Positions 1 through 64,000 of a DNA stretch of 64,000 bases are shown piece by piece. The notes under the pieces are model-generated. The model did not search any database. It had not been told where the DNA came from and saw only the letters and a list, made by a program, of their open reading frames with translations. Where the stretch lies: assembly GCA_024224415.1 (NCBI GenBank), contig JAAENK010000324.1, positions 1,564-65,563 of the forward strand, given 5' to 3'. Source of the DNA: Gammaproteobacteria bacterium (GTDB lineage Bacteria > Pseudomonadota > Gammaproteobacteria > GCA-001735895). Made by a program: the position numbers and the translations under genes. How positions within the stretch are numbered: position 1 is the first letter of the stretch; every line of letters starts with the position of its first letter.

Positions 1-928
1 TACCGTATTGTTGTAAAGCCTGATTAAAATTGTCCGAGCAATTGACGTGACCGGGATATCCCATGTCGTCGTAGTATTTTGACGTACAGGCGGTGCCGAA
101 ACTGTCGTGTCGGCCGCAGGTGTCCTGTATCACCTCGACCATGGCCTGGAAATCCTGGTCGTAAAATTTTGCATACAAACCCGGCGCTGGATATGAGGCG
201 CCGACGACGTGCCTGGTACTGGTGGCATCCAGGCTACGCTCCAGGCCTTTATCGAGTTTGGCTGAGTCAAAACACTGGAAGTCCGAACATTCGCGGCCCT
301 CGACATCGATAATCTGGATATATTGCCCCGCTTTAATTTCGTAGGCGTAGGCGGTACGCGCCTCGATTCGAATATCTTCCAGTGGATCGGCGAGTGGCTC
401 GGGCAGCAGAATTGGTGATGATTCCTGCACGTTATTTTTACGATGTACATAAGCTACTAAATCGGTCGTAGTGGTTTGCTCATCGACCTGCATATCGGAC
501 CCGGGTGCTGCGATCAGGCAGTAAACCAGTTCATTAGCAATAAAGCTTATCGAGTCACCAGCAGGTGACTGATCGGTAAAAACTTGCGTGCTTTGTGCCT
601 GCGCAAGATCCACACCAAAACGTTTCAGAGCAGCGTCCAGTTTTTGCGTGTTTATGTTTTTATCCAGCAGAATTTGCTTTAAACCGTCGGCTTTGCCATT
701 GGCTTTGGCGCCAATAGTTTGCATGTCGCTCTTGCCCTTCTGGTTGAAAACACAAATTTCAGCAACTTGCAGTCCCTCGGGGCTGATGGCTTCAAGCTCG
801 TCACCAGGATTGAGGGTAATGGCTAGACTGCCGCCGCCACGGATTGGATAACGTTCGGTATTGGCGGGTAAGGTATTCAAGCCTGGTTCGAGAATCCGGA
901 CAGGTGAAATAAAGAGAGGCGCATTCAT
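1..928 (-). CDS. DUF1989-like (urea-carboxylase-associated family) protein; start codon at 928, 3' end lies beyond window start
   Basis: Unterminated minus-strand frame from ATG 926-928 (MNAPLFISPVRILEPGLNTLPANTERYPIRGGGS...YEIKAGQYIQIIDVEGRECSDFQCF...DTCGRHDSFGTACTSKYYDDMGYPGHVNCS) to position 1 with no stop; absent from ORF track because not stop-bounded; start 13 bp downstream of gntR stop on same strand; family assignment from remembered motif resemblance only. Confidence 0.45.
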   Translation of the reverse strand, partial: MNAPLFISPVRILEPGLNTLPANTERYPIRGGGSLAITLNPGDELEAISPEGLQVAEICVFNQKGKSDMQTIGAKANGKADGLKQILLDKNINTQKLDAALKRFGVDLAQAQSTQVFTDQSPAGDSISFIANELVYCLIAAPGSDMQVDEQTTTTDLVAYVHRKNNVQESSPILLPEPLADPLEDIRIEARTAYAYEIKAGQYIQIIDVEGRECSDFQCFDSAKLDKGLERSLDATSTRHVVGASYPAPGLYAKFYDQDFQAMVEVIQDTCGRHDSFGTACTSKYYDDMGYPGHVNCSDNFNQALQQYG

Positions 929-940
929 GTTGGGTACCTG

Positions 941-1756
941 TCAGGGTTCCAGAAGATCATCGTGAACACTATTAAGGTGTTGCTTCATAATAGTAACCGC
1001 TTCGGAGCTGTGTCGAGCGGCAATGGCTTCATAAATACTGCGGTGTTGGCGATTGTAGTCAGCTATGCGTTCAGGAGTTAATAGTTTGGCTTTCATGCTA
1101 CGCCATTGCGCGAAGCGGCGTACTTCGCTGATGCGCTCATACACCCAGTACAACAGTTTATTTTTTGAGCAATGCGCCAGGGCCATATGGAATGCAGTAT
1201 CCGCACGGGCGAATTTTTCTGCATCACCACCACAGTTTTCGCATTTCTTTAATGCACCACGCAATTCCTCCAGGTCTCGATGGCTGGCATTGGTAATCGC
1301 CAGTTTTACGATTTGCGGTTCAAGAGCGATACGTACTTCGACCATTTCTAATGGGCTGGTTATGCTCGCTATTTCCTGCTGATTGGATAATTCTCTGTGG
1401 GATACAAAAGTCCCGCTACCGATTTGGCGTATCACCAGGTGCTGATCTTCGAGAATCTGTAAGGCTGATCGAATGGTGCCACGCGATACTTTGAACTCGT
1501 CAGCGAGATGGCGCTCTGCAGGTAACCGTTCCTCGTTCGCGTAGTGACCACCAAGAATTCTTTCACGCAGTTGGGTGACTAGCTGACTGGTGGTGGCTCC
1601 GAGGCGACTATTCCCGGAATGCCTGGGAGAGGTTTGCGCAACCTGGTTCTGCTTTTCGCCGAGACTCATAGTGTTTGGTTCCCCCAAAAAAACCAATTGA
1701 TTAGAATTGGTACAGTAAATTGGTACAATAATGCAGTAATAGATAGACTTAGGCAA
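941..1756 (-). CDS. GntR-family transcriptional regulator (FadR/FCD-type C-terminal domain)
   Basis: N-terminal winged HTH (LPAERHLADEFKVSRGTIRSALQILEDQHLV), helical FCD-like C-terminus; divergent from gmaS-like gene. Confidence 0.8.
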   Translation of the reverse strand: MPKSIYYCIIVPIYCTNSNQLVFLGEPNTMSLGEKQNQVAQTSPRHSGNSRLGATTSQLVTQLRERILGGHYANEERLPAERHLADEFKVSRGTIRSALQILEDQHLVIRQIGSGTFVSHRELSNQQEIASITSPLEMVEVRIALEPQIVKLAITNASHRDLEELRGALKKCENCGGDAEKFARADTAFHMALAHCSKNKLLYWVYERISEVRRFAQWRSMKAKLLTPERIADYNRQHRSIYEAIAARHSSEAVTIMKQHLNSVHDDLLEP

Positions 1757-2097
1757 GTCTGGGATGATCGTATTTGATGAATAGCTAAGATTGATGGCCT
1801 ATTTAGGCTTTAGTTTTGGGTTGAGGCCTTGTATAACTTGAGCAATGTAAGTAATTGATATATAACAATATAAAACTGAAATCAGTTGCTGTTCATAAAT
1901 ACTCCTGGAAAATTGGTCTAATCGATATATGAATTCGGCGAGCGAAATATCAAAAAAGGGCAAGTAGATCTTGTAATGGACTAATAAACAGGTATACCAT
2001 TGCCACCCAGTAACCGAAATTAGTCAGTTAAGTTTCGGAAAAATTAAACCAAAAAGTAACGATGCACTCAATTTAAGAAACCGATTGGAGGAATTAA

Positions 2098-3567
2098 ATG
2101 ACTGATTTACAAGCACATGTTGAAGCGCCAGGGCGTGCAGATCTGGTTAAACAGGTTAGCGAAAAAATTAAAGAAACAGGCGTTGATTATATTTATTACC
2201 AGTTTATCTCGGTAACCGGTCGTATCGTCGGCAAGGGTATACCAGCAGCGCATTGGGAGCGCCTTGCAGAAAAGGGCTTCCAGCTCGTTTATGGCTCGAC
2301 AGCAAATTTGTTTGTCGATCGTCACGGTGAATACATAGGGTACGGCCCAGAATCATCTGAGCTGGTTGGTATCCCAGACCCGGAGACTTTCTGCCAACTG
2401 CCCTGGGATAAGCGAATTGGTCGGGTATTTTGTACCTTATTCCGCAATCGTGAAGAACGTGAGAACCCAGGTGGAGCCTTGACTTCCGATTGTCGTGGCA
2501 ACTTACGTCGTATCCATAATGAATTTCAGGACAAACACGGCCTCGATATGCGTTGTGGCACAGAACCGGAAATGATGTGGCTTAAACGCGGAGAAGACGG
2601 CAAGATGGCTGGCGGTGTAACCAAACCAAATTGTTACCACATCGATCAGTTCGAAGAGTTGCGCCCGACTTTCATGAAAGTCATCGAATACTCGCAACAA
2701 ATGGGACTCGATATAATCCAGGGTGACCATGAAGACGCACCCGGGCAGCTAGAGCTGAATACGCAGTTTGACGATGTATTACGTAACGCCGACCGTTTGA
2801 CCACTTATCGTCAGATTTGTGCGCAGGTTGCGCGTGAAGATAACTTGATTGCCTGTTTCATGTCCAAGCCATTCATGGGTGTTTCGGCTTCAGGCTGTCA
2901 CCACAATATGTCTTTGTGGCGCGGTGGCGAGGATGTGGTTAACAAAATGGGCATTGATAGCCTGCCTGGTATGGATGGTGCTTTTACCTATCGCGTTGGT
3001 GGTGAAAATACCTTTATGCCAGATCCTTCTATCGATGATCGTGCCCCCGGCCCAATTGGCCTGCATTCAATCGGTGGTGTAATCAAGCATCTCGGCGCAC
3101 TGACTTCTATTGGTTCATCAACGGTTAACTCTTATCGCCGTTTATGGGACACCGGTTTCTGGGCACCTATTTTCGCTGACTGGGGTTACCAGAACCGTAC
3201 CTGTGCATTGCGCGTATCGGCACCTGGTCGCTTCGAGTATCGCTCAGTTGACTCAATGGTAAATCCATACCTAATGGGTTCCGCATTGCTGAAAACATTC
3301 GACGACGGTATTGACAATAAGCTTGATCCAGGTGAAGCCGAAGAACGCAATATCTACGCTGCGATGGATGCAGGGAAAGAAGTAAAGAAATTGCCCATGT
3401 CTCTGGGCGAAGCGCTCGAAGAGTTGCGTAACGACGAAGTCATTAAATCGTCGATGCCTGGCGAAATGTACAAGGTTTTTGAACATTATAAGCGTGACGA
3501 ATGGGAAAACTACAATGCCACAGTCACCGACTGGGACGTTGAAACTTATCTCGACTGTCTACCATAG
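2098..3567 (+). CDS. gmaS: Glutamine-synthetase-family ligase, candidate gamma-glutamylmethylamide synthetase
   Basis: 489 aa GS catalytic-domain-like protein (type III/GMAS-like, no adenylylation-loop features noticed), immediately upstream of mgsABC as in N-methylglutamate pathway clusters. Confidence 0.6.
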   Translation: MTDLQAHVEAPGRADLVKQVSEKIKETGVDYIYYQFISVTGRIVGKGIPAAHWERLAEKGFQLVYGSTANLFVDRHGEYIGYGPESSELVGIPDPETFCQLPWDKRIGRVFCTLFRNREERENPGGALTSDCRGNLRRIHNEFQDKHGLDMRCGTEPEMMWLKRGEDGKMAGGVTKPNCYHIDQFEELRPTFMKVIEYSQQMGLDIIQGDHEDAPGQLELNTQFDDVLRNADRLTTYRQICAQVAREDNLIACFMSKPFMGVSASGCHHNMSLWRGGEDVVNKMGIDSLPGMDGAFTYRVGGENTFMPDPSIDDRAPGPIGLHSIGGVIKHLGALTSIGSSTVNSYRRLWDTGFWAPIFADWGYQNRTCALRVSAPGRFEYRSVDSMVNPYLMGSALLKTFDDGIDNKLDPGEAEERNIYAAMDAGKEVKKLPMSLGEALEELRNDEVIKSSMPGEMYKVFEHYKRDEWENYNATVTDWDVETYLDCLP

Positions 3568-3582
3568 CAATGTAGTCAAATG

Positions 3583-3602
3583 CCCGGCGCAATTGCGCCG
3601 GG
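3583..3602 (+). other. Perfect palindromic hairpin in gmaS-mgsA intergenic region
   Basis: CCCGGCGCAATTGCGCCGGG (10-bp arms, no loop), not followed by a clear T-tract. Confidence 0.5.
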
Positions 3603-3664
3603 TGATATGAATTCTTTAGTGCTGTGTTCGCACAGTAAATTTTTAATCTTAAGAGGAAATACTT

Positions 3665-4603
3665 ATGTGTGGTATTGCTGGACTTATCTGGAAAGGTGGT
3701 GCAAGCAGTGATATCGGTACAGAAATGACCCAAATGCTTCAGGCCTTGAAGCATCGAGGGCCAGACTCGACCGGTTTTGCACTCTACGGGAAAGGCGAGG
3801 AGGGCGTGAGAGTTTTACGTTTTAAAGTCGCCGAGCAGGAAGAAATGAAAACCGGCTTCGATATTCATAAAAAAGCGGTTGAACGTAAGGAAGCTGTCGA
3901 TGCGCGTTTGCTGGAAATGGGTGCGGAAATCACCGAAAAAGAAGATGCGACCGAATATGCGTTTCGTTATCACTTTAAATTCGATGGCGATATGACCCGT
4001 CTGATCGACTATATCGAAGATATCGACGGTGTCGAAATCCTTTCGGTAGGTAAGGCGCTGGAGCTGATTAAAGATCTGGGAGATGCAGCAGTGGTGTCAG
4101 ATCAGTATGGTCTGAAAGGTTTTCAGGGCACACACGCCATTGGGCATACGCGTATGGCGACCGAGTCTGATGTTGATATTCGTTCCGCACACCCTTACTG
4201 GGCTTACCCGTTTAACGATGTCTCGGTTGTTCATAATGGCCAGTTGACTAATTACTGGACTAATCGACGCGATCTCGAACGTCGTGGTCACCGGTTTATG
4301 TCGAATTGTGACTCTGAATTGATCGCGGTCTATATTGCTGATCGCATTGATCAGGGTGATGAGCTGGAAGATGCAATGACGCGTTCGATTGATAAGCTCG
4401 ATGGTGTATTCACTTACCTGGTCGCAACCGGAACGCAGCTTGGCATGGCCAAGGACGTGATGGGCGCCAAGCCGATGGTGTTATACGAAAGTGATGAATT
4501 TGTTGGATTAGCGTCAGAAGAGGTCGCAATCCGCAGTATTTTCCCGCGTGAAATTGACACCTGGGATCCATATCAAGGGGAGGTCAAAGTATGGGCAGCG
4601 TAA
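3665..4603 (+). CDS. mgsA: N-methylglutamate synthase subunit A (class-II glutamine amidotransferase domain)
   Basis: Starts MCGIAGL (Ntn-hydrolase Cys1), GATase-2 fold; first of three glutamate-synthase-domain genes split as separate ORFs, typical of mgsABC. Confidence 0.75.
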   Translation: MCGIAGLIWKGGASSDIGTEMTQMLQALKHRGPDSTGFALYGKGEEGVRVLRFKVAEQEEMKTGFDIHKKAVERKEAVDARLLEMGAEITEKEDATEYAFRYHFKFDGDMTRLIDYIEDIDGVEILSVGKALELIKDLGDAAVVSDQYGLKGFQGTHAIGHTRMATESDVDIRSAHPYWAYPFNDVSVVHNGQLTNYWTNRRDLERRGHRFMSNCDSELIAVYIADRIDQGDELEDAMTRSIDKLDGVFTYLVATGTQLGMAKDVMGAKPMVLYESDEFVGLASEEVAIRSIFPREIDTWDPYQGEVKVWAA

Positions 4604-5427
4604 CTACATCGCATGAGATGGGGCTGCATGAAGAACAGCTCGCGGGTCGTACCCAGCAAATGTTCTTCTCGGCCACAGAGGAGGAAAACTACACCTATCC
4701 CTGGTCATACGAAGTTGACATCGAGAAGTCGGCTGAGTTTGATGCTGCGGAGATGGAAATTTCTGAAATCAATCTCAAAATTCGTGAATTGATGAAATCT
4801 GGTCACGGTACGATTACCGTAAACAACCCGCGCGCCAAGCATTCGTTGGGTGTGGGCATTCTGAACCGGCTAAACCTGAACTTCAACGGTAGCCTCGGTT
4901 ACTTCGGTTGTGGCCTTATCGATGGTGCCAATATTCGTATTAGCGGTCGTGTAGGCTGGTCCTGCGCAGAAAACATGATGGCGGGCACAGTTGTTATTGA
5001 AAAGAATGCTGGTTCATTGTTCGGTGCGGCGATTCGTGGCGGCGATCTGGTTTGCAAAGGTCAGGCGGGTGCGCGGGTTGGTATCGACCAGAAGGGTGGC
5101 ACCATTATTGTTGGAGGCAGCGTCGGGGCTTTTACCGGTTTTATGATGCAGCGCGGACGTATGATTATCCTCGGTGATGCTGGTGATAACCTGGGGGATT
5201 CAATGTACGACGGTACTATCTATGTCGCCGGTAAGATTGCCAGCCTGGGTGTCGACTGTGTCGAAACCGAGATGACCGACCTTGATCGAAAATACTTGCA
5301 GGGCAAGCTGGATTTATACGGCATGGCTGCACCGAATGGTATCGACAACATGGTCAAGTTAACTTCGGGCAAGCAGTTGTGGAACTACGATAACCTCGAA
5401 CCAACAGAGAAGAAGCTGGTGCTTTAG
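4591..5427 (+). CDS. mgsB: N-methylglutamate synthase subunit B (GltS GXGXG beta-helix domain)
   Basis: Repeated G-rich beta-helix motifs (GCGLIDGANIRISGRVGWSCAENMMAGTVVI...GAAIRGGDLVCKGQAGARVG); 13-nt overlap with mgsA. Confidence 0.75.
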   Translation: MGSVTTSHEMGLHEEQLAGRTQQMFFSATEEENYTYPWSYEVDIEKSAEFDAAEMEISEINLKIRELMKSGHGTITVNNPRAKHSLGVGILNRLNLNFNGSLGYFGCGLIDGANIRISGRVGWSCAENMMAGTVVIEKNAGSLFGAAIRGGDLVCKGQAGARVGIDQKGGTIIVGGSVGAFTGFMMQRGRMIILGDAGDNLGDSMYDGTIYVAGKIASLGVDCVETEMTDLDRKYLQGKLDLYGMAAPNGIDNMVKLTSGKQLWNYDNLEPTEKKLVL

Positions 5428-5452
5428 CACGGTTTTTATTGGAGATTAAATA

Positions 5453-6793
5453 ATGTCTGACAAAAAAATTGATCCGTACCACCTGGGGAAAAGTTTTATC
5501 TTCCCGCCCGAGGTGATTAACGATATTCATGTTAAGTCTGAACTTGGGCGTTACCGTATGCGCGGTTTCTCGCTGTTCAAGAAAATCCCGACCTGGGACG
5601 AACTGACTTTCATGCCTGGCACGCTGACACGCTTCGTTATAGAAGGTTATCGAGAAAAATGTTTAACCAAAACCATTATTGGTCCGGAGGCGAAGAAGCC
5701 GCTGGAACTTGATATACCGGTTTATATTACCGGTATGAGTTTCGGTGCTTTGAGCTACGAAGCCAAGACCGCGTTGGCGCGTGGTGCGACCATGGCCGGT
5801 ACTGCGACCTGTTCGGGTGAAGGCGGTATGATCCCTGACGAACGTCGGTATTCAAGTAAATGGTTGTATCAATGTATCCAGTCGCGTTATGGCTTTAACC
5901 CTAACCACCTGCGTTTAGCTGATGCTGTCGAGTTTTTCATCGGCCAGGGTTGTAAGGTTGGTTTGGGTGGTCACTTGATGGGGCAAAAGGTTACCGACCA
6001 GGTTGCTGAAATGCGTTCATTACCAGCCGGTATAGATCAGCGTTCACCGGCCCGTCACCCCGACTGGATGGGTCCGGACGATCTGGCACTGAAGATTCAG
6101 GAAATCCGTGAAGCGACTGACGGGCAAATTCCAATTCAGCTCAAACTTGGTGCCGCGCGAGTTTACGATGATGTACGTATGGCCGCTAAAACTGGGCCTG
6201 ATTCGATATACATTGATGGCATGGAAGGTGGTACTGGTGCTGGACCTCATCTCGCTACAGAAGAAACCGGAGTACCTGGTATCGCCGCGATTCGTCAGGC
6301 ACGACAGGCGCTGGATGATGTCGGCATGTCGGGTCGGATTACGCTTATTTACGCAGGTGGTATTCGTAATGGTGCGGATCTCGCCAAGGCGATTGCCCTG
6401 GGTGCCGATGCGGTTGCAATCGGTCACTCGGCGATGATGGCCTTAAACTGTAATAAGGACATCCCCGAAGCCGACTACGAAAAAGAAATTGGCATAGAAG
6501 CGGGTTATTGCTACCACTGTCATACCGGTCGTTGCCCGGTTGGTGTTGCCACGCAGGATCCCGAGTTGCGCAAGCGACTCGACCCGGATACAGCGGCGGA
6601 GCGGGTTTATAACTTCCTGCATACACTGACAATCGAAGCGCAGCTATTTGCCCGTGCCTGCGGCAAGACCAATATCCACTCACTGGAGCCGGAAGATCTG
6701 GCTGCTTTGACTCTGGAAGCGTCTGCCTGTGCGCAAGTACCTATGGCTGGTTCTCAACACACTGTCGGTCGTCCCGACATGACACGTTTCTAA
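5453..6793 (+). CDS. mgsC: N-methylglutamate synthase subunit C (glutamate synthase FMN-binding/TIM-barrel domain)
   Basis: GltS FMN domain motifs (ITGMSFGALSYEAK, IDGMEGGTGAGP, IYAGGIRNGADLAKAIALGADAV) and C-terminal Cys cluster. Confidence 0.75.
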   Translation: MSDKKIDPYHLGKSFIFPPEVINDIHVKSELGRYRMRGFSLFKKIPTWDELTFMPGTLTRFVIEGYREKCLTKTIIGPEAKKPLELDIPVYITGMSFGALSYEAKTALARGATMAGTATCSGEGGMIPDERRYSSKWLYQCIQSRYGFNPNHLRLADAVEFFIGQGCKVGLGGHLMGQKVTDQVAEMRSLPAGIDQRSPARHPDWMGPDDLALKIQEIREATDGQIPIQLKLGAARVYDDVRMAAKTGPDSIYIDGMEGGTGAGPHLATEETGVPGIAAIRQARQALDDVGMSGRITLIYAGGIRNGADLAKAIALGADAVAIGHSAMMALNCNKDIPEADYEKEIGIEAGYCYHCHTGRCPVGVATQDPELRKRLDPDTAAERVYNFLHTLTIEAQLFARACGKTNIHSLEPEDLAALTLEASACAQVPMAGSQHTVGRPDMTRF

Positions 6794-6806
6794 GGAGGAC
6801 GTATAA

Positions 6807-7196
6807 ATGGCTGAACAAAATATTGATCAATTTCTCGAAGGCGACGGTCTCGATACTGAACGTGAAAAAACCATCGGTCAGCATATCGGATATCGTTATG
6901 ATGTAAACCTGGTTCCAGATATGGATCGCTGTACCGATTTCCTGCGTAAATATATGAACGTCATGGGCTGGACAGATCTGAACTGGCTGGAAGACGTGCA
7001 TATGGGGTATGAAGAAGGTAATCCGGCGGTATTTGATAGAAATATCAATGGCTGGGTGACCATTCCGGACAACATCGAGTTGCCCGATAATCAGCAGGAT
7101 CGTGACATGATTGCCCGCGAATTACTGGTGAAGTTCCAGATGGCAGAGGGTCACCCAATGGTTGACTTGCGTAAGGCTTACGAAAAGTTCGCCTGA
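6807..7196 (+). CDS. Hypothetical protein (129 aa), co-operonic with mgsC
   Basis: ORF 14 bp after mgsC stop with RBS (aggagg); no family recognised. Confidence 0.4.
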   Translation: MAEQNIDQFLEGDGLDTEREKTIGQHIGYRYDVNLVPDMDRCTDFLRKYMNVMGWTDLNWLEDVHMGYEEGNPAVFDRNINGWVTIPDNIELPDNQQDRDMIARELLVKFQMAEGHPMVDLRKAYEKFA

Positions 7197-7426
7197 TTGT
7201 ATTTGATTAGTGGAAAAATGTGTTTGGCTCGACCACAGGCTTACTCAATTAAGGCTTGTTGGTTGGGTCAAATCAGAGTATAAAAGGAGCGCGCTTTACT
7301 TGCAGGCACTAATGTTTCATATCAGTAACTATAATTTCGCAAGCACACGCGCAAATCAAAAGGGGGCAATGCCGAAAGGGAAGCAGGCATAAGTCTAAAA
7401 AACTGAAATAACATACATAAGAGAGG

Positions 7427-8845
7427 TTGAGGATGGATAATGAACTAACGGCGCTCGGGATTATATTTACCGAGTTTTATTATTGGGTCACCGTTGTGTT
7501 TATGTTTTTAATACACGTCGGTTTCTGTATCTATGAGGTGGGAGCCTCACGATACAAACACCATACCCACACTTTGATGAAGAACACCATGGTTATCCCG
7601 CTGGTAACCGTTACATTCTTCTTTTTCGGGTGGTGGATTTACTTTGCGTTTGTCAATGGTCCCTGGATTATCGGTCCTTTGGTGGATGCTCCATTCGCTA
7701 CGCCATGGAGCGAGTTAATGGGTACGCACATGGGTGGTGCACCTCAAGAAGGAAGTGTCCTTACCGCCGACGATACTGCCTTTTGGGCACGTATTAACGG
7801 TGTTTTCTGGGCCGCCTTCCTGTTGTTCTCCTGGACCGCTGCCTCTATCGTGTCTGGTGCTGTCATCGAACGTATTCGTCCCAGTGCTTTCTGGACTCTT
7901 GCGGTTATCATTGGTTCTTTCACATGGATCATCGATGCGTCGTGGGGCTGGTCATGGAATGGCTGGATGGTACAGAAGCTGGGTTATCACGATGCTTATG
8001 CGTCTGGTGTAATCCATGCTATCGCCGGTGGTTTTGCACTAGGTGTCCTGCTCGTACTCGGTCCACGCATAGGCAAGTTTCGCGCAGATGGTACCCCGAG
8101 AAATATTAACCCGCATAACCCGTGGTTGGTAACAGTAGGCCTGTTCCTCATTTATACCGGTTTCTGGGGGTTCTACGTGGCCTGTAATATTCCGATCATT
8201 GATGTGTATGGTTCCGCGATGCTGGATGTGGCAGATAAGACTTTCTTTAGTGCAACGAATATCTACCTGCAGCCAACCACGCTCTCGGCAATCACCTTTA
8301 ACTTTCTGATGTCTTTGTCGGGTGGTTTGATGGCGGCTTATATCATTTCGGATGGTGATGCATTCTGGACTTACTCCGGTGGACTGGCGGGTGTTATTGG
8401 CGCCTCATCGGGTAACGACCTGTACCACCCTATCCAGGCTATGCTGATCGGCGGCGGTGGTGCCATCCTCGCCTACAAGATGCATTTCTGGGTAGAGAAC
8501 AAGTTCAAGATTGATGACGCTGTCGGTGCGGTTGCGGTACATGGTTATGCCGGTTTTTATGGTATTGTTGTGGCTGGTTTTATGCTCTGGGGCTATCCGT
8601 CGTCACCGTTTGAAGGCTATGCGACCATTTCTCCATGGGGTAATTTTCTCGGTGCTCTGATCATGTTCTTCGTGCTGGGTTTCTTCCCGGTATTAATTGC
8701 TTCGAAGATATTGAACAGTATGGGCAAGCTGCGTATTCCGCGTGAAATCGAAATGGTTGGTCTGGATATCAACCACGAATCACTACGCGCAATGGAAGCT
8801 GAAGAAGTAGCACAGGCTATTCGCGACGAAGCTAACAGCTCGTGA
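7427..8845 (+). CDS. Ammonium/methylammonium transporter (Amt/MEP family)
   Basis: 472 aa, about 11 TM segments, Amt signature region DAVGAVAVHGYAGFYG and conserved His; context suggests methylammonium uptake. Confidence 0.7.
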   Translation: MRMDNELTALGIIFTEFYYWVTVVFMFLIHVGFCIYEVGASRYKHHTHTLMKNTMVIPLVTVTFFFFGWWIYFAFVNGPWIIGPLVDAPFATPWSELMGTHMGGAPQEGSVLTADDTAFWARINGVFWAAFLLFSWTAASIVSGAVIERIRPSAFWTLAVIIGSFTWIIDASWGWSWNGWMVQKLGYHDAYASGVIHAIAGGFALGVLLVLGPRIGKFRADGTPRNINPHNPWLVTVGLFLIYTGFWGFYVACNIPIIDVYGSAMLDVADKTFFSATNIYLQPTTLSAITFNFLMSLSGGLMAAYIISDGDAFWTYSGGLAGVIGASSGNDLYHPIQAMLIGGGGAILAYKMHFWVENKFKIDDAVGAVAVHGYAGFYGIVVAGFMLWGYPSSPFEGYATISPWGNFLGALIMFFVLGFFPVLIASKILNSMGKLRIPREIEMVGLDINHESLRAMEAEEVAQAIRDEANSS

Positions 8846-8885
8846 TCATGATTACTTTGATAACTGAATATATGAGGAGAATATT

Positions 8886-9131
8886 ATGTCTACTGGTTTA
8901 GTTGACAATTGGCTCAATCTCGATCAATTCGGTGCAATCTACCCGTTCGTAGGAACGGAAGGATTGCTGACAATTGCGGGATTGATTTTCTGGTTTGGCT
9001 GGCACGTCTGGCAACACCAAAAGGAATCCACCGAATTTGATAATGATTTGGAAAATATTAAAAAGCAGGGAGGCGTAGGAAAAGTTCTTGAAGCAGAATC
9101 TAGCAGGGAAATGAAGGATACTGTAGGCTAA
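8886..9131 (+). CDS. Small membrane protein (81 aa)
   Basis: One hydrophobic helix (LLTIAGLIFWFGW); follows the Amt-family gene and precedes a strong terminator. Confidence 0.35.
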   Translation: MSTGLVDNWLNLDQFGAIYPFVGTEGLLTIAGLIFWFGWHVWQHQKESTEFDNDLENIKKQGGVGKVLEAESSREMKDTVG

Positions 9132-9163
9132 GATCCATAAGTAACTTTTTAGGATGTAGTATT

Positions 9164-9205
9164 GAAGCCCCTTCGGTTAATGATCGAAGGGGCTTTTCAT
9201 TTTTA
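9164..9205 (+). terminator. Rho-independent terminator
   Basis: GAAGCCCCTTCG-gttaatgat-CGAAGGGGCTTT perfect 12-bp stem followed by TTTTCATTTTT. Confidence 0.7.
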
Positions 9206-9225
9206 TAACAATTTAACGAGAATTT

Positions 9226-9723
9226 GTGATGATAGTAAAAGATGCGCTCTCAGTTATACCGGCGCGCCCAATTTTATATATTGTGCCAACAATCATCGTC
9301 GTGGTGTTGTCATTTTATTATTGGGAGCAGTACACAAAGTGCTCGGATATTAAACTGTTTCGTACCTCGTTAACCGAGACACTGCATTTGAAGGATTTAT
9401 CCGAAAAGTTTCGGTTGGTAGAATTTACCGACTTTATCTGGGACAAGGTCAGGATAGCGGTAAAAATTAAACCGGGAGAAAGGAACGCCGAATGCCCTTT
9501 TGGCTGGAACTGGGCCGAGTCGGAGCGAGAGTCTCTGATGGCTTCCGGGCTATTGACTGTATTGATGTTTGGTCAGGGAGAATCGATTGTGGGCTACGCC
9601 GAATTGCGCAGCGATGAAGTCGAATTTAGTGGGGTTGGTTCCAGTTTAACGCCAAATACCGCCGTATTTACGCTAGGAAAAAATTCCGATAACGGTGCTG
9701 TTTTACTGACTTTGAGTCGTTAG
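9226..9723 (+). CDS. Hypothetical membrane-anchored protein (165 aa)
   Basis: N-terminal TM helix (ILYIVPTIIVVVLSFYYW); AT-rich; no family recognised. Confidence 0.3.
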   Translation: MMIVKDALSVIPARPILYIVPTIIVVVLSFYYWEQYTKCSDIKLFRTSLTETLHLKDLSEKFRLVEFTDFIWDKVRIAVKIKPGERNAECPFGWNWAESERESLMASGLLTVLMFGQGESIVGYAELRSDEVEFSGVGSSLTPNTAVFTLGKNSDNGAVLLTLSR

Positions 9724-9875
9724 TTTAAACTTGAGATTTGTAAAGCGATGTAAAAAAATGTCGTATTAACGATGGTTTGAAAATTGGTTTTTTGTAATAT
9801 ACGCTAGATAGAAAATGGCCGGCCGGAAGCATAGATAGCCAGTCTTAATAAATTTATTTTGGGAGTATCCAACAA

Positions 9876-10754
9876 GTGGCCACGATAATTGATGGTAAAG
9901 CCTTTTCGGCGAATCTGCGTGCTGAAATCGCACGCAAAGTTGAAATAGTAAAAAAGAATCACGATTTAACACCGGGACTTGCGGTGGTGCTAGTTGGTGA
10001 AGACCCGGCCAGCCAGGTTTATGTGCGCAGTAAAGGTAAACAGACCGCCGAAGCCGGTATGAATTCTTACGAGCATAAACTCGATGTAGAGACCAGCCAG
10101 GCCGATTTGCTGGCACTCATCGATCAGCTCAATAACGACCCGGATGTGCACGGCATTCTGGTGCAGCTACCTTTACCGAAGCATATCGACGAAGAGTCGG
10201 TGATCAATTCTATCAGGGTCGAGAAAGATGTCGATGGGTTCCACCTTTCCAATGTCGGCAAGCTATCGATTGGTGCCGATGGTATTGTACCTTGCACGCC
10301 TCTCGGCTCGATGATGATGCTGAAAGATCAACTTGGTTCTTTATCTGGTAAAAGAGCCATTGTTATCGGGCGATCAAATATAGTGGGTAAACCCATGGCG
10401 GCTTTATTATTGGCTGAAAGTTGTACAGTAACGATAGCTCATTCCCGCACTGAAGATTTACCCGGTGAATGTCGACGAGCTGATATCGTCGTCGCCGCAG
10501 TCGGTCGTCCAGAAATGGTGAAGGGCGACTGGATCAAACCAGGTGCGACGGTAATTGATGTCGGTATCAACCGCATCGAAAAAGAGGATGGTGGTACCAG
10601 ACTGGTTGGTGATGTCGAATTCGAAAGTGCTGTGGCAGTGGCGGGCGCGATAACACCGGTTCCCGGTGGTGTTGGACCGATGACGATAGCCTGTTTGTTG
10701 CATAATACCCTGCAGCAGGCCTGCCGTTTGAATGGTGTTGATGTACCGGAATAA
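9876..10754 (+). CDS. folD: Bifunctional 5,10-methylene-THF dehydrogenase/5,10-methenyl-THF cyclohydrolase
   Basis: Full-length FolD with characteristic N-terminus ([19 protein letters not shown]), ...VYVRSKGK..., [23 protein letters not shown]. Confidence 0.9.
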
Positions 10755-10765
10755 GCCGAGTTTTT

Positions 10766-11236
10766 ATGCCACTCATATTACGACGTAGTCTGATATTTAT
10801 CGCCCTTTTACTGGGTGGGTTGGTGCTGTACTCATTGTGGTTTGGTATGAAAGCAGACCGTTTCGACGATACTGCTATCCCGTACCTGGAGTTATCGATT
10901 CCAAAATTAGCCAGTTGGCAGTATGAGCAGTTAAAGCCATTATTATCTCCTGCTGCAAAGTCAGACTTTAATAGTGAAAAGATGCAGGAGGCATATCAAT
11001 TGTTCAGCCGGCTTGGTCGATTCGAATCGATGGAAAGGCCTCGCTACTCAAAGAATCATAGTGATACCAGCAAGGAATTGGGGGATGTCGAGGTTGTCGA
11101 TTATCAGGTGCCATTACAGTTTGAGACTGGTCCGGCGATTATCAAAGTCAAACTGATAGCGGATGGCAAGTCTTATTATATCCATCATTTTGGTATTCAT
11201 TCGGAAATCTTCTCCGAGAATAGCCAGGTAGACTGA
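10766..11236 (+). CDS. Hypothetical protein with N-terminal membrane anchor (156 aa)
   Basis: Signal-anchor LIFIALLLGGLVLYSLWF; no family recognised. Confidence 0.35.
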   Translation: MPLILRRSLIFIALLLGGLVLYSLWFGMKADRFDDTAIPYLELSIPKLASWQYEQLKPLLSPAAKSDFNSEKMQEAYQLFSRLGRFESMERPRYSKNHSDTSKELGDVEVVDYQVPLQFETGPAIIKVKLIADGKSYYIHHFGIHSEIFSENSQVD

Positions 11237-11727
11237 CCAGCCTGTTTGAGAACATACGATGGGTACCCCTACAGGTTTCTAACTTAACTTTCGGCCTGCA
11301 AATAACTTCCCAGCAAAAAATCCGCCCCACTTTTCCGGGTGTTGCAGTGAGGGCACAGTCCGATCATGGTCACTATGAATCCATCATCCTGCCAATGGTT
11401 AGCTGATGTCGTGGAAAATAACTCCTAAGGGAGTTGTCCAGCTCTTGGGAGTCATGATATGTCGTTGATTAACTGGGTAAAAACCTGGCTGATTCATTAA
11501 CCGATAGCAGATATCTCTACGTATGACCATACAGTTACTAAATGTAAGGCTTTACCCCCTTGGTGGTACACCTCAGTAGTAATTGACGATTTATAGGTGG
11601 CGGGGAAAAATGCAGGTCTGAAAATCTGGTTTTCAGAATAATAATTATTATTTTGTATCGAGCCGAATAGTCGTGGTTTAGTGGATATTCGGTATAACTT
11701 AAAAATATATGTTGGAGGATTCAAATT

Positions 11728-12996
11728 ATGGGAATTACGCGAAGAGATATTCTGCGCGCCACGGCCGCAGGTGCTGTGGTGGCTGGAACTTCAAGTTTAC
11801 CAACCGGTTTATTCGCCGCTAGTAACAAAACAGTCAAAATCGGCATGAATATTCCAATGACGGGTGACTACGCACCCTGGGGATTACCTGGGTTATATGG
11901 TTGTGAAATCATTGCAAAGGATATCAACGGCGCCGGTGGTGTTGAAATTGGCGGTGAGAAGTACAATATCGAAATGGTCGCCTATGACCATGCCTACGAC
12001 ACTGAGAAAGCGGTCCAGGGTTACAAGAAACTGGTGCTGGAAGACGATGTCAAAATGGTCATGATGTTAGGTGGTTCAACAGTTGCATCCGTCCTGCCAT
12101 GGGCACAGCGTAAAAAGATGCTCACTACCACTTTGCTGCCTAGCGATATTACACCAAAATCTGAATATCTGATCGCTACCTGTGAATCGCATCCGTTGTA
12201 TAACGTTACCGGTGTCGAATGGTTAGCTAAAAACTTCCCTGAAGCAAAAACAGCGGCAATTGTTACTAACAATGATGCAGAATATGGTTTGCAGTCGGCA
12301 GCAACCTACAAGGCTGCCTTCGAAGTAGAAGGTATCGATGTCGTAGATGTCAACCTGCATGGTTTTGATATTACTGATTTCGCACCGATTGTGAGCTCTG
12401 TATTAGCCAAGAAACCGGACATATTCTGTATGGCGACCAGTTTCTATGTCACGCCTTTAATGGAACAGTTATATCATCAGGGTTTCAAAGGTAAAATCAT
12501 TTCCTGCACGCTGGATTATTACGATGAAATCATTGCCAAGACCAGTAAAGAGTTTGTGAACGGCACAATATTCCAGTTTCCAGATTTTGATGATCCGGCA
12601 CTGAACGACAAAGGTGTCAATTTTCCTGATCCTGGAGGATTCGACGCCAAGTTCCGCAAGGATCATCCTAACGATTGGTCGGCTGTGTCCTGGGAATACC
12701 CTGCCATTTTGCTAAACTGGATTGAAGGTGCAAAAGCGGCCGGCAGTGTTGAGCCAACTGATGTTTTGAAGTCGCTCAAGTACACCATAAATCCTGCCTT
12801 CGTATTCGGTGGTGGAAAATGGTGGGGCAGTCAGTTGTGGGGACGGGATAATTCGGTGGTTGGTCGTTGGCCTGTGGTCGTTGTCGAAAATGGCAAGGCC
12901 CGTATCCAGGAGTACAGAAGTGTTTCAGACTGGCTAGCGAAAAACAAGGATGTGCTCATTAAGCACATGAAAGAACTTGGTCTGCGTACCGTTTAA
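11728..12996 (+). CDS. ABC transporter periplasmic substrate-binding protein (HAAT family, Liv/Urt-like) with Tat-type signal
   Basis: MGITRRDILRATAAGAVVAGT twin-arginine leader; type-I PBP fold; followed by livHMGF-like genes. Confidence 0.7.
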   Translation: MGITRRDILRATAAGAVVAGTSSLPTGLFAASNKTVKIGMNIPMTGDYAPWGLPGLYGCEIIAKDINGAGGVEIGGEKYNIEMVAYDHAYDTEKAVQGYKKLVLEDDVKMVMMLGGSTVASVLPWAQRKKMLTTTLLPSDITPKSEYLIATCESHPLYNVTGVEWLAKNFPEAKTAAIVTNNDAEYGLQSAATYKAAFEVEGIDVVDVNLHGFDITDFAPIVSSVLAKKPDIFCMATSFYVTPLMEQLYHQGFKGKIISCTLDYYDEIIAKTSKEFVNGTIFQFPDFDDPALNDKGVNFPDPGGFDAKFRKDHPNDWSAVSWEYPAILLNWIEGAKAAGSVEPTDVLKSLKYTINPAFVFGGGKWWGSQLWGRDNSVVGRWPVVVVENGKARIQEYRSVSDWLAKNKDVLIKHMKELGLRTV

Positions 12997-13035
12997 ACGG
13001 GTTTATCTGCTATCTCCTTAACTTTGTTGAATCAC

Positions 13036-13071
13036 GGGAGGGGTTATTTCCTCTCCCTGATTCAGCTTTTT
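13036..13071 (+). terminator. Probable intrinsic terminator/attenuator after the binding-protein gene
   Basis: GGGAGGGGttatttCCTCTCCC imperfect stem followed by tgattcagcTTTTT. Confidence 0.4.
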
Positions 13072-13143
13072 CGGGATAGCAGGTGTAATCGGTCTATTCT
13101 TCACATGGCTTATCTTTATACCAATTAGCATTAGGGTGCTTTC

Positions 13144-14013
13144 GTGGAGCTAATTCTCCAATCCATCGTTAACGGTCTCATTCAGGGTGGATTTTTCGCG
13201 CTGTTTGCTGTGGGTCTGGTGCTGATATTCGGCGTCATGAGTGTTGTTAATTTCGCTCACGGCGAGCTGGTTATGATCGGCGCTTATACGATATGGTTAC
13301 TTCATGCGCAAAATGGACTGGCTTTCATCCCGGCGATTGGTGTTGCCATCATCGTCGTGACGATTATCGGTCTGTTGATGGAGCGATTCTTATTCCGACC
13401 CACCCGTGATGATCCGCTGGCAGGTCTAATCTGCTCGATTGGCGTGCTGTTTATCCTGCAGGTTGTGGCGACTCTGATTGGTGGTGATGGTCCCTCGAAA
13501 CAGGTGCCGCCACCGTTTCACGGTACAATGGTTGTGTTTGATTCACTCCGTATTCCCTATCAACGTATATTTAGCCTGGTGGTATCTATTGTTGCGTTGT
13601 CGACGTTGTGGTATTTCCTCACGCGCACCAAACTGGGCTGGGCATTAAGAGCGGTGGCGCTGGATAGAGAGGCCGCAGCCTTGCAGGGGATTAATATCAA
13701 TCGGATTTCTATGATTGCGATAGGTGTCGGTGGGGCGCTGGCCGGGCTCGCCGGTGCACTAATGGCGCCACTTACCAATATCAACCCGCATATGGGGCAC
13801 AATGTCATTATTACTGCGTTTATCGTCACTATTGTGGGTGGCGTGGGCAGTCTGTCAGGTGCTGTTATTGCTGCGGTTTTGTACGCCTTATTCCATACTT
13901 TTGTTACAGTGTATTTCGGTGGAACCCTGGCCACAATCTGTGGATTGATACTCATGGTGGTGGTGCTGATTGTTAAACCCACCGGTATCATGGGCGTGAG
14001 AGTGAGTGAGTAG
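13144..14013 (+). CDS. Branched-chain amino acid-type ABC permease (LivH-like)
   Basis: 289 aa polytopic membrane protein, HAAT permease pattern. Confidence 0.75.
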   Translation: MELILQSIVNGLIQGGFFALFAVGLVLIFGVMSVVNFAHGELVMIGAYTIWLLHAQNGLAFIPAIGVAIIVVTIIGLLMERFLFRPTRDDPLAGLICSIGVLFILQVVATLIGGDGPSKQVPPPFHGTMVVFDSLRIPYQRIFSLVVSIVALSTLWYFLTRTKLGWALRAVALDREAAALQGININRISMIAIGVGGALAGLAGALMAPLTNINPHMGHNVIITAFIVTIVGGVGSLSGAVIAAVLYALFHTFVTVYFGGTLATICGLILMVVVLIVKPTGIMGVRVSE

Positions 14014-14992
14014 CGAGATGAATTCGAGGCTGAAAAAAATTATCGGTAGCCTTGTCTTGTTGGCCACGCTAGTCGCGATACCTCATTTTTTAAAATTCCA
14101 CCATCAGGATTTGCTGATATTTCTAACCATTAATGTATTGGTGGTAGCGAGTTATAGAATTGTCACTTTAACCGGTGAATGGTCGTTGATACATGCAGTG
14201 ATGATGGGTGTTGGTGGATATACAGCAACCCTGCTATTTAAAAACTTTGACCTGGGGATGTGGTTTACCCTGCCATTGGCCGGTGGCGTCTCGGCACTGA
14301 TAGCCGCGCTATTGTGCTTCCCTTTATTCCGTATGACGCAGTTTTATTTTCTAATCGGATCTTTTGCTGCTGGCGAAGCCATTCGTCTGGTGTGGATCCA
14401 ATATGTCAACCCGTTTGGTGGAACCGGTGGGTTGAGCGGTGTTGAACCACCAATCATCGGCGGCATCGATTTTCTTGATGCGATACCTTACTACTATCTG
14501 GCGCTTACTGTGGTCGGGTTTTGTTTATTTATTCTTTACCGCATCGAAAACTCGAGAATTGGTTTAACGCTACATGCTGTGCACTGGAAGGCGCCGCTGG
14601 CCGAATCGGTCGGTGTCGATACATGGCGCTATCGGGCACTGGCCTTCGTGATTGGGTCATTTTTTGTCGGTATCGCCGGTGCCCTGAAGGTTCATTACCT
14701 GGGCACGATTACGCCTAATCAATTTGGTATTGGATTTATGGTTTTTATTTTGATCTGGGTCATTGTTGGTGGTTATAACAGATTTTATGGTCCCATTATC
14801 GGGGTTGTTGTGTTGACTGTTTTTGACGAATCGATTAGAAGTTTTGCGGAAATACGTCCTGCTATTTATGGCGCGGTATTGATCATTTCTATCTTGTTTT
14901 TGCCGAAGGGGCTGGAAAGTATTCCAGCGAAATTCAAGGCATGGTTTGGAATCGGTTCCAATTCGGACGCACCACCTCTAGCCGACAAATAG
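14006..14992 (+). CDS. Branched-chain amino acid-type ABC permease (LivM-like)
   Basis: 328 aa polytopic; overlaps previous gene by 8 nt. Confidence 0.75.
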
Positions 14993-15010
14993 AATCGCAG
15001 CGAGAATCTA

Positions 15011-15766
15011 GTGGCCGTACTTGAAATAAAAAATGTAACCAAACAGTTCGGTGGTTTAATCGCGCTGAATGATGTCAGTTTCAGCGTGGAAGAAGGAGAA
15101 ATTCGTGGCCTGATTGGTCCCAATGGTGCAGGCAAGAGCACCATGTTTAAAAATATTGCCGGCTTCTATACCCCGACTGATGGCAGCGTCATCTACCGTG
15201 GGCAGAACATAGCAGGTAAGTCGCCGCATGCGATTGCAGAAATGGGTATCGTACGCACCTTTCAGGAAACCACTTTATTTCAGGAATTAACCGTATTCGA
15301 AAATGCCCTGGTGGGTAGTCATATAACTGCTAAAACCGATCTGTTTTCTGCGATTCTGGGCCTTGACAAGGCGAAGCAGACCGCGGCAAACGAAAAGGTC
15401 ATGGAAGTACTCGATTTCATGGGCCTGAGTGACCGCAAAGACCAGTTGGCCTCCGAGTTGCCTCTGGGATCGCAGCGAGCATTGGCGATATCGATTGCAC
15501 TGGTCTCAGAACCCAGGCTCATGTTGATGGACGAACCGTTTGCCGGTATGAACCCGGAAGAAACCAATCACATGATGGATCTGACATGCAAGGTCCGGGA
15601 ATCGGGTATTACCATCATCCTTGTTGAACATGATATGAAGGCAGTCATGGGCTTGTGCCATTACCTTACCGTGTTGAACTTCGGACAGTTGCTGGCAGAA
15701 GGTACACCCGAAGAAATTCGAAATAATGAGCGGGTGATTGAAGCCTACCTGGGCGGAGCGAATTAG
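15011..15766 (+). CDS. ABC transporter ATP-binding protein (LivG-like)
   Basis: Walker [10 protein letters not shown], signature and Walker B LLMDEP. Confidence 0.8.
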
Positions 15767-16475
15767 CATGCTGTTAGAAGTGAGCAACATACATGTTCAT
15801 TATGGCCATGTCGCTGCATTAAAGGGCATTTCTCTCGCCGTGGAAGAAGGTGATTTTGTTACCTTGATTGGATCGAATGGTGCGGGTAAGAGCACTACCT
15901 TGCGCACTATATCCGGCCTCGACCATCCAAGCGCCGGCGAGATTACATTTAACGGCGAACGTATCGAAAAATTATCTGCGGACAAGATTGTTAAAATGGG
16001 GATTGCCCATGTCCCGGAAGGGCGACGCGTATTTAAAGACTTAACCGTTTCCGAAAACTTGCTGCTCGGCGCCTTTACCAGGGATGACAAGGCTGGTATC
16101 GAAAAGGACATGGGAAAAGTGTTTAAGCATTTTCCGCGTTTACTCGAACGCAGAAATCAATCGGCCCGAACTATGAGTGGCGGTGAACAGCAAATGGTAG
16201 CGATCGGCCGAGCCTTGATGTCGAAGCCGAAATTATTATTGCTGGATGAACCATCTTTAGGTCTGGCACCGGTCATCGTTCAGGAGATAGCAAAAATCCT
16301 GGGCGAAATAAACCGACAGGGTGTATCCATCGTCCTGGTAGAGCAAAATGCCGAGCTGGCACTGGAGCTGGCACGACACGGTTACGTTCTGGAAACAGGG
16401 ACGGTGGCGCTGGAAGGCGAGGCCAGTGGTTTAATGGACAATGACCATGTGCGTAAAGCTTATCTTGGGATATAG
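15738..16475 (+). CDS. ABC transporter ATP-binding protein (LivF-like)
   Basis: Walker A GSNGAGKST, LSGGEQQM signature, LLLDEPS. Confidence 0.8.
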   Translation: MKPTWAERISMLLEVSNIHVHYGHVAALKGISLAVEEGDFVTLIGSNGAGKSTTLRTISGLDHPSAGEITFNGERIEKLSADKIVKMGIAHVPEGRRVFKDLTVSENLLLGAFTRDDKAGIEKDMGKVFKHFPRLLERRNQSARTMSGGEQQMVAIGRALMSKPKLLLLDEPSLGLAPVIVQEIAKILGEINRQGVSIVLVEQNAELALELARHGYVLETGTVALEGEASGLMDNDHVRKAYLGI

Positions 16476-16486
16476 TTCCTACCTGG

Positions 16487-17872
16487 TTAACCGGTAAGAT
16501 GTTGGCTAATGCTTTGATAATTAATTCTTGAGTCGAATAACTCATAACGGCCACCACCCAGCGCCTGTGCCCGATTGGTTGCCTGACTTGCATCTCGTAT
16601 CAACTCTTCTGCATTTTGATGCGGGTCATCACAAACCACAATGCCAATACTCGTGGTGACATACATTTTTGATTTACCGACCGTGATCGGTATGAGAAAA
16701 AGATCCTGAATTTGTTGTGCAAGCTCGGAAATGGAGAGTCTGGTAATTTGATTTTCAAACAGTAACCCCCAATCCTGATTTTCCAGATGGGTGATGCTAT
16801 CGAGTGGATCAAGCAGTGACTCCAGACGTTGCGCTACCTCACGTTCGACGCAATCTATCGAGTCGCTGTCGAGTTGGTCAAGAGCCTTCAATAGCCGGTC
16901 AAGATGAACCAGTATGAGTAAAGGCGTACATTCAGTGTCAGCCAGGCGTTTGAGCACAGTCCTGATCCGATCCAGAAATAATGGGGGAGTAGGCAGGCCT
17001 GTTATTTCATCGTATAGAGTATGTTTCTGACGTTTTCGATCTGAATTGCTTTGACGAGTAATATCGATAATGAAACCTTCTAATCCCAGCCATTCATTGT
17101 TACTGGAAAAGATAGCCTTGCCCCGTTCCCATACATATTTTTCCTTGTTGTTCACGTCAAAAATACGATACACCTTTTCAAAGCGCCGATTTTCCCGAAT
17201 GGCATTTTGTACCTCATCCCAGACTTCCTGACTGTCATCCGGGTGTATCATGGATCCATAAGACAGACGTTTGCTATTGACTATATCTTCGGGATGGTAG
17301 CCCGTGAGCTGATAGCTACTACCACTTACATATTCCATCGTCCAGTCCGGATTATTTCGGCAACGATATACCATCCCAGGCAGATCATTGAGCAATGCAG
17401 TAAGGGTGCGTTGATTGGCGAGTAACAATTCTTCTTCGCTAACACGGTCAGAAATATTATTGATGGTGCCAACAATACCTATAATTTGACCATCATGGGA
17501 CAGAGCAGTTGATGCGTGAATCTCAGCCCATAGATAATTCCCATTAGAGATCAGAAAGCGAAAGGCTTCGGTACAGTGTTCGATATCGCCGTGTTGAATT
17601 TTTGTAAAAGTGGCCTTGCAACGACTGCGATCCTGGGGGTGTATGTAGTCCATATAACTAGTGCCAATGCACTGATCGACATCAAACCCGGAAAGTTGAG
17701 ACCAACTCTGATTGATAAATAACCAGTTCCCATCAAGGTCGATTTTAAAAACAACCTGGGGTAAATCCTGAATAAGATCCTCGTAGCTGCTTTCCAGATT
17801 TGGTGTTAATACTTCGACAGGAGAAGAATCCCTGGTGGCTTTGTTTTTTTTTGAGTAAGTACGCAGTTTCAT
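16487..17872 (-). CDS. PAS-domain signalling protein with degenerate GGDEF domain
   Basis: Two PAS-like segments; C-terminal GGDEF-like fold (YDEITGLPT...) in which the GG(D/E)EF position reads ENQDW. Confidence 0.55.
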   Translation of the reverse strand: MKLRTYSKKNKATRDSSPVEVLTPNLESSYEDLIQDLPQVVFKIDLDGNWLFINQSWSQLSGFDVDQCIGTSYMDYIHPQDRSRCKATFTKIQHGDIEHCTEAFRFLISNGNYLWAEIHASTALSHDGQIIGIVGTINNISDRVSEEELLLANQRTLTALLNDLPGMVYRCRNNPDWTMEYVSGSSYQLTGYHPEDIVNSKRLSYGSMIHPDDSQEVWDEVQNAIRENRRFEKVYRIFDVNNKEKYVWERGKAIFSSNNEWLGLEGFIIDITRQSNSDRKRQKHTLYDEITGLPTPPLFLDRIRTVLKRLADTECTPLLILVHLDRLLKALDQLDSDSIDCVEREVAQRLESLLDPLDSITHLENQDWGLLFENQITRLSISELAQQIQDLFLIPITVGKSKMYVTTSIGIVVCDDPHQNAEELIRDASQATNRAQALGGGRYELFDSRINYQSISQHLTG

Positions 17873-17976
17873 GCCGTTGTGTTTTTAAGCCTGTATGTGG
17901 CCTCATAATCTATATTGTTCGTAAATATAGAAAATTACTATTACTCATCGGGAGTAACTCGAAATACATAGTTCAT

Positions 17977-18660
17977 TTAAGATTCGTTATGACGATGTAA
18001 TCCACCGCCTGGATATCCGTTTTCGAATGCCCATACGGCAGTTTCGAGCCGAGAGCTCAAGTTAAGTTTGCGTAAGATATTTTTCACATGCACTTTTACG
18101 GTGCCATCGCTGATACCTAACTCTCGACCAATGAGTTTATTATTCTTACCCTCGGCTATGAGGGTGATAATTTGTTCTTCGCGGGCGGTAAATTCTATCT
18201 TGTCTGGCGGTGGTGAAATATTGTCATCACGTAATAGATTGGCTAGTTGGGTTGAAATAGTTTCATCAAGAACCGTTTGGCCTTCAACAGCCCGATGTAA
18301 TTTTGCCAGGATATCCTCTGGTTCCATATCTTTTAGCAAGTAACCATCGGCACCGCTGCGAAGTGCAGAGACGATATCAGCCTCAGAATTCGATACGGTT
18401 AGCATAATGATGATTGACTCAAGTTTTTCTGCTTTTAACCTTTTCAATACAGCGATTCCGTCCATACCTTCCATATTGAGATCGAGAAGAACCAGGTCCG
18501 GTTGCAATTGACGTGTTAATTCTATACCACTGGGACCATCGGCGGCATCGGCTATGAGTTCGAAGCTGGTATCAAGCTTAAAAAGTTGCTCCGAACCCTT
18601 GCGAAACAATGGATGGTCGTCAATGACAACTACGGTATAAGGTGGGTCGTGATCAATCAT
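17977..18660 (-). CDS. Response regulator, NarL/FixJ family (REC + LuxR-type HTH)
   Basis: REC domain (VVVIDDHPLFR...LDLNMEGMDG) and C-terminal LuxR HTH (LTAREEQIITLIAEGKNNKLIGRELGISDGTVKVHVKNILRKL). Confidence 0.85.
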   Translation of the reverse strand: MIDHDPPYTVVVIDDHPLFRKGSEQLFKLDTSFELIADAADGPSGIELTRQLQPDLVLLDLNMEGMDGIAVLKRLKAEKLESIIIMLTVSNSEADIVSALRSGADGYLLKDMEPEDILAKLHRAVEGQTVLDETISTQLANLLRDDNISPPPDKIEFTAREEQIITLIAEGKNNKLIGRELGISDGTVKVHVKNILRKLNLSSRLETAVWAFENGYPGGGLHRHNES

Positions 18661-18686
18661 TTTGTCAATACCTTTGCGCTGACGCC

Positions 18687-19844
18687 CTAGTCCCTGTTTG
18701 GAGGCTCGAAGGTGATGGTTAACCTTGTGCCGCCGTCGTTGAGTTGGTCAACGTCAAACTGGCCCCCAAGGTTCTGACTGCGTTCCTGCATAATAACAAG
18801 ACCATGGTGCTGAGCACGTCGTTGAGTTTTATCAATCCCGACACCATCGTCATCGATTGAAATTTTAATCCTGTCATCGGTATCATGACGCAGCGCTACC
18901 CTGGCTCGTTGTGCATGCGAATGTCGGACGATGTTAGATAAAGCTTCGCGCACGATATGTAATATCTGCATCTCTTCGTCTGTCGTCAGTTCATTATTGC
19001 CAAGTCGATAATCGAGATCAAAGGCAATCGTCGTGCGTTTTGCAAACTCTGTAATAGTCTCCTCAATTGCCTGGTTCAGGTTTTCGCCATTCATGGTCAA
19101 ACGAAATGTTGTCATCAACTCGCGTAGTCGACGATAGGCTATATTAAGATTGTGGCGAAGATCCTTTACGACCAATCCAACTTCGGTTTTGTCATCTTGA
19201 CTGGTCGACTGTTCGTGATTCAATATTGACTCTATGCGACTAGCCTGAATCTTCAGATAAGTGAGTGATTGTGCCAGAGAATCATGTAGCTCACGAGAAA
19301 TGCTGGCGCGTTCCTCCTGCAAGACTCGGCGACGATTGATCTGGGCATGGTGCGTAGCACTAAACACCTCGGCAACACCCTGCGCCAGCACGTCAACGAC
19401 CTTTTCCTGAATTTTGTTGGTATCTGCCGTATTTTCACATTTCAGTACCAAAATGGCATACTCATTTGATTTAATTTGGGCTGCTTTAATGAACAGGTTA
19501 GGTAATCTTTCATCACAATACCAAAGTGCCGATTGGGCTGAAGCATCAACGAGAGACTGCGAAAAATTCTGAATTGTAGGTGCGAACGCAGACATATCGC
19601 CGCAATTGGCGATCGGGGTAGCTTTTGGCGAATCGGGGGAGACATGGTATATGGCGCTGGTTTGTATGGGCAGTATGTTTTTTATTCCCTCTAACATCGC
19701 CTGGTGGGGATCAACCTGCCCAGGCCTGGCCAGGATACCCAGTAGCGTGGTGTTGAGTAACTTGTATGCCATACAACAGTCCGCTACAACAGCATCGTCG
19801 TCGCGCACCACTATTGTATCTTCGGCAATATCAAGAGACCGCAT
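18687..19844 (-). CDS. Cytoplasmic sensor histidine kinase, NarX-like HisKA_3/HATPase with N-terminal GAF-like domain
   Basis: H-box RELHDSLAQSLTYLKIQ, ATPase motifs (DDDGVGID, GGQFDV); no TM helices; 26 bp upstream of regulator gene. Confidence 0.75.
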   Translation of the reverse strand: MRSLDIAEDTIVVRDDDAVVADCCMAYKLLNTTLLGILARPGQVDPHQAMLEGIKNILPIQTSAIYHVSPDSPKATPIANCGDMSAFAPTIQNFSQSLVDASAQSALWYCDERLPNLFIKAAQIKSNEYAILVLKCENTADTNKIQEKVVDVLAQGVAEVFSATHHAQINRRRVLQEERASISRELHDSLAQSLTYLKIQASRIESILNHEQSTSQDDKTEVGLVVKDLRHNLNIAYRRLRELMTTFRLTMNGENLNQAIEETITEFAKRTTIAFDLDYRLGNNELTTDEEMQILHIVREALSNIVRHSHAQRARVALRHDTDDRIKISIDDDGVGIDKTQRRAQHHGLVIMQERSQNLGGQFDVDQLNDGGTRLTITFEPPNRD

Positions 19845-20023
19845 TAAACTCCCGTCATGGTGAATTTTGGAATATTGTTAATAGTAAGCAAGCATGACAT
19901 CAAATCAATACTAGTCAAATAATGAATTTGGGGCTTTACTCACAAGGAGGTAATACCGACGAGCAATTGACGATTATGGTGGCAGGTACAAATATTGGCG
20001 CACGCTATCTGTGAGGAAAAATT

Positions 20024-21127
20024 ATGTCATATACGAGACACTCAGCACTCGCCAGTCGTCACGAAGCCCTGGGAGCCGAGCTGGGAGACTGGAACGATAT
20101 GGGCGTAGCCTGGGAATACAATCAGGATGTGAATGACGAACATCGCGCGGTACGCACCGCCGCAGGGCTGTTCGATGTATCGGGACTTAAAAAAATACAC
20201 ATACTCGGTCCTGATGCTCTGGCAGTCGCCGATCACGTGATTACCAGAGACATGACTAAAATAACTGCAGGTCGCTCGGTATATGCCATCATACTTGATG
20301 AAAATGGTGGCTTTACCGATGATTGCATCATGTTTAATCTGGCGCCCAATCACATCTTACTGGTTCACGGTGGGGGTACCGCGATGGAGCAGGTGCAGAA
20401 ATCGGCTGAGGGTAAAAATGTTACCATTCAGTTTGATGACGATTTGCACGATATGTCTTTTCAGGGACCGAAATCATTGGTGGTTTTAAATCAGCATACC
20501 CCTATGGATCTCGAAAACCTGAAGTATTTTCACCAGCAGGCGACAACATTATTTGGTCATGACTGTATTATTTCCAGAACTGGCTTTTCAGGTGAGCGTG
20601 GTTACGAAATATTTGCCAAAGGTGACAATGCCGGCCCAATCTGGGATAGCATTCTCGAACACGGTCGGCCGCTGGGGGTATTGCCCTGTTCGTTTAATTG
20701 TATCGATGCCATCCGGGTCGAAGCAGCGCTGCTGTTTTATCCCTTCGACATGGATGAAAGCAATTCACCCTGGGAGGTAGGTCTCGGTTTTGCTGTATCG
20801 AAAGACAAAGCAGGCGACTACCGGGGTAAACAGGCTTGTCTGGACTCGATCGGTAAGGAAAAAATTAAGGTTACCGGGATTGTTGCCGATTGTGACAGCG
20901 CAGTTGATGCCGATGCTGAATTATTTCAGGGCGATCGGAAAGTCGGTAAGGTGACTGCACCGAATTTCTCACCAGTATTAGATCAATCGATAGCGTTGGT
21001 GCAAATCGAGCCCGAGCTTGCCGCAGCAGGTACACAACTCGAAGTTCGTGGAGAAAACATAAACTGTAGTGCGACGACGCATGACCTGCCGTTTTATGAC
21101 CCGTCCAAGGGGAATCGCAGTAAATAG
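20024..21127 (+). CDS. GcvT-family aminomethyltransferase-like (folate-binding) protein
   Basis: 367 aa; GcvT-type motifs (AGLFDVSGLKKIHILGPDA, YAIILDENGGFTDDCIMFNL, GFSGERGYEIF); immediately upstream of tmd. Confidence 0.7.
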   Translation: MSYTRHSALASRHEALGAELGDWNDMGVAWEYNQDVNDEHRAVRTAAGLFDVSGLKKIHILGPDALAVADHVITRDMTKITAGRSVYAIILDENGGFTDDCIMFNLAPNHILLVHGGGTAMEQVQKSAEGKNVTIQFDDDLHDMSFQGPKSLVVLNQHTPMDLENLKYFHQQATTLFGHDCIISRTGFSGERGYEIFAKGDNAGPIWDSILEHGRPLGVLPCSFNCIDAIRVEAALLFYPFDMDESNSPWEVGLGFAVSKDKAGDYRGKQACLDSIGKEKIKVTGIVADCDSAVDADAELFQGDRKVGKVTAPNFSPVLDQSIALVQIEPELAAAGTQLEVRGENINCSATTHDLPFYDPSKGNRSK

Positions 21128-21308
21128 GCGAAATTATTTATACAAACTCGGCTCACGCATTGGAATATGTAAAGTAGTTACTCAGTAAGTGGTACAACTT
21201 ACTGGCAATTGACCATTTACCCCGCTGAGTCAATGATTTCAACCTTAAAGAGTATATCTGTTCTGCATACTCAATGAAGCTGTATCACGGTCACCGAATT
21301 ACTATTAA

Positions 21309-23534
<2,226 letters not shown>

Positions 23535-23542
23535 GCTAAGCA

Positions 23543-25762
23543 TTGAGGCTGCGGGGTGTCATGCCCCGCAGTTTTACTTTCGGCTTAACTAGAAGTGAGT
23601 GTAATGAGATGATCGAACCCGGTCATGAACCCCAGACAGTAACCCGTATACTGTTCCAGGATTTTCCGACCTGGATGATGGTAACGTTTTATATCGCAGC
23701 TATCGCTGCGATTATTGCCTTCGGTTATGGCTGTTATGTCCAGCTGCGCAAATATCGCCGGGGTCAGGCGCTGTCGCTGAGAAATATTAGTGAAGGTCTA
23801 ACCTGTATGATTGGCGATCTGCTCAGTCATCGTAGTTTAAAGCGACGCGATCACTCAGCGGGTATGATCCATGCACTGATTTTTTTCGGTTTTGCATTGC
23901 TGTTTATCGGCACTGCAACGATTACTCTAGAATACGACATACTCGAACCAATCACCGGCTGGCGGTTCTGGTACGGTTCGTTATATTTGTGGTTTTCGCT
24001 GATTGTTGATATTGCCGGTCTGGCTTTTGTCACCGGGCTGATTTACATGATGTATCGACGCCAATGGCTGGCGCTGCCCAAACTCGATTACCAACGTCCT
24101 GATCGCGAGCCGAGCGAACCCGATTTCGACCGTAGCTGGTACCGCCGTGAAGACTGGTTATTCCTGTGGACATTGGTATTAATTGGTGTCACCGGTTTCC
24201 TGCTCGAAGCGGATCGCCTGGTCTGGTTACAGCAAGACGCGACCGTGTGGAACTACCGTTGGTGGTCGCCGGTCGGTGCCGTGCTGGCGGGTCTGTTAGA
24301 AGCAATTGGGCTGACTAGCACAGTTGCTGAATCACTACGATATGGCCTGTGGTGGTTGCATGGGCTACTCGCATTCAGTTTTATTGGTGTACTGCCGTTT
24401 ACCAAGGCCAAACACATATTTACCGCGATGGCATCGCTTGCCATCCGTGACGCAAAACCGGCTGCGCGTTTGCCGGAAGCAGATCTCGAGGCCAACACTA
24501 TCGGCTATCGAAAAATCACCGATTTCAACTGGAAACAGTTACTCCATGTCGATGCCTGCACTAAGTGCGGTCGTTGTCACGAAGCCTGTCCTGCGAATAC
24601 CAGTGGCTTCCCGTTATCACCACGCGATGTGGTATTAACCTTGCGTGAACTGGCCAATAACAGCTTGCAATACGGAACATTGCCAGCGGTTGAAAGCCTG
24701 CAGGCGGTTGGTGATGGTATCAATCAGGTGCGAGTTGAAACCCTGTGGTCCTGCCGTACTTGCGCAGCCTGTGTGGAAATTTGTCCGGTAGGCATCGAGC
24801 ACGTGCCGCTGATAGTGGAAATGCGTCGTGCGTTGGTCGACGAGGGTGAGATGGATCCGGCGGTGCAAACCGCCCTGCAAAATATCCAGAAGAAGGGTAA
24901 CTCCATCGGCGAAAACAAACGCAAGCGCGCCGCCTGGAGCAAGAAACTCGATTTTGAAATCAGGGATGCGCGTAAAGAACCGGTCGAGCTACTCTGGTTT
25001 GTCGGTGACTATGCATCCTTCGATCCGCGTTATCAAAAAGTCGCACAGACTTTTGCACGCATTTTACATACCAGCGGGATCGATTTCGGTATTCTTTACG
25101 AAGGAGAGATGACCGCTGGAAATGATGTGCGCCGGGTCGGCGAGGAAGGCCTGTTTGAGCATGTCGCCGAAAAAAATATCGAAACCCTGTCGGGCTGCGA
25201 GTTTGAGTGTATCGTCACCACTGATCCGCATAGTTTTAATACACTGACAAACGAATATCCGCAGTTCGGTGGCGAGTTCAAGGTGGAACATGCCACGCAA
25301 TTGCTTAACCGCCTGTTGGCCAGTGGCAAAATTCCGCTGGAGCGTCGGCTTGATCGAAAGGTGACTTATCATGACTCCTGTCATCTCGGGCGGCTGAACA
25401 AAGAATACGCTGCGCCGCGTGATGTGCTGGCAAAGCTGGGTGTGAAAATCACTGAAATGCCGCGTAACCGGGACAATGCCTTTTGCTGTGGCGCCGGTGG
25501 GGGGCGCATCTGGACACCCGATCCGCTGGAGATGGAAAAGCCGGCTGAGCTACGTATGCACGAAGCCGCAGAAATAAACGATATTGATGCTTTTGTGGTC
25601 AACTGTCCAAAATGCATGAACATGTTTGAAGATGCAGTGAAATCCACCGGTAACGATAAGCGACTCGAAGTCATTGAAGTGATCGAACTGGTCGCCGCCT
25701 GTATGGACCTCGATAAGGTGATACCGGCGGCACAGGAAAATATGGAAGCCGAGTCGGTGTAA
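23543..25762 (+). CDS. Membrane-bound Fe-S oxidoreductase: N-terminal multi-TM b-type-cytochrome-like domain fused to 2x[4Fe-4S] ferredoxin and HdrD/GlpC-type CCG domains
   Basis: 5-6 TM helices with conserved His (MIHALIFFGF, WWLHGLLAF); CTKCGRCHEACP and CRTCAACVEICP; CCG-type motifs HDSCHLGRL and FCCGAGGG; true start may be an internal Met (MPRSFTF or MIEPGHEP). Confidence 0.7.
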   Translation: MRLRGVMPRSFTFGLTRSECNEMIEPGHEPQTVTRILFQDFPTWMMVTFYIAAIAAIIAFGYGCYVQLRKYRRGQALSLRNISEGLTCMIGDLLSHRSLKRRDHSAGMIHALIFFGFALLFIGTATITLEYDILEPITGWRFWYGSLYLWFSLIVDIAGLAFVTGLIYMMYRRQWLALPKLDYQRPDREPSEPDFDRSWYRREDWLFLWTLVLIGVTGFLLEADRLVWLQQDATVWNYRWWSPVGAVLAGLLEAIGLTSTVAESLRYGLWWLHGLLAFSFIGVLPFTKAKHIFTAMASLAIRDAKPAARLPEADLEANTIGYRKITDFNWKQLLHVDACTKCGRCHEACPANTSGFPLSPRDVVLTLRELANNSLQYGTLPAVESLQAVGDGINQVRVETLWSCRTCAACVEICPVGIEHVPLIVEMRRALVDEGEMDPAVQTALQNIQKKGNSIGENKRKRAAWSKKLDFEIRDARKEPVELLWFVGDYASFDPRYQKVAQTFARILHTSGIDFGILYEGEMTAGNDVRRVGEEGLFEHVAEKNIETLSGCEFECIVTTDPHSFNTLTNEYPQFGGEFKVEHATQLLNRLLASGKIPLERRLDRKVTYHDSCHLGRLNKEYAAPRDVLAKLGVKITEMPRNRDNAFCCGAGGGRIWTPDPLEMEKPAELRMHEAAEINDIDAFVVNCPKCMNMFEDAVKSTGNDKRLEVIEVIELVAACMDLDKVIPAAQENMEAESV

Positions 25763-27144
25763 TGAGGCCACTGCCAATGACAGTAGCCAGCGAAAATGGA
25801 TTCAGCCAACTAGCCGAACGCATACTGGCGTCTGGTGATGCTTACCAGGCTGCCGCTTTACATCCCTGGTTGCCGATGTCGGAGCGTCTTGTCTTTGAGC
25901 AGATTATTTTTAGCCATCGTCGTTATCCCAGATTATTTGCCCAGGCAAGTTTTTCACCGGTTTCGTTGATCGAGCGGCTTGTGCAGGAAAGCGACGGTTT
26001 GATACTGGATAAATTGGCGAAGAACTCTGCTACGCCAACTGCCGTGCTACGACAATTGGCCGAGCACAGTCAAAACCAGTCGCGTTTTTTATCGATTGCC
26101 AAACATGCGAATGCCGACTCCGTGTTGCTGGCTTCGCTGGATGCCCACGACAGTGCGGCGCTGCACGAGGCAATATGCAACAATCCGAATACCGGGCTCG
26201 CGCAGTTAAGTTTGCTGCTTGCCACGGCATCGTCGGGTGAACGTAAGGCAATGGCCCGCAATCCGCAGGCCAATAGCGGTTTACTGCTGGCATTGTGGCA
26301 ATCTAGCGACGATGTTTATTTGCAGGCCGAGATTGCCGCGCATAGCGAGTGCCCGCCCGAGCTGCTAGCACTGGCAATCAGCAATGACCAGGTATTGCTG
26401 CGACGTAAGGCAGCTGCTAATCCGGGCCTGTCGAAAGTGCAACTTGCGCAACTATTGGGAGACTGCGAAGCTCAGGTTCGTACCGCCGCACTACGCCATC
26501 TGGGGGCGAAAAATATACAGTTGATTAACGAACCAGCACGCCGGGTGCGCCGCGAACTGGCGCGTAAAACCGGGCTTGACAAGCAACTTATAGAAAGCCT
26601 GAGTATTGACGAAGATAATTGGGTACGCCGCTGGGTAGCACGTAATCCGGTTACTCCGGAGGCAATTTTACGGGTACTGGCAAAAGATGGTGAGGTCGAG
26701 GTTCGACGTGGTGTGGCGCGTAATGCGCTGCTACCCGAAAATCTTTGCCGCGAGCTTGCGACCGACCCTGATTCCTGGGTGCGCGCCGGCATCGCAATTC
26801 GCCCGGATCTCGGAGTGGATACAATCAGGCAATTATCCTGTCACGACTCGATAGATGTGTTGGCTGGTTTGGGTCGCAACCCGTTAACGCCGGTTAAGCT
26901 CTTGATGCAAATTGCCCGACATAGTGACCGCGACGTACGACGTGCAGTGATCCTCAATCCACAGACGCCGTTATCGATTTTGCAGATATTGCTTGAAGAC
27001 CCATATCCACTTAATCGTGCGCAACTTTGTCGCCATGCGGCGGTGGGCAGCACCCAACTATTGCAATTACTTGAGGATCCGGAACCGCAGGTGCGATTTA
27101 GTGCAGTACAGGCGTTGGCCGAGTTGAGTCAATCTCCCGAATAA
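25762..27144 (+). CDS. LRV (leucine-rich-repeat-variant)/HEAT-like repeat protein
   Basis: 460 aa with about 12 tandem 23-24-aa repeats of the form VRRxVARNPxTPxxxLxxLAxDxDxx; TAATG stop-start overlap with upstream gene. Confidence 0.5.
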   Translation: MRPLPMTVASENGFSQLAERILASGDAYQAAALHPWLPMSERLVFEQIIFSHRRYPRLFAQASFSPVSLIERLVQESDGLILDKLAKNSATPTAVLRQLAEHSQNQSRFLSIAKHANADSVLLASLDAHDSAALHEAICNNPNTGLAQLSLLLATASSGERKAMARNPQANSGLLLALWQSSDDVYLQAEIAAHSECPPELLALAISNDQVLLRRKAAANPGLSKVQLAQLLGDCEAQVRTAALRHLGAKNIQLINEPARRVRRELARKTGLDKQLIESLSIDEDNWVRRWVARNPVTPEAILRVLAKDGEVEVRRGVARNALLPENLCRELATDPDSWVRAGIAIRPDLGVDTIRQLSCHDSIDVLAGLGRNPLTPVKLLMQIARHSDRDVRRAVILNPQTPLSILQILLEDPYPLNRAQLCRHAAVGSTQLLQLLEDPEPQVRFSAVQALAELSQSPE

Positions 27145-27178
27145 CAGCAAAAATGACATTTGTAAGAGGATAAAGTAA

Positions 27179-27976
27179 ATGAAAATTCTAGTGCCCATTA
27201 AACAGGTAGGCGTGCTCGACGAAGACTTCGAGATACGCGACGATGGCCGGGATGTAGACCTTGATTACCTTGACTTTGAACTCAACGAATGGGATGACTA
27301 TTCATGGGAAGAAGCGCTACGTTTGCAGGAAGAATTTGGTGATGCGGTTGAAATTGTTCCACTCGCAGTCGGCCCCGAGGAAGCCGAAGAAGGCTTACGC
27401 AAATGTCTCGCCAAAGGTGGTGAACGCGGTATTCGGGTCTGGGACGATGCGATGCAAGGTTCCGATCCGATGGCGGTTGCGCGCGTGATTGCCAAAGTTG
27501 CCGAGCGTGAACAGGCGGATATGGTTTTTGCTGGGGCGCTGGCCTCTGACCATGGATTTGCACAAACCGGTGTGAGCGTCGCCGCACAGCTCGGCTGGTC
27601 ACAGGTTGCGGTGGTTTCAAAACTCGACTATCAACCCGGTGATAACAGCGTGAAAGTGAATCGCGAACTTGAAGGTGGCCTGGAAGAGGTCTTGAGCGTG
27701 CAGACTCCAGCCGTATTAACCATCCAGCTTGGAATTAATGAGCCTCGCTATGCATCCTTACGCGGCATTAAACAGGCAAAGGCAAAACCGGTGGAAGAGC
27801 TAAGTCATGGCGACCTCGGTTTATCCGATGAAGATGTTGGTGAAGCCGGCTCTGCATCGCGTGTGAGACGCATGTATTTACCGGAAAAAGGTCAGGCCGA
27901 GCTAATCGAAGGCACTCCAGCCGAACAGGCTGAGCGTCTGGTCGAAATCATCAATGAATTAAAGGGGGTAGCGTGA
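27179..27976 (+). CDS. etfB: Electron transfer flavoprotein beta subunit
   Basis: MKILVPIKQV start, ETF-beta fold, 265 aa. Confidence 0.85.
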   Translation: MKILVPIKQVGVLDEDFEIRDDGRDVDLDYLDFELNEWDDYSWEEALRLQEEFGDAVEIVPLAVGPEEAEEGLRKCLAKGGERGIRVWDDAMQGSDPMAVARVIAKVAEREQADMVFAGALASDHGFAQTGVSVAAQLGWSQVAVVSKLDYQPGDNSVKVNRELEGGLEEVLSVQTPAVLTIQLGINEPRYASLRGIKQAKAKPVEELSHGDLGLSDEDVGEAGSASRVRRMYLPEKGQAELIEGTPAEQAERLVEIINELKGVA

Positions 27977-28938
27977 TGGCTGAAATACTTGTAATCGCTG
28001 AACAGCGTCGCGGAGAACTGGCCGCGGCAAGTCTGGAGTGTATCGCCGCAGCGGTAGAATTAAAGCAAAGTGGCGGTCAGTCAGTAGTGGCCTGCATCAT
28101 CGCGCAGAATCCTGAGTCTTATGTTGCGCTATTATCGGTGGCCGGTGTTGATGAAGTTATTACCGTAACCAGCGTGGAGGCGGAATTTCAGAGTGATATT
28201 TTTGCAGAAACGCTACAGGCCCTGATCGAACAGCGCCAACCTGGTCTGGTGCTCGTGCCGCATAGCATCGATGCCTGGGGATATGCGCCTGCACTCGCTG
28301 TTCGCGGGCAGTATGGCTTTGCCAGCGATGTTTTTGGCATTCGGTATGACGGCGATGATCTGGTCGCAACCAGGGCTGCTTATGCCGAGAAGGTGCATGT
28401 TGAGATCGATTTTCCGGGGCGTCAAATCGTGTTGTTGACAGTGCGAGGAAATACCTGGAAACAAGTTGAGGAAAGTGGAAATCCCCAGATAACAGAATTC
28501 GCAATGCCTGCGATAACAAAACGCAGTAACCACGAAACTTTCCTTGAACCAGCCTCCGGAGGAGGAGTCGATATCACCCAGGCTGAATTTATGCTGTCGA
28601 TCGGTCGTGGTATTGACGAGGAAGATAATGTCGAACAGTTTGCAGAATTGGCCGAGTCGATGGAGTTTACCCTGGGTTGTTCGCGTCCGATTGCCGATAA
28701 TGGCTGGTTACCCAAGTATCGCCAGGTTGGTCAGTCGGGAAAAACCGTTAGTAGTTGCTCGATTTATCTGGCACTCGGTATTTCCGGTTCGGTACAGCAT
28801 ATGGCTGGTATGAAACATGTGCCAAATATTATCGCGGTAAATACCGACCCGGAGGCGTCGATTTTCAGTATCGCCCGTTACGGTGTAGTTGCCGATATTT
28901 TTGATATCGCCGAAGAGCTTGAAAATCATTTTGATTAG
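27973..28938 (+). CDS. etfA: Electron transfer flavoprotein alpha subunit
   Basis: ATGA overlap with etfB; FAD-binding C-terminal region (SGKTVSSCSIYLALGISGSVQHMAGM...IIAVNTDPEA). Confidence 0.85.
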   Translation: MMAEILVIAEQRRGELAAASLECIAAAVELKQSGGQSVVACIIAQNPESYVALLSVAGVDEVITVTSVEAEFQSDIFAETLQALIEQRQPGLVLVPHSIDAWGYAPALAVRGQYGFASDVFGIRYDGDDLVATRAAYAEKVHVEIDFPGRQIVLLTVRGNTWKQVEESGNPQITEFAMPAITKRSNHETFLEPASGGGVDITQAEFMLSIGRGIDEEDNVEQFAELAESMEFTLGCSRPIADNGWLPKYRQVGQSGKTVSSCSIYLALGISGSVQHMAGMKHVPNIIAVNTDPEASIFSIARYGVVADIFDIAEELENHFD

Positions 28939-28960
28939 TCGCATTAACGGCTAACAATTC

Positions 28961-29998
28961 ATGCAGGCATTGGAACAGGCAAGAGTCAAATATCGCCTGC
29001 GCAGTGTGCGCTGGGGTTTTTATTGGGCGATGTGGTGTGCCGTGTTGTGGGGCGCATGGTATGTTCCTGGCACCGCGGTTTGGTATGAAAAACCCTTTGT
29101 CGAACTGGGCTCGGGTGGGCAGGGTGAATTCTTACTCGCCGCCGCGGTAATTACCGCAATGAGTTCGCTGGCGGCTTTATTTTTCCTGTTTATCTGGCTG
29201 GCGGTGTTGGAAAAATTGGGCGAGTATGGCCGCACCGTCAGGCAAATCCGAATCTCCAAATGGTTTTGTTTCGGCGCTGTATTCGGTGGCCCCTGCGCAC
29301 TGTTTGGTTCTTATCTGGCAATCGGTTATGTCGGGCCGGTGTTTGCTGCTATCGCCGCTCTAATGTACCCGGTGGTCGGCGCGACTATGGCTCGTTTCTG
29401 GTATCACGAACGTATCAGCGCCCGCGCTGCGGTGGGCATCGGTGTAATCCTGGCTGGTGGCATATCGATTTATGCACCGGGTCTGCTGGACGAATTCTCC
29501 AACCCTGACGGTGGTGCCTGGCTTGGTTATATCGGTGGTTTAATGGCTGCCATCGGTTGGGGCGCTGAAGGTGCAATAGCCGGACGTGCACTCGATGTCA
29601 GTGATCCGGATGTTGGCATTACTATACGTTTCACGGCCGAGGTATTTTATTGGGTCTTTGTAATCCTTCCCGCAATCATGATTTTTAGCGATGCCGAGGT
29701 CATGAATCTGACCCTGGCATCATTGAATGTTTCTGCGATGGTCTGGATTCTGCTGGCCGGAGTCAGTTTTGCTTTCTGTTATGTAGCCTGGTACAAGTCT
29801 TTTCCATTGATCGGGGTTGGACGAGGACAGGCAATTGCTGCATTTTACGGTGTGTTCGCGGTTATATTTCTTTCCATTTTCACGCTTAACCTTCCCGAAT
29901 GGCATTTTCTTGTTGGTCTGTCCTTAACTGTTCTGGGTGGTTTTATCATGTTCACTGAACGTAGTGAAATGCTTGAAGTGATACGTGCTCCGGTGTAG
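28961..29998 (+). CDS. Polytopic membrane protein (about 10 TM), possible DMT/EamA-like transporter
   Basis: 345 aa, highly hydrophobic; no confident family call. Confidence 0.35.
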   Translation: MQALEQARVKYRLRSVRWGFYWAMWCAVLWGAWYVPGTAVWYEKPFVELGSGGQGEFLLAAAVITAMSSLAALFFLFIWLAVLEKLGEYGRTVRQIRISKWFCFGAVFGGPCALFGSYLAIGYVGPVFAAIAALMYPVVGATMARFWYHERISARAAVGIGVILAGGISIYAPGLLDEFSNPDGGAWLGYIGGLMAAIGWGAEGAIAGRALDVSDPDVGITIRFTAEVFYWVFVILPAIMIFSDAEVMNLTLASLNVSAMVWILLAGVSFAFCYVAWYKSFPLIGVGRGQAIAAFYGVFAVIFLSIFTLNLPEWHFLVGLSLTVLGGFIMFTERSEMLEVIRAPV

Positions 29999-30007
29999 CT
30001 CGACAGC

Positions 30008-30298
30008 ATGAACAAACTGCACCTCAAGGGTTATATGCTACGCTTGTTAGAAGAGCATAAGGAAGGGCTGTGGGATTATCAGATCGCCGAAAAGGTAATG
30101 ATCGAATATGATCATTCGGGTTCCTACTGGCATGGTGAAGTTCGCGCTAATTTGACCGATTTGTTTTCCGGTGCATTACTTGAAGAGGTTGAGGATTGTC
30201 TCGACGATGGAAATTATTTTGGCGAAGGTAAGGTGCTGGTCAAGTTTAAACTGTCGTCTTTTGGGCATACGCGGATGGTCGAAAGTGGCTTGCTTTAA
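30008..30298 (+). CDS. Hypothetical small protein (96 aa), possible winged-helix
   Basis: ORF following membrane protein; weak PadR-like N-terminus (YMLRLLEEHKEGLWDYQIAEKV). Confidence 0.25.
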   Translation: MNKLHLKGYMLRLLEEHKEGLWDYQIAEKVMIEYDHSGSYWHGEVRANLTDLFSGALLEEVEDCLDDGNYFGEGKVLVKFKLSSFGHTRMVESGLL

Positions 30299-30451
30299 AT
30301 TTTGCGGGGAAATTTACTATGTCTGAGTTCTGGGGTTTTGCTGGGGCGGATATTCTTGCCATTGTCGTTATCTGTAGCTTGTGTATGGTCTGTCTGTATC
30401 AGGCCAGAACCTGGGTAACGAAGCTTTAAGCTTGATTCAAAGATATTTGTT

Positions 30452-31132
30452 ATGCTGCGTTCTGGCCAAATGGTTAGTCGAGCAAATATGAGCAAATCCG
30501 ATTCAGAAGCATTAAATATCAACGTTGATGAAAACAAAGCAGGGTCCGAACAGGGGTCTGTAAAAGCGCTCGAAGTTGCGATTGGCCGTCAGGTTCGGAC
30601 TTTCCGCAAGCGCCTGAATCTGACAGTTGCCAATGTCGCCAAGCAGGCGCAGTTATCGTCAGGTATGTTGTCGAAAATTGAAAACGGCCTGACTTCACCG
30701 TCGCTGGCAACCTTGTCGGCGCTGGCCGATGCGCTGCATGTACCGGTTACCGCATTGTTTCGAGGTTATGAGGAACAGCGCGATGTGACTGTCATCAAGG
30801 CTGGCGAGGGTTTGCCGATTGAGCGCCGAGGCTCGGGTGCAGGACATGAATATCAATTGCTCGGACATACAATTGGTAAGCCTTATACCATCGAACCATA
30901 CCTGATTACTCTTTCCGATATATCCGAGGTGTTTCCGGTATTTCAACACTCAGGCACCGAATTGATTTATATGCTCGAAGGTCGAGTTAATTATCGTCAT
31001 GGTGATAAAAATCACCTGTTAGAGCCTGGGGACTCGATGTTTTTTGATGCCGAAGCCTCGCATGGTCCTGATGAAATTCTTGAATTACCCTGCCGATATT
31101 TATCGATAATTGTCTCGCAATCGTTAGATTAA
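30452..31132 (+). CDS. XRE-family HTH + cupin transcriptional regulator (PuuR-like architecture)
   Basis: HTH_XRE (LNLTVANVAKQAQLSSGMLSKIENGLTSPSLATLSALADALHV) and C-terminal cupin (GTELIYMLEGRVNYRHGD...EPGDSMFFDAEASHGP). Confidence 0.75.
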   Translation: MLRSGQMVSRANMSKSDSEALNINVDENKAGSEQGSVKALEVAIGRQVRTFRKRLNLTVANVAKQAQLSSGMLSKIENGLTSPSLATLSALADALHVPVTALFRGYEEQRDVTVIKAGEGLPIERRGSGAGHEYQLLGHTIGKPYTIEPYLITLSDISEVFPVFQHSGTELIYMLEGRVNYRHGDKNHLLEPGDSMFFDAEASHGPDEILELPCRYLSIIVSQSLD

Positions 31133-31241
31133 AGTTAATTACGTCTTTCCTATGAGGAATTATTGTTTCATATTGGTTGAAAAGAAATGACTGCTCTTGT
31201 AGGCTGCGACGCAGAATATAAATAAACCAGAGGCATGAATA

Positions 31242-32558
31242 ATGGCTAAAGATCTCGAAAAAATCGCAAAAGAACGTGGCATCAAATATTTCCTGGTAAG
31301 TTGGGTGGATCTGTTTGGCATTCTGCGTGCTAAATTGGTGCCGGCTCGTGCAATTAAAGGTATGCAAAAAGAAGGCGCGGGATTTGCCGGTTTTGCCGCC
31401 TGGCTGGATATGACGCCGGCACACCCGGATTTGTTTGGTGTCCCCGATCCTGACAGCTTAATCCAGTTACCCTGGAACAGGGAAATCGGCTGGGTGGCCT
31501 CGGATCTGTGGATGGACGGTAAAGAGGTTGAAGCCTCGCCGCGTGTCGCGCTCAAGCGCCAACTCGCACGAGCAAAGAATATGGGTTACCGCATGAAGAC
31601 CGGGGTCGAGTGTGAATATCATTTAATTAGTTCCGATGGCACCGAACTCGCCGACCAGGCCGATACTCAGGCCAAACCCTGTTATGATCAACAGGCGCTG
31701 ATGCGTCAGTATCCGGTGGTGGGAAAGATCTGTGACGCCATGCTCGAACTGGGCTGGAACCCTTATCAGAACGATCACGAAGATGCCAACGGCCAGTTTG
31801 AAATGAACTGGGATTATGACGATGCACTAAAAACTGCCGATCGCCATGTGTTCTTCAAATTTATGGTTAAGACCATTGCCGAAGAAAATGGAATGCGCGC
31901 CACCTTCATGCCCAAACCATTCAGCCACTTAACCGGCAACGGCTGCCATGCTCACGTTTCGCTATGGGACAGGACCGGCAAGAAAAACCTTTTCGCGACG
32001 AGCAAGAAAGATCCGCGTGGCCTTGGCCTGTCACCCCTGGCCTATCAGTTCCTCGGTGGCATTATGCACAGCGCGCACGATTTGGCAGCTATTTTTAACC
32101 CGACGGTCAATAGCTATAAACGTATTAATGCGCCGCGAACTATGTCAGGTGCGACCTGGTCACCAAACGCTGTGACATACGGCGGCAACAACCGCACGCA
32201 TATGGTTCGCGTGCCTGATCCTGGTCGTTTCGAATTACGTTTGATGGATGGCGCGGTAAATGCCTATCTGCTACAGGCCTCGGCGCTCGCAGCAGGTCTG
32301 GATGGCATCGAAAATCAGCGTGACCCGGGTGACCCGATACATATCAATATGTACGAAGAGGGGCACAAGGTGAAAAATGCCAAAAAGCTACCTAACAACC
32401 TGCTAGATGCGCTTCGTCAATTAGACAAAAACAAAGTCATTCGCGCCGGGCTAGGCGATGAGCTGATCGATTCTTATGTGAAACTCAAAATGCAGGCCTG
32501 GAACGACTATACCGCGCATTTAAGCGCCTGGGAGCGTGAGAATACGCTCGATTGCTGA
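31242..32558 (+). CDS. Glutamine-synthetase-family gamma-glutamyl-amine ligase (GmaS/PuuA-like paralog)
   Basis: 438 aa GS catalytic domain (FMPKPFSHLTGNGCHAHVSLWD, NPTVNSYKRI), no N-terminal beta-grasp extension typical of GSI. Confidence 0.7.
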   Translation: MAKDLEKIAKERGIKYFLVSWVDLFGILRAKLVPARAIKGMQKEGAGFAGFAAWLDMTPAHPDLFGVPDPDSLIQLPWNREIGWVASDLWMDGKEVEASPRVALKRQLARAKNMGYRMKTGVECEYHLISSDGTELADQADTQAKPCYDQQALMRQYPVVGKICDAMLELGWNPYQNDHEDANGQFEMNWDYDDALKTADRHVFFKFMVKTIAEENGMRATFMPKPFSHLTGNGCHAHVSLWDRTGKKNLFATSKKDPRGLGLSPLAYQFLGGIMHSAHDLAAIFNPTVNSYKRINAPRTMSGATWSPNAVTYGGNNRTHMVRVPDPGRFELRLMDGAVNAYLLQASALAAGLDGIENQRDPGDPIHINMYEEGHKVKNAKKLPNNLLDALRQLDKNKVIRAGLGDELIDSYVKLKMQAWNDYTAHLSAWERENTLDC

Positions 32559-32726
32559 CCGAGAATTACAGGGCTGTTTTATAGACAGCGCCTGTTTTTA
32601 TTGGGTAGTTGAAATAGACCACAAATTATGTCGTTTTTTGAATACTTTCTTCAAATTCCCTCAGTATGATTGGTCGCATTGAGCGAATTGGTACAGCTTG
32701 AAATCAATCAATAAATACCCTGCTAT

Positions 32727-34412
32727 TTGGAGACAACAATGGCTAAAAGCGACATCGAAATCGCGCGTGAAGCGACCCTCAAACCGATTACCGAAATCGC
32801 AGACAAGCTGGGTATTCCCGCCGATGCGCTGCTACCCTACGGTTACGATAAAGGCAAGATTACTGCGGACTACATTAACTCCCTCAATGGCAGGAAAGAT
32901 GGCAAGCTGATTCTGGTAACTGCGATTTCGCCAACACCGGCTGGTGAAGGTAAAACCACCACCACGGTCGGTCTCGGCGATGGTCTCAATAGTATCGGTA
33001 AAAACGCGGTGATGTGCTTACGCGAACCCAGCCTCGGTCCCTGTTTCGGTATGAAAGGCGGTGCCGCCGGTGGTGGTTATGCCCAGGTCGTGCCGATGGA
33101 AGACATCAATCTGCACTTTACCGGTGACTTTCATGCCATCGGCGCTGCGCATAATTTGCTTTCGGCGCTGGTCGACAATCATATTCACTGGGAAAACAAA
33201 TCCGGTCTGGATCCGCGTCGTGTCACATGGAAACGGGTGATGGATATGAATGATCGCACCCTGCGCGATATTACCATCGGTCTGGGTGGACCGGGTAATG
33301 GTACACCGCGCCAGAGTGGTTTCGACATAACCGTGGCTTCTGAAATCATGGCCATTTTCTGTCTGTCCACCGACCTTGATGATTTGAGTCGGCGAATCGG
33401 TAATATCGTCGTCGGCTATACGCGTGATTTAAAGCCGGTTCTCGCCAGCGATGTGAATGCACCGGGAGCGATGACCGTTTTATTGAAAGATGCCTTCATG
33501 CCCAACCTGGTACAAACTCTGGAAAATAATCCCGCATTTATTCACGGTGGCCCATTTGCAAATATCGCGCATGGTTGTAATTCGGTAATAGCAACAAAAA
33601 CAGCACTCAAACTTGCCGATTATGTCGTTACCGAAGCTGGTTTCGGTGCAGACCTTGGTGCAGAGAAATTCTTCGATATCAAATGTCGTAAAGCTGGTTT
33701 GTCACCTGATGCAGTGGTTCTGGTGGCAACAGTTCGTGCATTAAAAATGCACGGTGGGGTACCTAAAGATCAGTTGGCTGGCGAAAATGTCGAAGCGGTT
33801 ACCAATGGTTGCGAAAATCTTGGACGCCATATTCGCAATTTGAGTAGCTTTGGTGTACCGGTCACGGTAGCGATCAACAAATTCGTAGCAGATACTGAGG
33901 GTGAGCTCGCAGCAATTCGTCAATACTGCTCAGATTTTGGCGTCAAGGCGTTTGACTGCAATCACTGGGGTGAGGGCAGCATGGGAACCCAGGAACTGGC
34001 AAAACATGTTGCTGATGTGGCTGATTCCGGGCAGGCACAATTCCATACTCTTTACGATGATGATATGCCTTTATGGGAAAAGGCACGCCATATTGCGCGT
34101 AGCCTTTATGGTGCTGATGACATCATTGCCGACAAAAAAGTACGCGACCAGTTTGCTAAATTTGAGGCCGACGGTTATGGGCACTTCCCCATTTGTATGG
34201 CAAAAACCCAATACAGTTTCTCTACCGATCCCGCGCTAATGGGCGCGCCGATCAACCATGAAGTTCCTATTCGGGAAATCCGACTGTCAGCAGGAGCGGA
34301 ATTCATTGTTGCTGTCTGTGGCGATATTATGACCATGCCAGGGTTGCCTCGTGTACCTTCTGCGGATCATATCCATCTCAACGATGATGGCCTGGTCGAA
34401 GGGCTTTTCTAA
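32727..34412 (+). CDS. fhs: Formate--tetrahydrofolate ligase
   Basis: SDIEIAREA...[16 protein letters not shown]-loop, full-length FTHFS; true start may be Met at 32739. Confidence 0.9.
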
Positions 34413-34423
34413 GTTCTGGAATA

Positions 34424-34963
34424 ATGTCTAGCGCTGAGCAGTTTAAATCGTTTATAGCCTGGCAATGCAGGTTGCGCAAAATGAGTATGCGCGAGATGGC
34501 TGGTCGACCTTTGCCGGGCATGCGAGCGGGCCTGTATTCTATCAAAGGCGGTAAAGAGCAGGCTCAGTTACAGTTCCTGATCTTGAAGCAGCAAGATGCT
34601 TCGGTGACTGCAGAGTTACAACATATCGTACGCAAAACTCCCGACCCGACAGAGTGGGCCAAAAATGGTCTGCGTATTCTTGCCGAGCGCTACTATCAGG
34701 ATGACTTCAATTTTTGCAATAAAATTACCGCGTTATTCAGTGTGGATTCTGACGTAGCTACGGCACTTGTTACAGCAGGTGAATGTCATTTAAAGTTCAA
34801 ACAGGATAGTGTTGAACACTCATTCGACTTTGGCGTGTCAATGCTCGACGAGACCAATGTCGATTACCAGGCGACCTGGTGGCACAATCGTTTATTCAAT
34901 CCGACTTTGCCGGGTAAAGTAATAGTGCTGGAATTTGTGCCACGCCTCGATGCGGTGGATTAG
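34424..34963 (+). CDS. Hypothetical protein (179 aa)
   Basis: ORF 12 bp after fhs; no family recognised. Confidence 0.3.
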   Translation: MSSAEQFKSFIAWQCRLRKMSMREMAGRPLPGMRAGLYSIKGGKEQAQLQFLILKQQDASVTAELQHIVRKTPDPTEWAKNGLRILAERYYQDDFNFCNKITALFSVDSDVATALVTAGECHLKFKQDSVEHSFDFGVSMLDETNVDYQATWWHNRLFNPTLPGKVIVLEFVPRLDAVD

Positions 34964-35493
34964 TCCAGATAAATTTCCAGTTCGCGCCGAACCCGCTCAA
35001 TATCGACATCATCAATCGACTTATGGGATTCAATCCATTCGATGTAATGGGCTGGAAAATCATGTTCACGAGCGCCGCGTAAAACATGCTCTTTATACCA
35101 GTGATAAGGCTGTTGTAAATCGTCAATATCAATCGCGAAATAAGTAACCGCTTCGAAACTATTACCACAGTCGCGGGTAACTTCGACTTTTTTATCCAGA
35201 TAACCAAACCCATGAGTTTCATAAATGTCCAGTGTTTGTTTCTCTTCGTGGGTAAGCAGGTAGAGAACGCCATAAACAATATCGTCGCTATCACCGGTGA
35301 ACTCAATATCGCATTTACCCGACTGACCCAGGTCATTTTTACGAAAACACAGACGGTGTTCACGCAAAGTCGCAACCTTGTCTATTCTGGCTTCGGGTAA
35401 ACGCTGCAGCAACCGATGGCTGGCGAGGTTGGAACCGTAGGCGAAGTAATGGATAGTCATACGTGCACTAGGCAGCAGAGCTACGCGAGGCAC
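34960..35493 (-). CDS. Gamma-glutamyl cyclotransferase-like (AIG2/GGCT family) protein
   Basis: N-terminal YFAYGSNL motif characteristic of GGCT/AIG2 fold; 177 aa. Confidence 0.6.
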   Translation of the reverse strand: MPRVALLPSARMTIHYFAYGSNLASHRLLQRLPEARIDKVATLREHRLCFRKNDLGQSGKCDIEFTGDSDDIVYGVLYLLTHEEKQTLDIYETHGFGYLDKKVEVTRDCGNSFEAVTYFAIDIDDLQQPYHWYKEHVLRGAREHDFPAHYIEWIESHKSIDDVDIERVRRELEIYLD

Positions 35494-37318
35494 GCTTGCG
35501 TTCGTGTTCGAGCAAAAACTTTTTGCGGATGCGGATGTTTTTTGGTGTTACTTCTACCAATTCATCGTCGTCGATGAATTCCAGTGCCTGTTCGAGTGTA
35601 AAACGAACAGGTTTTACCAGAATTAAATTCTCATCGGTACCGGCAGCACGGATATTGGTGAGTTGCTTGGCTTTCAGCGGGTTGACAACAAGATCGTTGG
35701 CGCGGCTATGAATACCAACAACCATGCCTTCGTAAATTTCTTCGGCATGACCAATCATCAACTTACCGCGTTCCTGCAAGTTAAATAATGCATAAGCCAG
35801 TGCTTTACCGGTTGCGGTGGAAATCAAAACGCCATTCTTGCGTTGACCGATATCTCCTTCAGCCTTTGGGCCGTATTTGTCGAAGACGTGATAGATTAAA
35901 CCAGTGCCAGAGCTAATGGTCATGAATTCGGCCTGGAAGCCGATCAGCCCGCGAGAGGGGATTACATAATCCAGACGTACTCGACCTTTACCGTCTGGCA
36001 TCATGTTCTTAAGTTCGGCTTTACGGCTACCGAGTGCTTCCATTACTGCACCCTGGTATAGCTCTTCGACGTCGACAGTAAGTTGCTCATAAGGCTCACA
36101 GGTAATCCCATCTACTTCCTTGAGGATGACTTCCGCGCGTGATACCGATAATTCAAAACCCTCACGGCGCATATTCTCGATGAGTATGCCAAGATGTAAT
36201 TCACCACGTCCAGAAACCTGGAATTTATCCGAATCGGCAAGCTGCTCGACACGCAGTGCAACATTATGCAAGCATTCGCGTTTCAGGCGTTCATCGATTT
36301 GTCGCGAAGTGAGGAATTTACCATCCTTGCCCGAAAAAGGTGAACTGTTGACACTGAAAGTCATGTTCACAGTTGGTTCGTCGACTGTCAGCTGTGGCAT
36401 TGCTTCGACTTTATTGCGATCACACAAAGTGTCGGAGATGTACAGCTCCTCGATACCAGAGAAGACTATAATATCGCCAGCCTGTGCAGTTTCGGTTTCG
36501 ATGCGTTCGAGCCCCTTGAAACCAAACAGTTGCATCATGCGACCATCACGAATTTTGTTATCGGTACCGATGATTTTGACCGCTGTATTGCGATTAATGG
36601 TGCCGCGGGTAATTCGTCCGATGCCCAGTACGCCTTTATAACTGTCATAATCAAGGCTGGAAATCTGCATCTGGAATGGGCCGTCCACTTCCACCTTTGG
36701 TGGAGCGACATTCGCCACAACAGACTCAAACAGCGGTGTCATGCTTCCATCGCGTACATTGTCATCTTCACTGGCATAGCCATTTAGCGCGGATGCGTAA
36801 ATGATTGGGAAGTCCAACTGCTCATCGGTAGCGCCGAGTTGATCAAATAAATCAAAAACCTGGTCGACTACCCAGTCGGGGCGTGAACCCTGGCGGTCAA
36901 TTTTGTTAACTACTACTATTGGAGTAAACCCCATAGCAAAAGCTTTTTGTGTCACAAATCGTGTTTGTGGCATTGGACCATCTACAGCATCGACCAGTAA
37001 CAATACTGAATCGACCATCGACAAAACACGCTCAACCTCGCCGCCAAAATCAGCGTGTCCGGGCGTATCGACGATATTTATGCGGTAATTCTGGTTTACC
37101 TTTTCATGTTGCCAGTTAATTGCAGTACATTTCGACAGAATGGTAATGCCACGTTCTTTTTCAAGATCATTGGAATCCATCATGCGCTCGGTGACTTCAG
37201 CACGGATATCGAGTGTGCCGGATTGTCGCAGCAATTCGTCAACCAGCGTAGTCTTGCCGTGGTCAACATGGGCTATAATGGCGATATTGCGCAGATTAGC
37301 GCGACTACTGGCAGTCAT
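35468..37318 (-). CDS. typA: Translational GTPase TypA/BipA
   Basis: [18 protein letters not shown]1, [12 protein letters not shown]; EF-G-like domain order; 616 aa. Confidence 0.9.
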
Positions 37319-37431
37319 GGTTTCGGCCGGATAAAGATAAGGCGCGCGATTATAGCCTGCTACAGGGTAAGTACAAGGGGTTGGGGGTGATAGTCGTTAA
37401 GATATGGTATGACATAAATTGCTTTTTGTAT

Positions 37432-38610
37432 TTATAATGCCGGCTGGTCGTTGGTATGACAGTGCACACCACCTCCTTCGTTCCATGATTCGAGCATTTC
37501 CACCAGGAAGACATCACGACCCGGAAAGTAGCTCTCAATCCGCTTTTTTGCAGCTGCGTCGGTTTCTGGATTGTCAAATCCAACCGCGATAACAAAGCCA
37601 TTACCGACTAACCAATTCAGGTAATTCGTATCGAAGGATTGACCTTTAAAGCTTGTGGTCCCGAGGATCGGGTCACGAATTACCCTGAAACCAGCGGATT
37701 CAATTGTTTTTGCTGCCTCGTCATAAATAGCCCCGTCGGCCGAGTCGCCTGGTTTGCAGCTTGAATGCTCTGTACATTGCGAAACTACTATAGTAGTAGT
37801 ATTAATGAAGCGGGCAAATCCATCGATATGCCCACGGGTCAGGTCTCCACTGGGAATACCTTCAACCATGATAACCTTCTCGACTCCAAAATGATGTTTT
37901 AGATCCTGCACCGCCTGTTCGCGTGTATATCCAGAATTACGCTGGGGATCGCCGATAGTGCTCCAGTTTAGCAGCACTGTGTCCACGCCGTTGAATTCAA
38001 GATTACCGCGCTCGTGTACGATGTCGACTCTGTCTACCGGTAGCTTTAAGTATTCGCCAACCCAGGATGGTATACGATTATCATTGCGATACGAGACATC
38101 GTTTCCAAATGCCCCGCCCCAGGCGTCGAATTGCCAGTTCTGGATTCGCATCCTGCCATCTTCGACAATGAAAACCGGACCATTGTCACGCATCCAGGCA
38201 TTGTCCACAGGTACCTGGTGCCAAATGATATTACTGTGTTCTGGTTTGCCACCCACTGCTTCAATCGTCTGCCTGGCCTGGTTACACACGGTTTTTGAAT
38301 TGCACAGGATATGGAGTTTCTCGTATCTGGGGATAATGCTAGCCATGCGGGCAAATGCTGGCTCATATATCTTTTCCCATCGACCGGGCCACTGTAACCA
38401 GATGGCTTCCTGAGCCTCCCATTCTGCAGGTACACGTTTATTCATATGCTGATCAGCCCCAACAGTGGAGGCGACAAACGATAACAATAACAATGTAATA
38501 ATTGCATGGAGTTGGTACAAAATTATGGCTTTTGATATCCCTGGTATTGTAGATTTAATATAGTACATCAGGTTACAGTATTGTGAACAGGGAGTGCACG
38601 ACACTCTCAT
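37432..38610 (-). CDS. Agmatine deiminase-family (porphyromonas-type peptidylarginine deiminase fold) protein, probably exported
   Basis: VPAEWEAQEAIWLQWP N-terminal core and C-terminal GGGVHCHTNDQP (catalytic Cys) as in AguA; preceded by hydrophobic leader AIILYQLHAIITLLLLSFVASTVGA; real start probably an internal Met. Confidence 0.6.
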   Translation of the reverse strand: MRVSCTPCSQYCNLMYYIKSTIPGISKAIILYQLHAIITLLLLSFVASTVGADQHMNKRVPAEWEAQEAIWLQWPGRWEKIYEPAFARMASIIPRYEKLHILCNSKTVCNQARQTIEAVGGKPEHSNIIWHQVPVDNAWMRDNGPVFIVEDGRMRIQNWQFDAWGGAFGNDVSYRNDNRIPSWVGEYLKLPVDRVDIVHERGNLEFNGVDTVLLNWSTIGDPQRNSGYTREQAVQDLKHHFGVEKVIMVEGIPSGDLTRGHIDGFARFINTTTIVVSQCTEHSSCKPGDSADGAIYDEAAKTIESAGFRVIRDPILGTTSFKGQSFDTNYLNWLVGNGFVIAVGFDNPETDAAAKKRIESYFPGRDVFLVEMLESWNEGGGVHCHTNDQPAL

Positions 38611-38655
38611 AACCAGGTGTTTGAAAACGATCGCCTATTTTAACAGGTAATATCA

Positions 38656-39684
38656 ATGTCCAGATCAACAACTTTCAGTACACCAAAACAGGATGGTTTC
38701 AGCATGCCAGCCGAATGGGCTTTGCACGAGCGTAGCTGGATGATGTGGCCGTGTAGAGTCGAAGTATGGCCAGATATGCTTGCCACAAAGAAGGACTATG
38801 TATCAGTCGCGCACGCCATCCGTGAGTTTGAACCGCTGACTATGGCGGTCAATCCGGCAGATGAGACTGAAGCCAGGTCTATGCTCGGCAGCGATATCGA
38901 TATTGTTGTCACATCGCTGGATGATTCCTGGGCACGTGATGCAGGGCCGTGCTTCCTGACTGACGGCAAAGGTAAGCTTGCGGGTGTTAATTTCAGTTTC
39001 AACGCCTGGGGTGGGAAATATGACCCATTCGATGCCGACGAGGCCTTCTCAGGTTTTGTGTTATCACAAACAGGAGTGGGGCAATATAGCTCGAAGCTGG
39101 TTGCTGAGGGTGGCGGAGTAAGTGTTGATGGAGAAGGTACAATCCTGACAACTGAAAGCTGCTTCCCAAATAGCAACCGAAACTCCTGCTGGTCTATTGC
39201 TGAAATTGAAGAAGAATTACTGGAAATGCTCGGTGGCGAAAAAGTCATCTGGCTACCTGGCAATGTGGAGGAAACAGAAACTGATGGTCATGTGGATGGC
39301 ATTGCCGTGTTTGTCAGGCCAGGTGCGGTGCTAATAGAAAATGCTGGAAATCCTGGTGATGAATTCCATGATATCATGAATGCCAATATTGCAGCCCTCG
39401 AAGATCAGCTTGACGCAAAGGGCAGGAAAATTGAAATGGTCACTATTCCTGAGGCTAGTGATGCAGTTACCAGTGGCGACAAATTCTGTACATCTTACAT
39501 AAATTCATACCTGGTCAACGGTGGTATTGTAATGCCCAAATATGATGTTGCCACTGACGATGTAGCTCGTGAAGCCTTCCAGACCATTTTCCCTGAGCGT
39601 CGAATCGTACAGGTCTCGATCAATAATATAGCCCTTGGCGGGGGTGGCATTCATTGCATCACCCAACAACAACCTGTGGCGTAA
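38656..39684 (+). CDS. Agmatine deiminase-family protein (cytoplasmic paralog)
   Basis: MPAEWALHERSWMMWP ... GGGGIHCITQQQP; 342 aa, typical AguA length. Confidence 0.7.
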   Translation: MSRSTTFSTPKQDGFSMPAEWALHERSWMMWPCRVEVWPDMLATKKDYVSVAHAIREFEPLTMAVNPADETEARSMLGSDIDIVVTSLDDSWARDAGPCFLTDGKGKLAGVNFSFNAWGGKYDPFDADEAFSGFVLSQTGVGQYSSKLVAEGGGVSVDGEGTILTTESCFPNSNRNSCWSIAEIEEELLEMLGGEKVIWLPGNVEETETDGHVDGIAVFVRPGAVLIENAGNPGDEFHDIMNANIAALEDQLDAKGRKIEMVTIPEASDAVTSGDKFCTSYINSYLVNGGIVMPKYDVATDDVAREAFQTIFPERRIVQVSINNIALGGGGIHCITQQQPVA

Positions 39685-39689
39685 GCAAA

Positions 39690-40610
39690 CTACACCTGGA
39701 GGCTATTGTGAAAGTTCTGCACCTCTTCAATAATATAAGCCTTAAACCTCTCACTAAGTGGTGACAGGCGCCGTCCTTTACGTTGCACCAGATACCACGA
39801 GCGGCGTAATGGAAACCCAGTGACGTCGATTAGCTTGAGACTCCCCTGTTCTAGTTCACTGGTAACGGTGTGGATTGACACTATGCCAAGACCAAGGCCC
39901 TCGGCAACCGATTGCTTGATGGCATCATTGCTATTCATTTCCATGCTCGACTCCAGGCTCCGACCTTCGGCCGCCAGGAAGCGTTCGATGGCGCGGCGTG
40001 TTCCTGAGCTTGGCTCGCGTAATATGAAATTGTGTTGAAAAAGACTGTTCAGGCTCACCGCTTTTTGTCGGTTACAAAGCGTATGCCCTGGTGGGGCAAT
40101 CACTACCAGCGGGTTGGGCATGAATTCCTGGGTTTCGAGTTGCAAATCCTCGGGTGGCTTTCCCATGATAACGATATCGGTCTGGTTGGTTTCGAGCAGG
40201 TCGATTAAACCTTCTCGATTGGTGACGATGAAATGCAGGCTAAGTGCCGGGTGTCGTTCATTAAAGCGTGCCATCAAACGTGTGGCAACTGATGCAACCG
40301 TTGTTGCTACCGCAAGTCTTAGCTTTCCCTGTTGACCGCTGGCAAGCAACTCAAGGTTTTGTGTGGTTTCCTCGATTTGTTGCAATATAGTTTCACTGAG
40401 TACCTTGATTTCCTCTCCGGCATCTGTAAGGTTTATTTGCTTTCCCTGCTTTTCGAATAATGGCATTCCAATCACGCCTTCGAGTTGTTTAATCTGCATC
40501 GATACGGCTGGCTGGGTCAGGAACAGGGCTTTGGAAGCGCGGGTGAAACTTTGCTGGCGTGCAACTTCACGAAATACTTTTAACTGCCGTAAAGTGATAT
40601 TTATATTCAT
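39690..40610 (-). CDS. cbbR: LysR-family transcriptional regulator, divergent from cbbL
   Basis: LysR HTH (LRQLKVFREVARQQSFTRASKALFLTQPAVSMQIKQLE); classic cbbR position. Confidence 0.75.
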   Translation of the reverse strand: MNINITLRQLKVFREVARQQSFTRASKALFLTQPAVSMQIKQLEGVIGMPLFEKQGKQINLTDAGEEIKVLSETILQQIEETTQNLELLASGQQGKLRLAVATTVASVATRLMARFNERHPALSLHFIVTNREGLIDLLETNQTDIVIMGKPPEDLQLETQEFMPNPLVVIAPPGHTLCNRQKAVSLNSLFQHNFILREPSSGTRRAIERFLAAEGRSLESSMEMNSNDAIKQSVAEGLGLGIVSIHTVTSELEQGSLKLIDVTGFPLRRSWYLVQRKGRRLSPLSERFKAYIIEEVQNFHNSLQV

Positions 40611-40622
40611 AAGTAAAACCTT

Positions 40623-40633
40623 ATGATTTTCAT
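40623..40633. promoter_or_regulatory. Candidate CbbR-type dyad in cbbR-cbbL intergenic region
   Basis: ATGAtttTCAT inverted repeat in AT-rich 93-bp divergent promoter region. Confidence 0.2.
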
Positions 40634-40703
40634 CAAAAACTGTGAATAGTATTTATACAACAAAACTTTTATATTCGCCAGCATATTAAGCGGGGTTCTA
40701 TTC

Positions 40704-42122
40704 ATGGCAAAAACATACAATGCAGGCGTTAAAGATTACCGGGAAACTTACTGGGAACCTGATTACACGCCGAAAGAAACCGATTTACTAGCCTGTTTCA
40801 AAATTACGCCGCAACCCGGCATTCCTCGCGAAGAAGTTGCTGCCGCCGTTGCCGCGGAATCGTCTACCGGCACCTGGACCACGGTATGGACCGATTTACT
40901 CACCGACCTTGATTACTACAAGGGTCGCGCCTACGCTATAGAAGATGTACCTGGCGACGATAGCTGTTTTTATGCGTTCGTAGCTTACCCTATCGATTTG
41001 TTTGAAGAAGGATCTGTAGTGAACGTCTTCACTTCGCTGGTCGGTAACGTATTTGGTTTTAAGGCGTTACGCGCCTTGCGTCTGGAAGATATTCGTTTTC
41101 CGATTGCCTATGTCATGACCTGTAATGGCCCACCGCAGGGTATTCAGGTAGAGCGCGATATCCTTAACAAATATGGTCGTCCCTTGCTGGGCTGTACCAT
41201 TAAACCCAAGCTTGGGCTCTCGGCAAAAAATTATGGTCGCGCCTGTTACGAAGGTTTACGCGGTGGCCTCGACTTCACCAAGGATGATGAAAACGTTAAT
41301 TCGCAACCATTCATGCGCTGGCGTCAACGTTTTGATTTCGTCATGGAAGCAATTCTCAAAGCCGAAGCTGAAACCGGTGAGCGCAAAGGACATTACCTGA
41401 ATGTTACCGCGCCAACACCCGATGAAATGATGAAACGTGCAGAATACGCCAAGGAAATCGGGGCGCCTATTATCATGCACGATTACATCACCGGTGGCTT
41501 CTGCGCCAATACTGGCCTTGCACAATGGTGTCAGGATAACGGCATGTTGCTGCATATTCACCGCGCCATGCACGCAGTTATCGACCGTAATCCGCATCAC
41601 GGTATCCACTTCCGCGTGCTGACCAAGATTCTACGTCTCTCCGGGGGTGATCATTTACACACCGGCACCGTAGTCGGCAAACTAGAGGGAGACCGTGCGT
41701 CTACGTTAGGCTGGATCGATCTGTTGCGCGAATCGTATATCAAGGAAGATCGTAGTCGTGGTATTTTCTTCGACCAGGACTGGGGCGCGATGCCAGGTGT
41801 ATTCGCTGTAGCTTCGGGTGGTATTCACGTCTGGCATATGCCTGCGCTGGTGAGTATTTTTGGTGACGATTCGGTACTACAATTCGGTGGTGGCACATTG
41901 GGTCACCCCTGGGGTAATGCGGCGGGTGCTGCGGCCAACCGTGTCGCGGTTGAAGCCTGTGTACAGGCGCGCAACGAAGGCCGCGAGCTGGAGAAAGAGG
42001 GAAAGGATATTCTTACTAATGCGGCGAAGAACAGTCCAGAACTCGCCGCAGCGATGGAAACCTGGAAGGAAATCAAATTCGAATTCGATACTGTCGACAA
42101 ACTCGACGTCGTGCATAAGTAG
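40704..42122 (+). CDS. cbbL: RuBisCO large subunit, form IA (green-type)
   Basis: [39 protein letters not shown] green-type N-terminus; 472 aa; active-site region [16 protein letters not shown]. Confidence 0.95.
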
Positions 42123-42136
42123 CCGAGGAAAATAAC

Positions 42137-42493
42137 ATGAGTGATATGCAAGATTATGCTTCCAGTCTGGCAGATACCGCCAGCCGCAAGTTTGAAACTT
42201 TTTCCTATCTGCCGGAAATGTCGGCGGAACAAACCCGTCAACAGGTCGAATATGTCGTCAGCAAAGGCTGGAACCCGGCGGTTGAACACACCGAGCCGGA
42301 AAATGCCACAAGTTCTTTCTGGTATATGTGGAAGCTACCGATGTTTGGTGAGACCGATGTCGATGCTATTCTCGCCGAAGTCGAGGCCTGTCATGCGGCG
42401 CATCCACAAAATCATGTGCGTCTGGTTGGTTTTGACAACTACGCGCAATCGAAAGGTGCCGAGATGGTCGTCTATCGTGGCAAAGCAGTTTAG
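42137..42493 (+). CDS. cbbS: RuBisCO small subunit (form IA)
   Basis: 118 aa; [28 protein letters not shown]...MWKLPMFG. Confidence 0.9.
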
Positions 42494-42513
42494 ATCTCCT
42501 CGATGGTAAGTTG

Positions 42514-42549
42514 GCTTCTGTTTCATACTCTGGTTCAGAAGCATTTTTT
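42514..42549 (+). terminator. Weak hairpin + T-tract between cbbS and cbbQ (partial terminator/attenuator)
   Basis: GCTTCTG-n14-CAGAAGC followed by ATTTTTTT. Confidence 0.35.
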
Positions 42550-42569
42550 TCGGTATAACGGTTTGAGTC

Positions 42570-43376
42570 ATGAGTGATATCGATACAGAGCAATATTTGA
42601 TCAAGCAGCAACCTTACTATCATGAAGTCGGTGGTGAAGTGGCAATGTATCAGGCCGCCTACGATGTGCGTATGCCAGTGATGCTCAAAGGTCCAACCGG
42701 GTGCGGTAAATCGCGTTTCGTCGAATACATGGCCTGGAAGCTGCAAAAACCATTGATAACCATTGCCTGTAACGAAGACATGACTGCTTCAGATCTGGTC
42801 GGTCGGTTCCTGCTCGATATCAATGGCACCAAATGGCAGGATGGCCCACTCACAGTTGCGGCGCGCATCGGCGCGATTTGTTATCTCGACGAAATCGTTG
42901 AAGCCCGACAGGATACTACAGTGGTGATCCATCCCCTCACCGACCATCGTCGGCAATTGCCACTGGAAAAGAAGGGTGAGTTGGTGAATGCCCACAAAGA
43001 TTTCCAGATTGTGATTTCCTATAATCCCGGTTATCAATCGTTGATGAAGGATTTAAAACAATCTACCAAACAACGTTTCGGCGGCATGGATTTTGATTAT
43101 CCCGATGGAGAAGTGGAGGTCGAAATCGTCGCCCACGAAGGCGGTGTCGAAAAAGCACTCGCTGAAAAACTGGTGCGGGTCGCACATCGTTCGCGTAACC
43201 TGAAAGGCCACGGCCTCGACGAAGGCATGTCGACGCGCTTACTGGTATACGCGGCGCAGTTAATGTCGAAAGGTGTAGATGCTGAGCAAGCCTGTAAAAT
43301 GGCGCTGGTGACACCACTTACCGATGACCCCGATATGCGCGACACGCTCGACGCCGCGGTAGCTACCTACTTTTAG
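42570..43376 (+). CDS. cbbQ: RuBisCO activase CbbQ (MoxR-type AAA+ ATPase)
   Basis: Walker A GPTGCGKS, Walker B CYLDEIVEA, 268 aa; follows cbbLS. Confidence 0.85.
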   Translation: MSDIDTEQYLIKQQPYYHEVGGEVAMYQAAYDVRMPVMLKGPTGCGKSRFVEYMAWKLQKPLITIACNEDMTASDLVGRFLLDINGTKWQDGPLTVAARIGAICYLDEIVEARQDTTVVIHPLTDHRRQLPLEKKGELVNAHKDFQIVISYNPGYQSLMKDLKQSTKQRFGGMDFDYPDGEVEVEIVAHEGGVEKALAEKLVRVAHRSRNLKGHGLDEGMSTRLLVYAAQLMSKGVDAEQACKMALVTPLTDDPDMRDTLDAAVATYF

Positions 43377-43378
43377 CG

Positions 43379-45724
43379 ATGGACTCCGTCGAATTGCTCG
43401 AATACGCCGACTGCATTGGCGATCAGCAGCATCAACACCTCGAAGCACTGCAATCCTCATACCACGAAGCCACGCGGGTAATGTCGGCCAATGGCCTGAG
43501 TAATTATCTCGAAGGCATGCGGGCGATGTGCACGCTGGGGAAAAATCATGATCTGGTGCTGACTTATATCGAAGAAATGCCTGGTGTCGCCAAAGAAGTC
43601 GGTGAAGACATTATTCCCGACATCGTAACAGCGATGATGCATTTGTCGTCACATACTTCGGGTAGCGTGATCACCCTGGTGCTTGCCGAAATGCCACTGG
43701 TCGCACGACGACTGGGTGACGCCGATGTTATTCGGGGTTATCTCAAGCTATTGCACAACCTCGCTGGTAAAGCACCGCGTGGCTTGCGACCAATGATGGA
43801 AAACATGGATGAGTTACTCTCCAAGCTGACCCTGGGTGGCTTGCGGCGCTGGGCCCTGTGGGGCGCGCAGGCGCACGCACGCGATCTCGACGGTCAAATG
43901 GCTTATTTCGCGTTACAAACCGAGTCGGCCAGATCGGTGCTGCAAAAGGAACGCCGTGGAACACTATTTGTCGATAACCAACGTAAGTTGAATTTTTACC
44001 TGCGCGCACTCTGGGGCAGGGCTTTCTTTATGCGTCCCACCTCGGGAGATTATGAAAACCGCGAGGGCCTCAAGCCTTATATCGAAAACCACCAAATTCA
44101 TTTACCAGATGCTTTCGATAGCTTTCATGATATAAGTGGTATAGAAATTTTCCGAGCCAGCGCCGCGCACGCTGCTGCGCATCTGGTTTACACAGCAAAG
44201 ACCATTAGCGGTGAAGGAATATCGGCGGCCCAAATGCTATGCATCAGTCTGTTCGAAGATGCAAGGGTGGAGTACCTGGCGATAAAAGAATTCCCAGGCC
44301 TAAAGAAACTCTGGTCAAGGTTCTATCAGGCAATTGAATTCAGCGAGTTACACGAAACTGTTCAATTGATGACACAGTTATCCAAAACCTTGCTCGATGA
44401 AAATTATGCCGATGCCCCCAGCTTTCTTGTCCAGTCAGCAAAAAATTATCGAAGCCAACTAAACAACAACGCGCAGGACAACCAGATATCTCTAAAAGCA
44501 GGATTAGAGTTTTACCAATTGCTAACCGAGCAGGCGCCCATCCCATCACTCAGAATTCTGCAAGATATCCCAATCCCATACCGGGATGATAATCGATATT
44601 TCTGGGAGTTTGATGAAGATGGTTTTAACAGCGTGGGCAGCGATTACCAGCCAGAACAATACCGCCAGAGCCGCCGTAATGTTGAACTGATGGAAATGGT
44701 TAACACCCTTGATTGTGAACTGGCGGATGATGATGCGCAGGAAGTCTGGACTCTGTCATCGGAATACTGGCTGGATCAGGAAGGCTGCACAATTAACGAA
44801 CTAGAGGGCAAAGAGTCGATCTCGCAACCTTTTCATTACGCCGAGTGGGATTACCACGTACAACTGGCGCGTCCCGACTGGGTGACTTTGGTGGAACGTC
44901 GGCAACCGAAGGGCGATCCGCAGATAATGGACGATATCCTGCAAAAACATAAACCCATCGCCTCGCGTATCAAACATCTGGTCGATGCCATGCAGCCGCA
45001 AGGCATAGTGCGCAAGCGAGGCTATGAAGAAGGTGAAGAACTTGATCTTAATGCAGCAGTGCGGGCGATGATCGACATTCGTCGCGGTATCATGCCCGAT
45101 CCGCGTATTAATATCCGCATCACCCGGCATATTCGCGATCTCGCCATCGTTGTATTGATGGATTTATCCGAGTCGACTAATGACAAGATTGGCGATGAAG
45201 ACAGCACGCAGACTGTATTAAGCCTCACCCGTGAAGCCACCGGGCTACTATCCTGGGCGATCGACGCGATCGGCGATAATTTTGCGGTGCATGGTTTCGC
45301 CTCCGATGGTCGCCACGACGTGCAGTACTATCGTTTCAAGGATTTCAACCAGCGCTATGACGACGAAGCCAAATCACGTATGGCCGGCATGAAAGGCGGT
45401 TTATCCACGCGCATGGGGGCGGCCCTGCGACACGCGGGTGATCACCTGTTAACCCAACAGGCAAGCAAACGATTAGTATTGCTTGTCACCGACGGCGAGC
45501 CCGCCGATATCGATGAGCGCGATCCGCAGTATTTGCGCCACGACGCCAAAAAGGCGGTAGAAGATAATGCCATGAAAGGTGTATACAGCTACTGCCTGAC
45601 GCTGGACCCGAATGCCGATCAATACGTCTCAAGAATATTCGGTGAGAACAATTATTCGATTGTCGATAATGTGGAGCGGTTACCAGAGCGGTTACCAAAT
45701 GTGTTTGCGACCTTGACCGGGTAG
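43379..45724 (+). CDS. cbbO: RuBisCO activase adaptor CbbO (C-terminal VWA domain)
   Basis: 781 aa; C-terminal VWA/MIDAS region (VLMDLSESTND...LVTDGEPADID); start 3 bp after cbbQ stop. Confidence 0.8.
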   Translation: MDSVELLEYADCIGDQQHQHLEALQSSYHEATRVMSANGLSNYLEGMRAMCTLGKNHDLVLTYIEEMPGVAKEVGEDIIPDIVTAMMHLSSHTSGSVITLVLAEMPLVARRLGDADVIRGYLKLLHNLAGKAPRGLRPMMENMDELLSKLTLGGLRRWALWGAQAHARDLDGQMAYFALQTESARSVLQKERRGTLFVDNQRKLNFYLRALWGRAFFMRPTSGDYENREGLKPYIENHQIHLPDAFDSFHDISGIEIFRASAAHAAAHLVYTAKTISGEGISAAQMLCISLFEDARVEYLAIKEFPGLKKLWSRFYQAIEFSELHETVQLMTQLSKTLLDENYADAPSFLVQSAKNYRSQLNNNAQDNQISLKAGLEFYQLLTEQAPIPSLRILQDIPIPYRDDNRYFWEFDEDGFNSVGSDYQPEQYRQSRRNVELMEMVNTLDCELADDDAQEVWTLSSEYWLDQEGCTINELEGKESISQPFHYAEWDYHVQLARPDWVTLVERRQPKGDPQIMDDILQKHKPIASRIKHLVDAMQPQGIVRKRGYEEGEELDLNAAVRAMIDIRRGIMPDPRINIRITRHIRDLAIVVLMDLSESTNDKIGDEDSTQTVLSLTREATGLLSWAIDAIGDNFAVHGFASDGRHDVQYYRFKDFNQRYDDEAKSRMAGMKGGLSTRMGAALRHAGDHLLTQQASKRLVLLVTDGEPADIDERDPQYLRHDAKKAVEDNAMKGVYSYCLTLDPNADQYVSRIFGENNYSIVDNVERLPERLPNVFATLTG

Positions 45725-45752
45725 GCGCGCGATGAAGGCCTGGAAGGTTGCT

Positions 45753-46088
45753 TCAACAAACCTCTTTCTTATTAATAGCCTGCAGTATCTCCGGGGGGCA
45801 AATGCTATGGTTCCCGCATAAACGTTTTTCTGCAAGGGCATCAAGCGTTGCCAAGAGGCGGTTCAAAAATGGCTTTGACGAGGGTGCGGAACTGCTATCA
45901 GTAACTAATTCTTTCAATTCTATGCTGTGATTATTATTGATAATCATGCAGTGCAATACGGCTGAACCGTAAAAGCCGGTTTCCTTATCATTGATGGGTA
46001 CTCTGATATCAAAGCCACCGCCATCGGTATCGGAAAGATATTTACAGCTTTTACAATCAATTTTGATGTGGTTGTTTATTGCGCTCAT
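45753..46088 (-). CDS. Hypothetical protein (111 aa)
   Basis: Isolated ORF, Cys-containing; no family recognised. Confidence 0.2.
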   Translation of the reverse strand: MSAINNHIKIDCKSCKYLSDTDGGGFDIRVPINDKETGFYGSAVLHCMIINNNHSIELKELVTDSSSAPSSKPFLNRLLATLDALAEKRLCGNHSICPPEILQAINKKEVC

Positions 46089-46174
46089 GGCGAAAAGTAT
46101 AGTCGATATATAGTTTTCAGGGCAGTGTTGATTTAAGTCAATATGGTGGGTATCTGATCAGGCCTAAAATATCC

Positions 46175-46621
46175 GTGGTATTGGTTAAATTATGGAAGGT
46201 TTTTATGTTCGAATCACTTAAACACTGGTTTGATTCGTTGCAAGATGGTAGCAAACTATTCGATCATCGGCATGATGAAGTGTTGCATAGCGCGTTAGCT
46301 TCGGTTCTGTTTCATATCATTAGCGCGAATCAACATGTGGCAGTTCGGGAAAAGCGTATGTTTGCCGATATTCTGAAGCAGGAATGCGACCTGAATGACG
46401 AGCAAATCGACTATCTTTATCAAGCTGCCAGTCAGTCTGTTAGCGATTGGCATGAGGATCTACATACCATCAACGTTTTTTTAAAACAAAATCCCGGCAT
46501 GCGTATGAACTTTATGAAAAAACTAATTCGACTAATCGACGTGGATGGCGTGCAGGATGGTGAACTGGAAGCATTTTATGAAACCCTGCACGAGGTATTT
46601 CCGGAAGTTAAACAGCTATAG
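46175..46621 (+). CDS. TerB-like (tellurite-resistance/DjlA N-terminal-like) domain protein
   Basis: All-helical 148 aa with pattern LASVLFHIISANQHVAVREKRMFADILK...LIRLIDVDGVQDGELEAF resembling TerB fold. Confidence 0.4.
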   Translation: MVLVKLWKVFMFESLKHWFDSLQDGSKLFDHRHDEVLHSALASVLFHIISANQHVAVREKRMFADILKQECDLNDEQIDYLYQAASQSVSDWHEDLHTINVFLKQNPGMRMNFMKKLIRLIDVDGVQDGELEAFYETLHEVFPEVKQL

Positions 46622-46638
46622 GTATTGTCCTGACGAGG

Positions 46639-46941
46639 TCAGTCGTCATCCCCCAATTCCGGGTTCCAGCCCATTTCCCTTGCAGTCTTTGCCGCTGCAT
46701 CATAAATTTTGGCATGCCGCTGCCTGAGATCCTGTGGTAGATTCGAGACCAGGCAACCGTATTTATCCCATTCGACGCGAGTCTGGTCATAGATGATCTG
46801 TAAGCGGTCATGCGACCAGTTTTCGCAGGTTTCTGTGCGTGGCAGGATATCAAACACCCAGGCATCTTTGATAATATTGCCAATCGGCGTCATGCCACCG
46901 AAGTGATCATTGTCGATACCGCAGTAGTTCGGTTTGTTCAT
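46639..46941 (-). CDS. Hypothetical protein (100 aa)
   Basis: ORF upstream of hydrolase on same strand; no family recognised. Confidence 0.3.
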   Translation of the reverse strand: MNKPNYCGIDNDHFGGMTPIGNIIKDAWVFDILPRTETCENWSHDRLQIIYDQTRVEWDKYGCLVSNLPQDLRQRHAKIYDAAAKTAREMGWNPELGDDD

Positions 46942-46984
46942 TAAAGTACCCTCACAAAATCAGGTATTTGTCTAATTGACTACC

Positions 46985-47653
46985 TTAGTGTTGAAAATGG
47001 CCAGTGTCCAGGAAGCTCAGGGTTTGATCAATCACTGCCGGTCGATTCATGATGAATGTGTGGCTATGGGGCAAAACGATAAAATCGGTCATACCCTGTA
47101 CCTTTGCACTATGTGTTGAAACCTTACCGTCGTCTTCACCTGGAATGAACGCGGAGGAGAGCAGATTAAAACTCTTGTTACCGGCAATAATTCCGACATC
47201 GTAGTCAACCGGGCCTAGCGACTTTGGCAGGCTGTCGGCATCGGTGCCCAGTTGTTTACCGGCAGGGCCATTGATCAGGCCAAATAGCTGGAAGCGGGAT
47301 AGACGGTCAACCAGTTCGGAACCGGCATTGGGTGGCGCCAGCATGACTACGCGGCCAAGACTATCGAACTTTTCCTTCGCCAGGTAGCAACGGATCAAGA
47401 TGCCACCCATGGAATGGGTAACAAAGTGGATATGCTCTGGCTGATAGTGTTCCAGGCAGTATTCAATAGCTTTTGGAATAAAAGTTTCTGAAAGTAATTC
47501 TACTGGCTGACGAGTAGATGGATAATTACAGTTATAAGTTTGGTATCCAGTCTTTTTCAAAGCCTGATCCATCCCCAGCATCGAGCGACTGGTGCGGGCG
47601 AGACCGTGTAGTAGAATGACACATTCCTTTCGTTTTATCTGATCTGACTTCAA
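46985..47653 (-). CDS. Alpha/beta-hydrolase (lipase/esterase-like)
   Basis: Nucleophile elbow HSMGG; 222 aa. Confidence 0.6.
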   Translation of the reverse strand: MKSDQIKRKECVILLHGLARTSRSMLGMDQALKKTGYQTYNCNYPSTRQPVELLSETFIPKAIEYCLEHYQPEHIHFVTHSMGGILIRCYLAKEKFDSLGRVVMLAPPNAGSELVDRLSRFQLFGLINGPAGKQLGTDADSLPKSLGPVDYDVGIIAGNKSFNLLSSAFIPGEDDGKVSTHSAKVQGMTDFIVLPHSHTFIMNRPAVIDQTLSFLDTGHFQH

Positions 47654-47815
47654 GAATTTGTTCCAAACATTGCACTGATAACTTCAGCATAGTTTATCAG
47701 GTGAGCTGGTTCAATTTTTTTAGGTTGTCTGGTTATTTTCCCGGTTTTCCGCTACGCTTCGGCGGATTCAGCGAGGCTGAGATTTTTCTAATAATAACTA
47801 AATAGTGAGGAAATT

Positions 47816-49174
47816 ATGTCGCATGATTCATCTCTCGGCACTGTCGAGCAATTGAAAGACCCAGACTATACCCCACCTTTGTCTTCGGCGATTCCGCTAG
47901 GCATACAACATGTACTGGCGATGTTCGTCAGTAATGTCACGCCGGCGATTATCATTGCCGGGGCTGCTGGGTTTGGATTTGGTTCGAACTCAGCGGATTT
48001 TCCAAATCTGATTTATATGATCCAGATGTCGATGCTCTTTGCGGGTATAGCTACATTGTTTCAAACCATCGGTTTTGGTCCTGTTGGCGCGCGCTTGCCG
48101 ATAGTACAGGGCACCAGTTTTGCTTTCATCCCGATCATGATTCCGTTGGTCGCGGGTAAAGGCGTCGATGCTATGGCGGTGGTGATGTGCGGCGTCATTT
48201 TTGGGGGTATTTTCCATGCCTGCCTGGCACCATTTGTTGGCAGAATCCGTTTTGCCTTACCTCCGCTGGTAACCGGTTTAGTGGTCACCATGATCGGTCT
48301 GGCCCTGGTCAAGGTTGGCATCCAATATGCGGCGGGTGGTGTGCCCGCGATTGGCAAACCAGAATACGGCAGCCTACAAAACTGGTCGGTAGCGCTGGTG
48401 GTGATTTTTACCACGCTGGGGTTCAAGTTTTTTACCCGCGGCATATTGTCGGTTGCTGCTGTGTTGATAGGTTTGATCGTCGGTTATTTCGTCGCCATGG
48501 CGATGGGTATGGTGAATTTTGGTAATGTCGGCAAAGCTGCGGTGTTTGCACTGCCCAATCCTTTTCATTTTGGCTTCGAGTTTAGCTTCGCAGCTGTACT
48601 GGGATTTTGCCTGATGGCCTTTATCTCGGCGATAGAAACGATCGGTGATGTGTCCGGTATCACCAAAGGTGGTGCTGGTCGCGAAGCCACCGACGATGAA
48701 ATCAAGGGTGCAACCTTTGCCGATGGTATAGGTACCGCGGTTTCTGGCCTGTTCGGCGCCTTGCCTAATACATCGTTTTCACAAAATGTTGGGTTGGTCG
48801 CTATTACCGGTGTCATGAGTCGGCAGGTGGTCACCTTTGGTGCGATATTCCTCATAGTCGCTGGATTAATCCCCAAAGTCGGTGCGTTGATTTCAACCAT
48901 CCCGATCGAAGTGCTGGGTGGTGGCGTTATCGTCATGTTCGGTATGGTGGCCTCGGCCGGTGTTTCGATGCTCTCAGATGTAAACTGGTCTCGTCGAAAT
49001 ATGGTGATATTTGCAGTGGCATTATCGATTGGTCTCGGCCTGCAACTGGAACCAGGCGCGTTACAGCACGTGCCCCAAACCGCCAAAGTATTGCTAACCT
49101 CAGGATTATTACCAGCAGCGTTTATCGCCATCATTCTTAATCTGGTATTACCTGAAGAATTGGCGAACGATTAA
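47816..49174 (+). CDS. Nucleobase:cation symporter-2 (xanthine/uracil permease family)
   Basis: 452 aa polytopic; NCS2 signature-like TSFSQNVGLVAITGV. Confidence 0.75.
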   Translation: MSHDSSLGTVEQLKDPDYTPPLSSAIPLGIQHVLAMFVSNVTPAIIIAGAAGFGFGSNSADFPNLIYMIQMSMLFAGIATLFQTIGFGPVGARLPIVQGTSFAFIPIMIPLVAGKGVDAMAVVMCGVIFGGIFHACLAPFVGRIRFALPPLVTGLVVTMIGLALVKVGIQYAAGGVPAIGKPEYGSLQNWSVALVVIFTTLGFKFFTRGILSVAAVLIGLIVGYFVAMAMGMVNFGNVGKAAVFALPNPFHFGFEFSFAAVLGFCLMAFISAIETIGDVSGITKGGAGREATDDEIKGATFADGIGTAVSGLFGALPNTSFSQNVGLVAITGVMSRQVVTFGAIFLIVAGLIPKVGALISTIPIEVLGGGVIVMFGMVASAGVSMLSDVNWSRRNMVIFAVALSIGLGLQLEPGALQHVPQTAKVLLTSGLLPAAFIAIILNLVLPEELAND

Positions 49175-49218
49175 ATTTACTTAACATCTGAACTCAGCTA
49201 AAGCGGGAGACAAAAATT

Positions 49219-50526
49219 ATGGGATGTCAATATTTCGAACCATGTGAGCATGGCTCGGATAGTTTTACTGTCGATATTCCCAAAGTCACATTTGGTCGTG
49301 GTTGTTTGCAGGAAGCCGGTGCTCGGGCGGCGTCATTGGGTATGTCGCAGGTGGCCTTGTTTACCGATCCATTCCTCAGGGATGGTCCTTATGTGGAAAT
49401 CGTAAGTCAGTCGCTGAAGTTGGCGGGTATCGATTTTGCGGTGTTTTCTGAAATCCGTATCGAAGCCGATGACGCCAGTGTCGAGCGTGGTGCGCGCTTC
49501 GTCGCTGATGGTAACTTCGATGGAATGATTTCGGTTGGTGGTGGTTCGGTGATGGATACTGCGAAGGCGGCGATGCTTTATGCGCTTTATCCGACCGAAG
49601 ACTTCCTCGATTATTTTGCACCGCCACTGGGCGCGGGTAAGGCTATGCCCGGTGCTCTGCTGAGGCATATCGCTTGTCCTACGACTTCTGGCACGGGTTC
49701 GGAGTGCACCAGTATTTCGGTCATCCGTATTAACGAGCTGGATACCAAGTTTGTGCTAGCTAACCCGATTATGCTGGCCGACCAGGCGTTGATCGATCCA
49801 GCCTGTTGCGACAGTCTGCCCCGTAATATCGTTGCGTCTACCGGCTTCGATTTACTCAGTCATGCACTCGAATGTTATACCGCGAAGGCTTACACACAGT
49901 GGGCAAAAATTGAAGATCCGACCAGGCGTCCGTTGATTCAGGGGGCGAATCCCTGGAGCGATCTGGCGGCGCGAAAGGCATTGGAAATTGCTGGCAAGTT
50001 TCTGGTGCGTGGTGTGAATGATGCTGCTGATCAGCAAGCACGCGATCAGCTGAGTTGGGGCGCTTCGCTAGCAGGCATGGCGTTTGGTAATTCGGGTACG
50101 CATCTGGCGCATGCCATGTCATACGGGGTGACACATTTGATGCGAGACATAAGCACCAGGGATTATGCCGTCGAGTCGCCTTTTGTGCCACACGGTATAA
50201 GCGTGGTAGTGTCCGCCCCGGCAATTTTTCGTTATGCTGCCGAGGGTGCGCCAGAACGTCATATTGAAGCGGCTATGTATTTGAATGCAGATATGCAGGG
50301 TGCTGAAGTCGAGGATGCCGGTGAGGTAGTGGCTGGGTGTATTATCGATTTAATGAAACAGACCGATATGCCTAATGGCCTGTCAGGTCTAGGTTTTGGT
50401 GCTGATGATATCAAACCGCTGGCGGCATCTTCGATCCGCCAGGGACGCGCCATCGCCAATGCGCCAAGAGAAACCAACTTACAGGATATCGAAAATATCT
50501 ACGCTGCGGCGTTGAGTTATGATTAA
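49219..50526 (+). CDS. Iron-containing (group III) alcohol dehydrogenase family protein
   Basis: GGGSVMDTAK NAD motif, metal-binding His cluster (GTHLAHAMSYGVTH). Confidence 0.75.
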   Translation: MGCQYFEPCEHGSDSFTVDIPKVTFGRGCLQEAGARAASLGMSQVALFTDPFLRDGPYVEIVSQSLKLAGIDFAVFSEIRIEADDASVERGARFVADGNFDGMISVGGGSVMDTAKAAMLYALYPTEDFLDYFAPPLGAGKAMPGALLRHIACPTTSGTGSECTSISVIRINELDTKFVLANPIMLADQALIDPACCDSLPRNIVASTGFDLLSHALECYTAKAYTQWAKIEDPTRRPLIQGANPWSDLAARKALEIAGKFLVRGVNDAADQQARDQLSWGASLAGMAFGNSGTHLAHAMSYGVTHLMRDISTRDYAVESPFVPHGISVVVSAPAIFRYAAEGAPERHIEAAMYLNADMQGAEVEDAGEVVAGCIIDLMKQTDMPNGLSGLGFGADDIKPLAASSIRQGRAIANAPRETNLQDIENIYAAALSYD

Positions 50527-50542
50527 TCGTTTATGAGAAGCT

Positions 50543-52876
50543 ATGACAAGCAGTAATTGTAGCCTCTGTGATCTTCCTGTTCCCACTACCCTCATCCGGG
50601 GTGGTAACCATCAATTTTGTTGTTATGGATGCCTTAGCGTCTTTGAAATGTTTGGCGAAGATATTTTGAGGAATGAAAAATCAACGACACAAACGCATAA
50701 GATAGAAGTGAAGGATGGTGAGTGCGAATCTTATTTCCGAATCAGGGGAATGCACTGCTCATCCTGTGAAATATTAATTAAAAAATATGCCGAGAAAATC
50801 GAAGGAATTTCTTATGTATCTACCAATTATGCTACTTCTAGTGCCCGAGTAATATTTGACCCCAATATCATTAGCGAGGCAGAGCTACCGAAAAAATTGA
50901 GCATCGCTGGCTACCAGGCATATTCCTATAAAGATGAAGCGTTTGATAGTTGCATTGACGATGATAAAGCACTGCTTAAGGTTATTATCGCCACAGGTTT
51001 AGCTGGACTGGTCATGATGCTTAACCTGGCATTTTTCTATCCCATGGATTTAGGCATAGTTACAAAACAGGAACTCATGCCGCTTGCCTACCTTGTTTTC
51101 CATATTGTACCAATTGTCATGTTTGTGACGACGACTGCACTTGTTTATCTGCTTGGCTTTCCAATTTTACGGGGTGCATTTATTGGCCTGCGAGCTGGTG
51201 CATTGAATATGGATAATCTTCTGGCAATCGCTATTTTATCTGCCTGGGGTTATAGCGTAGGACAACTCATCATCGGTCAACTCGATTTGTATTTCGATGT
51301 CGCGGCAATGATAGTTGGTGTGGTAAGCGTAGGACGTTATTTTGAATATGGAGCAAAAGTAAACGCAACTAAGGAACTCGATGCTCTCTTGAAGAGCTGG
51401 TCTTCGACCATCATTCACCGGTACGTTGATGGCGTAATCAAAGAAGTGACAATTGATGACATAAAACCCTATGATCGGATTATTGTCAGGCAGGGTGAAT
51501 ATATCCCGGTTGATGGACAAATTATCGCTGGTCGGGCCGCGATTGATGAATCGCTTATTACGGGTGAGACATTTCCACTGGATCGAGGTATCGGCGAAAA
51601 TGTGCTGGGTGGTGCGACAGTTGTCGAAGGTGATATCGACATAAAAATCGGAGGGACCGTTACAAGTCAGATCGACAATCTGGTTGATATATTCTGGAAC
51701 CTGCAAAGTTCAAAAGATGGTAGTACAAGTATTGCTGACAAAATTGCTAAAGTTTTTGTGCCAGTAGTATTGTTATTGGCCAGCATGGTTACTGTAATAT
51801 TGCTTTTAAATGGGGCTACACCAACTTATGCACTACTGGCTGGGTTGACTACTTTGATCGTATCCTGCCCCTGTACGTTTGGCCTGGCAACCCCGCTCAC
51901 TACTGCGACTGCGATCAGTACGGCGCTAAAGAAAAAGATTATTGTGACAAGCGCCGATATATTTGAAAAAAATCCAGATTACACAATCGTTGCAATAGAC
52001 AAAACAGGTACGCTTTCGGCAGGAAGAATGCATGTTGTCGACGTGCTCGGTGATCCGCAGACTGCTCCCAATGCAGCAGCAGTTGAACATTATTGCTCAC
52101 ATCCCATTGCCGGGGCTATCGCAAAGCTTGGTGATAAGGCAGAGGTTTCTGATTTAGTCGTTCATCCTGGTAAGGGCGCGGTCGCCATGCTTGATGGCAA
52201 GCGTGTTGCTGTAGGTAGCAGGGCATTATTTGCTTTCCTCGGATGGGATATTCCAGCAGATATTGTTTCGCAAACAAGAAAATACCTGTCTGGTGACTAT
52301 GTTGTTTCCTGTGTTGGTTGGGAATTAAAAGTATACGGTGCCGTTATAACGCAGGATCAACAACGGCCAGAGTGGAAGGCGGTGGTAAGTCGATTAAGAA
52401 ATGACAAACGCGTTATGCTTATTACGGGGGCTGAGCAAGCTGATGGCTATGAGGATTATGTCGATGAAATTTTTACAGGCATTCCGCCGGAAGCGAAAGT
52501 ATCCATTGTCAGACAACTCAAGTCTCCCGGTGATCGTGTCATCATGGTGGGAGATGGCAGCAATGACGCCCCCGCACTGGCAGCCGCAGATCTGGGAATA
52601 GCATTTGGAACTCCCACATCGCTGGCTGCGCAGGCAGCAGATATAGTGATTCCCGGAAATAATCTGGAACGTATTTTTACCGCCCTCGATTTGATCAAAA
52701 TTACCAGGCGCCGTATCAAGCAAAATATTAGCTGGGCTTTTTTATACAATGCAATCGCGATCCCACTTGCGTTAACAGGGCAACTAAGCCCACTGTTTGC
52801 GGCTCTTGCTATGACATCAAGTAGTTTATTGGTGGTGTGGAACTCTTCTCGGGCTTTTGAAGGACTCAATGAGTGA
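50543..52876 (+). CDS. Copper-translocating P1B-type ATPase with CcoI/FixI-type N-terminal Cys-rich domain plus HMA domain
   Basis: N-term CSLCDL...CCYGCLSVFE (C-x2-C...CC-x2-C), HMA GMHCSSCEI, TM CPC (SCPCTFGLATP), DKTGT, GDGSNDAPAL. Confidence 0.85.
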   Translation: MTSSNCSLCDLPVPTTLIRGGNHQFCCYGCLSVFEMFGEDILRNEKSTTQTHKIEVKDGECESYFRIRGMHCSSCEILIKKYAEKIEGISYVSTNYATSSARVIFDPNIISEAELPKKLSIAGYQAYSYKDEAFDSCIDDDKALLKVIIATGLAGLVMMLNLAFFYPMDLGIVTKQELMPLAYLVFHIVPIVMFVTTTALVYLLGFPILRGAFIGLRAGALNMDNLLAIAILSAWGYSVGQLIIGQLDLYFDVAAMIVGVVSVGRYFEYGAKVNATKELDALLKSWSSTIIHRYVDGVIKEVTIDDIKPYDRIIVRQGEYIPVDGQIIAGRAAIDESLITGETFPLDRGIGENVLGGATVVEGDIDIKIGGTVTSQIDNLVDIFWNLQSSKDGSTSIADKIAKVFVPVVLLLASMVTVILLLNGATPTYALLAGLTTLIVSCPCTFGLATPLTTATAISTALKKKIIVTSADIFEKNPDYTIVAIDKTGTLSAGRMHVVDVLGDPQTAPNAAAVEHYCSHPIAGAIAKLGDKAEVSDLVVHPGKGAVAMLDGKRVAVGSRALFAFLGWDIPADIVSQTRKYLSGDYVVSCVGWELKVYGAVITQDQQRPEWKAVVSRLRNDKRVMLITGAEQADGYEDYVDEIFTGIPPEAKVSIVRQLKSPGDRVIMVGDGSNDAPALAAADLGIAFGTPTSLAAQAADIVIPGNNLERIFTALDLIKITRRRIKQNISWAFLYNAIAIPLALTGQLSPLFAALAMTSSSLLVVWNSSRAFEGLNE

Positions 52877-52897
52877 GTCCTTCAATCTATTCCGCAA

Positions 52898-52918
52898 GCG
52901 TTCCTGAGCCAGGAACGC
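52898..52918. terminator. Hairpin between convergent ATPase and oxidase subunit I genes
   Basis: GCGTTCCTG-agc-CAGGAACGC perfect 9-bp stem; no T-tract on either strand. Confidence 0.4.
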
Positions 52919-52940
52919 AATAGACGTATCCTTAGTTTAT

Positions 52941-54440
52941 CTAAAATTCAAGCGCTCTGGATTTAGTCAAGCTCATAAAATACAGGTAAAATGCATAGAT
53001 AAGCCCTGCACCAAAAACTAGCATCAGTGCACCCCAGATGAACCAGTCGCTTTCCCATGCTCCATTCCTGCGTGGCATTCCAGCCGCACCAGCAGCCATG
53101 AAAGTATAGAATAAGCCGATGTAGGCAAGGAAAAAGTACTTGATACACTTTCTTGCCAGATTGTCATTTATGATGCGATTAGTCATTAATGGATAATGGT
53201 AGTAAAGCATTCCCATCCAGATTGCGCTTATGGCAATTAATACAACCATGGCGTGACCGCCTGCCCACACAGTGCCGTGTAGTTTGAAATTCCAGGCCAC
53301 GTTACTGATAACAATGGCTGAAACACCGTCTAATATATACATCACAAACCCACCAAGCATTAACATCAGAGCTGGGGATGCGACGATGCCGTGTTTCCAA
53401 ATTGTCGCCAGAATGGTGAATATTGTTAACGCAGCACCCATCGCCGTGGCATAGCTCATGAAATTGCCATGATATGCGAATGTCGACGGTAAGGCTGGAT
53501 ACATAGTAAAGAAATGATGGAAAAAGGAAGTGAGCGATGTGACCAATAATATCCATAGCGCCAGTTGAGCAATTCTGTCGCTATAGAGCTTGCGCGCGCC
53601 ATCGGCCAGACAGAGTGGTAAGGTGGCATAGACAGCGCCGATAACCATAAGCGCCATTGCTTCCATTAAATTGTGCGCAAAAATATAGAATACAAATTCA
53701 AACACAACGGGTTTCGCTGCCCAGCCAATCATTGAGGCTGGCAGAATTCCATACAAATGCAGTAGCAGGGAACCAGCTACCATTAATAAAGGAGTGCCGA
53801 CAACCAGTAGCACTAATACACCCATGACCATGCCCATCATGCCGGGGTCGTTTAACGAGCGCTCTGCCAACTGCAGGTTTTCATCTTTTTCATCAAAAAA
53901 AGCCATCTTAAGAATCTGGATAGGGTAGAGCAGGATCATGGAAATCAGCACCAGAGCGATGCCTGTAAAACCAAGAATCAATACCCACATGTCCCACTGT
54001 CCGGTTTGCACCCCAACCACAGGCAATGGGAACATTACGGTATAGGTAACATGAAAACCGGCCAGTACTGCGAGGGTAAGTAACAGGCCGCCGACATTCA
54101 TAAATATGTAAAACAATGCGACTAACGGACCGTCTGCTCTTTTACCCAGACAACCACCCGCGCGATGTATGCTCATAGCCACCATTAGCTGAAATGCGAA
54201 TGGGAATGCCATAGCCGCGCCATGCAGTGTTATGTTTTGATAATACCAGTTTGACCCCAAATCAAGGAATTGAATTGCTGGCATGGTCCAACCTAATATG
54301 ACCGCTATCGTGAACCAGATAAAACAGGTCATTGACATTAGCGCAGGCCATGCATTGATGGGGTTTAATTCATTGTCTTCGAGCCTGAACATGCTCCCGA
54401 AAAATGGTGTGTTTTCAATTATTCTATGGGCAACAGACAT
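52941..54440 (-). CDS. Heme-copper oxidase superfamily subunit I, divergent (NOR-like active-site features)
   Basis: 499 aa, about 12 TM; helix-II-like ITLHGAAMAF, FAHNLME (H-x3-E), FFHHFF His pair, and HGTVWAGGHAM where the canonical H-x-H reads H-A-M. Confidence 0.6.
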   Translation of the reverse strand: MSVAHRIIENTPFFGSMFRLEDNELNPINAWPALMSMTCFIWFTIAVILGWTMPAIQFLDLGSNWYYQNITLHGAAMAFPFAFQLMVAMSIHRAGGCLGKRADGPLVALFYIFMNVGGLLLTLAVLAGFHVTYTVMFPLPVVGVQTGQWDMWVLILGFTGIALVLISMILLYPIQILKMAFFDEKDENLQLAERSLNDPGMMGMVMGVLVLLVVGTPLLMVAGSLLLHLYGILPASMIGWAAKPVVFEFVFYIFAHNLMEAMALMVIGAVYATLPLCLADGARKLYSDRIAQLALWILLVTSLTSFFHHFFTMYPALPSTFAYHGNFMSYATAMGAALTIFTILATIWKHGIVASPALMLMLGGFVMYILDGVSAIVISNVAWNFKLHGTVWAGGHAMVVLIAISAIWMGMLYYHYPLMTNRIINDNLARKCIKYFFLAYIGLFYTFMAAGAAGMPRRNGAWESDWFIWGALMLVFGAGLIYAFYLYFMSLTKSRALEF

Positions 54441-54461
54441 GTTGGCCTCCTCAAAAAGTTA

Positions 54462-55013
54462 TTAGTTACTCGCAACTGTCAGCGTGGTTTTCATTGTATG
54501 GTGTGCTATGCCACAATACTCCAGGCACCGGACAATATACTCTCCGGGTTCGGTGAAGGTATGAACAAGTGTATTAGCTGTTTCCAGTCCAGGCATGAGC
54601 ATCATGGTGAAGATTTGTTGGCCATCTGGATGAATGATCGCAAAACTGTGCATGGTGTCAGCACTGGTTGCCGAAAAACGAACCGGCTCACCGACTCGTA
54701 AGTTTGTGTCGCTTATATCGAAAGCCCAGGATCTGGCTTCCACAGTCACTTCTTTCGCATTCCCTGTGCCGGCTTCAATGACTGTTGGCATGTATTGAAT
54801 GCTGGCAACATTGACGACGATAAAGGCGATTATTGTTAATCCAACCCAGGCCCACTTGGTAGATGAGTATTTGCTTGCCTCGGTTTTACCCGGTGTTGAG
54901 TCAACGAATGCCTTTTTATTAACTATACTAAAAAACACAATCAGGAAAGGGATTTGAAACATCAGCATTACGATGAATGCTCCCCAACCAGTGGTATATA
55001 TAAAATCAATCAT
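54462..55013 (-). CDS. Heme-copper oxidase subunit II with CuA centre (cupredoxin)
   Basis: Two N-terminal TM helices; HSFAI; complete CuA motif CLEYCGIAHHTM (C-x-E-x-C-G-x2-H-x2-M); 21 bp upstream of subunit I. Confidence 0.7.
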   Translation of the reverse strand: MIDFIYTTGWGAFIVMLMFQIPFLIVFFSIVNKKAFVDSTPGKTEASKYSSTKWAWVGLTIIAFIVVNVASIQYMPTVIEAGTGNAKEVTVEARSWAFDISDTNLRVGEPVRFSATSADTMHSFAIIHPDGQQIFTMMLMPGLETANTLVHTFTEPGEYIVRCLEYCGIAHHTMKTTLTVASN

Positions 55014-55038
55014 GATTTAGCCCCTCAATTTAATTCGT

Positions 55039-55647
55039 TTAGAAAACTTTATTTTTATAAGTTAGTTTTGATGATCTTGAGTCGATATAGGCAGTTAGCT
55101 CTGGAGAGAAGCCATCATAAGGTTCTATGCCCAGACTCTGGATTTGTTCTCTGATGCTTTTTAAATCACCTTCATTGGCACCAGACTCAACGATAGAAGA
55201 GACAAATCCCGCGAACTGAATGGCTGGCCAACCGTCATCCTTTGATAACTCGATATGAATAAAATCAAGTCCAAAAAAATGATGCGTTTCATCTTCCACG
55301 CGACCAAACATATGGTTGCCGCAGTCGCGACAGACATGACGTTGAATGGGCGCGCTTTCGTCAAGTATTTTTAGCTTGTCGGCATTTTTAGTGACCTCTA
55401 GCTTGTCACGTGGCACGACTGCAACCTGAGAAAACAGAGCACCCTCAGGTTTCCAGCACTGTGTGCATCCACAAAGATGGTTATGTGCAGCCGGAGCAGT
55501 GATTTTTATGACAACCGGGTTTTTATCACATTTGCAGGAAAGTGTTCCGCCGGGTTGTGGTTTATTGTTGAGATAGCCCCAAAGGCCCTTTTTTGCAGGT
55601 CGAGACTTAATCCCTGACTCAACCTCAGGATGTAATGGGTGTGGCAT
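55039..55647 (-). CDS. gfa: S-(hydroxymethyl)glutathione synthase (glutathione-dependent formaldehyde-activating enzyme)
   Basis: Matches Paracoccus Gfa as I recall it (GGTLSCKCDKNPVVIKI..AHNHLCGCTQCWKPEGALFSQVAVVPRD...PIQRHVCRDCGNHMFGR...AGFVSSIVESG), Zn-binding Cys pattern. Confidence 0.85.
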   Translation of the reverse strand: MPHPLHPEVESGIKSRPAKKGLWGYLNNKPQPGGTLSCKCDKNPVVIKITAPAAHNHLCGCTQCWKPEGALFSQVAVVPRDKLEVTKNADKLKILDESAPIQRHVCRDCGNHMFGRVEDETHHFFGLDFIHIELSKDDGWPAIQFAGFVSSIVESGANEGDLKSIREQIQSLGIEPYDGFSPELTAYIDSRSSKLTYKNKVF

Positions 55648-55888
55648 TGAATTCCCCCTTAATATTATTGGTTTTGCCTGGTCAATGGCTAGGTGGCGCT
55701 GGCATTGTAACTATGTGATATTTAGGGAGGTTTTGCTAATTTTGTATCGTTATTATGCAAAAAACCCACAAATACATAGCTATCGATTAATGTGTTTGAC
55801 CACTAATCTGCATCGTGATTAATAATTGTAACGACGTGCCGCGAGTATAGAACGAATGTTCATTCACTGTCAATGTACAGGAATAATG

Positions 55889-56524
55889 CTAGTTTGTTGA
55901 AGATTTGTAGTCTTTTGATTCAAGTGAAATATCTCCAGACATGCCCTGCCACATACAATTGATATGCTCATCATAGAGGTTTGTCAGAGGCTCATCGATC
56001 AGCCCGTCGAGACGAAGATGTATCAATCTAATCGCACCACCAAATATACTTGCGGCTACGACCCAGGGGCTGCCGTTGCGGATTTCACCTGCTTCGATCC
56101 CCTGTAAGACGATATCTCTCATCATGATAAATGGGGTTGAACTACATATGGGTGGCTCACTTGGCAGGAACTCCCTGTGCTTTGAGTGCAGCATATAGGA
56201 AATGATATTACGTCGGGTTTCGCTATATTCGAATAAGAGCGCAATGATTTTATTGCAACGTTCTCGATTAGTCATTTCATCTTCAAGTACAGCATTAACC
56301 ATTTCTTCAAATTCGTTTATCAGGTGATAATAAAGTGCTTTGGCAACCCCTTCTTTGCCACCGAAATGTTTATAGATCGAGCCAATACTGACGCTGGATT
56401 CCTTCTGTACATCGTGCACAGAGACATTGTGGAAACCGTGCTCTACAAAAAGATCGAGTGCGGCAGTTAAGACGCGGCAATCCAATGGTTCTGGCTCAGG
56501 GGCGGACTTAGTTAAATATGGCAT
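55889..56524 (-). CDS. TetR-family transcriptional regulator
   Basis: N-terminal TetR HTH (FVEHGFHNVSVHDVQKESSVSIGSIYKHFGGKEG); divergent from frmA. Confidence 0.75.
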   Translation of the reverse strand: MPYLTKSAPEPEPLDCRVLTAALDLFVEHGFHNVSVHDVQKESSVSIGSIYKHFGGKEGVAKALYYHLINEFEEMVNAVLEDEMTNRERCNKIIALLFEYSETRRNIISYMLHSKHREFLPSEPPICSSTPFIMMRDIVLQGIEAGEIRNGSPWVVAASIFGGAIRLIHLRLDGLIDEPLTNLYDEHINCMWQGMSGDISLESKDYKSSTN

Positions 56525-56628
56525 ATCTACTCAGGATACAAACAGGTTCTTGACGAGAACGACGATTCATTCTAGTCTACAGCGCTTGATTATTTTGTCC
56601 ATATGTTCATTCGCCAAGGTGCCTTTTT

Positions 56629-57744
56629 ATGAAATGCAAAGCCGCAGTCGCATGGGAACCCAATAAACCCCTGCAAATTGAAGAAGTCGAAGTCGAAGGC
56701 CCTCGTGAAGGCGAGGTCCTGTTGAAAGTCCATGCCTCAGGTGTCTGTCATACTGACGCATTCACGCTGTCGGGTGAAGATCCGGAAGGTGCATTCCCCT
56801 GCATTCTTGGTCACGAAGGCGGTTGTGAAGTGGTCGAATGTGGATCGGGTGTGAAAGACTTAAAGCCTGGCGATCACGTCATTCCGTTGTATATCCCCGA
56901 ATGCCAGGAACCTGGCTGCGGTTACTGTAGTTCGGATAAGTCCAACCTCTGTCAATCAATCGCCGGAACTATCTGGACTGGTTTTATGCCAGATGGCACC
57001 AGGCGATTCAAGGTCGGTGGTAAGGAAATCTACCATTACATGGGTTGTTCGACATTTTCTGAGTATACGGTCGTACCCGAAATCGCACTGGCGAAAATAG
57101 CCAAAGAAGCGCCGCTTGATATGGCTAGTCTGCTCGGTTGTGGTGTGACTACTGGCATAGGCGCAGTTATTAACACTGCAAAGGTTCATGCAGGTTCATC
57201 GGTTGCAGTTTTTGGACTCGGTACCGTTGGATTGTCGGTGGTTCAGGGTGCGGTGATGGCCAAAGCCGAGCGCATCATCGCCATTGATATTAATCCTGGT
57301 AAGGAAGCTATTGCACGCTCGCTTGGCGCTACTGATTTTGTGAATCCGAAAGATGTTGGTGGCTCGATCCCTGAATTTCTCCAGGAAATGACTGACGGTG
57401 GCGTGGATTATTCGTTTGACTGTACCGGTAATACCCAGGTTATGCGCGATGCATTGGAATGTACGCATATGGGGTGGGGTGTCTCGACTATTATTGGCGT
57501 TGCTGGTGCGGGGGAAGAAATTAAAACACGACCATTTAATCTGGTTGTGGGTCGTCGTTGGATAGGTTCGGCTTTCGGTGGTGTCAAGGGGCGCAGCCAG
57601 ATCCCAGCTATGGTTGATCAGTATATGAAAGGTGATATCGAACTCGACAGTCTGGTAACGCATACCATGCCACTTGAAGAAATTAATACGGCTTTTGACC
57701 TGATGCATGAAGGCAAGAGTATTAAATCGATTATCACGTTTTAG
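56629..57744 (+). CDS. frmA: S-(hydroxymethyl)glutathione dehydrogenase / class III alcohol dehydrogenase
   Basis: [22 protein letters not shown]...[27 protein letters not shown] near-canonical FrmA/AdhC; 371 aa. Confidence 0.9.
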
Positions 57745-57756
57745 TTAGCGGTCGAC

Positions 57757-58596
57757 ATGAAAGAAATAGAGAGTATTAAAGAGAGCGGTGGCTTTTTAAA
57801 TCGCTATACCCATGCCTCGCAACAATGCCAGTGTGAAATGACTTTTTCGGTCTACCTGCCACCCCAGGCTAGTAGTGGCAAAGTTCCGACTTTGTACTGG
57901 CTTTCCGGCTTAACCTGCACCGATGACAATGCGCGTACCAAGGCTGGTGCGCAGCGTTATGCTTCCGAGCATGGCATCGCCATCGTGTTTCCCGATACCA
58001 GTCCGCGCGGCGAGAATGTGCCCGATGAATCCGAACGTTACGACCTCGGTCAGGGTGCGGGATTTTATGTCAACGCGACGCAATCACTCTGGTCGAAACA
58101 TTATCGAATGTACGACTATGTGGTTAACGAGTTGCCCACACTTGTCGAGGCCAATCTACCGCTGTTACCGGGCGTTAAGTCCATTAGCGGTCATTCCATG
58201 GGTGGGCATGGGGCGTTAATTTGTGGTTTGAAGAATCCCGATACGTTTCGTTCGGTTTCGGCTTTTGCCCCGATCACCAACCCGGTTAATTGCGGCTGGG
58301 GGCAAGGTTGTTTTGGCCTTTACCTGGGTGAAGATAAAAATGATTGGCAAGCCTACGATGCAACCAGTCTGGTCAATGCAGGTGCGAAAGTTAACGATAT
58401 CCTGATCGATCAGGGCGATGCCGATGAGTTTTTACACGAAGGTCAGCTGCTACCAGAAAATTTCCAGGCTGCCTGCGAAGCGCAAGGGCAATCCTGTACC
58501 ATACGTATGCAGGCTGGGTACGACCACAGTTATCACTTTATCGCCAGTTTTCTTGGTGAACACTTTGAATTTCATGCGAAGTATTTAAAAGTGTAA
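57757..58596 (+). CDS. frmB: S-formylglutathione hydrolase (esterase D family)
   Basis: 279 aa; GHSMGGHGAL nucleophile; typical FghA/FrmB length; 12 bp after frmA. Confidence 0.85.
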   Translation: MKEIESIKESGGFLNRYTHASQQCQCEMTFSVYLPPQASSGKVPTLYWLSGLTCTDDNARTKAGAQRYASEHGIAIVFPDTSPRGENVPDESERYDLGQGAGFYVNATQSLWSKHYRMYDYVVNELPTLVEANLPLLPGVKSISGHSMGGHGALICGLKNPDTFRSVSAFAPITNPVNCGWGQGCFGLYLGEDKNDWQAYDATSLVNAGAKVNDILIDQGDADEFLHEGQLLPENFQAACEAQGQSCTIRMQAGYDHSYHFIASFLGEHFEFHAKYLKV

Positions 58597-58627
58597 GTCG
58601 GTAGCCTGAGCTACGTAGTTTGTATGA

Positions 58628-59362
58628 TTATTTATCACCTCTGTCCTCTAGTGGTTCAATTTTTTTGATCTCGCCACCTGCAGCCAGTGTTAAGGCTTTT
58701 TCGATTGCTCCCGGGGCGCACATGATGCTAAAAAAGGTGGCCCCAGTATCACTGGAGAGCATTGGTAAATGTGGCCAGCTTATGGCGATACGAAATCGGG
58801 CATAAAGGGCTTCGACGTTTGATCCATAGACCAGCATTTCATATGGCAGATGTGCTGTATGTCGAGGTGAGCTTTTATCGATTTTACCCATGATGTATCG
58901 ATCGGCGCTACAGTCGTCTTCATCCTCGCCTGCTAGTGCAACACCGAAAAGCGTCATTTGCTTGCCTTCGGTGTCGGTTCCGAGGTCAAGTCGGTAAACC
59001 TTGTGAGCACCAGAGGTGCCTTCTTCAAGATGCTTTTCTATTGTGCTGATTGCAGTTTGATGATCATCGTATCTGGCAAGCTTGCTCGGGTCATCGAAAT
59101 ATTCCATCATAAATGTATAGTGGTACTTGCGCATATCGGCTCCGGTGAGTACTTTATCACCGCTTCCAAACTGTTGTCTGGCGTTAAATGTTGATGCCAG
59201 GGTCTGACTTGTAGTTTGTAAATTGTCGTTCAAACGATAGGCATTCGACCAGTACAGCGGGTTGGTATAAGCCACCTGTACATCGCCGTCGAGTTCAGTA
59301 ATCGAAATCCGTAAAGCACCACCGTAACCACCGCGTTCTGACTGCGTGGCAGTATTTTTCAT
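58628..59362 (-). CDS. Hypothetical protein (244 aa); same frame as upstream 83-aa ORF
   Basis: ORF from ATG 59362; separated from ORF 59408..59659 only by TAA (59408-59410) plus 15 in-frame sense codons. Confidence 0.35.
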   Translation of the reverse strand: MKNTATQSERGGYGGALRISITELDGDVQVAYTNPLYWSNAYRLNDNLQTTSQTLASTFNARQQFGSGDKVLTGADMRKYHYTFMMEYFDDPSKLARYDDHQTAISTIEKHLEEGTSGAHKVYRLDLGTDTEGKQMTLFGVALAGEDEDDCSADRYIMGKIDKSSPRHTAHLPYEMLVYGSNVEALYARFRIAISWPHLPMLSSDTGATFFSIMCAPGAIEKALTLAAGGEIKKIEPLEDRGDK

Positions 59363-59407
59363 TTGGTTATTGGTAAATATAATAATGCTCGATTGAGGGT
59401 ATGGTGA

Positions 59408-59659
59408 TTATTCCCCCAGTATTTCAAAACCTGCGGTTACCAGTTTGGCGCGGGTCGTTTCCAGTGTTTTACTAAAGCCAGCAGCACTCGAAGTCGCCAA
59501 CATAAAGGGTTTAACCTGATCTTCGGCCTTAAGTCCGAATGACGCAAATGTCAACAAAATGCTGAGAATGGGAAGCAGAACTTTGGGTCTGGACATGATA
59601 TCTTCAGGAAGGACTGTTAGGAACCAATAAGCAAAGGCCATGTGACTCGCCGGGTACAT
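59408..59659 (-). pseudogene. Signal-peptide-bearing DUF302-like N-terminal fragment, possibly the 5' part of an interrupted gene
   Basis: MSRPKVLLPILSILLTFASFGLKA leader then FSKTLETTRAKLVTAGFEILGE (DUF302-like start) ending in TAA; reading frame continues into the 58628..59362 ORF. Confidence 0.3.
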
Positions 59660-59759
59660 ATCCGTTTGGCGGGGGTGGAATTCAATGACTTGCCTATCTA
59701 TGGATATAGTGTGATCGGGGAATCATGGGTAGAGGATTAAGTGTGTAAACCTGGCCGGT

Positions 59760-60365
59760 TTATACTTCGATCAATTCCAGAATAACCGGAATCACCGTTG
59801 CGACTAGCAGCAGCGCCATACTGATATTGAAAACGTTTTGGTAGGCAGGCTTTTGCAGGAAACGTTGCATCGTGCGACCAAAAACTAACCAACTGCCGGT
59901 GCTCGGAAAAGCCACCAATAGAAAGATAAATGCAATCAGCAATACTTGCAGGAAAATATCTTCACCAACCCTGGTATAGGCCGCTATTGCGCTGCTCCCC
60001 ATGATCCAGGCTTTTGGATTTAGCCATTGAAACAGAGCTGATTGGATAAAGGTAAATGGTTTGCTGCGAGTCTGCTCGTTGCTCTGGTTTCCGGCCTTTG
60101 CAATACGCCAGGCGAGATAAAGCAGGTACAGTATGCCGACAATTTTAATGACTTCATGCAATATTGGGAACTCCTGAAAAACCACACCGAAGCCAAGCCC
60201 TATCAACACAACCATGACGGCAAAGCCGAAGCAGATGCCTAATAAATGTGGCAGGCTGCGAAGCACACCAAAATTGACGCCCGACGCCATAATCATGATA
60301 TTGTTAGGGCCGGGTGTGGCCGTAGCCGTAAACGCAAAAGCAGTAATAGACAGAATCAGTTCCAT
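59760..60365 (-). CDS. LysE/RhtB-family amino-acid exporter
   Basis: 201 aa, 6 TM; N-terminus FTATATPGPNNIMIMASGVNFG typical of LysE translocators. Confidence 0.75.
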   Translation of the reverse strand: MELILSITAFAFTATATPGPNNIMIMASGVNFGVLRSLPHLLGICFGFAVMVVLIGLGFGVVFQEFPILHEVIKIVGILYLLYLAWRIAKAGNQSNEQTRSKPFTFIQSALFQWLNPKAWIMGSSAIAAYTRVGEDIFLQVLLIAFIFLLVAFPSTGSWLVFGRTMQRFLQKPAYQNVFNISMALLLVATVIPVILELIEV

Positions 60366-60452
60366 ATTTGAAGCATTGATTTTTAAGCCAGCGTGACGGA
60401 GACAATATCAGTTTGATAGCAAGGTTAAAACAATAAAGGTCGTACAAAGTAT

Positions 60453-60974
60453 ATGTCGCTACCGGTAAACCAGGAACTACTGGACGTAGTAGATGACGAT
60501 GATCGTGTCATCGGTGTTAAAACTCGTGGTGAAATACACTCGCAGGGTTTAATGCATCGTGCCGTGCATATTCTGGTGTTTAATTCGGCGGGTGAGATAT
60601 TCATTCAGAAGCGTTCGATGAGCAAGGATGAAAATCCGGGGCAGTGGGATACATCCTGTGCAGGTCATGTTGACAGTGGAGAAACTTATTTCGATTGCGC
60701 GATTCGTGAACTTGAGGAAGAACTAGGTATCATGCCAGCGCCTGTATTGAAGCTACAGTTTCACGTTTCACCAACAGCACAAAACGGTATGGAACACAGC
60801 CCGGTTTATTCCTGTATTTATGATGGTGAATTGTGTTTACAGGAGGAAGAGATCGATGCGGGTGAATGGCTTGGCGAGCACGAAATGGACAATCTTGTTT
60901 CGGAAGCAGGTAGTAACCTGACTGGTATTTTACGTTTCATCTGGAGGCGGTATCGTGGCAGGAAAGGAATTTAA
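60453..60974 (+). CDS. NUDIX hydrolase
   Basis: Nudix box GHVDSGETYFDCAIRELEEELGI; 173 aa. Confidence 0.7.
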   Translation: MSLPVNQELLDVVDDDDRVIGVKTRGEIHSQGLMHRAVHILVFNSAGEIFIQKRSMSKDENPGQWDTSCAGHVDSGETYFDCAIRELEEELGIMPAPVLKLQFHVSPTAQNGMEHSPVYSCIYDGELCLQEEEIDAGEWLGEHEMDNLVSEAGSNLTGILRFIWRRYRGRKGI

Positions 60975-61116
60975 TGACTTCAGAGGCCTTATTGATTAAT
61001 TCTATACCGCCCATAAAATCAAACGATTTTTACAGACAATTGTTGTCAGGTATTTTACAATCCGGGGCCGAGCTGTAATAAAAAATACAATTTAATAACC
61101 TACGAGGAGCAGTTAA

Positions 61117-62142
61117 ATGACTAAAAAATTATTCAAGAAGCTAGCTATTTTAACCGGTGCATCGGCGCTGGTGATGAGCCAGGCATTCGCCGCAACGGAA
61201 TTAACCGTTTATACCGCGGTCGAGGCCGAGGATCTGGCAAGATATGCTGAGACGTTCAACAAAGACCATCCTGATATCAAAATCAAATGGGTGCGCGATT
61301 CGACCGGTATTGTTACCGCCAAATTACTCGCGGAAAAGAATAATCCGCAAGCCGATCTGGTCTGGGGACTGGCGGCAACTTCGTTGCTGCTGTTGAAAAG
61401 CGAAGGCATGCTAGAACCTTACAAGCCGAAGGGTGTCGGTGCACTCGACAAGAAGTTCGTCGACAAGGGTGCGATACCTTCCTGGGTTGGTATGGATGCA
61501 TGGGTTGCCTCAGTTTGCTATAACACTGTCGAAGCTGCCAAGCATGGTTTGAAGCCACCCAAGTCCTGGAAAGATCTGGTTGACCCGATGTACAGAGGTC
61601 ATTTAATTATGCCGAACCCTAATTCATCGGGAACCGGATTCCTCGATGTTTCGAGCTGGTTGCAAATGTTTGGTGAAAAAGGTGGTTGGGACTTTATGGA
61701 TGGCCTGCACGATAATATCGCGCGTTATACGCATTCTGGTTCCAAGCCCTGTAAGCTTGCAGCGGCGGGTGAAATTCCAATCGGAATTTCTTTTGCTTTC
61801 CGCGGCGCTAAGTCGAAAGCTAAGGGTGCGCCGATCGATATTATCGTGCCAAGCGAGGGTGTTGGTTGGGACATGGAAGCCACGGCGATTGTTGCTGGTA
61901 CCGATAAGCTTAAAGCTGCCCAGACACTGGTAGACTGGTCGATTACTAAAAAAGCCAACCAGATGTATAACACTGGCTACGCGGTAGTTGCCTATCCAGG
62001 TGTCGCTAAACCGGTGAAACATTTCCCGAGCAATTTGCTGGCTAAAATGATCGACAACGACTTTGAATTTGCGGCGAACAATCGCAAACGCATTTTGACT
62101 GAATGGCAAAAGCGTTACGACTCCAAGTCTGATCCCAAATAA
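61117..62142 (+). CDS. ABC transporter periplasmic substrate-binding protein (Fe3+/2-aminoethylphosphonate PhnS-like family)
   Basis: Sec signal (ILTGASALVMSQAFA), 341 aa, FbpA/PhnS-like pattern (LTVYTAVEAEDLARYAETFNKDHPDIKIKWVRDSTG). Confidence 0.7.
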   Translation: MTKKLFKKLAILTGASALVMSQAFAATELTVYTAVEAEDLARYAETFNKDHPDIKIKWVRDSTGIVTAKLLAEKNNPQADLVWGLAATSLLLLKSEGMLEPYKPKGVGALDKKFVDKGAIPSWVGMDAWVASVCYNTVEAAKHGLKPPKSWKDLVDPMYRGHLIMPNPNSSGTGFLDVSSWLQMFGEKGGWDFMDGLHDNIARYTHSGSKPCKLAAAGEIPIGISFAFRGAKSKAKGAPIDIIVPSEGVGWDMEATAIVAGTDKLKAAQTLVDWSITKKANQMYNTGYAVVAYPGVAKPVKHFPSNLLAKMIDNDFEFAANNRKRILTEWQKRYDSKSDPK

Positions 62143-62195
62143 CCATAAGTAGTCTGTAATGTTGGCCTGATCACCACGGTGATCAGGCCGTTTCT

Positions 62196-63329
62196 TTGGC
62201 AACCTGTCAATTGGTGGCGATTACGATGGCGGACGAAGCGAATTCACCTGAGCCTTATCTCAGGATTGATCGACTTAGTAAACATTTCGGCGATTTTGTC
62301 GCCTTGGATAAAGTTTCACTCGATGTTTTCGAAGGTGAGTTCGTCTGTTTTCTCGGTCCTTCTGGCTGCGGCAAAACCACTTTCCTGCGCGCCATAGCGG
62401 GTCTCGATATCCAAACCAGCGGCACGGTTGTGCAGGCCGGAAAGAATATTTCAGCTCTGCCGCCATCCGAGCGCGACTTTGGTATCGTGTTTCAATCTTA
62501 TGCACTCTTCCCCAACCTGAGTGTCGAGCGGAACATTGCCTTCGGGTTGGAAAATGAAAAAGTCAACAAAGCAGCTATCAATCAACGGGTTGGTGAATTA
62601 CTCGATCTGGTGGGTCTGCCCGATCAGGGCAAGAAATACCCGGCACAACTCTCAGGCGGACAACAACAACGTATCGCATTGGCACGGGCGCTGGCTACAT
62701 CGCCAGGTTTATTGTTGCTCGACGAACCCCTGTCCGCACTCGACGCCAAGGTGCGTACCCACTTACGCCACGAAATGAAGGCCCTGCAACGTCGCCTCGG
62801 CGTGACCACCATCATGGTCACCCACGACCAGGAAGAAGCACTGACCATGGCGGATCGCATCGTGGTAATGAATCATGGTGTGATCGAACAGGTGGGTACG
62901 CCGACGGAGATTTATCGTGAACCGGGTACCTTGTTTGTCGCCGATTTTATTGGTGCGATGAATCAGATAAATGCTGCGGTTATAGGTGAAAGCCAGGTCA
63001 GTATTGGTGATAAACAATTTGCAACGCGTGATCACCAATACGCTTCGGGCCAGTCGGTAACGGTCGCCATTCGACCGGAAGACATTGTACCAACTGCCGG
63101 AGATGGCCAGGTGACAACAGACAATAGCTTTGTCGCCGAAGTTGAAGAAATGGAGTTTTTGGGTTCCTTCTGGCGAGTTTCGTTAAGCAATAAGCAACTG
63201 GGTGATGTAAACCTGTCGGCAGACCTGTCGATCAATGCAATCCGCAGGCTCAACGTCGAGCCTGGCAAGCAAATCAACGTCGAGCTGCCGGCAAACAGCC
63301 TCTGGGTTTTCCCCGACTCGGCTGGATAA
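62196..63329 (+). CDS. ABC transporter ATP-binding protein with C-terminal TOBE domain (PhnT/FbpC/PotA-like)
   Basis: Walker A GPSGCGKTT, LSGGQQQRIALARAL, LLLDEPLSALD; 377 aa. Confidence 0.85.
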   Translation: MATCQLVAITMADEANSPEPYLRIDRLSKHFGDFVALDKVSLDVFEGEFVCFLGPSGCGKTTFLRAIAGLDIQTSGTVVQAGKNISALPPSERDFGIVFQSYALFPNLSVERNIAFGLENEKVNKAAINQRVGELLDLVGLPDQGKKYPAQLSGGQQQRIALARALATSPGLLLLDEPLSALDAKVRTHLRHEMKALQRRLGVTTIMVTHDQEEALTMADRIVVMNHGVIEQVGTPTEIYREPGTLFVADFIGAMNQINAAVIGESQVSIGDKQFATRDHQYASGQSVTVAIRPEDIVPTAGDGQVTTDNSFVAEVEEMEFLGSFWRVSLSNKQLGDVNLSADLSINAIRRLNVEPGKQINVELPANSLWVFPDSAG

Positions 63330-63333
63330 TGTG

Positions 63334-64000
63334 ATGACCAGCCACAGTGCAACGCTGGAAAGTAACACGGCGCCATTGATCAAACCTAAAACCAGCAGGG
63401 ATGATCGCATCATGACTGCGTTCATGTTGGTGATTGGTTTGTACTTAATCGTAACCCTGGCTTTTCCGTTGTACGCCATGCTGTCGAAATCATTTTCGAC
63501 TTTCACTTTTAATCTGAATAATTTTGAATTCCAGATTAACAAGGGTGATGGTTGGAGCGGGCCGGTTAGCGCCAAAGCACTCAATGATGAGTTGCAGGTA
63601 TTCAAGCCCGAAGAGCTGGCGACCAGTTCTGATGGGCGTCTGTCGGTAACAGGATTATTCCCCGATTTCAGTTTTCGTAGTCCAACTAAATACAGGCTAA
63701 GACAGGTAAACCCTGAGAGTTCATTCCTGGTTGGTAGCAATCGTATCGCAGATACCGCGTGGCACGAGTTCGATTCGAATAAATTCAGGCGCGTGGTACT
63801 GCGACCTTCGAGTGCAATCGGGCTGGAGAATTATCGATCCTATTTCAGCACGCCTGCATTATTTCGTTCGATAGGCAACTCGCTCACCATTGCGATCATC
63901 AGTACGATCATTACCGTGTCACTGGCATTTGGCTTTGCTTACGCATTGAATCGTAGCACCATGCGTTTCAAGGGTATATTCAGACTGGTGGCGATGATCC
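63334..64000 (+). CDS. ABC transporter permease (PhnU/FbpB-like), 5' partial
   Basis: Unterminated + frame from ATG 63334 (MTSHSATLESN...IMTAFMLVIGLYLIVTLAFPLYAML) with TM helix then large periplasmic-loop-like region; starts 5 bp after ATPase stop. Confidence 0.55.
   Translation, partial: MTSHSATLESNTAPLIKPKTSRDDRIMTAFMLVIGLYLIVTLAFPLYAMLSKSFSTFTFNLNNFEFQINKGDGWSGPVSAKALNDELQVFKPEELATSSDGRLSVTGLFPDFSFRSPTKYRLRQVNPESSFLVGSNRIADTAWHEFDSNKFRRVVLRPSSAIGLENYRSYFSTPALFRSIGNSLTIAIISTIITVSLAFGFAYALNRSTMRFKGIFRLVAMI

Follow-up and report, generated by a model that had tools for sequence, protein, structure and literature searches.

In Paracoccus denitrificans, a methylated amine is oxidised to formaldehyde, and S-(hydroxymethyl)glutathione synthase (Gfa), glutathione-dependent formaldehyde dehydrogenase and S-formylglutathione hydrolase are found together with a form I RuBisCO controlled by CbbR. 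In Paracoccus, the serine cycle is found alongside both the N-methylglutamate (NMG) pathway and the TMAO route. Among the marine UBA868/Arenicellales, methylated-amine oxidation is accompanied by sulfur oxidation, and many MAGs encode RuBisCO; in UBA868 MAGs, RuBisCO is found with sulfur oxidation in many cases, and the cultured UBA868 strain IMCC57338 is reported to possess a complete serine cycle and Sox/rDsr and no RuBisCO. Comparable combinations of amine oxidation and RuBisCO are already known in marine mixotrophs. Methylophilus methylotrophus W3A1, whose trimethylamine dehydrogenase (TMADH) has been solved, is a freshwater betaproteobacterium that uses the RuMP cycle. For the gammaproteobacteria, autotrophic methylotrophy has an experimentally shown precedent, since cbbL mutagenesis demonstrated it in a Pseudomonas growing on methanol (PeerJ 2026, PMC12875217).

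Here we analysed a 64-kb stretch of DNA (the window) taken from one 67-kb contig of a MAG and corresponding to about 2% of the genome (roughly 2.6–3.7 Mb). The host is uncultured, and its source is labelled a marine Gammaproteobacteria MAG, the case for which the original prediction had considered autotrophic methylotrophy notable. All 56 non-overlapping open reading frames (ORFs) of at least 100 amino acids were compared with NCBIfam or Pfam. About 25 of the 56 have C1-amine, C1-oxidation or cbb functions, and this clustering is not a matter of chance. Hereby, the genes listed in the original prediction were recovered at their positions and with the identities given there, apart from one gmaS label discussed below. 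GC3 is even over all modules, and owing to this uniformity there is no sign of recent transfer. The TypA protein of the nearest cultured organism is at most 75% identical to that of the window, and no named Arenicellales protein lies within 85% of it, and TypA does not put the clade near any named member of that order. Coordinates below refer to the window, with + and − denoting the strand.

Amine demethylation and amine ligases

The window starts within a gene for the TMAO demethylase Tdm (2..928, −), which runs past the window start. Its first 309 residues are 100% identical to residues 1–309 of a protein on an identical contig, which in full length scores 1210.8 bits against NF053776 (cut-off 1100). 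Tdm would convert TMAO to DMA and a C1 unit. The adjacent GntR/FCD-family regulator (941..1756, −; its true start is probably at 1669) is divergent from the following GS489-mgs genes; its position, with tdm on one side and GS489 on the other, is shared by about 30 of the longer metagenome contigs examined. GS489 (2098..3567, +; profile scan) is a divergent glutamine-synthetase-like amine ligase of 489 amino acids. It had been predicted to form a gmaS-mgsABC cluster with the genes downstream, of which the mgsABC-like part holds. The assignment of GS489 as canonical GmaS is ruled out, as it reaches 300 bits against TIGR03105 (cut-off 469.6), scores no more than 174 bits with the solved structure of GmaS (7CQL), and is 30–31% identical to the canonical GmaS of the window. 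The latter (gamma-glutamylmethylamide synthetase, 438 amino acids; 31242..32558, +) scores 673 bits against TIGR03105, 619 bits to 7CQL and 364 bits to 9QUR, a "glutamate--methylamine ligase". It is preceded by an HTH-cupin regulator (30452..31132, +), and in relatives such a regulator is located ahead of mgsABC-gmaS.

The mgsA-, mgsB- and mgsC-like genes (3665..6793, +), with GATase class II, GXGXG and GltS FMN domains, respectively, encode a putative N-methylglutamate synthase. Monomethylamine and glutamate would be joined by GmaS and/or GS489 and then converted by these MgsABC-like enzymes. A conserved protein of 129 amino acids, hyp129 (6807..7196, +), always follows mgsC; it has no family match in the NCBIfam/Pfam scan and is 79–92% identical in the same position elsewhere. 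Further downstream are an Amt-family transporter (7427..8845, +; TIGR00836, 170.6 bits, below cut-off), a putative methylammonium/ammonium carrier kept after mgs on many contigs, then folD and a five-gene Liv/Urt-type ABC transporter (11728..16475, +; profile scan) with no substrate assigned.

Among the longer JGI metagenome contigs examined, about 25 carry the same Tdm-GntR-GS489-mgsABC-hyp129 core; in about 17 of these it runs on into Amt, and in 11 it reaches FolD. On JGI contigs carrying the module with GS489 at least 91% identical, the MgsABC-like proteins are 86–96% identical. The UBA868 isolate nBUS_48 likewise possesses GS489-mgsABC-hyp129 at 71–91% identity (GS489 91%, MgsABC-like proteins 71–89%), with FolD and Fhs also following the module. 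However, its FolD is only 40% identical to that of the window, and its GntR gene is flanked by a gene for a DAO-type oxidoreductase, absent from the window, and by no tdm. The sequence likeness to UBA868 is confined to the GS489-mgs module, and membership of the clade in the Arenicellales stays unproven. Shared features are the marine lifestyle, methylated-amine oxidation through GMA/NMG and RuBisCO as reported in many UBA868 MAGs, whereas the cultured UBA868 strains lack RuBisCO and have the serine cycle, and the window further encodes TMADH-ETF as well as a second, canonical GmaS.

Oxidation of the methyl groups

The predicted TMADH is real (tmd; 21342..23534, +; 1316 bits). It is colinear with the Methylophilus W3A1 enzyme (PDB 2TMD/1DJN) over residues 2–729, about 80% identical to it as counted from the full-length alignment, and keeps every catalytic and cofactor residue (Cys30, Tyr60, Tyr169, His172, Trp264, Asp267, Trp355 and Cys345/348/351/364). 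As in W3A1, the TMADH electron acceptor is encoded alongside, i.e. EtfB (265 amino acids) and EtfA (321 amino acids; 27179..28938, +; profile scan); a structure of the TMADH-ETF complex is available as PDB 1O94, an entry with the same TMADH sequence. In contrast to W3A1, the host is a marine gammaproteobacterium and the cluster contains three additional genes. These encode a GcvT-family aminomethyltransferase-like protein (20024..21127, +), a 739-residue membrane Fe-S protein (23543..25762, +; start codon uncertain) with a QmoC/NarI-like N-terminus, two [4Fe-4S] clusters and two CCG domains, and a HEAT/LRV-repeat protein (25762..27144, +), which is conserved in the TMADH block and 55% identical in relatives. 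We know of no described role of any of the three with TMADH. The membrane protein is a putative EtfD/DgcB-like ETF:quinone oxidoreductase. TMADH would oxidise TMA to DMA and formaldehyde with no need for O2, and we infer that its electrons pass via its own EtfAB to the adjacent membrane protein and on to the quinone pool.

The block from TMADH to EtfBA is kept on two relatives' contigs (334 kb and 16 kb) at 55–94% identity. In the relatives L094 and L095 the membrane protein is 85% identical in the same position, and in L094 the GcvT-like protein is 92% identical. The genes for a PAS-GGDEF protein, a NarL-type response regulator and a truncated NarX/Q-like kinase (16487..19844, −), candidate regulators of the block, have the same order upstream of gcvT-like/TMADH in L094.

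The C1 unit is probably trapped on THF by the GcvT-like protein, which may serve TMADH as a THF-dependent acceptor of formaldehyde and matches GcvT and the C-terminal half of Tdm equally well, at 245 bits each and below cut-off in both cases. From CH2-THF, FolD (methylene-THF dehydrogenase/cyclohydrolase; 9876..10754, +; 495 bits, cut-off 396) and Fhs (formate-tetrahydrofolate ligase; 32727..34412, +; 909 bits, cut-off 652) would yield formate and ATP. Free formaldehyde would be converted to formate by Gfa (55039..55647, −; 252 bits, cut-off 249), the glutathione-dependent formaldehyde dehydrogenase FrmA (56629..57744, +; 605 bits, cut-off 544) and the S-formylglutathione hydrolase FrmB (57757..58596, +; 407 bits, cut-off 282), with a TetR-family regulator (55889..56524, −) between gfa and frmA. 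The THF set and the glutathione set had both been predicted, and folD, fhs and all three glutathione-route genes exceed their curated cut-offs. Together, the window encodes two formaldehyde-oxidation routes plus a demethylation route.

The profile scan of the window ORFs yielded no enzyme for DMA to MMA, no N-methylglutamate dehydrogenase and no formate dehydrogenase, so that the window covers the path to CO2 only in part. Thus, of the proposed autotrophic methylotrophy, demethylation, the two formaldehyde routes and RuBisCO are borne out, and a complete route to CO2 within the window is not. In line with the original prediction, none of the 56 ORFs matches hps/phi or serine-cycle enzymes, nor is there a match to phosphoribulokinase; with about 2% of the genome covered, the missing serine-cycle and RuMP genes carry almost no weight.

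The RuBisCO operon and its neighbourhood

Beyond fhs, a GGACT-family (gamma-glutamylamine cyclotransferase-like) protein (34960..35493, −; PF06094), whose gene adjoins typA/fhs in most relatives, and the housekeeping TypA/BipA (35468..37318, −), which served as anchor for synteny and relatedness, precede the cbb genes. As predicted, a cbbR-cbbLSQO cluster is present, and its RuBisCO is intact, of form IA and accompanied by an activase pair. The LysR regulator CbbR (39690..40610, −; 264 bits to the CbbR model, below cut-off) is divergent from cbbL and 79–83% identical in the same position in relatives. It is followed by the large (472 amino acids) and small (118 amino acids) subunits (40704..42493, +; CbbL 803 bits, cut-off 438) and by CbbQ (AAA+; PF08406 CbbQ_C) and CbbO (VWA; 42570..45724, +). 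The catalytic motifs of CbbL, GGGTLGHP among them, are intact, and neither frameshifts in the cbb genes nor read-mapping breaks between 37 and 40 kb were seen. Neither the window nor the 10 kb around cbb in the relative L097 contains prk or further CBB genes; the downstream flank was read in L097, the other two close relatives being seen as far as cbbQ. Marine genomes that encode RuBisCO almost always contain prk.

In three close relatives (TypA 93–94%, CbbL 88–97%), cbbR-cbbLSQ(O) lies 0–7.6 kb from typA, and one of the three lacks amine genes within 10 kb. In relatives with TypA at 82–91%, cbb is absent at the typA locus and gmaS-fhs-typA is retained. Since cbb is fixed beside typA in the three relatives while nearby amine genes vary, the adjacency appears to reflect a common neighbourhood rather than membership of one operon or regulon. 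Regulation is likewise modular: cbb has the divergent CbbR, under which the operon would act, and the C1 modules have GntR, NarL-type, HTH-cupin and TetR regulators. What the window provides is a chromosomal gene neighbourhood, from which coupling of amine oxidation to RuBisCO is not demonstrable.

Proposed mixotrophy and the competing readings

With a probability of about one half, we favour a flexible mixotroph, which would burn methyl groups for energy and nitrogen and could also fix CO2, as two separately regulated capacities. Hereby, RuBisCO would be no dedicated part of the amine pathway, and cbbLSQO would have been inherited vertically beside typA in a genus-level clade. Methyl-group oxidation may help to power the Calvin cycle, which would amount to facultative autotrophic methylotrophy; judged by gene content, autotrophic methylotrophy is plausible. 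Other donors or assimilation routes are likely encoded elsewhere; as no sox, dsr, hydrogenase or alternative assimilation genes are found in the window or in about 100 kb of relatives' sequence, the mixotroph reading rests on analogy. Besides this lack and the unproven place of the clade in the Arenicellales, two further observations count against it. The combination of Gfa-FrmA-FrmB with RuBisCO is a hallmark of Paracoccus, and amine and cbb genes are neighbours within about 60 kb in two genomes, which could reflect functional selection.

In the stricter Paracoccus-type case, amines would be oxidised fully to CO2, and their carbon would enter biomass through the Calvin cycle alone. The archetype is known in P. 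denitrificans, the glutathione and THF routes and an intact form IA RuBisCO with activase lie inside 64 kb free of serine-cycle or RuMP genes, and the amine and cbb neighbourhood recurs on the 334-kb contig of a close relative. The gammaproteobacterial Pseudomonas, too, uses the CBB cycle for C1 assimilation, although there with methanol and by experiment, whereas the window offers genomic inference for methylated amines. Compared to P. denitrificans, the host is a gammaproteobacterium with a form IA (cbbQO) RuBisCO, and amines enter by TMADH, Tdm and the GmaS/NMG route in place of methylamine dehydrogenase. We nevertheless consider this reading unlikely. In the roughly 2% of the genome covered, prk, formate dehydrogenase and the remaining cbb genes, along with the DMA to MMA step and N-methylglutamate dehydrogenase, are not seen. 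Moreover, cbb has its own regulator and stays in place while amine genes vary, Paracoccus combines its NMG and TMAO routes with the serine cycle, and a complete serine cycle is reported for a cultured strain of UBA868, the family of nBUS_48, which carries the same GS489-mgs module.

In a further reading, RuBisCO would serve only lithoautotrophy or mixotrophy on inorganic donors such as reduced sulfur or H2, and methyl carbon would be respired or enter biomass through a serine cycle located elsewhere in the genome, the scheme put forward for cultured UBA868. The closest CbbL sequences, 90–92% identical, belong to sulfur oxidisers, Marichromatium and Thiolapillus among them, and the literature names Arenicellales as carbon fixers that use RuBisCO. 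For UBA868, it describes Sox/rDsr, RuBisCO in many MAGs and the serine cycle in isolates. In addition, the conservation of cbb does not depend on the amine genes. Still, this reading is distinctly doubtful, as sulfur-oxidation, hydrogenase and serine-cycle genes occur in no clade sequence read here, and the clade has no proven place in UBA868/Arenicellales.

Finally, faulty assembly or binning could have brought the two gene sets together, or the cbb operon could be a non-functional remnant. The source is a MAG, and several related contigs have evidently been binned wrongly, into MAGs of Flavobacteriia, Acidimicrobiia and Haliangium. Both possibilities are nevertheless highly improbable, given that all genes are on one 67-kb contig, an independent 28.7-kb contig from a second assembly covers the stretch from TMADH to cbbO with proteins 100% identical, the same typA-cbb arrangement is present on three long contigs of relatives, and CbbL has intact catalytic motifs and is conserved with relatives at 96–97%.

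C1 gene content and the trimethylamine dehydrogenase block

Annotation of all 56 non-overlapping open reading frames of at least 100 amino acids in the window confirmed the presence and position of every gene listed in the original prediction, and serine-cycle and ribulose monophosphate genes were, as had been noted, absent from the 64 kb. Curated cut-offs are exceeded by FolD, Fhs, Gfa, FrmA, FrmB and CbbL. The genes for oxidation of C1 substrates to formaldehyde or methylene-THF, i.e. those of trimethylamine dehydrogenase (TMADH, encoded by tmd), TMAO demethylase (Tdm), GmaS and MgsABC-like proteins, are all present in the window. Likewise, the glutathione-dependent formaldehyde oxidation set is complete, with Gfa, class III alcohol dehydrogenase (FrmA/FlhA) and S-formylglutathione hydrolase each scoring above its curated equivalog cut-off. 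Within the window, neither an enzyme converting DMA to MMA nor a formate dehydrogenase was found, and phosphoribulokinase (prk) and other Calvin cycle enzymes besides RuBisCO and its activase are absent. Tdm is represented by its first 309 residues (window 928..2, minus strand); on an identical contig the protein is complete and scores above the Tdm equivalog cut-off. A search for tmm, dmm, mgd and fdh beyond tdm on related metagenome contigs returned only unrelated genes.

As identified from sequence, Tdm would convert TMAO to DMA and TMADH would convert TMA to DMA and formaldehyde. GmaS would form gamma-glutamylmethylamide from MMA, which the Mgs-like enzymes then probably convert to N-methylglutamate (NMG), and an Amt-like protein may bring in methylammonium. 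Formaldehyde could be trapped on THF by the GcvT-like protein; FolD and Fhs would release formate and ATP from CH2-THF, and Gfa, FrmA and FrmB would oxidize formaldehyde to formate through glutathione. RuBisCO with its activase CbbQO would provide the gene set for CO2 fixation.

Genes for a haem-copper-oxidase subunit I-like (499 aa) and a subunit II-like protein (183 aa; window 52941-55013, minus strand) directly follow gfa and share its strand. The subunit I-like protein is very divergent, with a best PDB E-value of 2e-8 and 84 bits to the CtaD model (cut-off 671), and the pair, a third less ordinary feature of the window, could be an atypical oxidase or an enzyme of the NO-reductase type. 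Another gene (window 49219-50526) encodes a 435-aa iron-containing (family III) alcohol dehydrogenase, which is 74% identical in the relatives L014 and L015; the models that match it best, each in part and none reaching its cut-off, are those for choline, lactaldehyde and NDMA-methanol dehydrogenases.

The 730-aa product of tmd (21342-23534) matches the crystallised TMADH of Methylophilus methylotrophus W3A1 with 1316 bits and about 80% identity (counted from the alignment), being colinear with it across residues 2-729. It keeps Cys30, which carries the 6-S-cysteinyl-FMN link, the substrate (cation) bowl Tyr60/Trp264/Trp355 and Tyr169-His172-Asp267, and in the same alignment the four Cys of the 4Fe-4S cluster are identical. 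An alternative reading of the 730-aa OYE/FAD protein, a 739-aa Fe-S protein and an electron transfer flavoprotein (ETF) as a DgcAB-type dimethylglycine demethylase was rejected because of this full-length TMADH identity and the full set of catalytic residues, compared to about 500 bits to histamine dehydrogenases. The block runs in the order gcvT-like, tmd, 739-aa membrane Fe-S/CCG protein, HEAT/LRV-repeat protein, etfB, etfA and EamA transporter, EtfBA being the ETF partner 3.6 kb downstream of tmd, and it is preceded by a truncated NarX-like kinase, a NarL regulator and a PAS-GGDEF protein. The whole block was found again, at 55-94% identity, on a 334-kb and a 16-kb contig of one relative. 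Hereby, the genes for the membrane Fe-S/CCG protein, which has a QmoC/NarI-like N-terminus, and the HEAT/LRV-repeat protein are placed between tmd and etfBA both in the window (23543-27144) and in the relative's locus L094 (12267-15817). In architecture, the 739-aa protein resembles EtfD of mycobacteria and DgcB of Pseudomonas. The shared gene order points to a dedicated ETF-to-quinone exit, in which electrons from TMADH would pass through ETF and the EtfD/DgcB-like membrane protein to the quinone pool; to our knowledge, such an exit is undescribed for TMADH. That a marine gammaproteobacterium carries a TMADH-ETF block together with an EtfD-like partner is one of the less ordinary features of the window. 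The gcvT-like gene and tmd are adjacent here, unlike in the 334-kb relative; in L094 an IS element (rve integrase with HTH_38), a LysR gene and three small ORFs lie between them (8428-9588).

Two glutamate-amine ligases and the mgs module

The original prediction had placed gmaS-mgsABC near the start of the window, which holds for the mgsABC-like genes, whereas the gmaS label belongs elsewhere. GS489, the 489-aa GS-like protein that had received it (2098-3567), reaches 300 bits with TIGR03105 (cut-off 469.6) and 174 bits with the solved GmaS 7CQL, and shares 30-31% identity with the GmaS encoded elsewhere in the window. The latter, a canonical 438-aa protein (31242-32558) encoded directly upstream of fhs, scores 673 and 619 bits, respectively. 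By these comparisons, GS489 is no orthologue of the GmaS enzymes that have been characterised, and the presence of two distinct glutamate-amine ligases is another less ordinary feature of the window.

The genes following GS489 (3665-6793) show an MgsABC-like architecture (GATase2, GXGXG, GltS-FMN). Since the libraries used hold no curated equivalog, we infer the NMG synthase function from architecture and context. No sarcosine-oxidase-like or DAO gene, i.e. no NMG dehydrogenase of MgdABCD or DAO type, is found in the window. The marine module has the order Tdm, GntR, GS489-mgsA-mgsB-mgsC-hyp129-Amt-hyp165-FolD, and was found on about 20 JGI metagenome contigs with GS489 91-96% and mgsC 92-96% identical; on three further JGI contigs GS489 is 77-78% identical, and Tdm on the module-bearing contigs is mostly 76-79% identical. 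The Tdm-GntR-GS489-mgs-FolD module is widespread in the marine setting. In nBUS_48, an isolate of the Arenicellales family UBA868, the order is GntR-DAO-GS489-mgsABC-hyp129-FolD-Fhs. GS489, mgsABC and hyp129 are shared with the window at 71-91% identity, a likeness to this isolate that is confined to the GS489-mgs module, but the DAO gene, a candidate NMG dehydrogenase also carried by more distant versions of the cluster, is missing from the window. Because of this module context on the JGI contigs and in nBUS_48, GS489 and MgsABC would plausibly serve to deliver methyl groups to THF. Of the two small proteins without a family match, hyp129 (129 aa, 6807-7196) is 75-92% and hyp165 (165 aa, 9226-9723) 31-56% identical on many marine metagenome contigs, and both keep their positions there.

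A second arrangement, HTH-cupin-mgsABC-gmaS-fhs, lies beside typA in relatives defined by TypA. In the window, the gap between the HTH-cupin gene and gmaS measures only 109 bp (31133-31241), whereas close and distant relatives carry mgsABC at this place (comparison loci L098, 10645-19837, with an extra GltS-like set, and L008). The canonical NMG synthase has therefore been deleted, leaving only the UBA868-type GS489-mgsABC copy.

The cbb operon and its conservation among relatives

The catalytic motifs are present in CbbL, namely [24 protein letters not shown], which holds the carbamylated Lys, and [18 protein letters not shown]. Genes for a 118-aa small subunit, CbbQ and CbbO come next, cbbR is divergently oriented, and carboxysome shell genes are absent among the 56 ORFs of the window; cbbLSQO is a non-carboxysomal form IA RuBisCO operon. 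The nearest CbbL sequences (90-92% identical) come from Marichromatium, Thiolapillus and similar organisms, and the closest homologues of other organisms sit in unrelated gene contexts.

To place the source organism we used TypA, which is at most 75% identical to that of any cultured genus found (Plasticicumulans, Aliikangiella, Thioalkalivibrio). A group of sediment, seep and biofilter MAGs shows 82-91% identity, and the closest relatives are three long contigs with 93-94% (ENA ERZ21270619 scaffold_5644, 2.57 Mb; ENA ERZ25072483 contig_51, 576 kb; JGI 3300021152 Ga0216256_1000017, 334 kb). Among the best 120 TypA matches (at least 85% identity), no Arenicellales name occurs. In four cases, TypA sequences 84-89% identical to the clade (L007, L008, L010, L017) are deposited in Urechidicola, Acidimicrobiia, Polaribacter and Haliangium MAGs, and the clade's gmaS-fhs synteny recurs on L007, L008 and L010; these deposits are probably binning contamination of public MAGs.

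In all three closest relatives cbbR-cbbLSQ(O) is located 0-7.6 kb upstream of typA, with CbbL 88-97% and CbbR 79-83% identical and with varying filler genes. No cbb genes were found near typA in the relatives with 82-91% TypA identity, and from these cbb-free loci had come the idea that the segment 37432-46941 (two aguA genes, cbbR and cbbLSQO, between typA and an alpha/beta-hydrolase gene) is a recent island. This reading was dropped. The acquisition must be old for the clade, because the three relatives all carry cbb by typA and because GC3 is uniform, the cbb genes deviating from the mean of the window by +0.5 to +1.4 s.d. On this evidence, the cbb operon is an old, vertically kept trait of a genus-level clade rather than a recent island. 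It stays put while neighbouring amine genes vary among the relatives: in the 2.57-Mb relative (loci L092 and L097), amine genes are absent within 10 kb of typA.

The same relative has cbbLSQOQO, i.e. a duplicated cbbQ-cbbO pair, followed by sugar-acid genes, TerB and the hydrolase that the window also has; prk and other Calvin cycle genes are absent from the 10 kb beyond its cbbO. The sugar-acid genes (NAD_binding_2, DUF1537-type kinase, class II aldolase, AP_endonuc_2) resemble those of threonate/erythronate-type four-carbon catabolism. Between typA and cbbR, two agmatine-deiminase-like (PAD_porph) genes (37432-39684) are found in this genome only; relatives carry arginase, methyltransferase or MocR-type genes, or nothing, in this variable slot.

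Readings of the amine and RuBisCO gene combination

A comparable metabolic mosaic is known from SAR324. Such mosaics have already been described for UBA868/Arenicellales, and published work covers marine gammaproteobacterial lineages in which methylated-amine oxidation occurs together with RuBisCO and sulfur oxidation. Autotrophic methylotrophy is an established trait of Alphaproteobacteria and has been demonstrated genetically in one gammaproteobacterium (Pseudomonas, PMC12875217). Our literature search found no paper on a gammaproteobacterial methylotroph joining TMADH and RuBisCO, and nothing on CP070646 or 'Thiohalorhabdus methylotrophus'. The window is a new, well-resolved example of an already known kind of marine gammaproteobacterium, uniting the rarely reported O2-independent TMADH-ETF system, Tdm with two glutamate-amine ligases and a conserved form IA RuBisCO operon.

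As far as gene content can be read, the autotrophic methylotrophy put forward in the original prediction is compatible with the window. We favor, with a probability of roughly one half, a mixotroph of flexible metabolism, whose methyl oxidation may help CO2 fixation along without being dedicated to it. Strict autotrophic methylotrophy of the Paracoccus type draws on the hallmark pair of glutathione pathway and RuBisCO, on the recurrence of amine and cbb genes within about 60 kb of each other in another genome, and on reports that hardly any RuBisCO-encoding marine genome lacks prk; a phosphoribulokinase probe gave no match in the window or in the 96 loci compared. We nevertheless regard strict autotrophic methylotrophy as rather unlikely, since each module has separate regulators and the conservation of cbb does not depend on the amine genes. 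Moreover, the NMG and TMAO routes of Paracoccus accompany the serine cycle, and strains with both serine and Calvin cycles are classed as facultatively autotrophic methylotrophs. The window amounts to about 2% of the genome, hence genes missing from it carry little weight. Also speaking against a dedicated coupling, the cultured UBA868 strain IMCC57338 reportedly possesses a full serine cycle and Sox/rDsr but no RuBisCO, many UBA868 MAGs pair sulfur oxidation with RuBisCO, and Arenicellales are cited as RuBisCO fixers. That RuBisCO is tied to inorganic donors, with C1 carbon going into respiration or a serine cycle, we consider quite unlikely. Similarly improbable is a further proposal, an uncultured marine, probably benthic or low-oxygen gammaproteobacterial genus living as a true autotrophic methylotroph on TMA/TMAO. 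Here, methyl groups would be oxidised to CO2 by an O2-independent chain of TMADH, ETF and the EtfD-like protein together with the THF and glutathione routes, and the vertically inherited form IA RuBisCO beside typA would be the sole carbon entry.

TMAO and TMA arise abundantly from the breakdown of marine osmolytes, and CO2 fixation in the dark ocean and in sediments is under-explained. If the autotrophic reading were true, the marine methylated-amine pool would be linked directly to dark CO2 fixation, and if it held in a widespread uncultured gammaproteobacterial clade, organic C1 compounds would be fuelling some of what is measured as "chemoautotrophy".

The source contig, part of a MAG, comprises 67,057 bp (proteins MCP4188723 to MCP4188761), of which the window covers 64 kb. 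GC content along the window is 44-53% and a compositional break is absent; tRNA and Rfam scans of the window gave no matches. Protein sets identical to those of the window occur on shorter contigs in four very large assemblies, one of which provides an independent 28.7-kb contig spanning TMADH through cbbO. It is hardly credible that the juxtaposition of amine and cbb genes is an artefact.

What the first reader, a model, noticed from the sequence alone, without database searches (positions are those of the whole stretch)
52941..55647. Divergent CuA-containing heme-copper oxidase with NOR-like H-x3-E motif and an H-A-M in place of the helix-X H-x-H, apparently co-transcribed with gfa
Seen in subunit II (54462..55013): two TM helices, HSFAI, and a complete CuA motif CLEYCGIAHHTM. 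Seen in subunit I (499 aa): helix-II-like His (ITLHGAAMAF), FAHNLME (a His followed four residues later by Glu, as in NorB FeB ligands His207/Glu211), an FFHHFF His pair, and HGTVWAGGHAM. The last aligns by eye to Thermus ba3 HNTAWVPGHFH and bovine HDTYYVVAHFH, so the second His of the near-universal H-x-H (low-spin heme ligand) appears replaced by Met. There is no Tyr four residues after the first active-site His. Upstream on the same strand, 25 bp away, is gfa (formaldehyde-activating enzyme); a CcoI-type Cu ATPase converges on the locus. Inference: a member of one of the poorly characterised CuA-containing NOR-like HCO families (eNOR/sNOR/gNOR/CuANOR-like). It may be NO- or O2-reducing, possibly with a His/Met low-spin heme. 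Its genetic linkage to formaldehyde detoxification is unusual.
Basis: partly seen in the sequence, partly recalled or inferred. Interest (0 to 1): 0.8.

Follow-up and report, generated by a model that had tools for sequence, protein, structure and literature searches.

The report
nNOR-type heme-copper reductase beside formaldehyde genes
This is a real two-subunit member of the already described but biochemically untested nNOR family of predicted nitric-oxide reductases; the new point is that it sits under a shared repressor-type DNA site with genes that oxidise formaldehyde through glutathione.

Summary
Subunit I (52941..54440, -), CuA subunit II (54462..55013, -) and gfa (55039..55647, -) are intact and tightly spaced. 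HMMER alignments to solved oxidases put Glu260 at the position of the cross-linked Tyr. They put Met398 at the position of the second helix-X His. Both are invariant in 119 homologues.

An exhaustive search found the E+M signature only in the five best full-length cluster representatives. The next-best carry H-x3-N and H-x-H (sNOR type). So this is a new member of a known kind. NO reduction remains a prediction.

Not found in the papers searched:
- In 80 related loci the enzyme is almost always beside a Cu(I) P-type ATPase.
- About a third of loci carry gfa, adhC or fghA, in at least six gene orders across Alpha-, Beta- and Gammaproteobacteria.
- No denitrification gene recurs in five or more loci.
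- A 16-bp palindrome overlaps the gfa promoter and recurs before adhC, suggesting one TetR regulon.

The parts
52941..54440 (-). nNOR-type heme-copper oxidoreductase subunit I, 499 aa. Proposed ligands: H73 and M398 for the low-spin heme, H396 for the high-spin heme, H256/H308/H309 plus E260 for the non-heme metal.
54462..55013 (-). Subunit II, 183 aa: two N-terminal hydrophobic helices and a cupredoxin domain with all the residues that align with the ba3 CuA ligand positions (H122, C163, C167, H171, M174; E165 between the Cys).
   Evidence: Best solved relative is Thermus ba3 subunit II, E 4e-10. The motif C-x-E-x-C-x3-H-x2-M is present in 57/57 family subunit II proteins. Always directly upstream of subunit I.
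55039..55647 (-). gfa, S-(hydroxymethyl)glutathione synthase; first gene of the putative gfa-II-I operon.
   Evidence: TIGR02820 244.7 bits, above the cut-off. 25-bp gap to subunit II. Same adjacency in nine related species-level loci and L002.
55844..55873 (-). Sigma-70-like promoter TTGACA-18-TATACT (11 of 12), about 190 nt upstream of the gfa start codon.
   Evidence: This is a consensus match only; the total number of promoter-like sites in the region is what shuffles give.
55850..55865 (.). Perfect 16-bp palindrome GAACGAATGTTCATTC (consensus GAAYGAAYRTTCRTTC) inside the promoter spacer and -10 region; putative repressor operator.
   Evidence: 20 sites with at most 2 mismatches in 1.23 Mb against 3.6 expected. 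17 of them are in the gamma clade; those whose position was checked lie in promoter regions of gfa, adhC/TetR and the Cu-ATPase.
55889..56524 (-). TetR-family regulator, candidate binder of the palindrome.
   Evidence: Pfam TetR_N. Homologues of 51-62% identity in L008, L013, L015, L052 and L068. In L052 it lies directly upstream of subunit II and divergent from adhC.
56557..56572 (.). Second, imperfect copy of the palindrome (GAACGACGATTCATTC, 2 mismatches) in the TetR/adhC divergent intergenic region.
56629..57744 (+). adhC/frmA, S-(hydroxymethyl)glutathione dehydrogenase; homologues of this enzyme also act as an S-nitrosoglutathione reductase.
   Evidence: TIGR02818 605 bits, above the cut-off. 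Dual activity per PMC4776306.
57757..58596 (+). fghA/estD, S-formylglutathione hydrolase.
   Evidence: TIGR02821 407 bits, above the cut-off.
50543..52876 (+). Convergent P1B-type Cu(I) ATPase with an N-terminal Cys-rich motif, an HMA domain and a CPC motif; likely copper supply for the CuA centre (and any CuB).
   Evidence: Homologue present in 74 of 80 related loci.
52898..52918 (.). 9-bp stem, 3-nt loop hairpin (GCGTTCCTG-AGC-CAGGAACGC) in the 64-bp gap between the convergent ATPase and subunit I; possible bidirectional terminator with no T-run.
   Evidence: Read directly from the sequence. Not picked up by the terminator scan.

Best explanation
The locus encodes a two-subunit heme-copper oxidoreductase of the nNOR family.

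Proposed mechanism. It is inferred from homology, and no step has been measured for any nNOR:
1. A periplasmic one-electron donor reduces the binuclear CuA centre of subunit II.
2. Electrons pass to a low-spin heme held by His73 (helix II) and Met398 (helix X). According to the published description of the family, the Met ligand likely raises the heme's potential by about 150 mV.
3. They then reach the binuclear site: a high-spin heme on His396 next to a non-heme metal bound by His256, His308, His309 and Glu260.
4. The cross-linked Tyr needed for four-electron O2 reduction is replaced by Glu, as in cNOR/qNOR. The expected chemistry is therefore 2 NO + 2 e- + 2 H+ -> N2O + H2O.

Cofactor supply (inferred):
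- Copper comes from the adjacent P1B ATPase.
- Where ctaB is linked in relatives, the hemes may be O- or A-type rather than B-type.

Expression (inferred from sequence only):
- gfa, subunit II and subunit I form one transcript from a promoter whose -10 region overlaps a 16-bp palindrome.
- A weaker copy of the palindrome lies in the TetR/adhC intergenic region.
- The enzyme is therefore probably co-repressed with the glutathione-dependent formaldehyde pathway (gfa, adhC, fghA) by the TetR protein encoded between them.

Physiological role (inferred): a detoxifying or auxiliary reductase switched on together with formaldehyde/nitrosothiol disposal, rather than a step of a classical nir-nor-nos pathway.
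For: Family assignment:
- Ligand mapping by HMMER to solved oxidases.
- H73, H256-N-L-M-E260, H308, H309, H396-x-M398 and R457/R458 are invariant in 28 aligned members, and the HNLME and H-x-M motifs are present in all 119 full-length members.
- Subunit II is ba3-like, with the residues aligning to all ba3 CuA ligand positions.
- In an exhaustive search of 1.84 billion cluster representatives, the E+M signature occurs only in the five top-scoring full-length proteins (835 and 350-404 bits). These include a Halobacteria archaeon protein.
- After a gap to about 95 bits come H-x3-N / H-x-H proteins. They include the Ca. Methylomirabilis cluster, an organism that the paper says has sNOR.
- These are the traits published for nNOR.

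Operon and regulon:
- Gaps of 25 and 21 bp, no terminator-like site, and an 11/12 promoter upstream of gfa.
- Operator-like palindrome at the gfa promoter and in the TetR/adhC region. It is conserved before gfa, adhC and the ATPase in L002, L005, L008, L013, L014 and L015.

Functional coupling:
- adhC, fghA or gfa lie within 8 kb in 26 of 80 loci, in at least six gene orders across three proteobacterial classes. These include gfa-II-I-adhC (L006, L010-L012) and gfa-adhC-fghA-II-I-ATPase (L007, L009).
- The Cu-ATPase is present in 74 of 80 loci and UbiA/heme O synthase in 30.
Against: - No nNOR has been purified or assayed. NO reduction rests on active-site analogy.
- No nir, nos or nor accessory gene appears in any neighbour cluster shared by 5 or more loci.
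- FNR/NnrR-type boxes occur upstream in only 6 of 80 loci.
- The linked regulators (TetR, IclR, PAS kinase + LuxR-type response regulator) are not known NO sensors.
- The neighbours (gfa, formate dehydrogenase, methanethiol oxidase-SCO1-MauG) point to formaldehyde rather than NO.
- Whether the B-site metal is Fe or Cu cannot be told from sequence.
- The promoter and operator are consensus or conservation inferences. The second window site has 2 mismatches.
Confidence: 0.6

Rival explanations
1. Nitrosative-stress island. The enzyme is an NO reductase, and the real link to its neighbours is NO rather than formaldehyde. AdhC would act here as S-nitrosoglutathione reductase and FghA/EstD as its partner. 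Membrane NO removal and cytoplasmic GSNO removal would then be co-regulated.
For: AdhC homologues reduce GSNO, and adhC-estD operons in Neisseria and Haemophilus sit beside the regulator NmlR (PMC4776306). The nNOR site is cNOR-like. A shared operator-like palindrome lies before gfa-nNOR and adhC.
Against: The linked genes include gfa, which acts on formaldehyde and glutathione. In relatives they also include NAD-dependent formate dehydrogenase (L002) and methanethiol oxidase (L060, L074), which belong to formaldehyde metabolism. The window itself holds many genes resembling methyl-group demethylation and C1 genes. No NsrR, NorR or NnrR regulator appeared among the neighbour families shared by five or more loci.
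Confidence: 0.25
2. It is an oxygen-reducing terminal oxidase of an unusual B-like type. It would serve aerobic oxidation of C1 compounds and work without the canonical Tyr.
For: It has a CuA subunit, a linked Cu-ATPase and a linked heme O synthase, as terminal oxidase loci do. There is no denitrification context and FNR-type boxes are rare. Its best sequence hits among solved structures are A-family oxidases.
Against: Glu replaces the cross-linked Tyr at H+4, and no Tyr sits at the helix VII position six residues before the His pair that I recalled for cbb3. According to PMC11214002, O2 reduction in this superfamily requires that Tyr. The nearest relatives (sNOR-like, H-x3-N) also lack it.
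Confidence: 0.12
3. The gfa/adhC/fghA neighbourhood is coincidental. These would be mobile accessory genes gathering in the same flexible region, with no functional or regulatory coupling to the enzyme.
For: Only about a third of loci show the linkage. The deep-branching sister clade (L085-L087) has only subunits II and I in housekeeping context. The second operator copy in the window is imperfect.
Against: A single-copy gene should fall within 8 kb of another in roughly 0.4% of genomes of 4 Mb (my estimate). The observed figures are 21/80 for adhC and 22/80 for gfa, in at least six different orders in three classes. These include arrangements where the enzyme genes lie between gfa and adhC. 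The conserved palindrome lies before both transcription units.
Confidence: 0.15

Closest known systems
nNOR family of heme-copper oxidoreductases (Murali et al. 2024 PNAS, PMC11214002; first named in bioRxiv 10.1101/592808)
   Same: 3 His + Glu at the binuclear site with no Tyr. His/Met at the low-spin heme position. CuA subunit II. sNOR-type proteins as next-nearest relatives. Found in Bacteria and Archaea, and rare (the paper counts 32 GTDB genomes; 128 species representatives were found here).
   Different: Nothing at the level of the enzyme. The recurrent linkage to the Cu-ATPase, heme O synthase and the glutathione-formaldehyde genes, and the operator-like palindrome, are not mentioned in the main text of the papers I could read. 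Their supplements were not available.
[not shown]
   Same: His-x3-Glu on helix VI plus the His pair on helix VII, and no Tyr, so the same predicted first shell for the non-heme metal. Same overall fold.
   Different: There is no NorC cytochrome c subunit; electrons enter through CuA instead. The low-spin heme is His/Met rather than bis-His. The residue four positions after Glu260 (from memory, a second conserved Glu in cNOR) is Leu or Ile here. Sequence identity in the structural alignment is about 12%. The literature proposes a cytoplasmic proton channel for nNOR.
sNOR / bNOR (qCuANOR of Bacillus azotoformans)
   Same: CuA subunit II, subunit I of about 500 aa, and no Tyr. These are the nearest relatives by profile score (about 95 bits, 18-23% identity).
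   Different: They have Asn, not Glu, at H+4, and a canonical H-x-H on helix X (14/14 sequences). Other nNOR-specific residues that differ: D371 against Gly, G389 against Asn, T312 against Met, Y368 against Trp.
B-family oxygen reductase (Thermus thermophilus ba3)
   Different: At the H+4 position, where ba3 carries the cross-linked Tyr (residue identity recalled from memory), this protein has Glu. At the helix-X position, where ba3 has bis-His ligation, it has Met. The ba3 subunit I is not detected by the family profile at E <= 1.

Membership tests
nNOR | Heme-copper oxidoreductase subunit I fold with the canonical ligand helices | tested here: met
   [not shown]
nNOR | Same active-site residues as cNOR/qNOR: three His plus a Glu, and no cross-linked Tyr | tested here: met
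   H256, H308 and H309 align with bovine H240, H290 and H291. E260 aligns with Y244. HNLME is present in 119/119 homologues. No Tyr six residues before the His pair, the helix VII position I recalled for cbb3.
nNOR | Low-spin heme ligated by His and Met (helix X H-x-M) | tested here: met
   M398 aligns with bovine H378. H-x-M is found in all core members and all four sister-clade members; H-x-H is found in all 14 sNOR-like relatives. Actual ligation cannot be tested here.
nNOR | CuA-containing subunit II homologous to that of the B family | tested here: met
   Best solved hit is ba3 subunit II, with H, C, C, H and M aligned. The motif is present in 57/57 family members.
nNOR | Closest relative is sNOR; derived from within or near the B family | tested here: inconclusive
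   The next-best full-length relatives are H-x3-N / H-x-H proteins, including the Ca. Methylomirabilis cluster. However, the subunit I profile hits A-family structures first and does not hit ba3 at E <= 1. No phylogeny was built.
nNOR | Conserved proton channel in the K-channel region | tested here: inconclusive
   Clade-specific invariant polar residues exist (T312, Y323, S329, T346, D371). The model coordinates could not be inspected, so no path was traced.
nNOR | Best score with the authors' curated nNOR HMM | not testable with these tools
   The HMM set of Murali et al. is not in any available library. NCBIfam and Pfam give only generic COX1/CtaD hits.
nNOR | NO reductase activity | not testable with these tools
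   Not measured for any family member according to PMC11214002 and PMC13592168.
cNOR | Cytochrome c subunit NorC as electron entry; bis-His low-spin heme | tested here: not met
   The partner subunit is a CuA cupredoxin with no CxxCH motif. Helix X has Met in place of the second His.
sNOR / bNOR | Asn four residues after the first active-site His; canonical H-x-H | tested here: not met
   Glu260 and Met398 here, against Asn and His in 14/14 sNOR-like sequences. The defining residue for sNOR was inferred from those sequences and from the Methylomirabilis assignment, not read from the paper's figure.
B-family O2 reductase | Cross-linked His-Tyr cofactor (Tyr at H+4 on helix VI) | tested here: not met
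   Glu at H+4, invariant.
Glutathione-dependent formaldehyde oxidation pathway (Gfa, AdhC, FghA) | All three enzymes present and above curated equivalog cut-offs | tested here: met
   TIGR02820 244.7 against 234.6; TIGR02818 605.3 against 544; TIGR02821 407 against 281.7.

The most novel reading that the evidence does not exclude
In Proteobacteria the nNOR enzyme is not a denitrification enzyme. It is a dedicated component of a glutathione-dependent C1 (formaldehyde/nitrosothiol) detoxification regulon. It would be co-repressed with gfa, adhC, fghA and its own copper pump through a 16-bp operator. Its physiological substrate or role would be tied to formaldehyde-generating metabolism, such as methylated amines or methanethiol oxidation. 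Examples are removal of NO, or of another small oxidant, that would otherwise poison thiol-dependent formaldehyde oxidation, or respiration that tolerates formaldehyde and sulfide.
Probability: 0.3. Interest if true: 0.65.

Novelty: new member of a known kind. Interest (0 to 1): 0.42.

Why it matters
nNOR is one of four predicted NO reductase families that are now counted in N2O budgets from metagenomes. None of its members has been assayed.

Its conserved partners are a copper pump, heme O synthase and the glutathione-formaldehyde pathway, and not nir/nos genes. This gives a concrete, testable clue to when the enzyme is made and what it is for. It also cautions against scoring nNOR genes as denitrification capacity by default.

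The work names cultured carriers with informative gene orders: Maritimibacter fusiformis HY14 and Sedimenticola selenatireducens DSM 17993. Sulfuritalea loci also carry the linkage, but all of those recovered here are MAGs. It also provides a candidate operator/repressor pair for induction experiments.

For enzymology, a CuA / His-Met heme / 3 His-Glu enzyme would be a natural hybrid between oxidase-type electron entry and a cNOR-type catalytic site.

Tried and rejected
- An exact look-up of the window's subunit I found no record. The nearest record, L001, differs by two residues.
- Sequence and profile searches of solved structures gave only distant A-family hits and no ba3 or NOR hit for subunit I. 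They could not classify the family.
- An Rfam scan of 52500..56800 found nothing credible in the long gfa leader. The only hit was a 15-bit psRNA6 match against a 60-bit threshold.
- The terminator scan found no site between the operon genes and none in the convergent gap.
- The FNR/NnrR box scan showed weak enrichment only: 6 of 80 loci.
- Searches of papers for a reported link between formaldehyde genes and nNOR or heme-copper enzymes found none. The supplements of the nNOR paper were not held.
- I considered and rejected a degenerate or pseudogenised oxidase, because conservation is strong across 119 homologues.
- I also rejected cNOR, sNOR or ba3 membership, because defining residues are not met.
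- Sister-clade contexts (L085-L087) showed neither formaldehyde genes nor a copper pump. The linkage is therefore confined to the proteobacterial clade.
Full report
**1. What is in the sequence**

The minus strand carries three tightly packed ORFs:
- gfa, 55039..55647
- a 183-aa protein, 54462..55013
- a 499-aa protein, 52941..54440

The gaps are 25 and 21 bp, and each gene is preceded by a purine-rich ribosome-binding site.

- The 499-aa protein is a heme-copper oxidoreductase subunit I: Pfam COX1 130.7 bits, E 8.8e-38. It scores far below every NCBIfam oxidase equivalog, for example CtaD at 83.8 bits against a 670.75 cut-off.
- The 183-aa protein just passes Pfam COX2. Its best solved relative is subunit II of Thermus ba3 (1ehk_B, E 4e-10). 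His122 and C163-L-E-Y-C-G-I-A-H-H-T-M174 align with the residues at the ba3 CuA ligand positions.
- gfa passes the curated equivalog cut-off.

Around these genes lie four others:
- a TetR regulator, 55889..56524 (-)
- adhC/frmA, 56629..57744 (+), and fghA, 57757..58596 (+), divergently transcribed and both above their equivalog cut-offs
- a convergent P1B heavy-metal ATPase, 50543..52876 (+), with an HMA domain and a CPC motif

**2.

| This protein | Bovine oxidase | Role in the bovine enzyme |
|---|---|---|
| H73 | helix II His | low-spin heme ligand |
| H256 | H240 | CuB ligand |
| E260 | Y244 | cross-linked Tyr |
| H308/H309 | H290/H291 | CuB ligands |
| H396 | H376 | high-spin heme ligand |
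| M398 | H378 | low-spin heme ligand |

(The role column is from my knowledge of the bovine structure; the alignment itself gives only the residue correspondence.)

An AlphaFold model built on 28 family sequences has pLDDT 82 and pTM 0.85. It places these residues in helices II, VI, VII and X of a 12-helix bundle. In a 28-sequence alignment all of these residues are invariant, as are R457/R458, which I take to be the heme-propionate arginines. A motif count over 119 full-length homologues of 53-95% identity found HNLME and H-x-M in every one.

**3. What it is**

The literature already describes exactly this combination.
- Murali et al. 2024 (PMC11214002) state that nNOR is related to the B family and encodes a CuA subunit homologue. 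[quoted passage not shown] - The FIND preprint adds that nNOR and sNOR are closely related.

I tested this with an exhaustive profile search of 1.84 billion cluster representatives, and aligned the full-length hits.
- Only five proteins carry the signature H73/H256/E260/H308/H309/H396/M398, and they are the five best scorers.
- One is the 50% representative of the proteobacterial clade (835 bits). The other four are sister sequences of 33-36% identity (350-404 bits). One of these comes from a Halobacteria archaeon.
- After a gap to about 95 bits come proteins with H-x3-N and a canonical H-x-H. They include the Ca. Methylomirabilis/NC10 cluster, an organism that the paper says carries sNOR. Tyr-containing oxidases follow.
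- Glu against Asn and Met against His separate the two groups without exception.

**4. Distribution**

A scan of one genome per GTDB species found 128 carriers.
- Alphaproteobacteria: Rhizobiaceae, Methyloligellaceae, Rhodobacteraceae including the isolate Maritimibacter fusiformis HY14, and Rhodospirillaceae.
- Betaproteobacteria: Sulfuritalea, Rhodocyclaceae and Burkholderiaceae.
- Gammaproteobacteria: Sedimenticola, and a clade of uncultured marine Gammaproteobacteria at 73-82% identity to which the window belongs.

A contig of GCA_024449835.1 (L001) is 99.74% identical to the window over 11 kb.

**5. Genomic context across the family**

I ran tblastn with the window's neighbours against 80 distinct loci, and clustered all flanking ORFs de novo.
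- Subunit II is always directly upstream of subunit I.
- A homologous Cu-ATPase is present in 74 of 80 loci. Most of the exceptions are truncated contigs.
- A UbiA-family gene, which I read as heme O synthase (ctaB) from its position in an oxidase cluster, is present in 30 loci. A DsbD_2-type membrane protein is present in 26.
- No nir, nos or nor accessory gene appears in any cluster shared by five or more loci.
- FNR/NnrR-type boxes occur upstream in only 6 of 80 loci.

Genes of glutathione-dependent formaldehyde oxidation recur instead: adhC in 21 loci, gfa in 22, and any of the three in 26. The gene orders differ:
- window, L008, L013: gfa-II-I, convergent ATPase, TetR, divergent adhC-fghA
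- L007, L009: gfa-adhC-fghA-II-I-ATPase, all on one strand
- L006, L010-L012: gfa-II-I-adhC
- L002: fghA and adhC divergent from gfa-II-I-ATPase-thioredoxin-like protein-UbiA family gene, with NAD-dependent formate dehydrogenase next to fghA
- L052: adhC divergent from TetR-II-I
- Sulfuritalea and relatives: II-I-ATPase-(SCO1)-adhC-fghA with gfa opposite. In seven loci a methanethiol oxidase (SBP56) is nearby; in L060 it sits with SCO1 and MauG
- Maritimibacter: II-I-gfa or II-I-adhC-gfa

By my estimate, a given single-copy gene lies within 8 kb of another in about 0.4% of 4-Mb genomes. Repeated linkage in shuffled orders across three classes therefore argues for functional coupling. The archaeal-looking sister clade has only subunits II and I in housekeeping surroundings, so the coupling is a trait of the proteobacterial clade.

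**6. Regulation**

The best promoter match in the region (TTGACA-18-TATACT, 11/12) lies upstream of gfa at 55873..55844 on the minus strand. No terminator-like site separates the three genes.

Inside that promoter sits a perfect 16-bp palindrome, GAACGAATGTTCATTC (55850..55865). A copy with two mismatches lies in the TetR/adhC intergenic region (56557..56572).

The same motif (GAAYGAAYRTTCRTTC) is found in related loci:
- upstream of gfa in L005, L008, L013 and L015; a further copy in L014 lies about 1.5 kb upstream of gfa
- three times in the adhC/gfa intergenic region of L002; in two of these copies the motif runs straight into a TATAAT hexamer
- upstream of adhC in L008 and L013
- upstream of the ATPase or ubiA-ATPase unit in L008 and L015

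In all, 20 sites with at most 2 mismatches occur in 1.23 Mb where 3.6 are expected, and 17 of them are in the gamma clade. I infer a repressor operator, most simply for the adjacent TetR protein, that ties gfa-nNOR, adhC-fghA and the copper pump into one regulon. This is inference from conservation; nothing was measured.

**7. Mechanism, and how sure**

Shown at sequence level:
- a CuA entry site
- a His/Met position for the low-spin heme
- a 3 His + Glu site beside the high-spin heme
- no Tyr

Inferred:
- electrons flow from a periplasmic donor to CuA, then to the low-spin heme, then to the binuclear centre;
- the reaction is 2 NO to N2O, as in cNOR.

O2 reduction is unlikely, because the paper holds that the Tyr cofactor is required for it in this superfamily. 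Family membership I put near 0.9. NO reduction as the physiological reaction I put near 0.55-0.6, because no nNOR has been assayed and the context is not that of denitrification.

The neighbours allow two readings of the physiological role.
- A formaldehyde reading is favoured by gfa, formate dehydrogenase and methanethiol oxidase. It is also favoured by the window's own content of genes resembling methyl-group and C1 metabolism genes: glutamine synthetase-like, amidotransferase, GXGXG and GltB-like genes at 2098..6793; a GcvT-like gene; an OYE/Fe-S pair with ETF at 20024..28938; and formate-THF ligase at 32727..34412.
- A nitrosative-stress reading rests on AdhC homologues also being GSNO reductases (PMC4776306).

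The ligand of the TetR protein would decide between them.

**8. Novelty and verdict**

The enzyme is a new member of a known, described, but uncharacterised family.

Three things are not in the papers I could read:
- the family-wide copper pump and heme O synthase linkage;
- the recurrent, rearranged linkage to glutathione-dependent formaldehyde oxidation;
- the shared operator-like palindrome.

These are moderate-interest leads to the physiological role of nNOR. They are also a caution against counting nNOR genes as denitrification potential.

Noticed in passing
L001:9349-10848 (GCA_024449835.1, JAANTA010480846.1) versus window 52941..54440: A 99.74% identical contig of another assembly encodes Arg instead of the active-site His256 (CAT to CGT), plus I423T. 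This is either a sequencing or assembly error, or a natural variant that should inactivate the metal site.
   Followed up: partly
window 40704..45724 (with LysR at 39690..40610, -): RuBisCO large subunit followed by CbbQ (AAA+) and a VWA protein that I take to be a CbbO-like activase subunit, with a divergent LysR regulator. The organism appears able to fix CO2.
   Followed up: partly
window 2098..6793, 20024..28938, 31242..34412: A dense set of genes that resemble methyl-group and C1 metabolism genes: two glutamine-synthetase-like genes, an amidotransferase/GXGXG/GltB-like trio (from memory, the layout of the N-methylglutamate pathway), a GcvT-like aminomethyltransferase, an OYE-type flavoprotein with an Fe-S CCG protein and ETF beta/alpha (DgcAB-like, also from memory), and formate-THF ligase. 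All would generate or handle formaldehyde-level C1 units. No equivalog cut-off was reached.
   Followed up: partly
window 49219..50526 (+): An iron-type alcohol dehydrogenase ends 17 bp before the Cu-ATPase start and looks co-transcribed with it. None of the 80 related loci has this gene beside the pump. Several relatives have UbiA/heme O synthase in that position instead.
   Followed up: partly
L060:3646-6929 and L074:234-1577 (Sulfuritalea MAGs): In L060 a methanethiol oxidase (SBP56)-SCO1-MauG cluster lies divergently next to the nNOR operon. In L074 an SBP56 homologue lies about 6 kb upstream, and adhC-fghA-gfa lie on the other side. Together they form a copper-dependent, formaldehyde-producing and formaldehyde-consuming island around the enzyme.
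   Followed up: partly
L025:9646 and L032:6228 (Rhodospirillaceae MAGs): The same 16-bp palindrome (GAATGAACATTCACTC, 1 mismatch) occurs just downstream of subunit I in two alphaproteobacterial loci that have no TetR homologue within reach.
   Followed up: no
window 58628..59362 (-) and 59408..59659 (-): A 244-aa ORF with no Pfam match and an 83-aa ORF with a hydrophobic N-terminus lie directly after fghA on the opposite strand. Both are also called as genes in L001.
   Followed up: no
window 37432..38610 (-) and 38656..39684 (+): Two divergent paralogues of the Porphyromonas-type peptidyl-arginine/agmatine deiminase family sit side by side.
   Followed up: no
window 17977..19844 (-): A sensor kinase whose C-terminal half resembles NarX/NarQ nitrate/nitrite sensors (222 bits, well below the cut-off), with an unannotated 227-aa ORF downstream. 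It lies about 33 kb from the nNOR locus.
   Followed up: no
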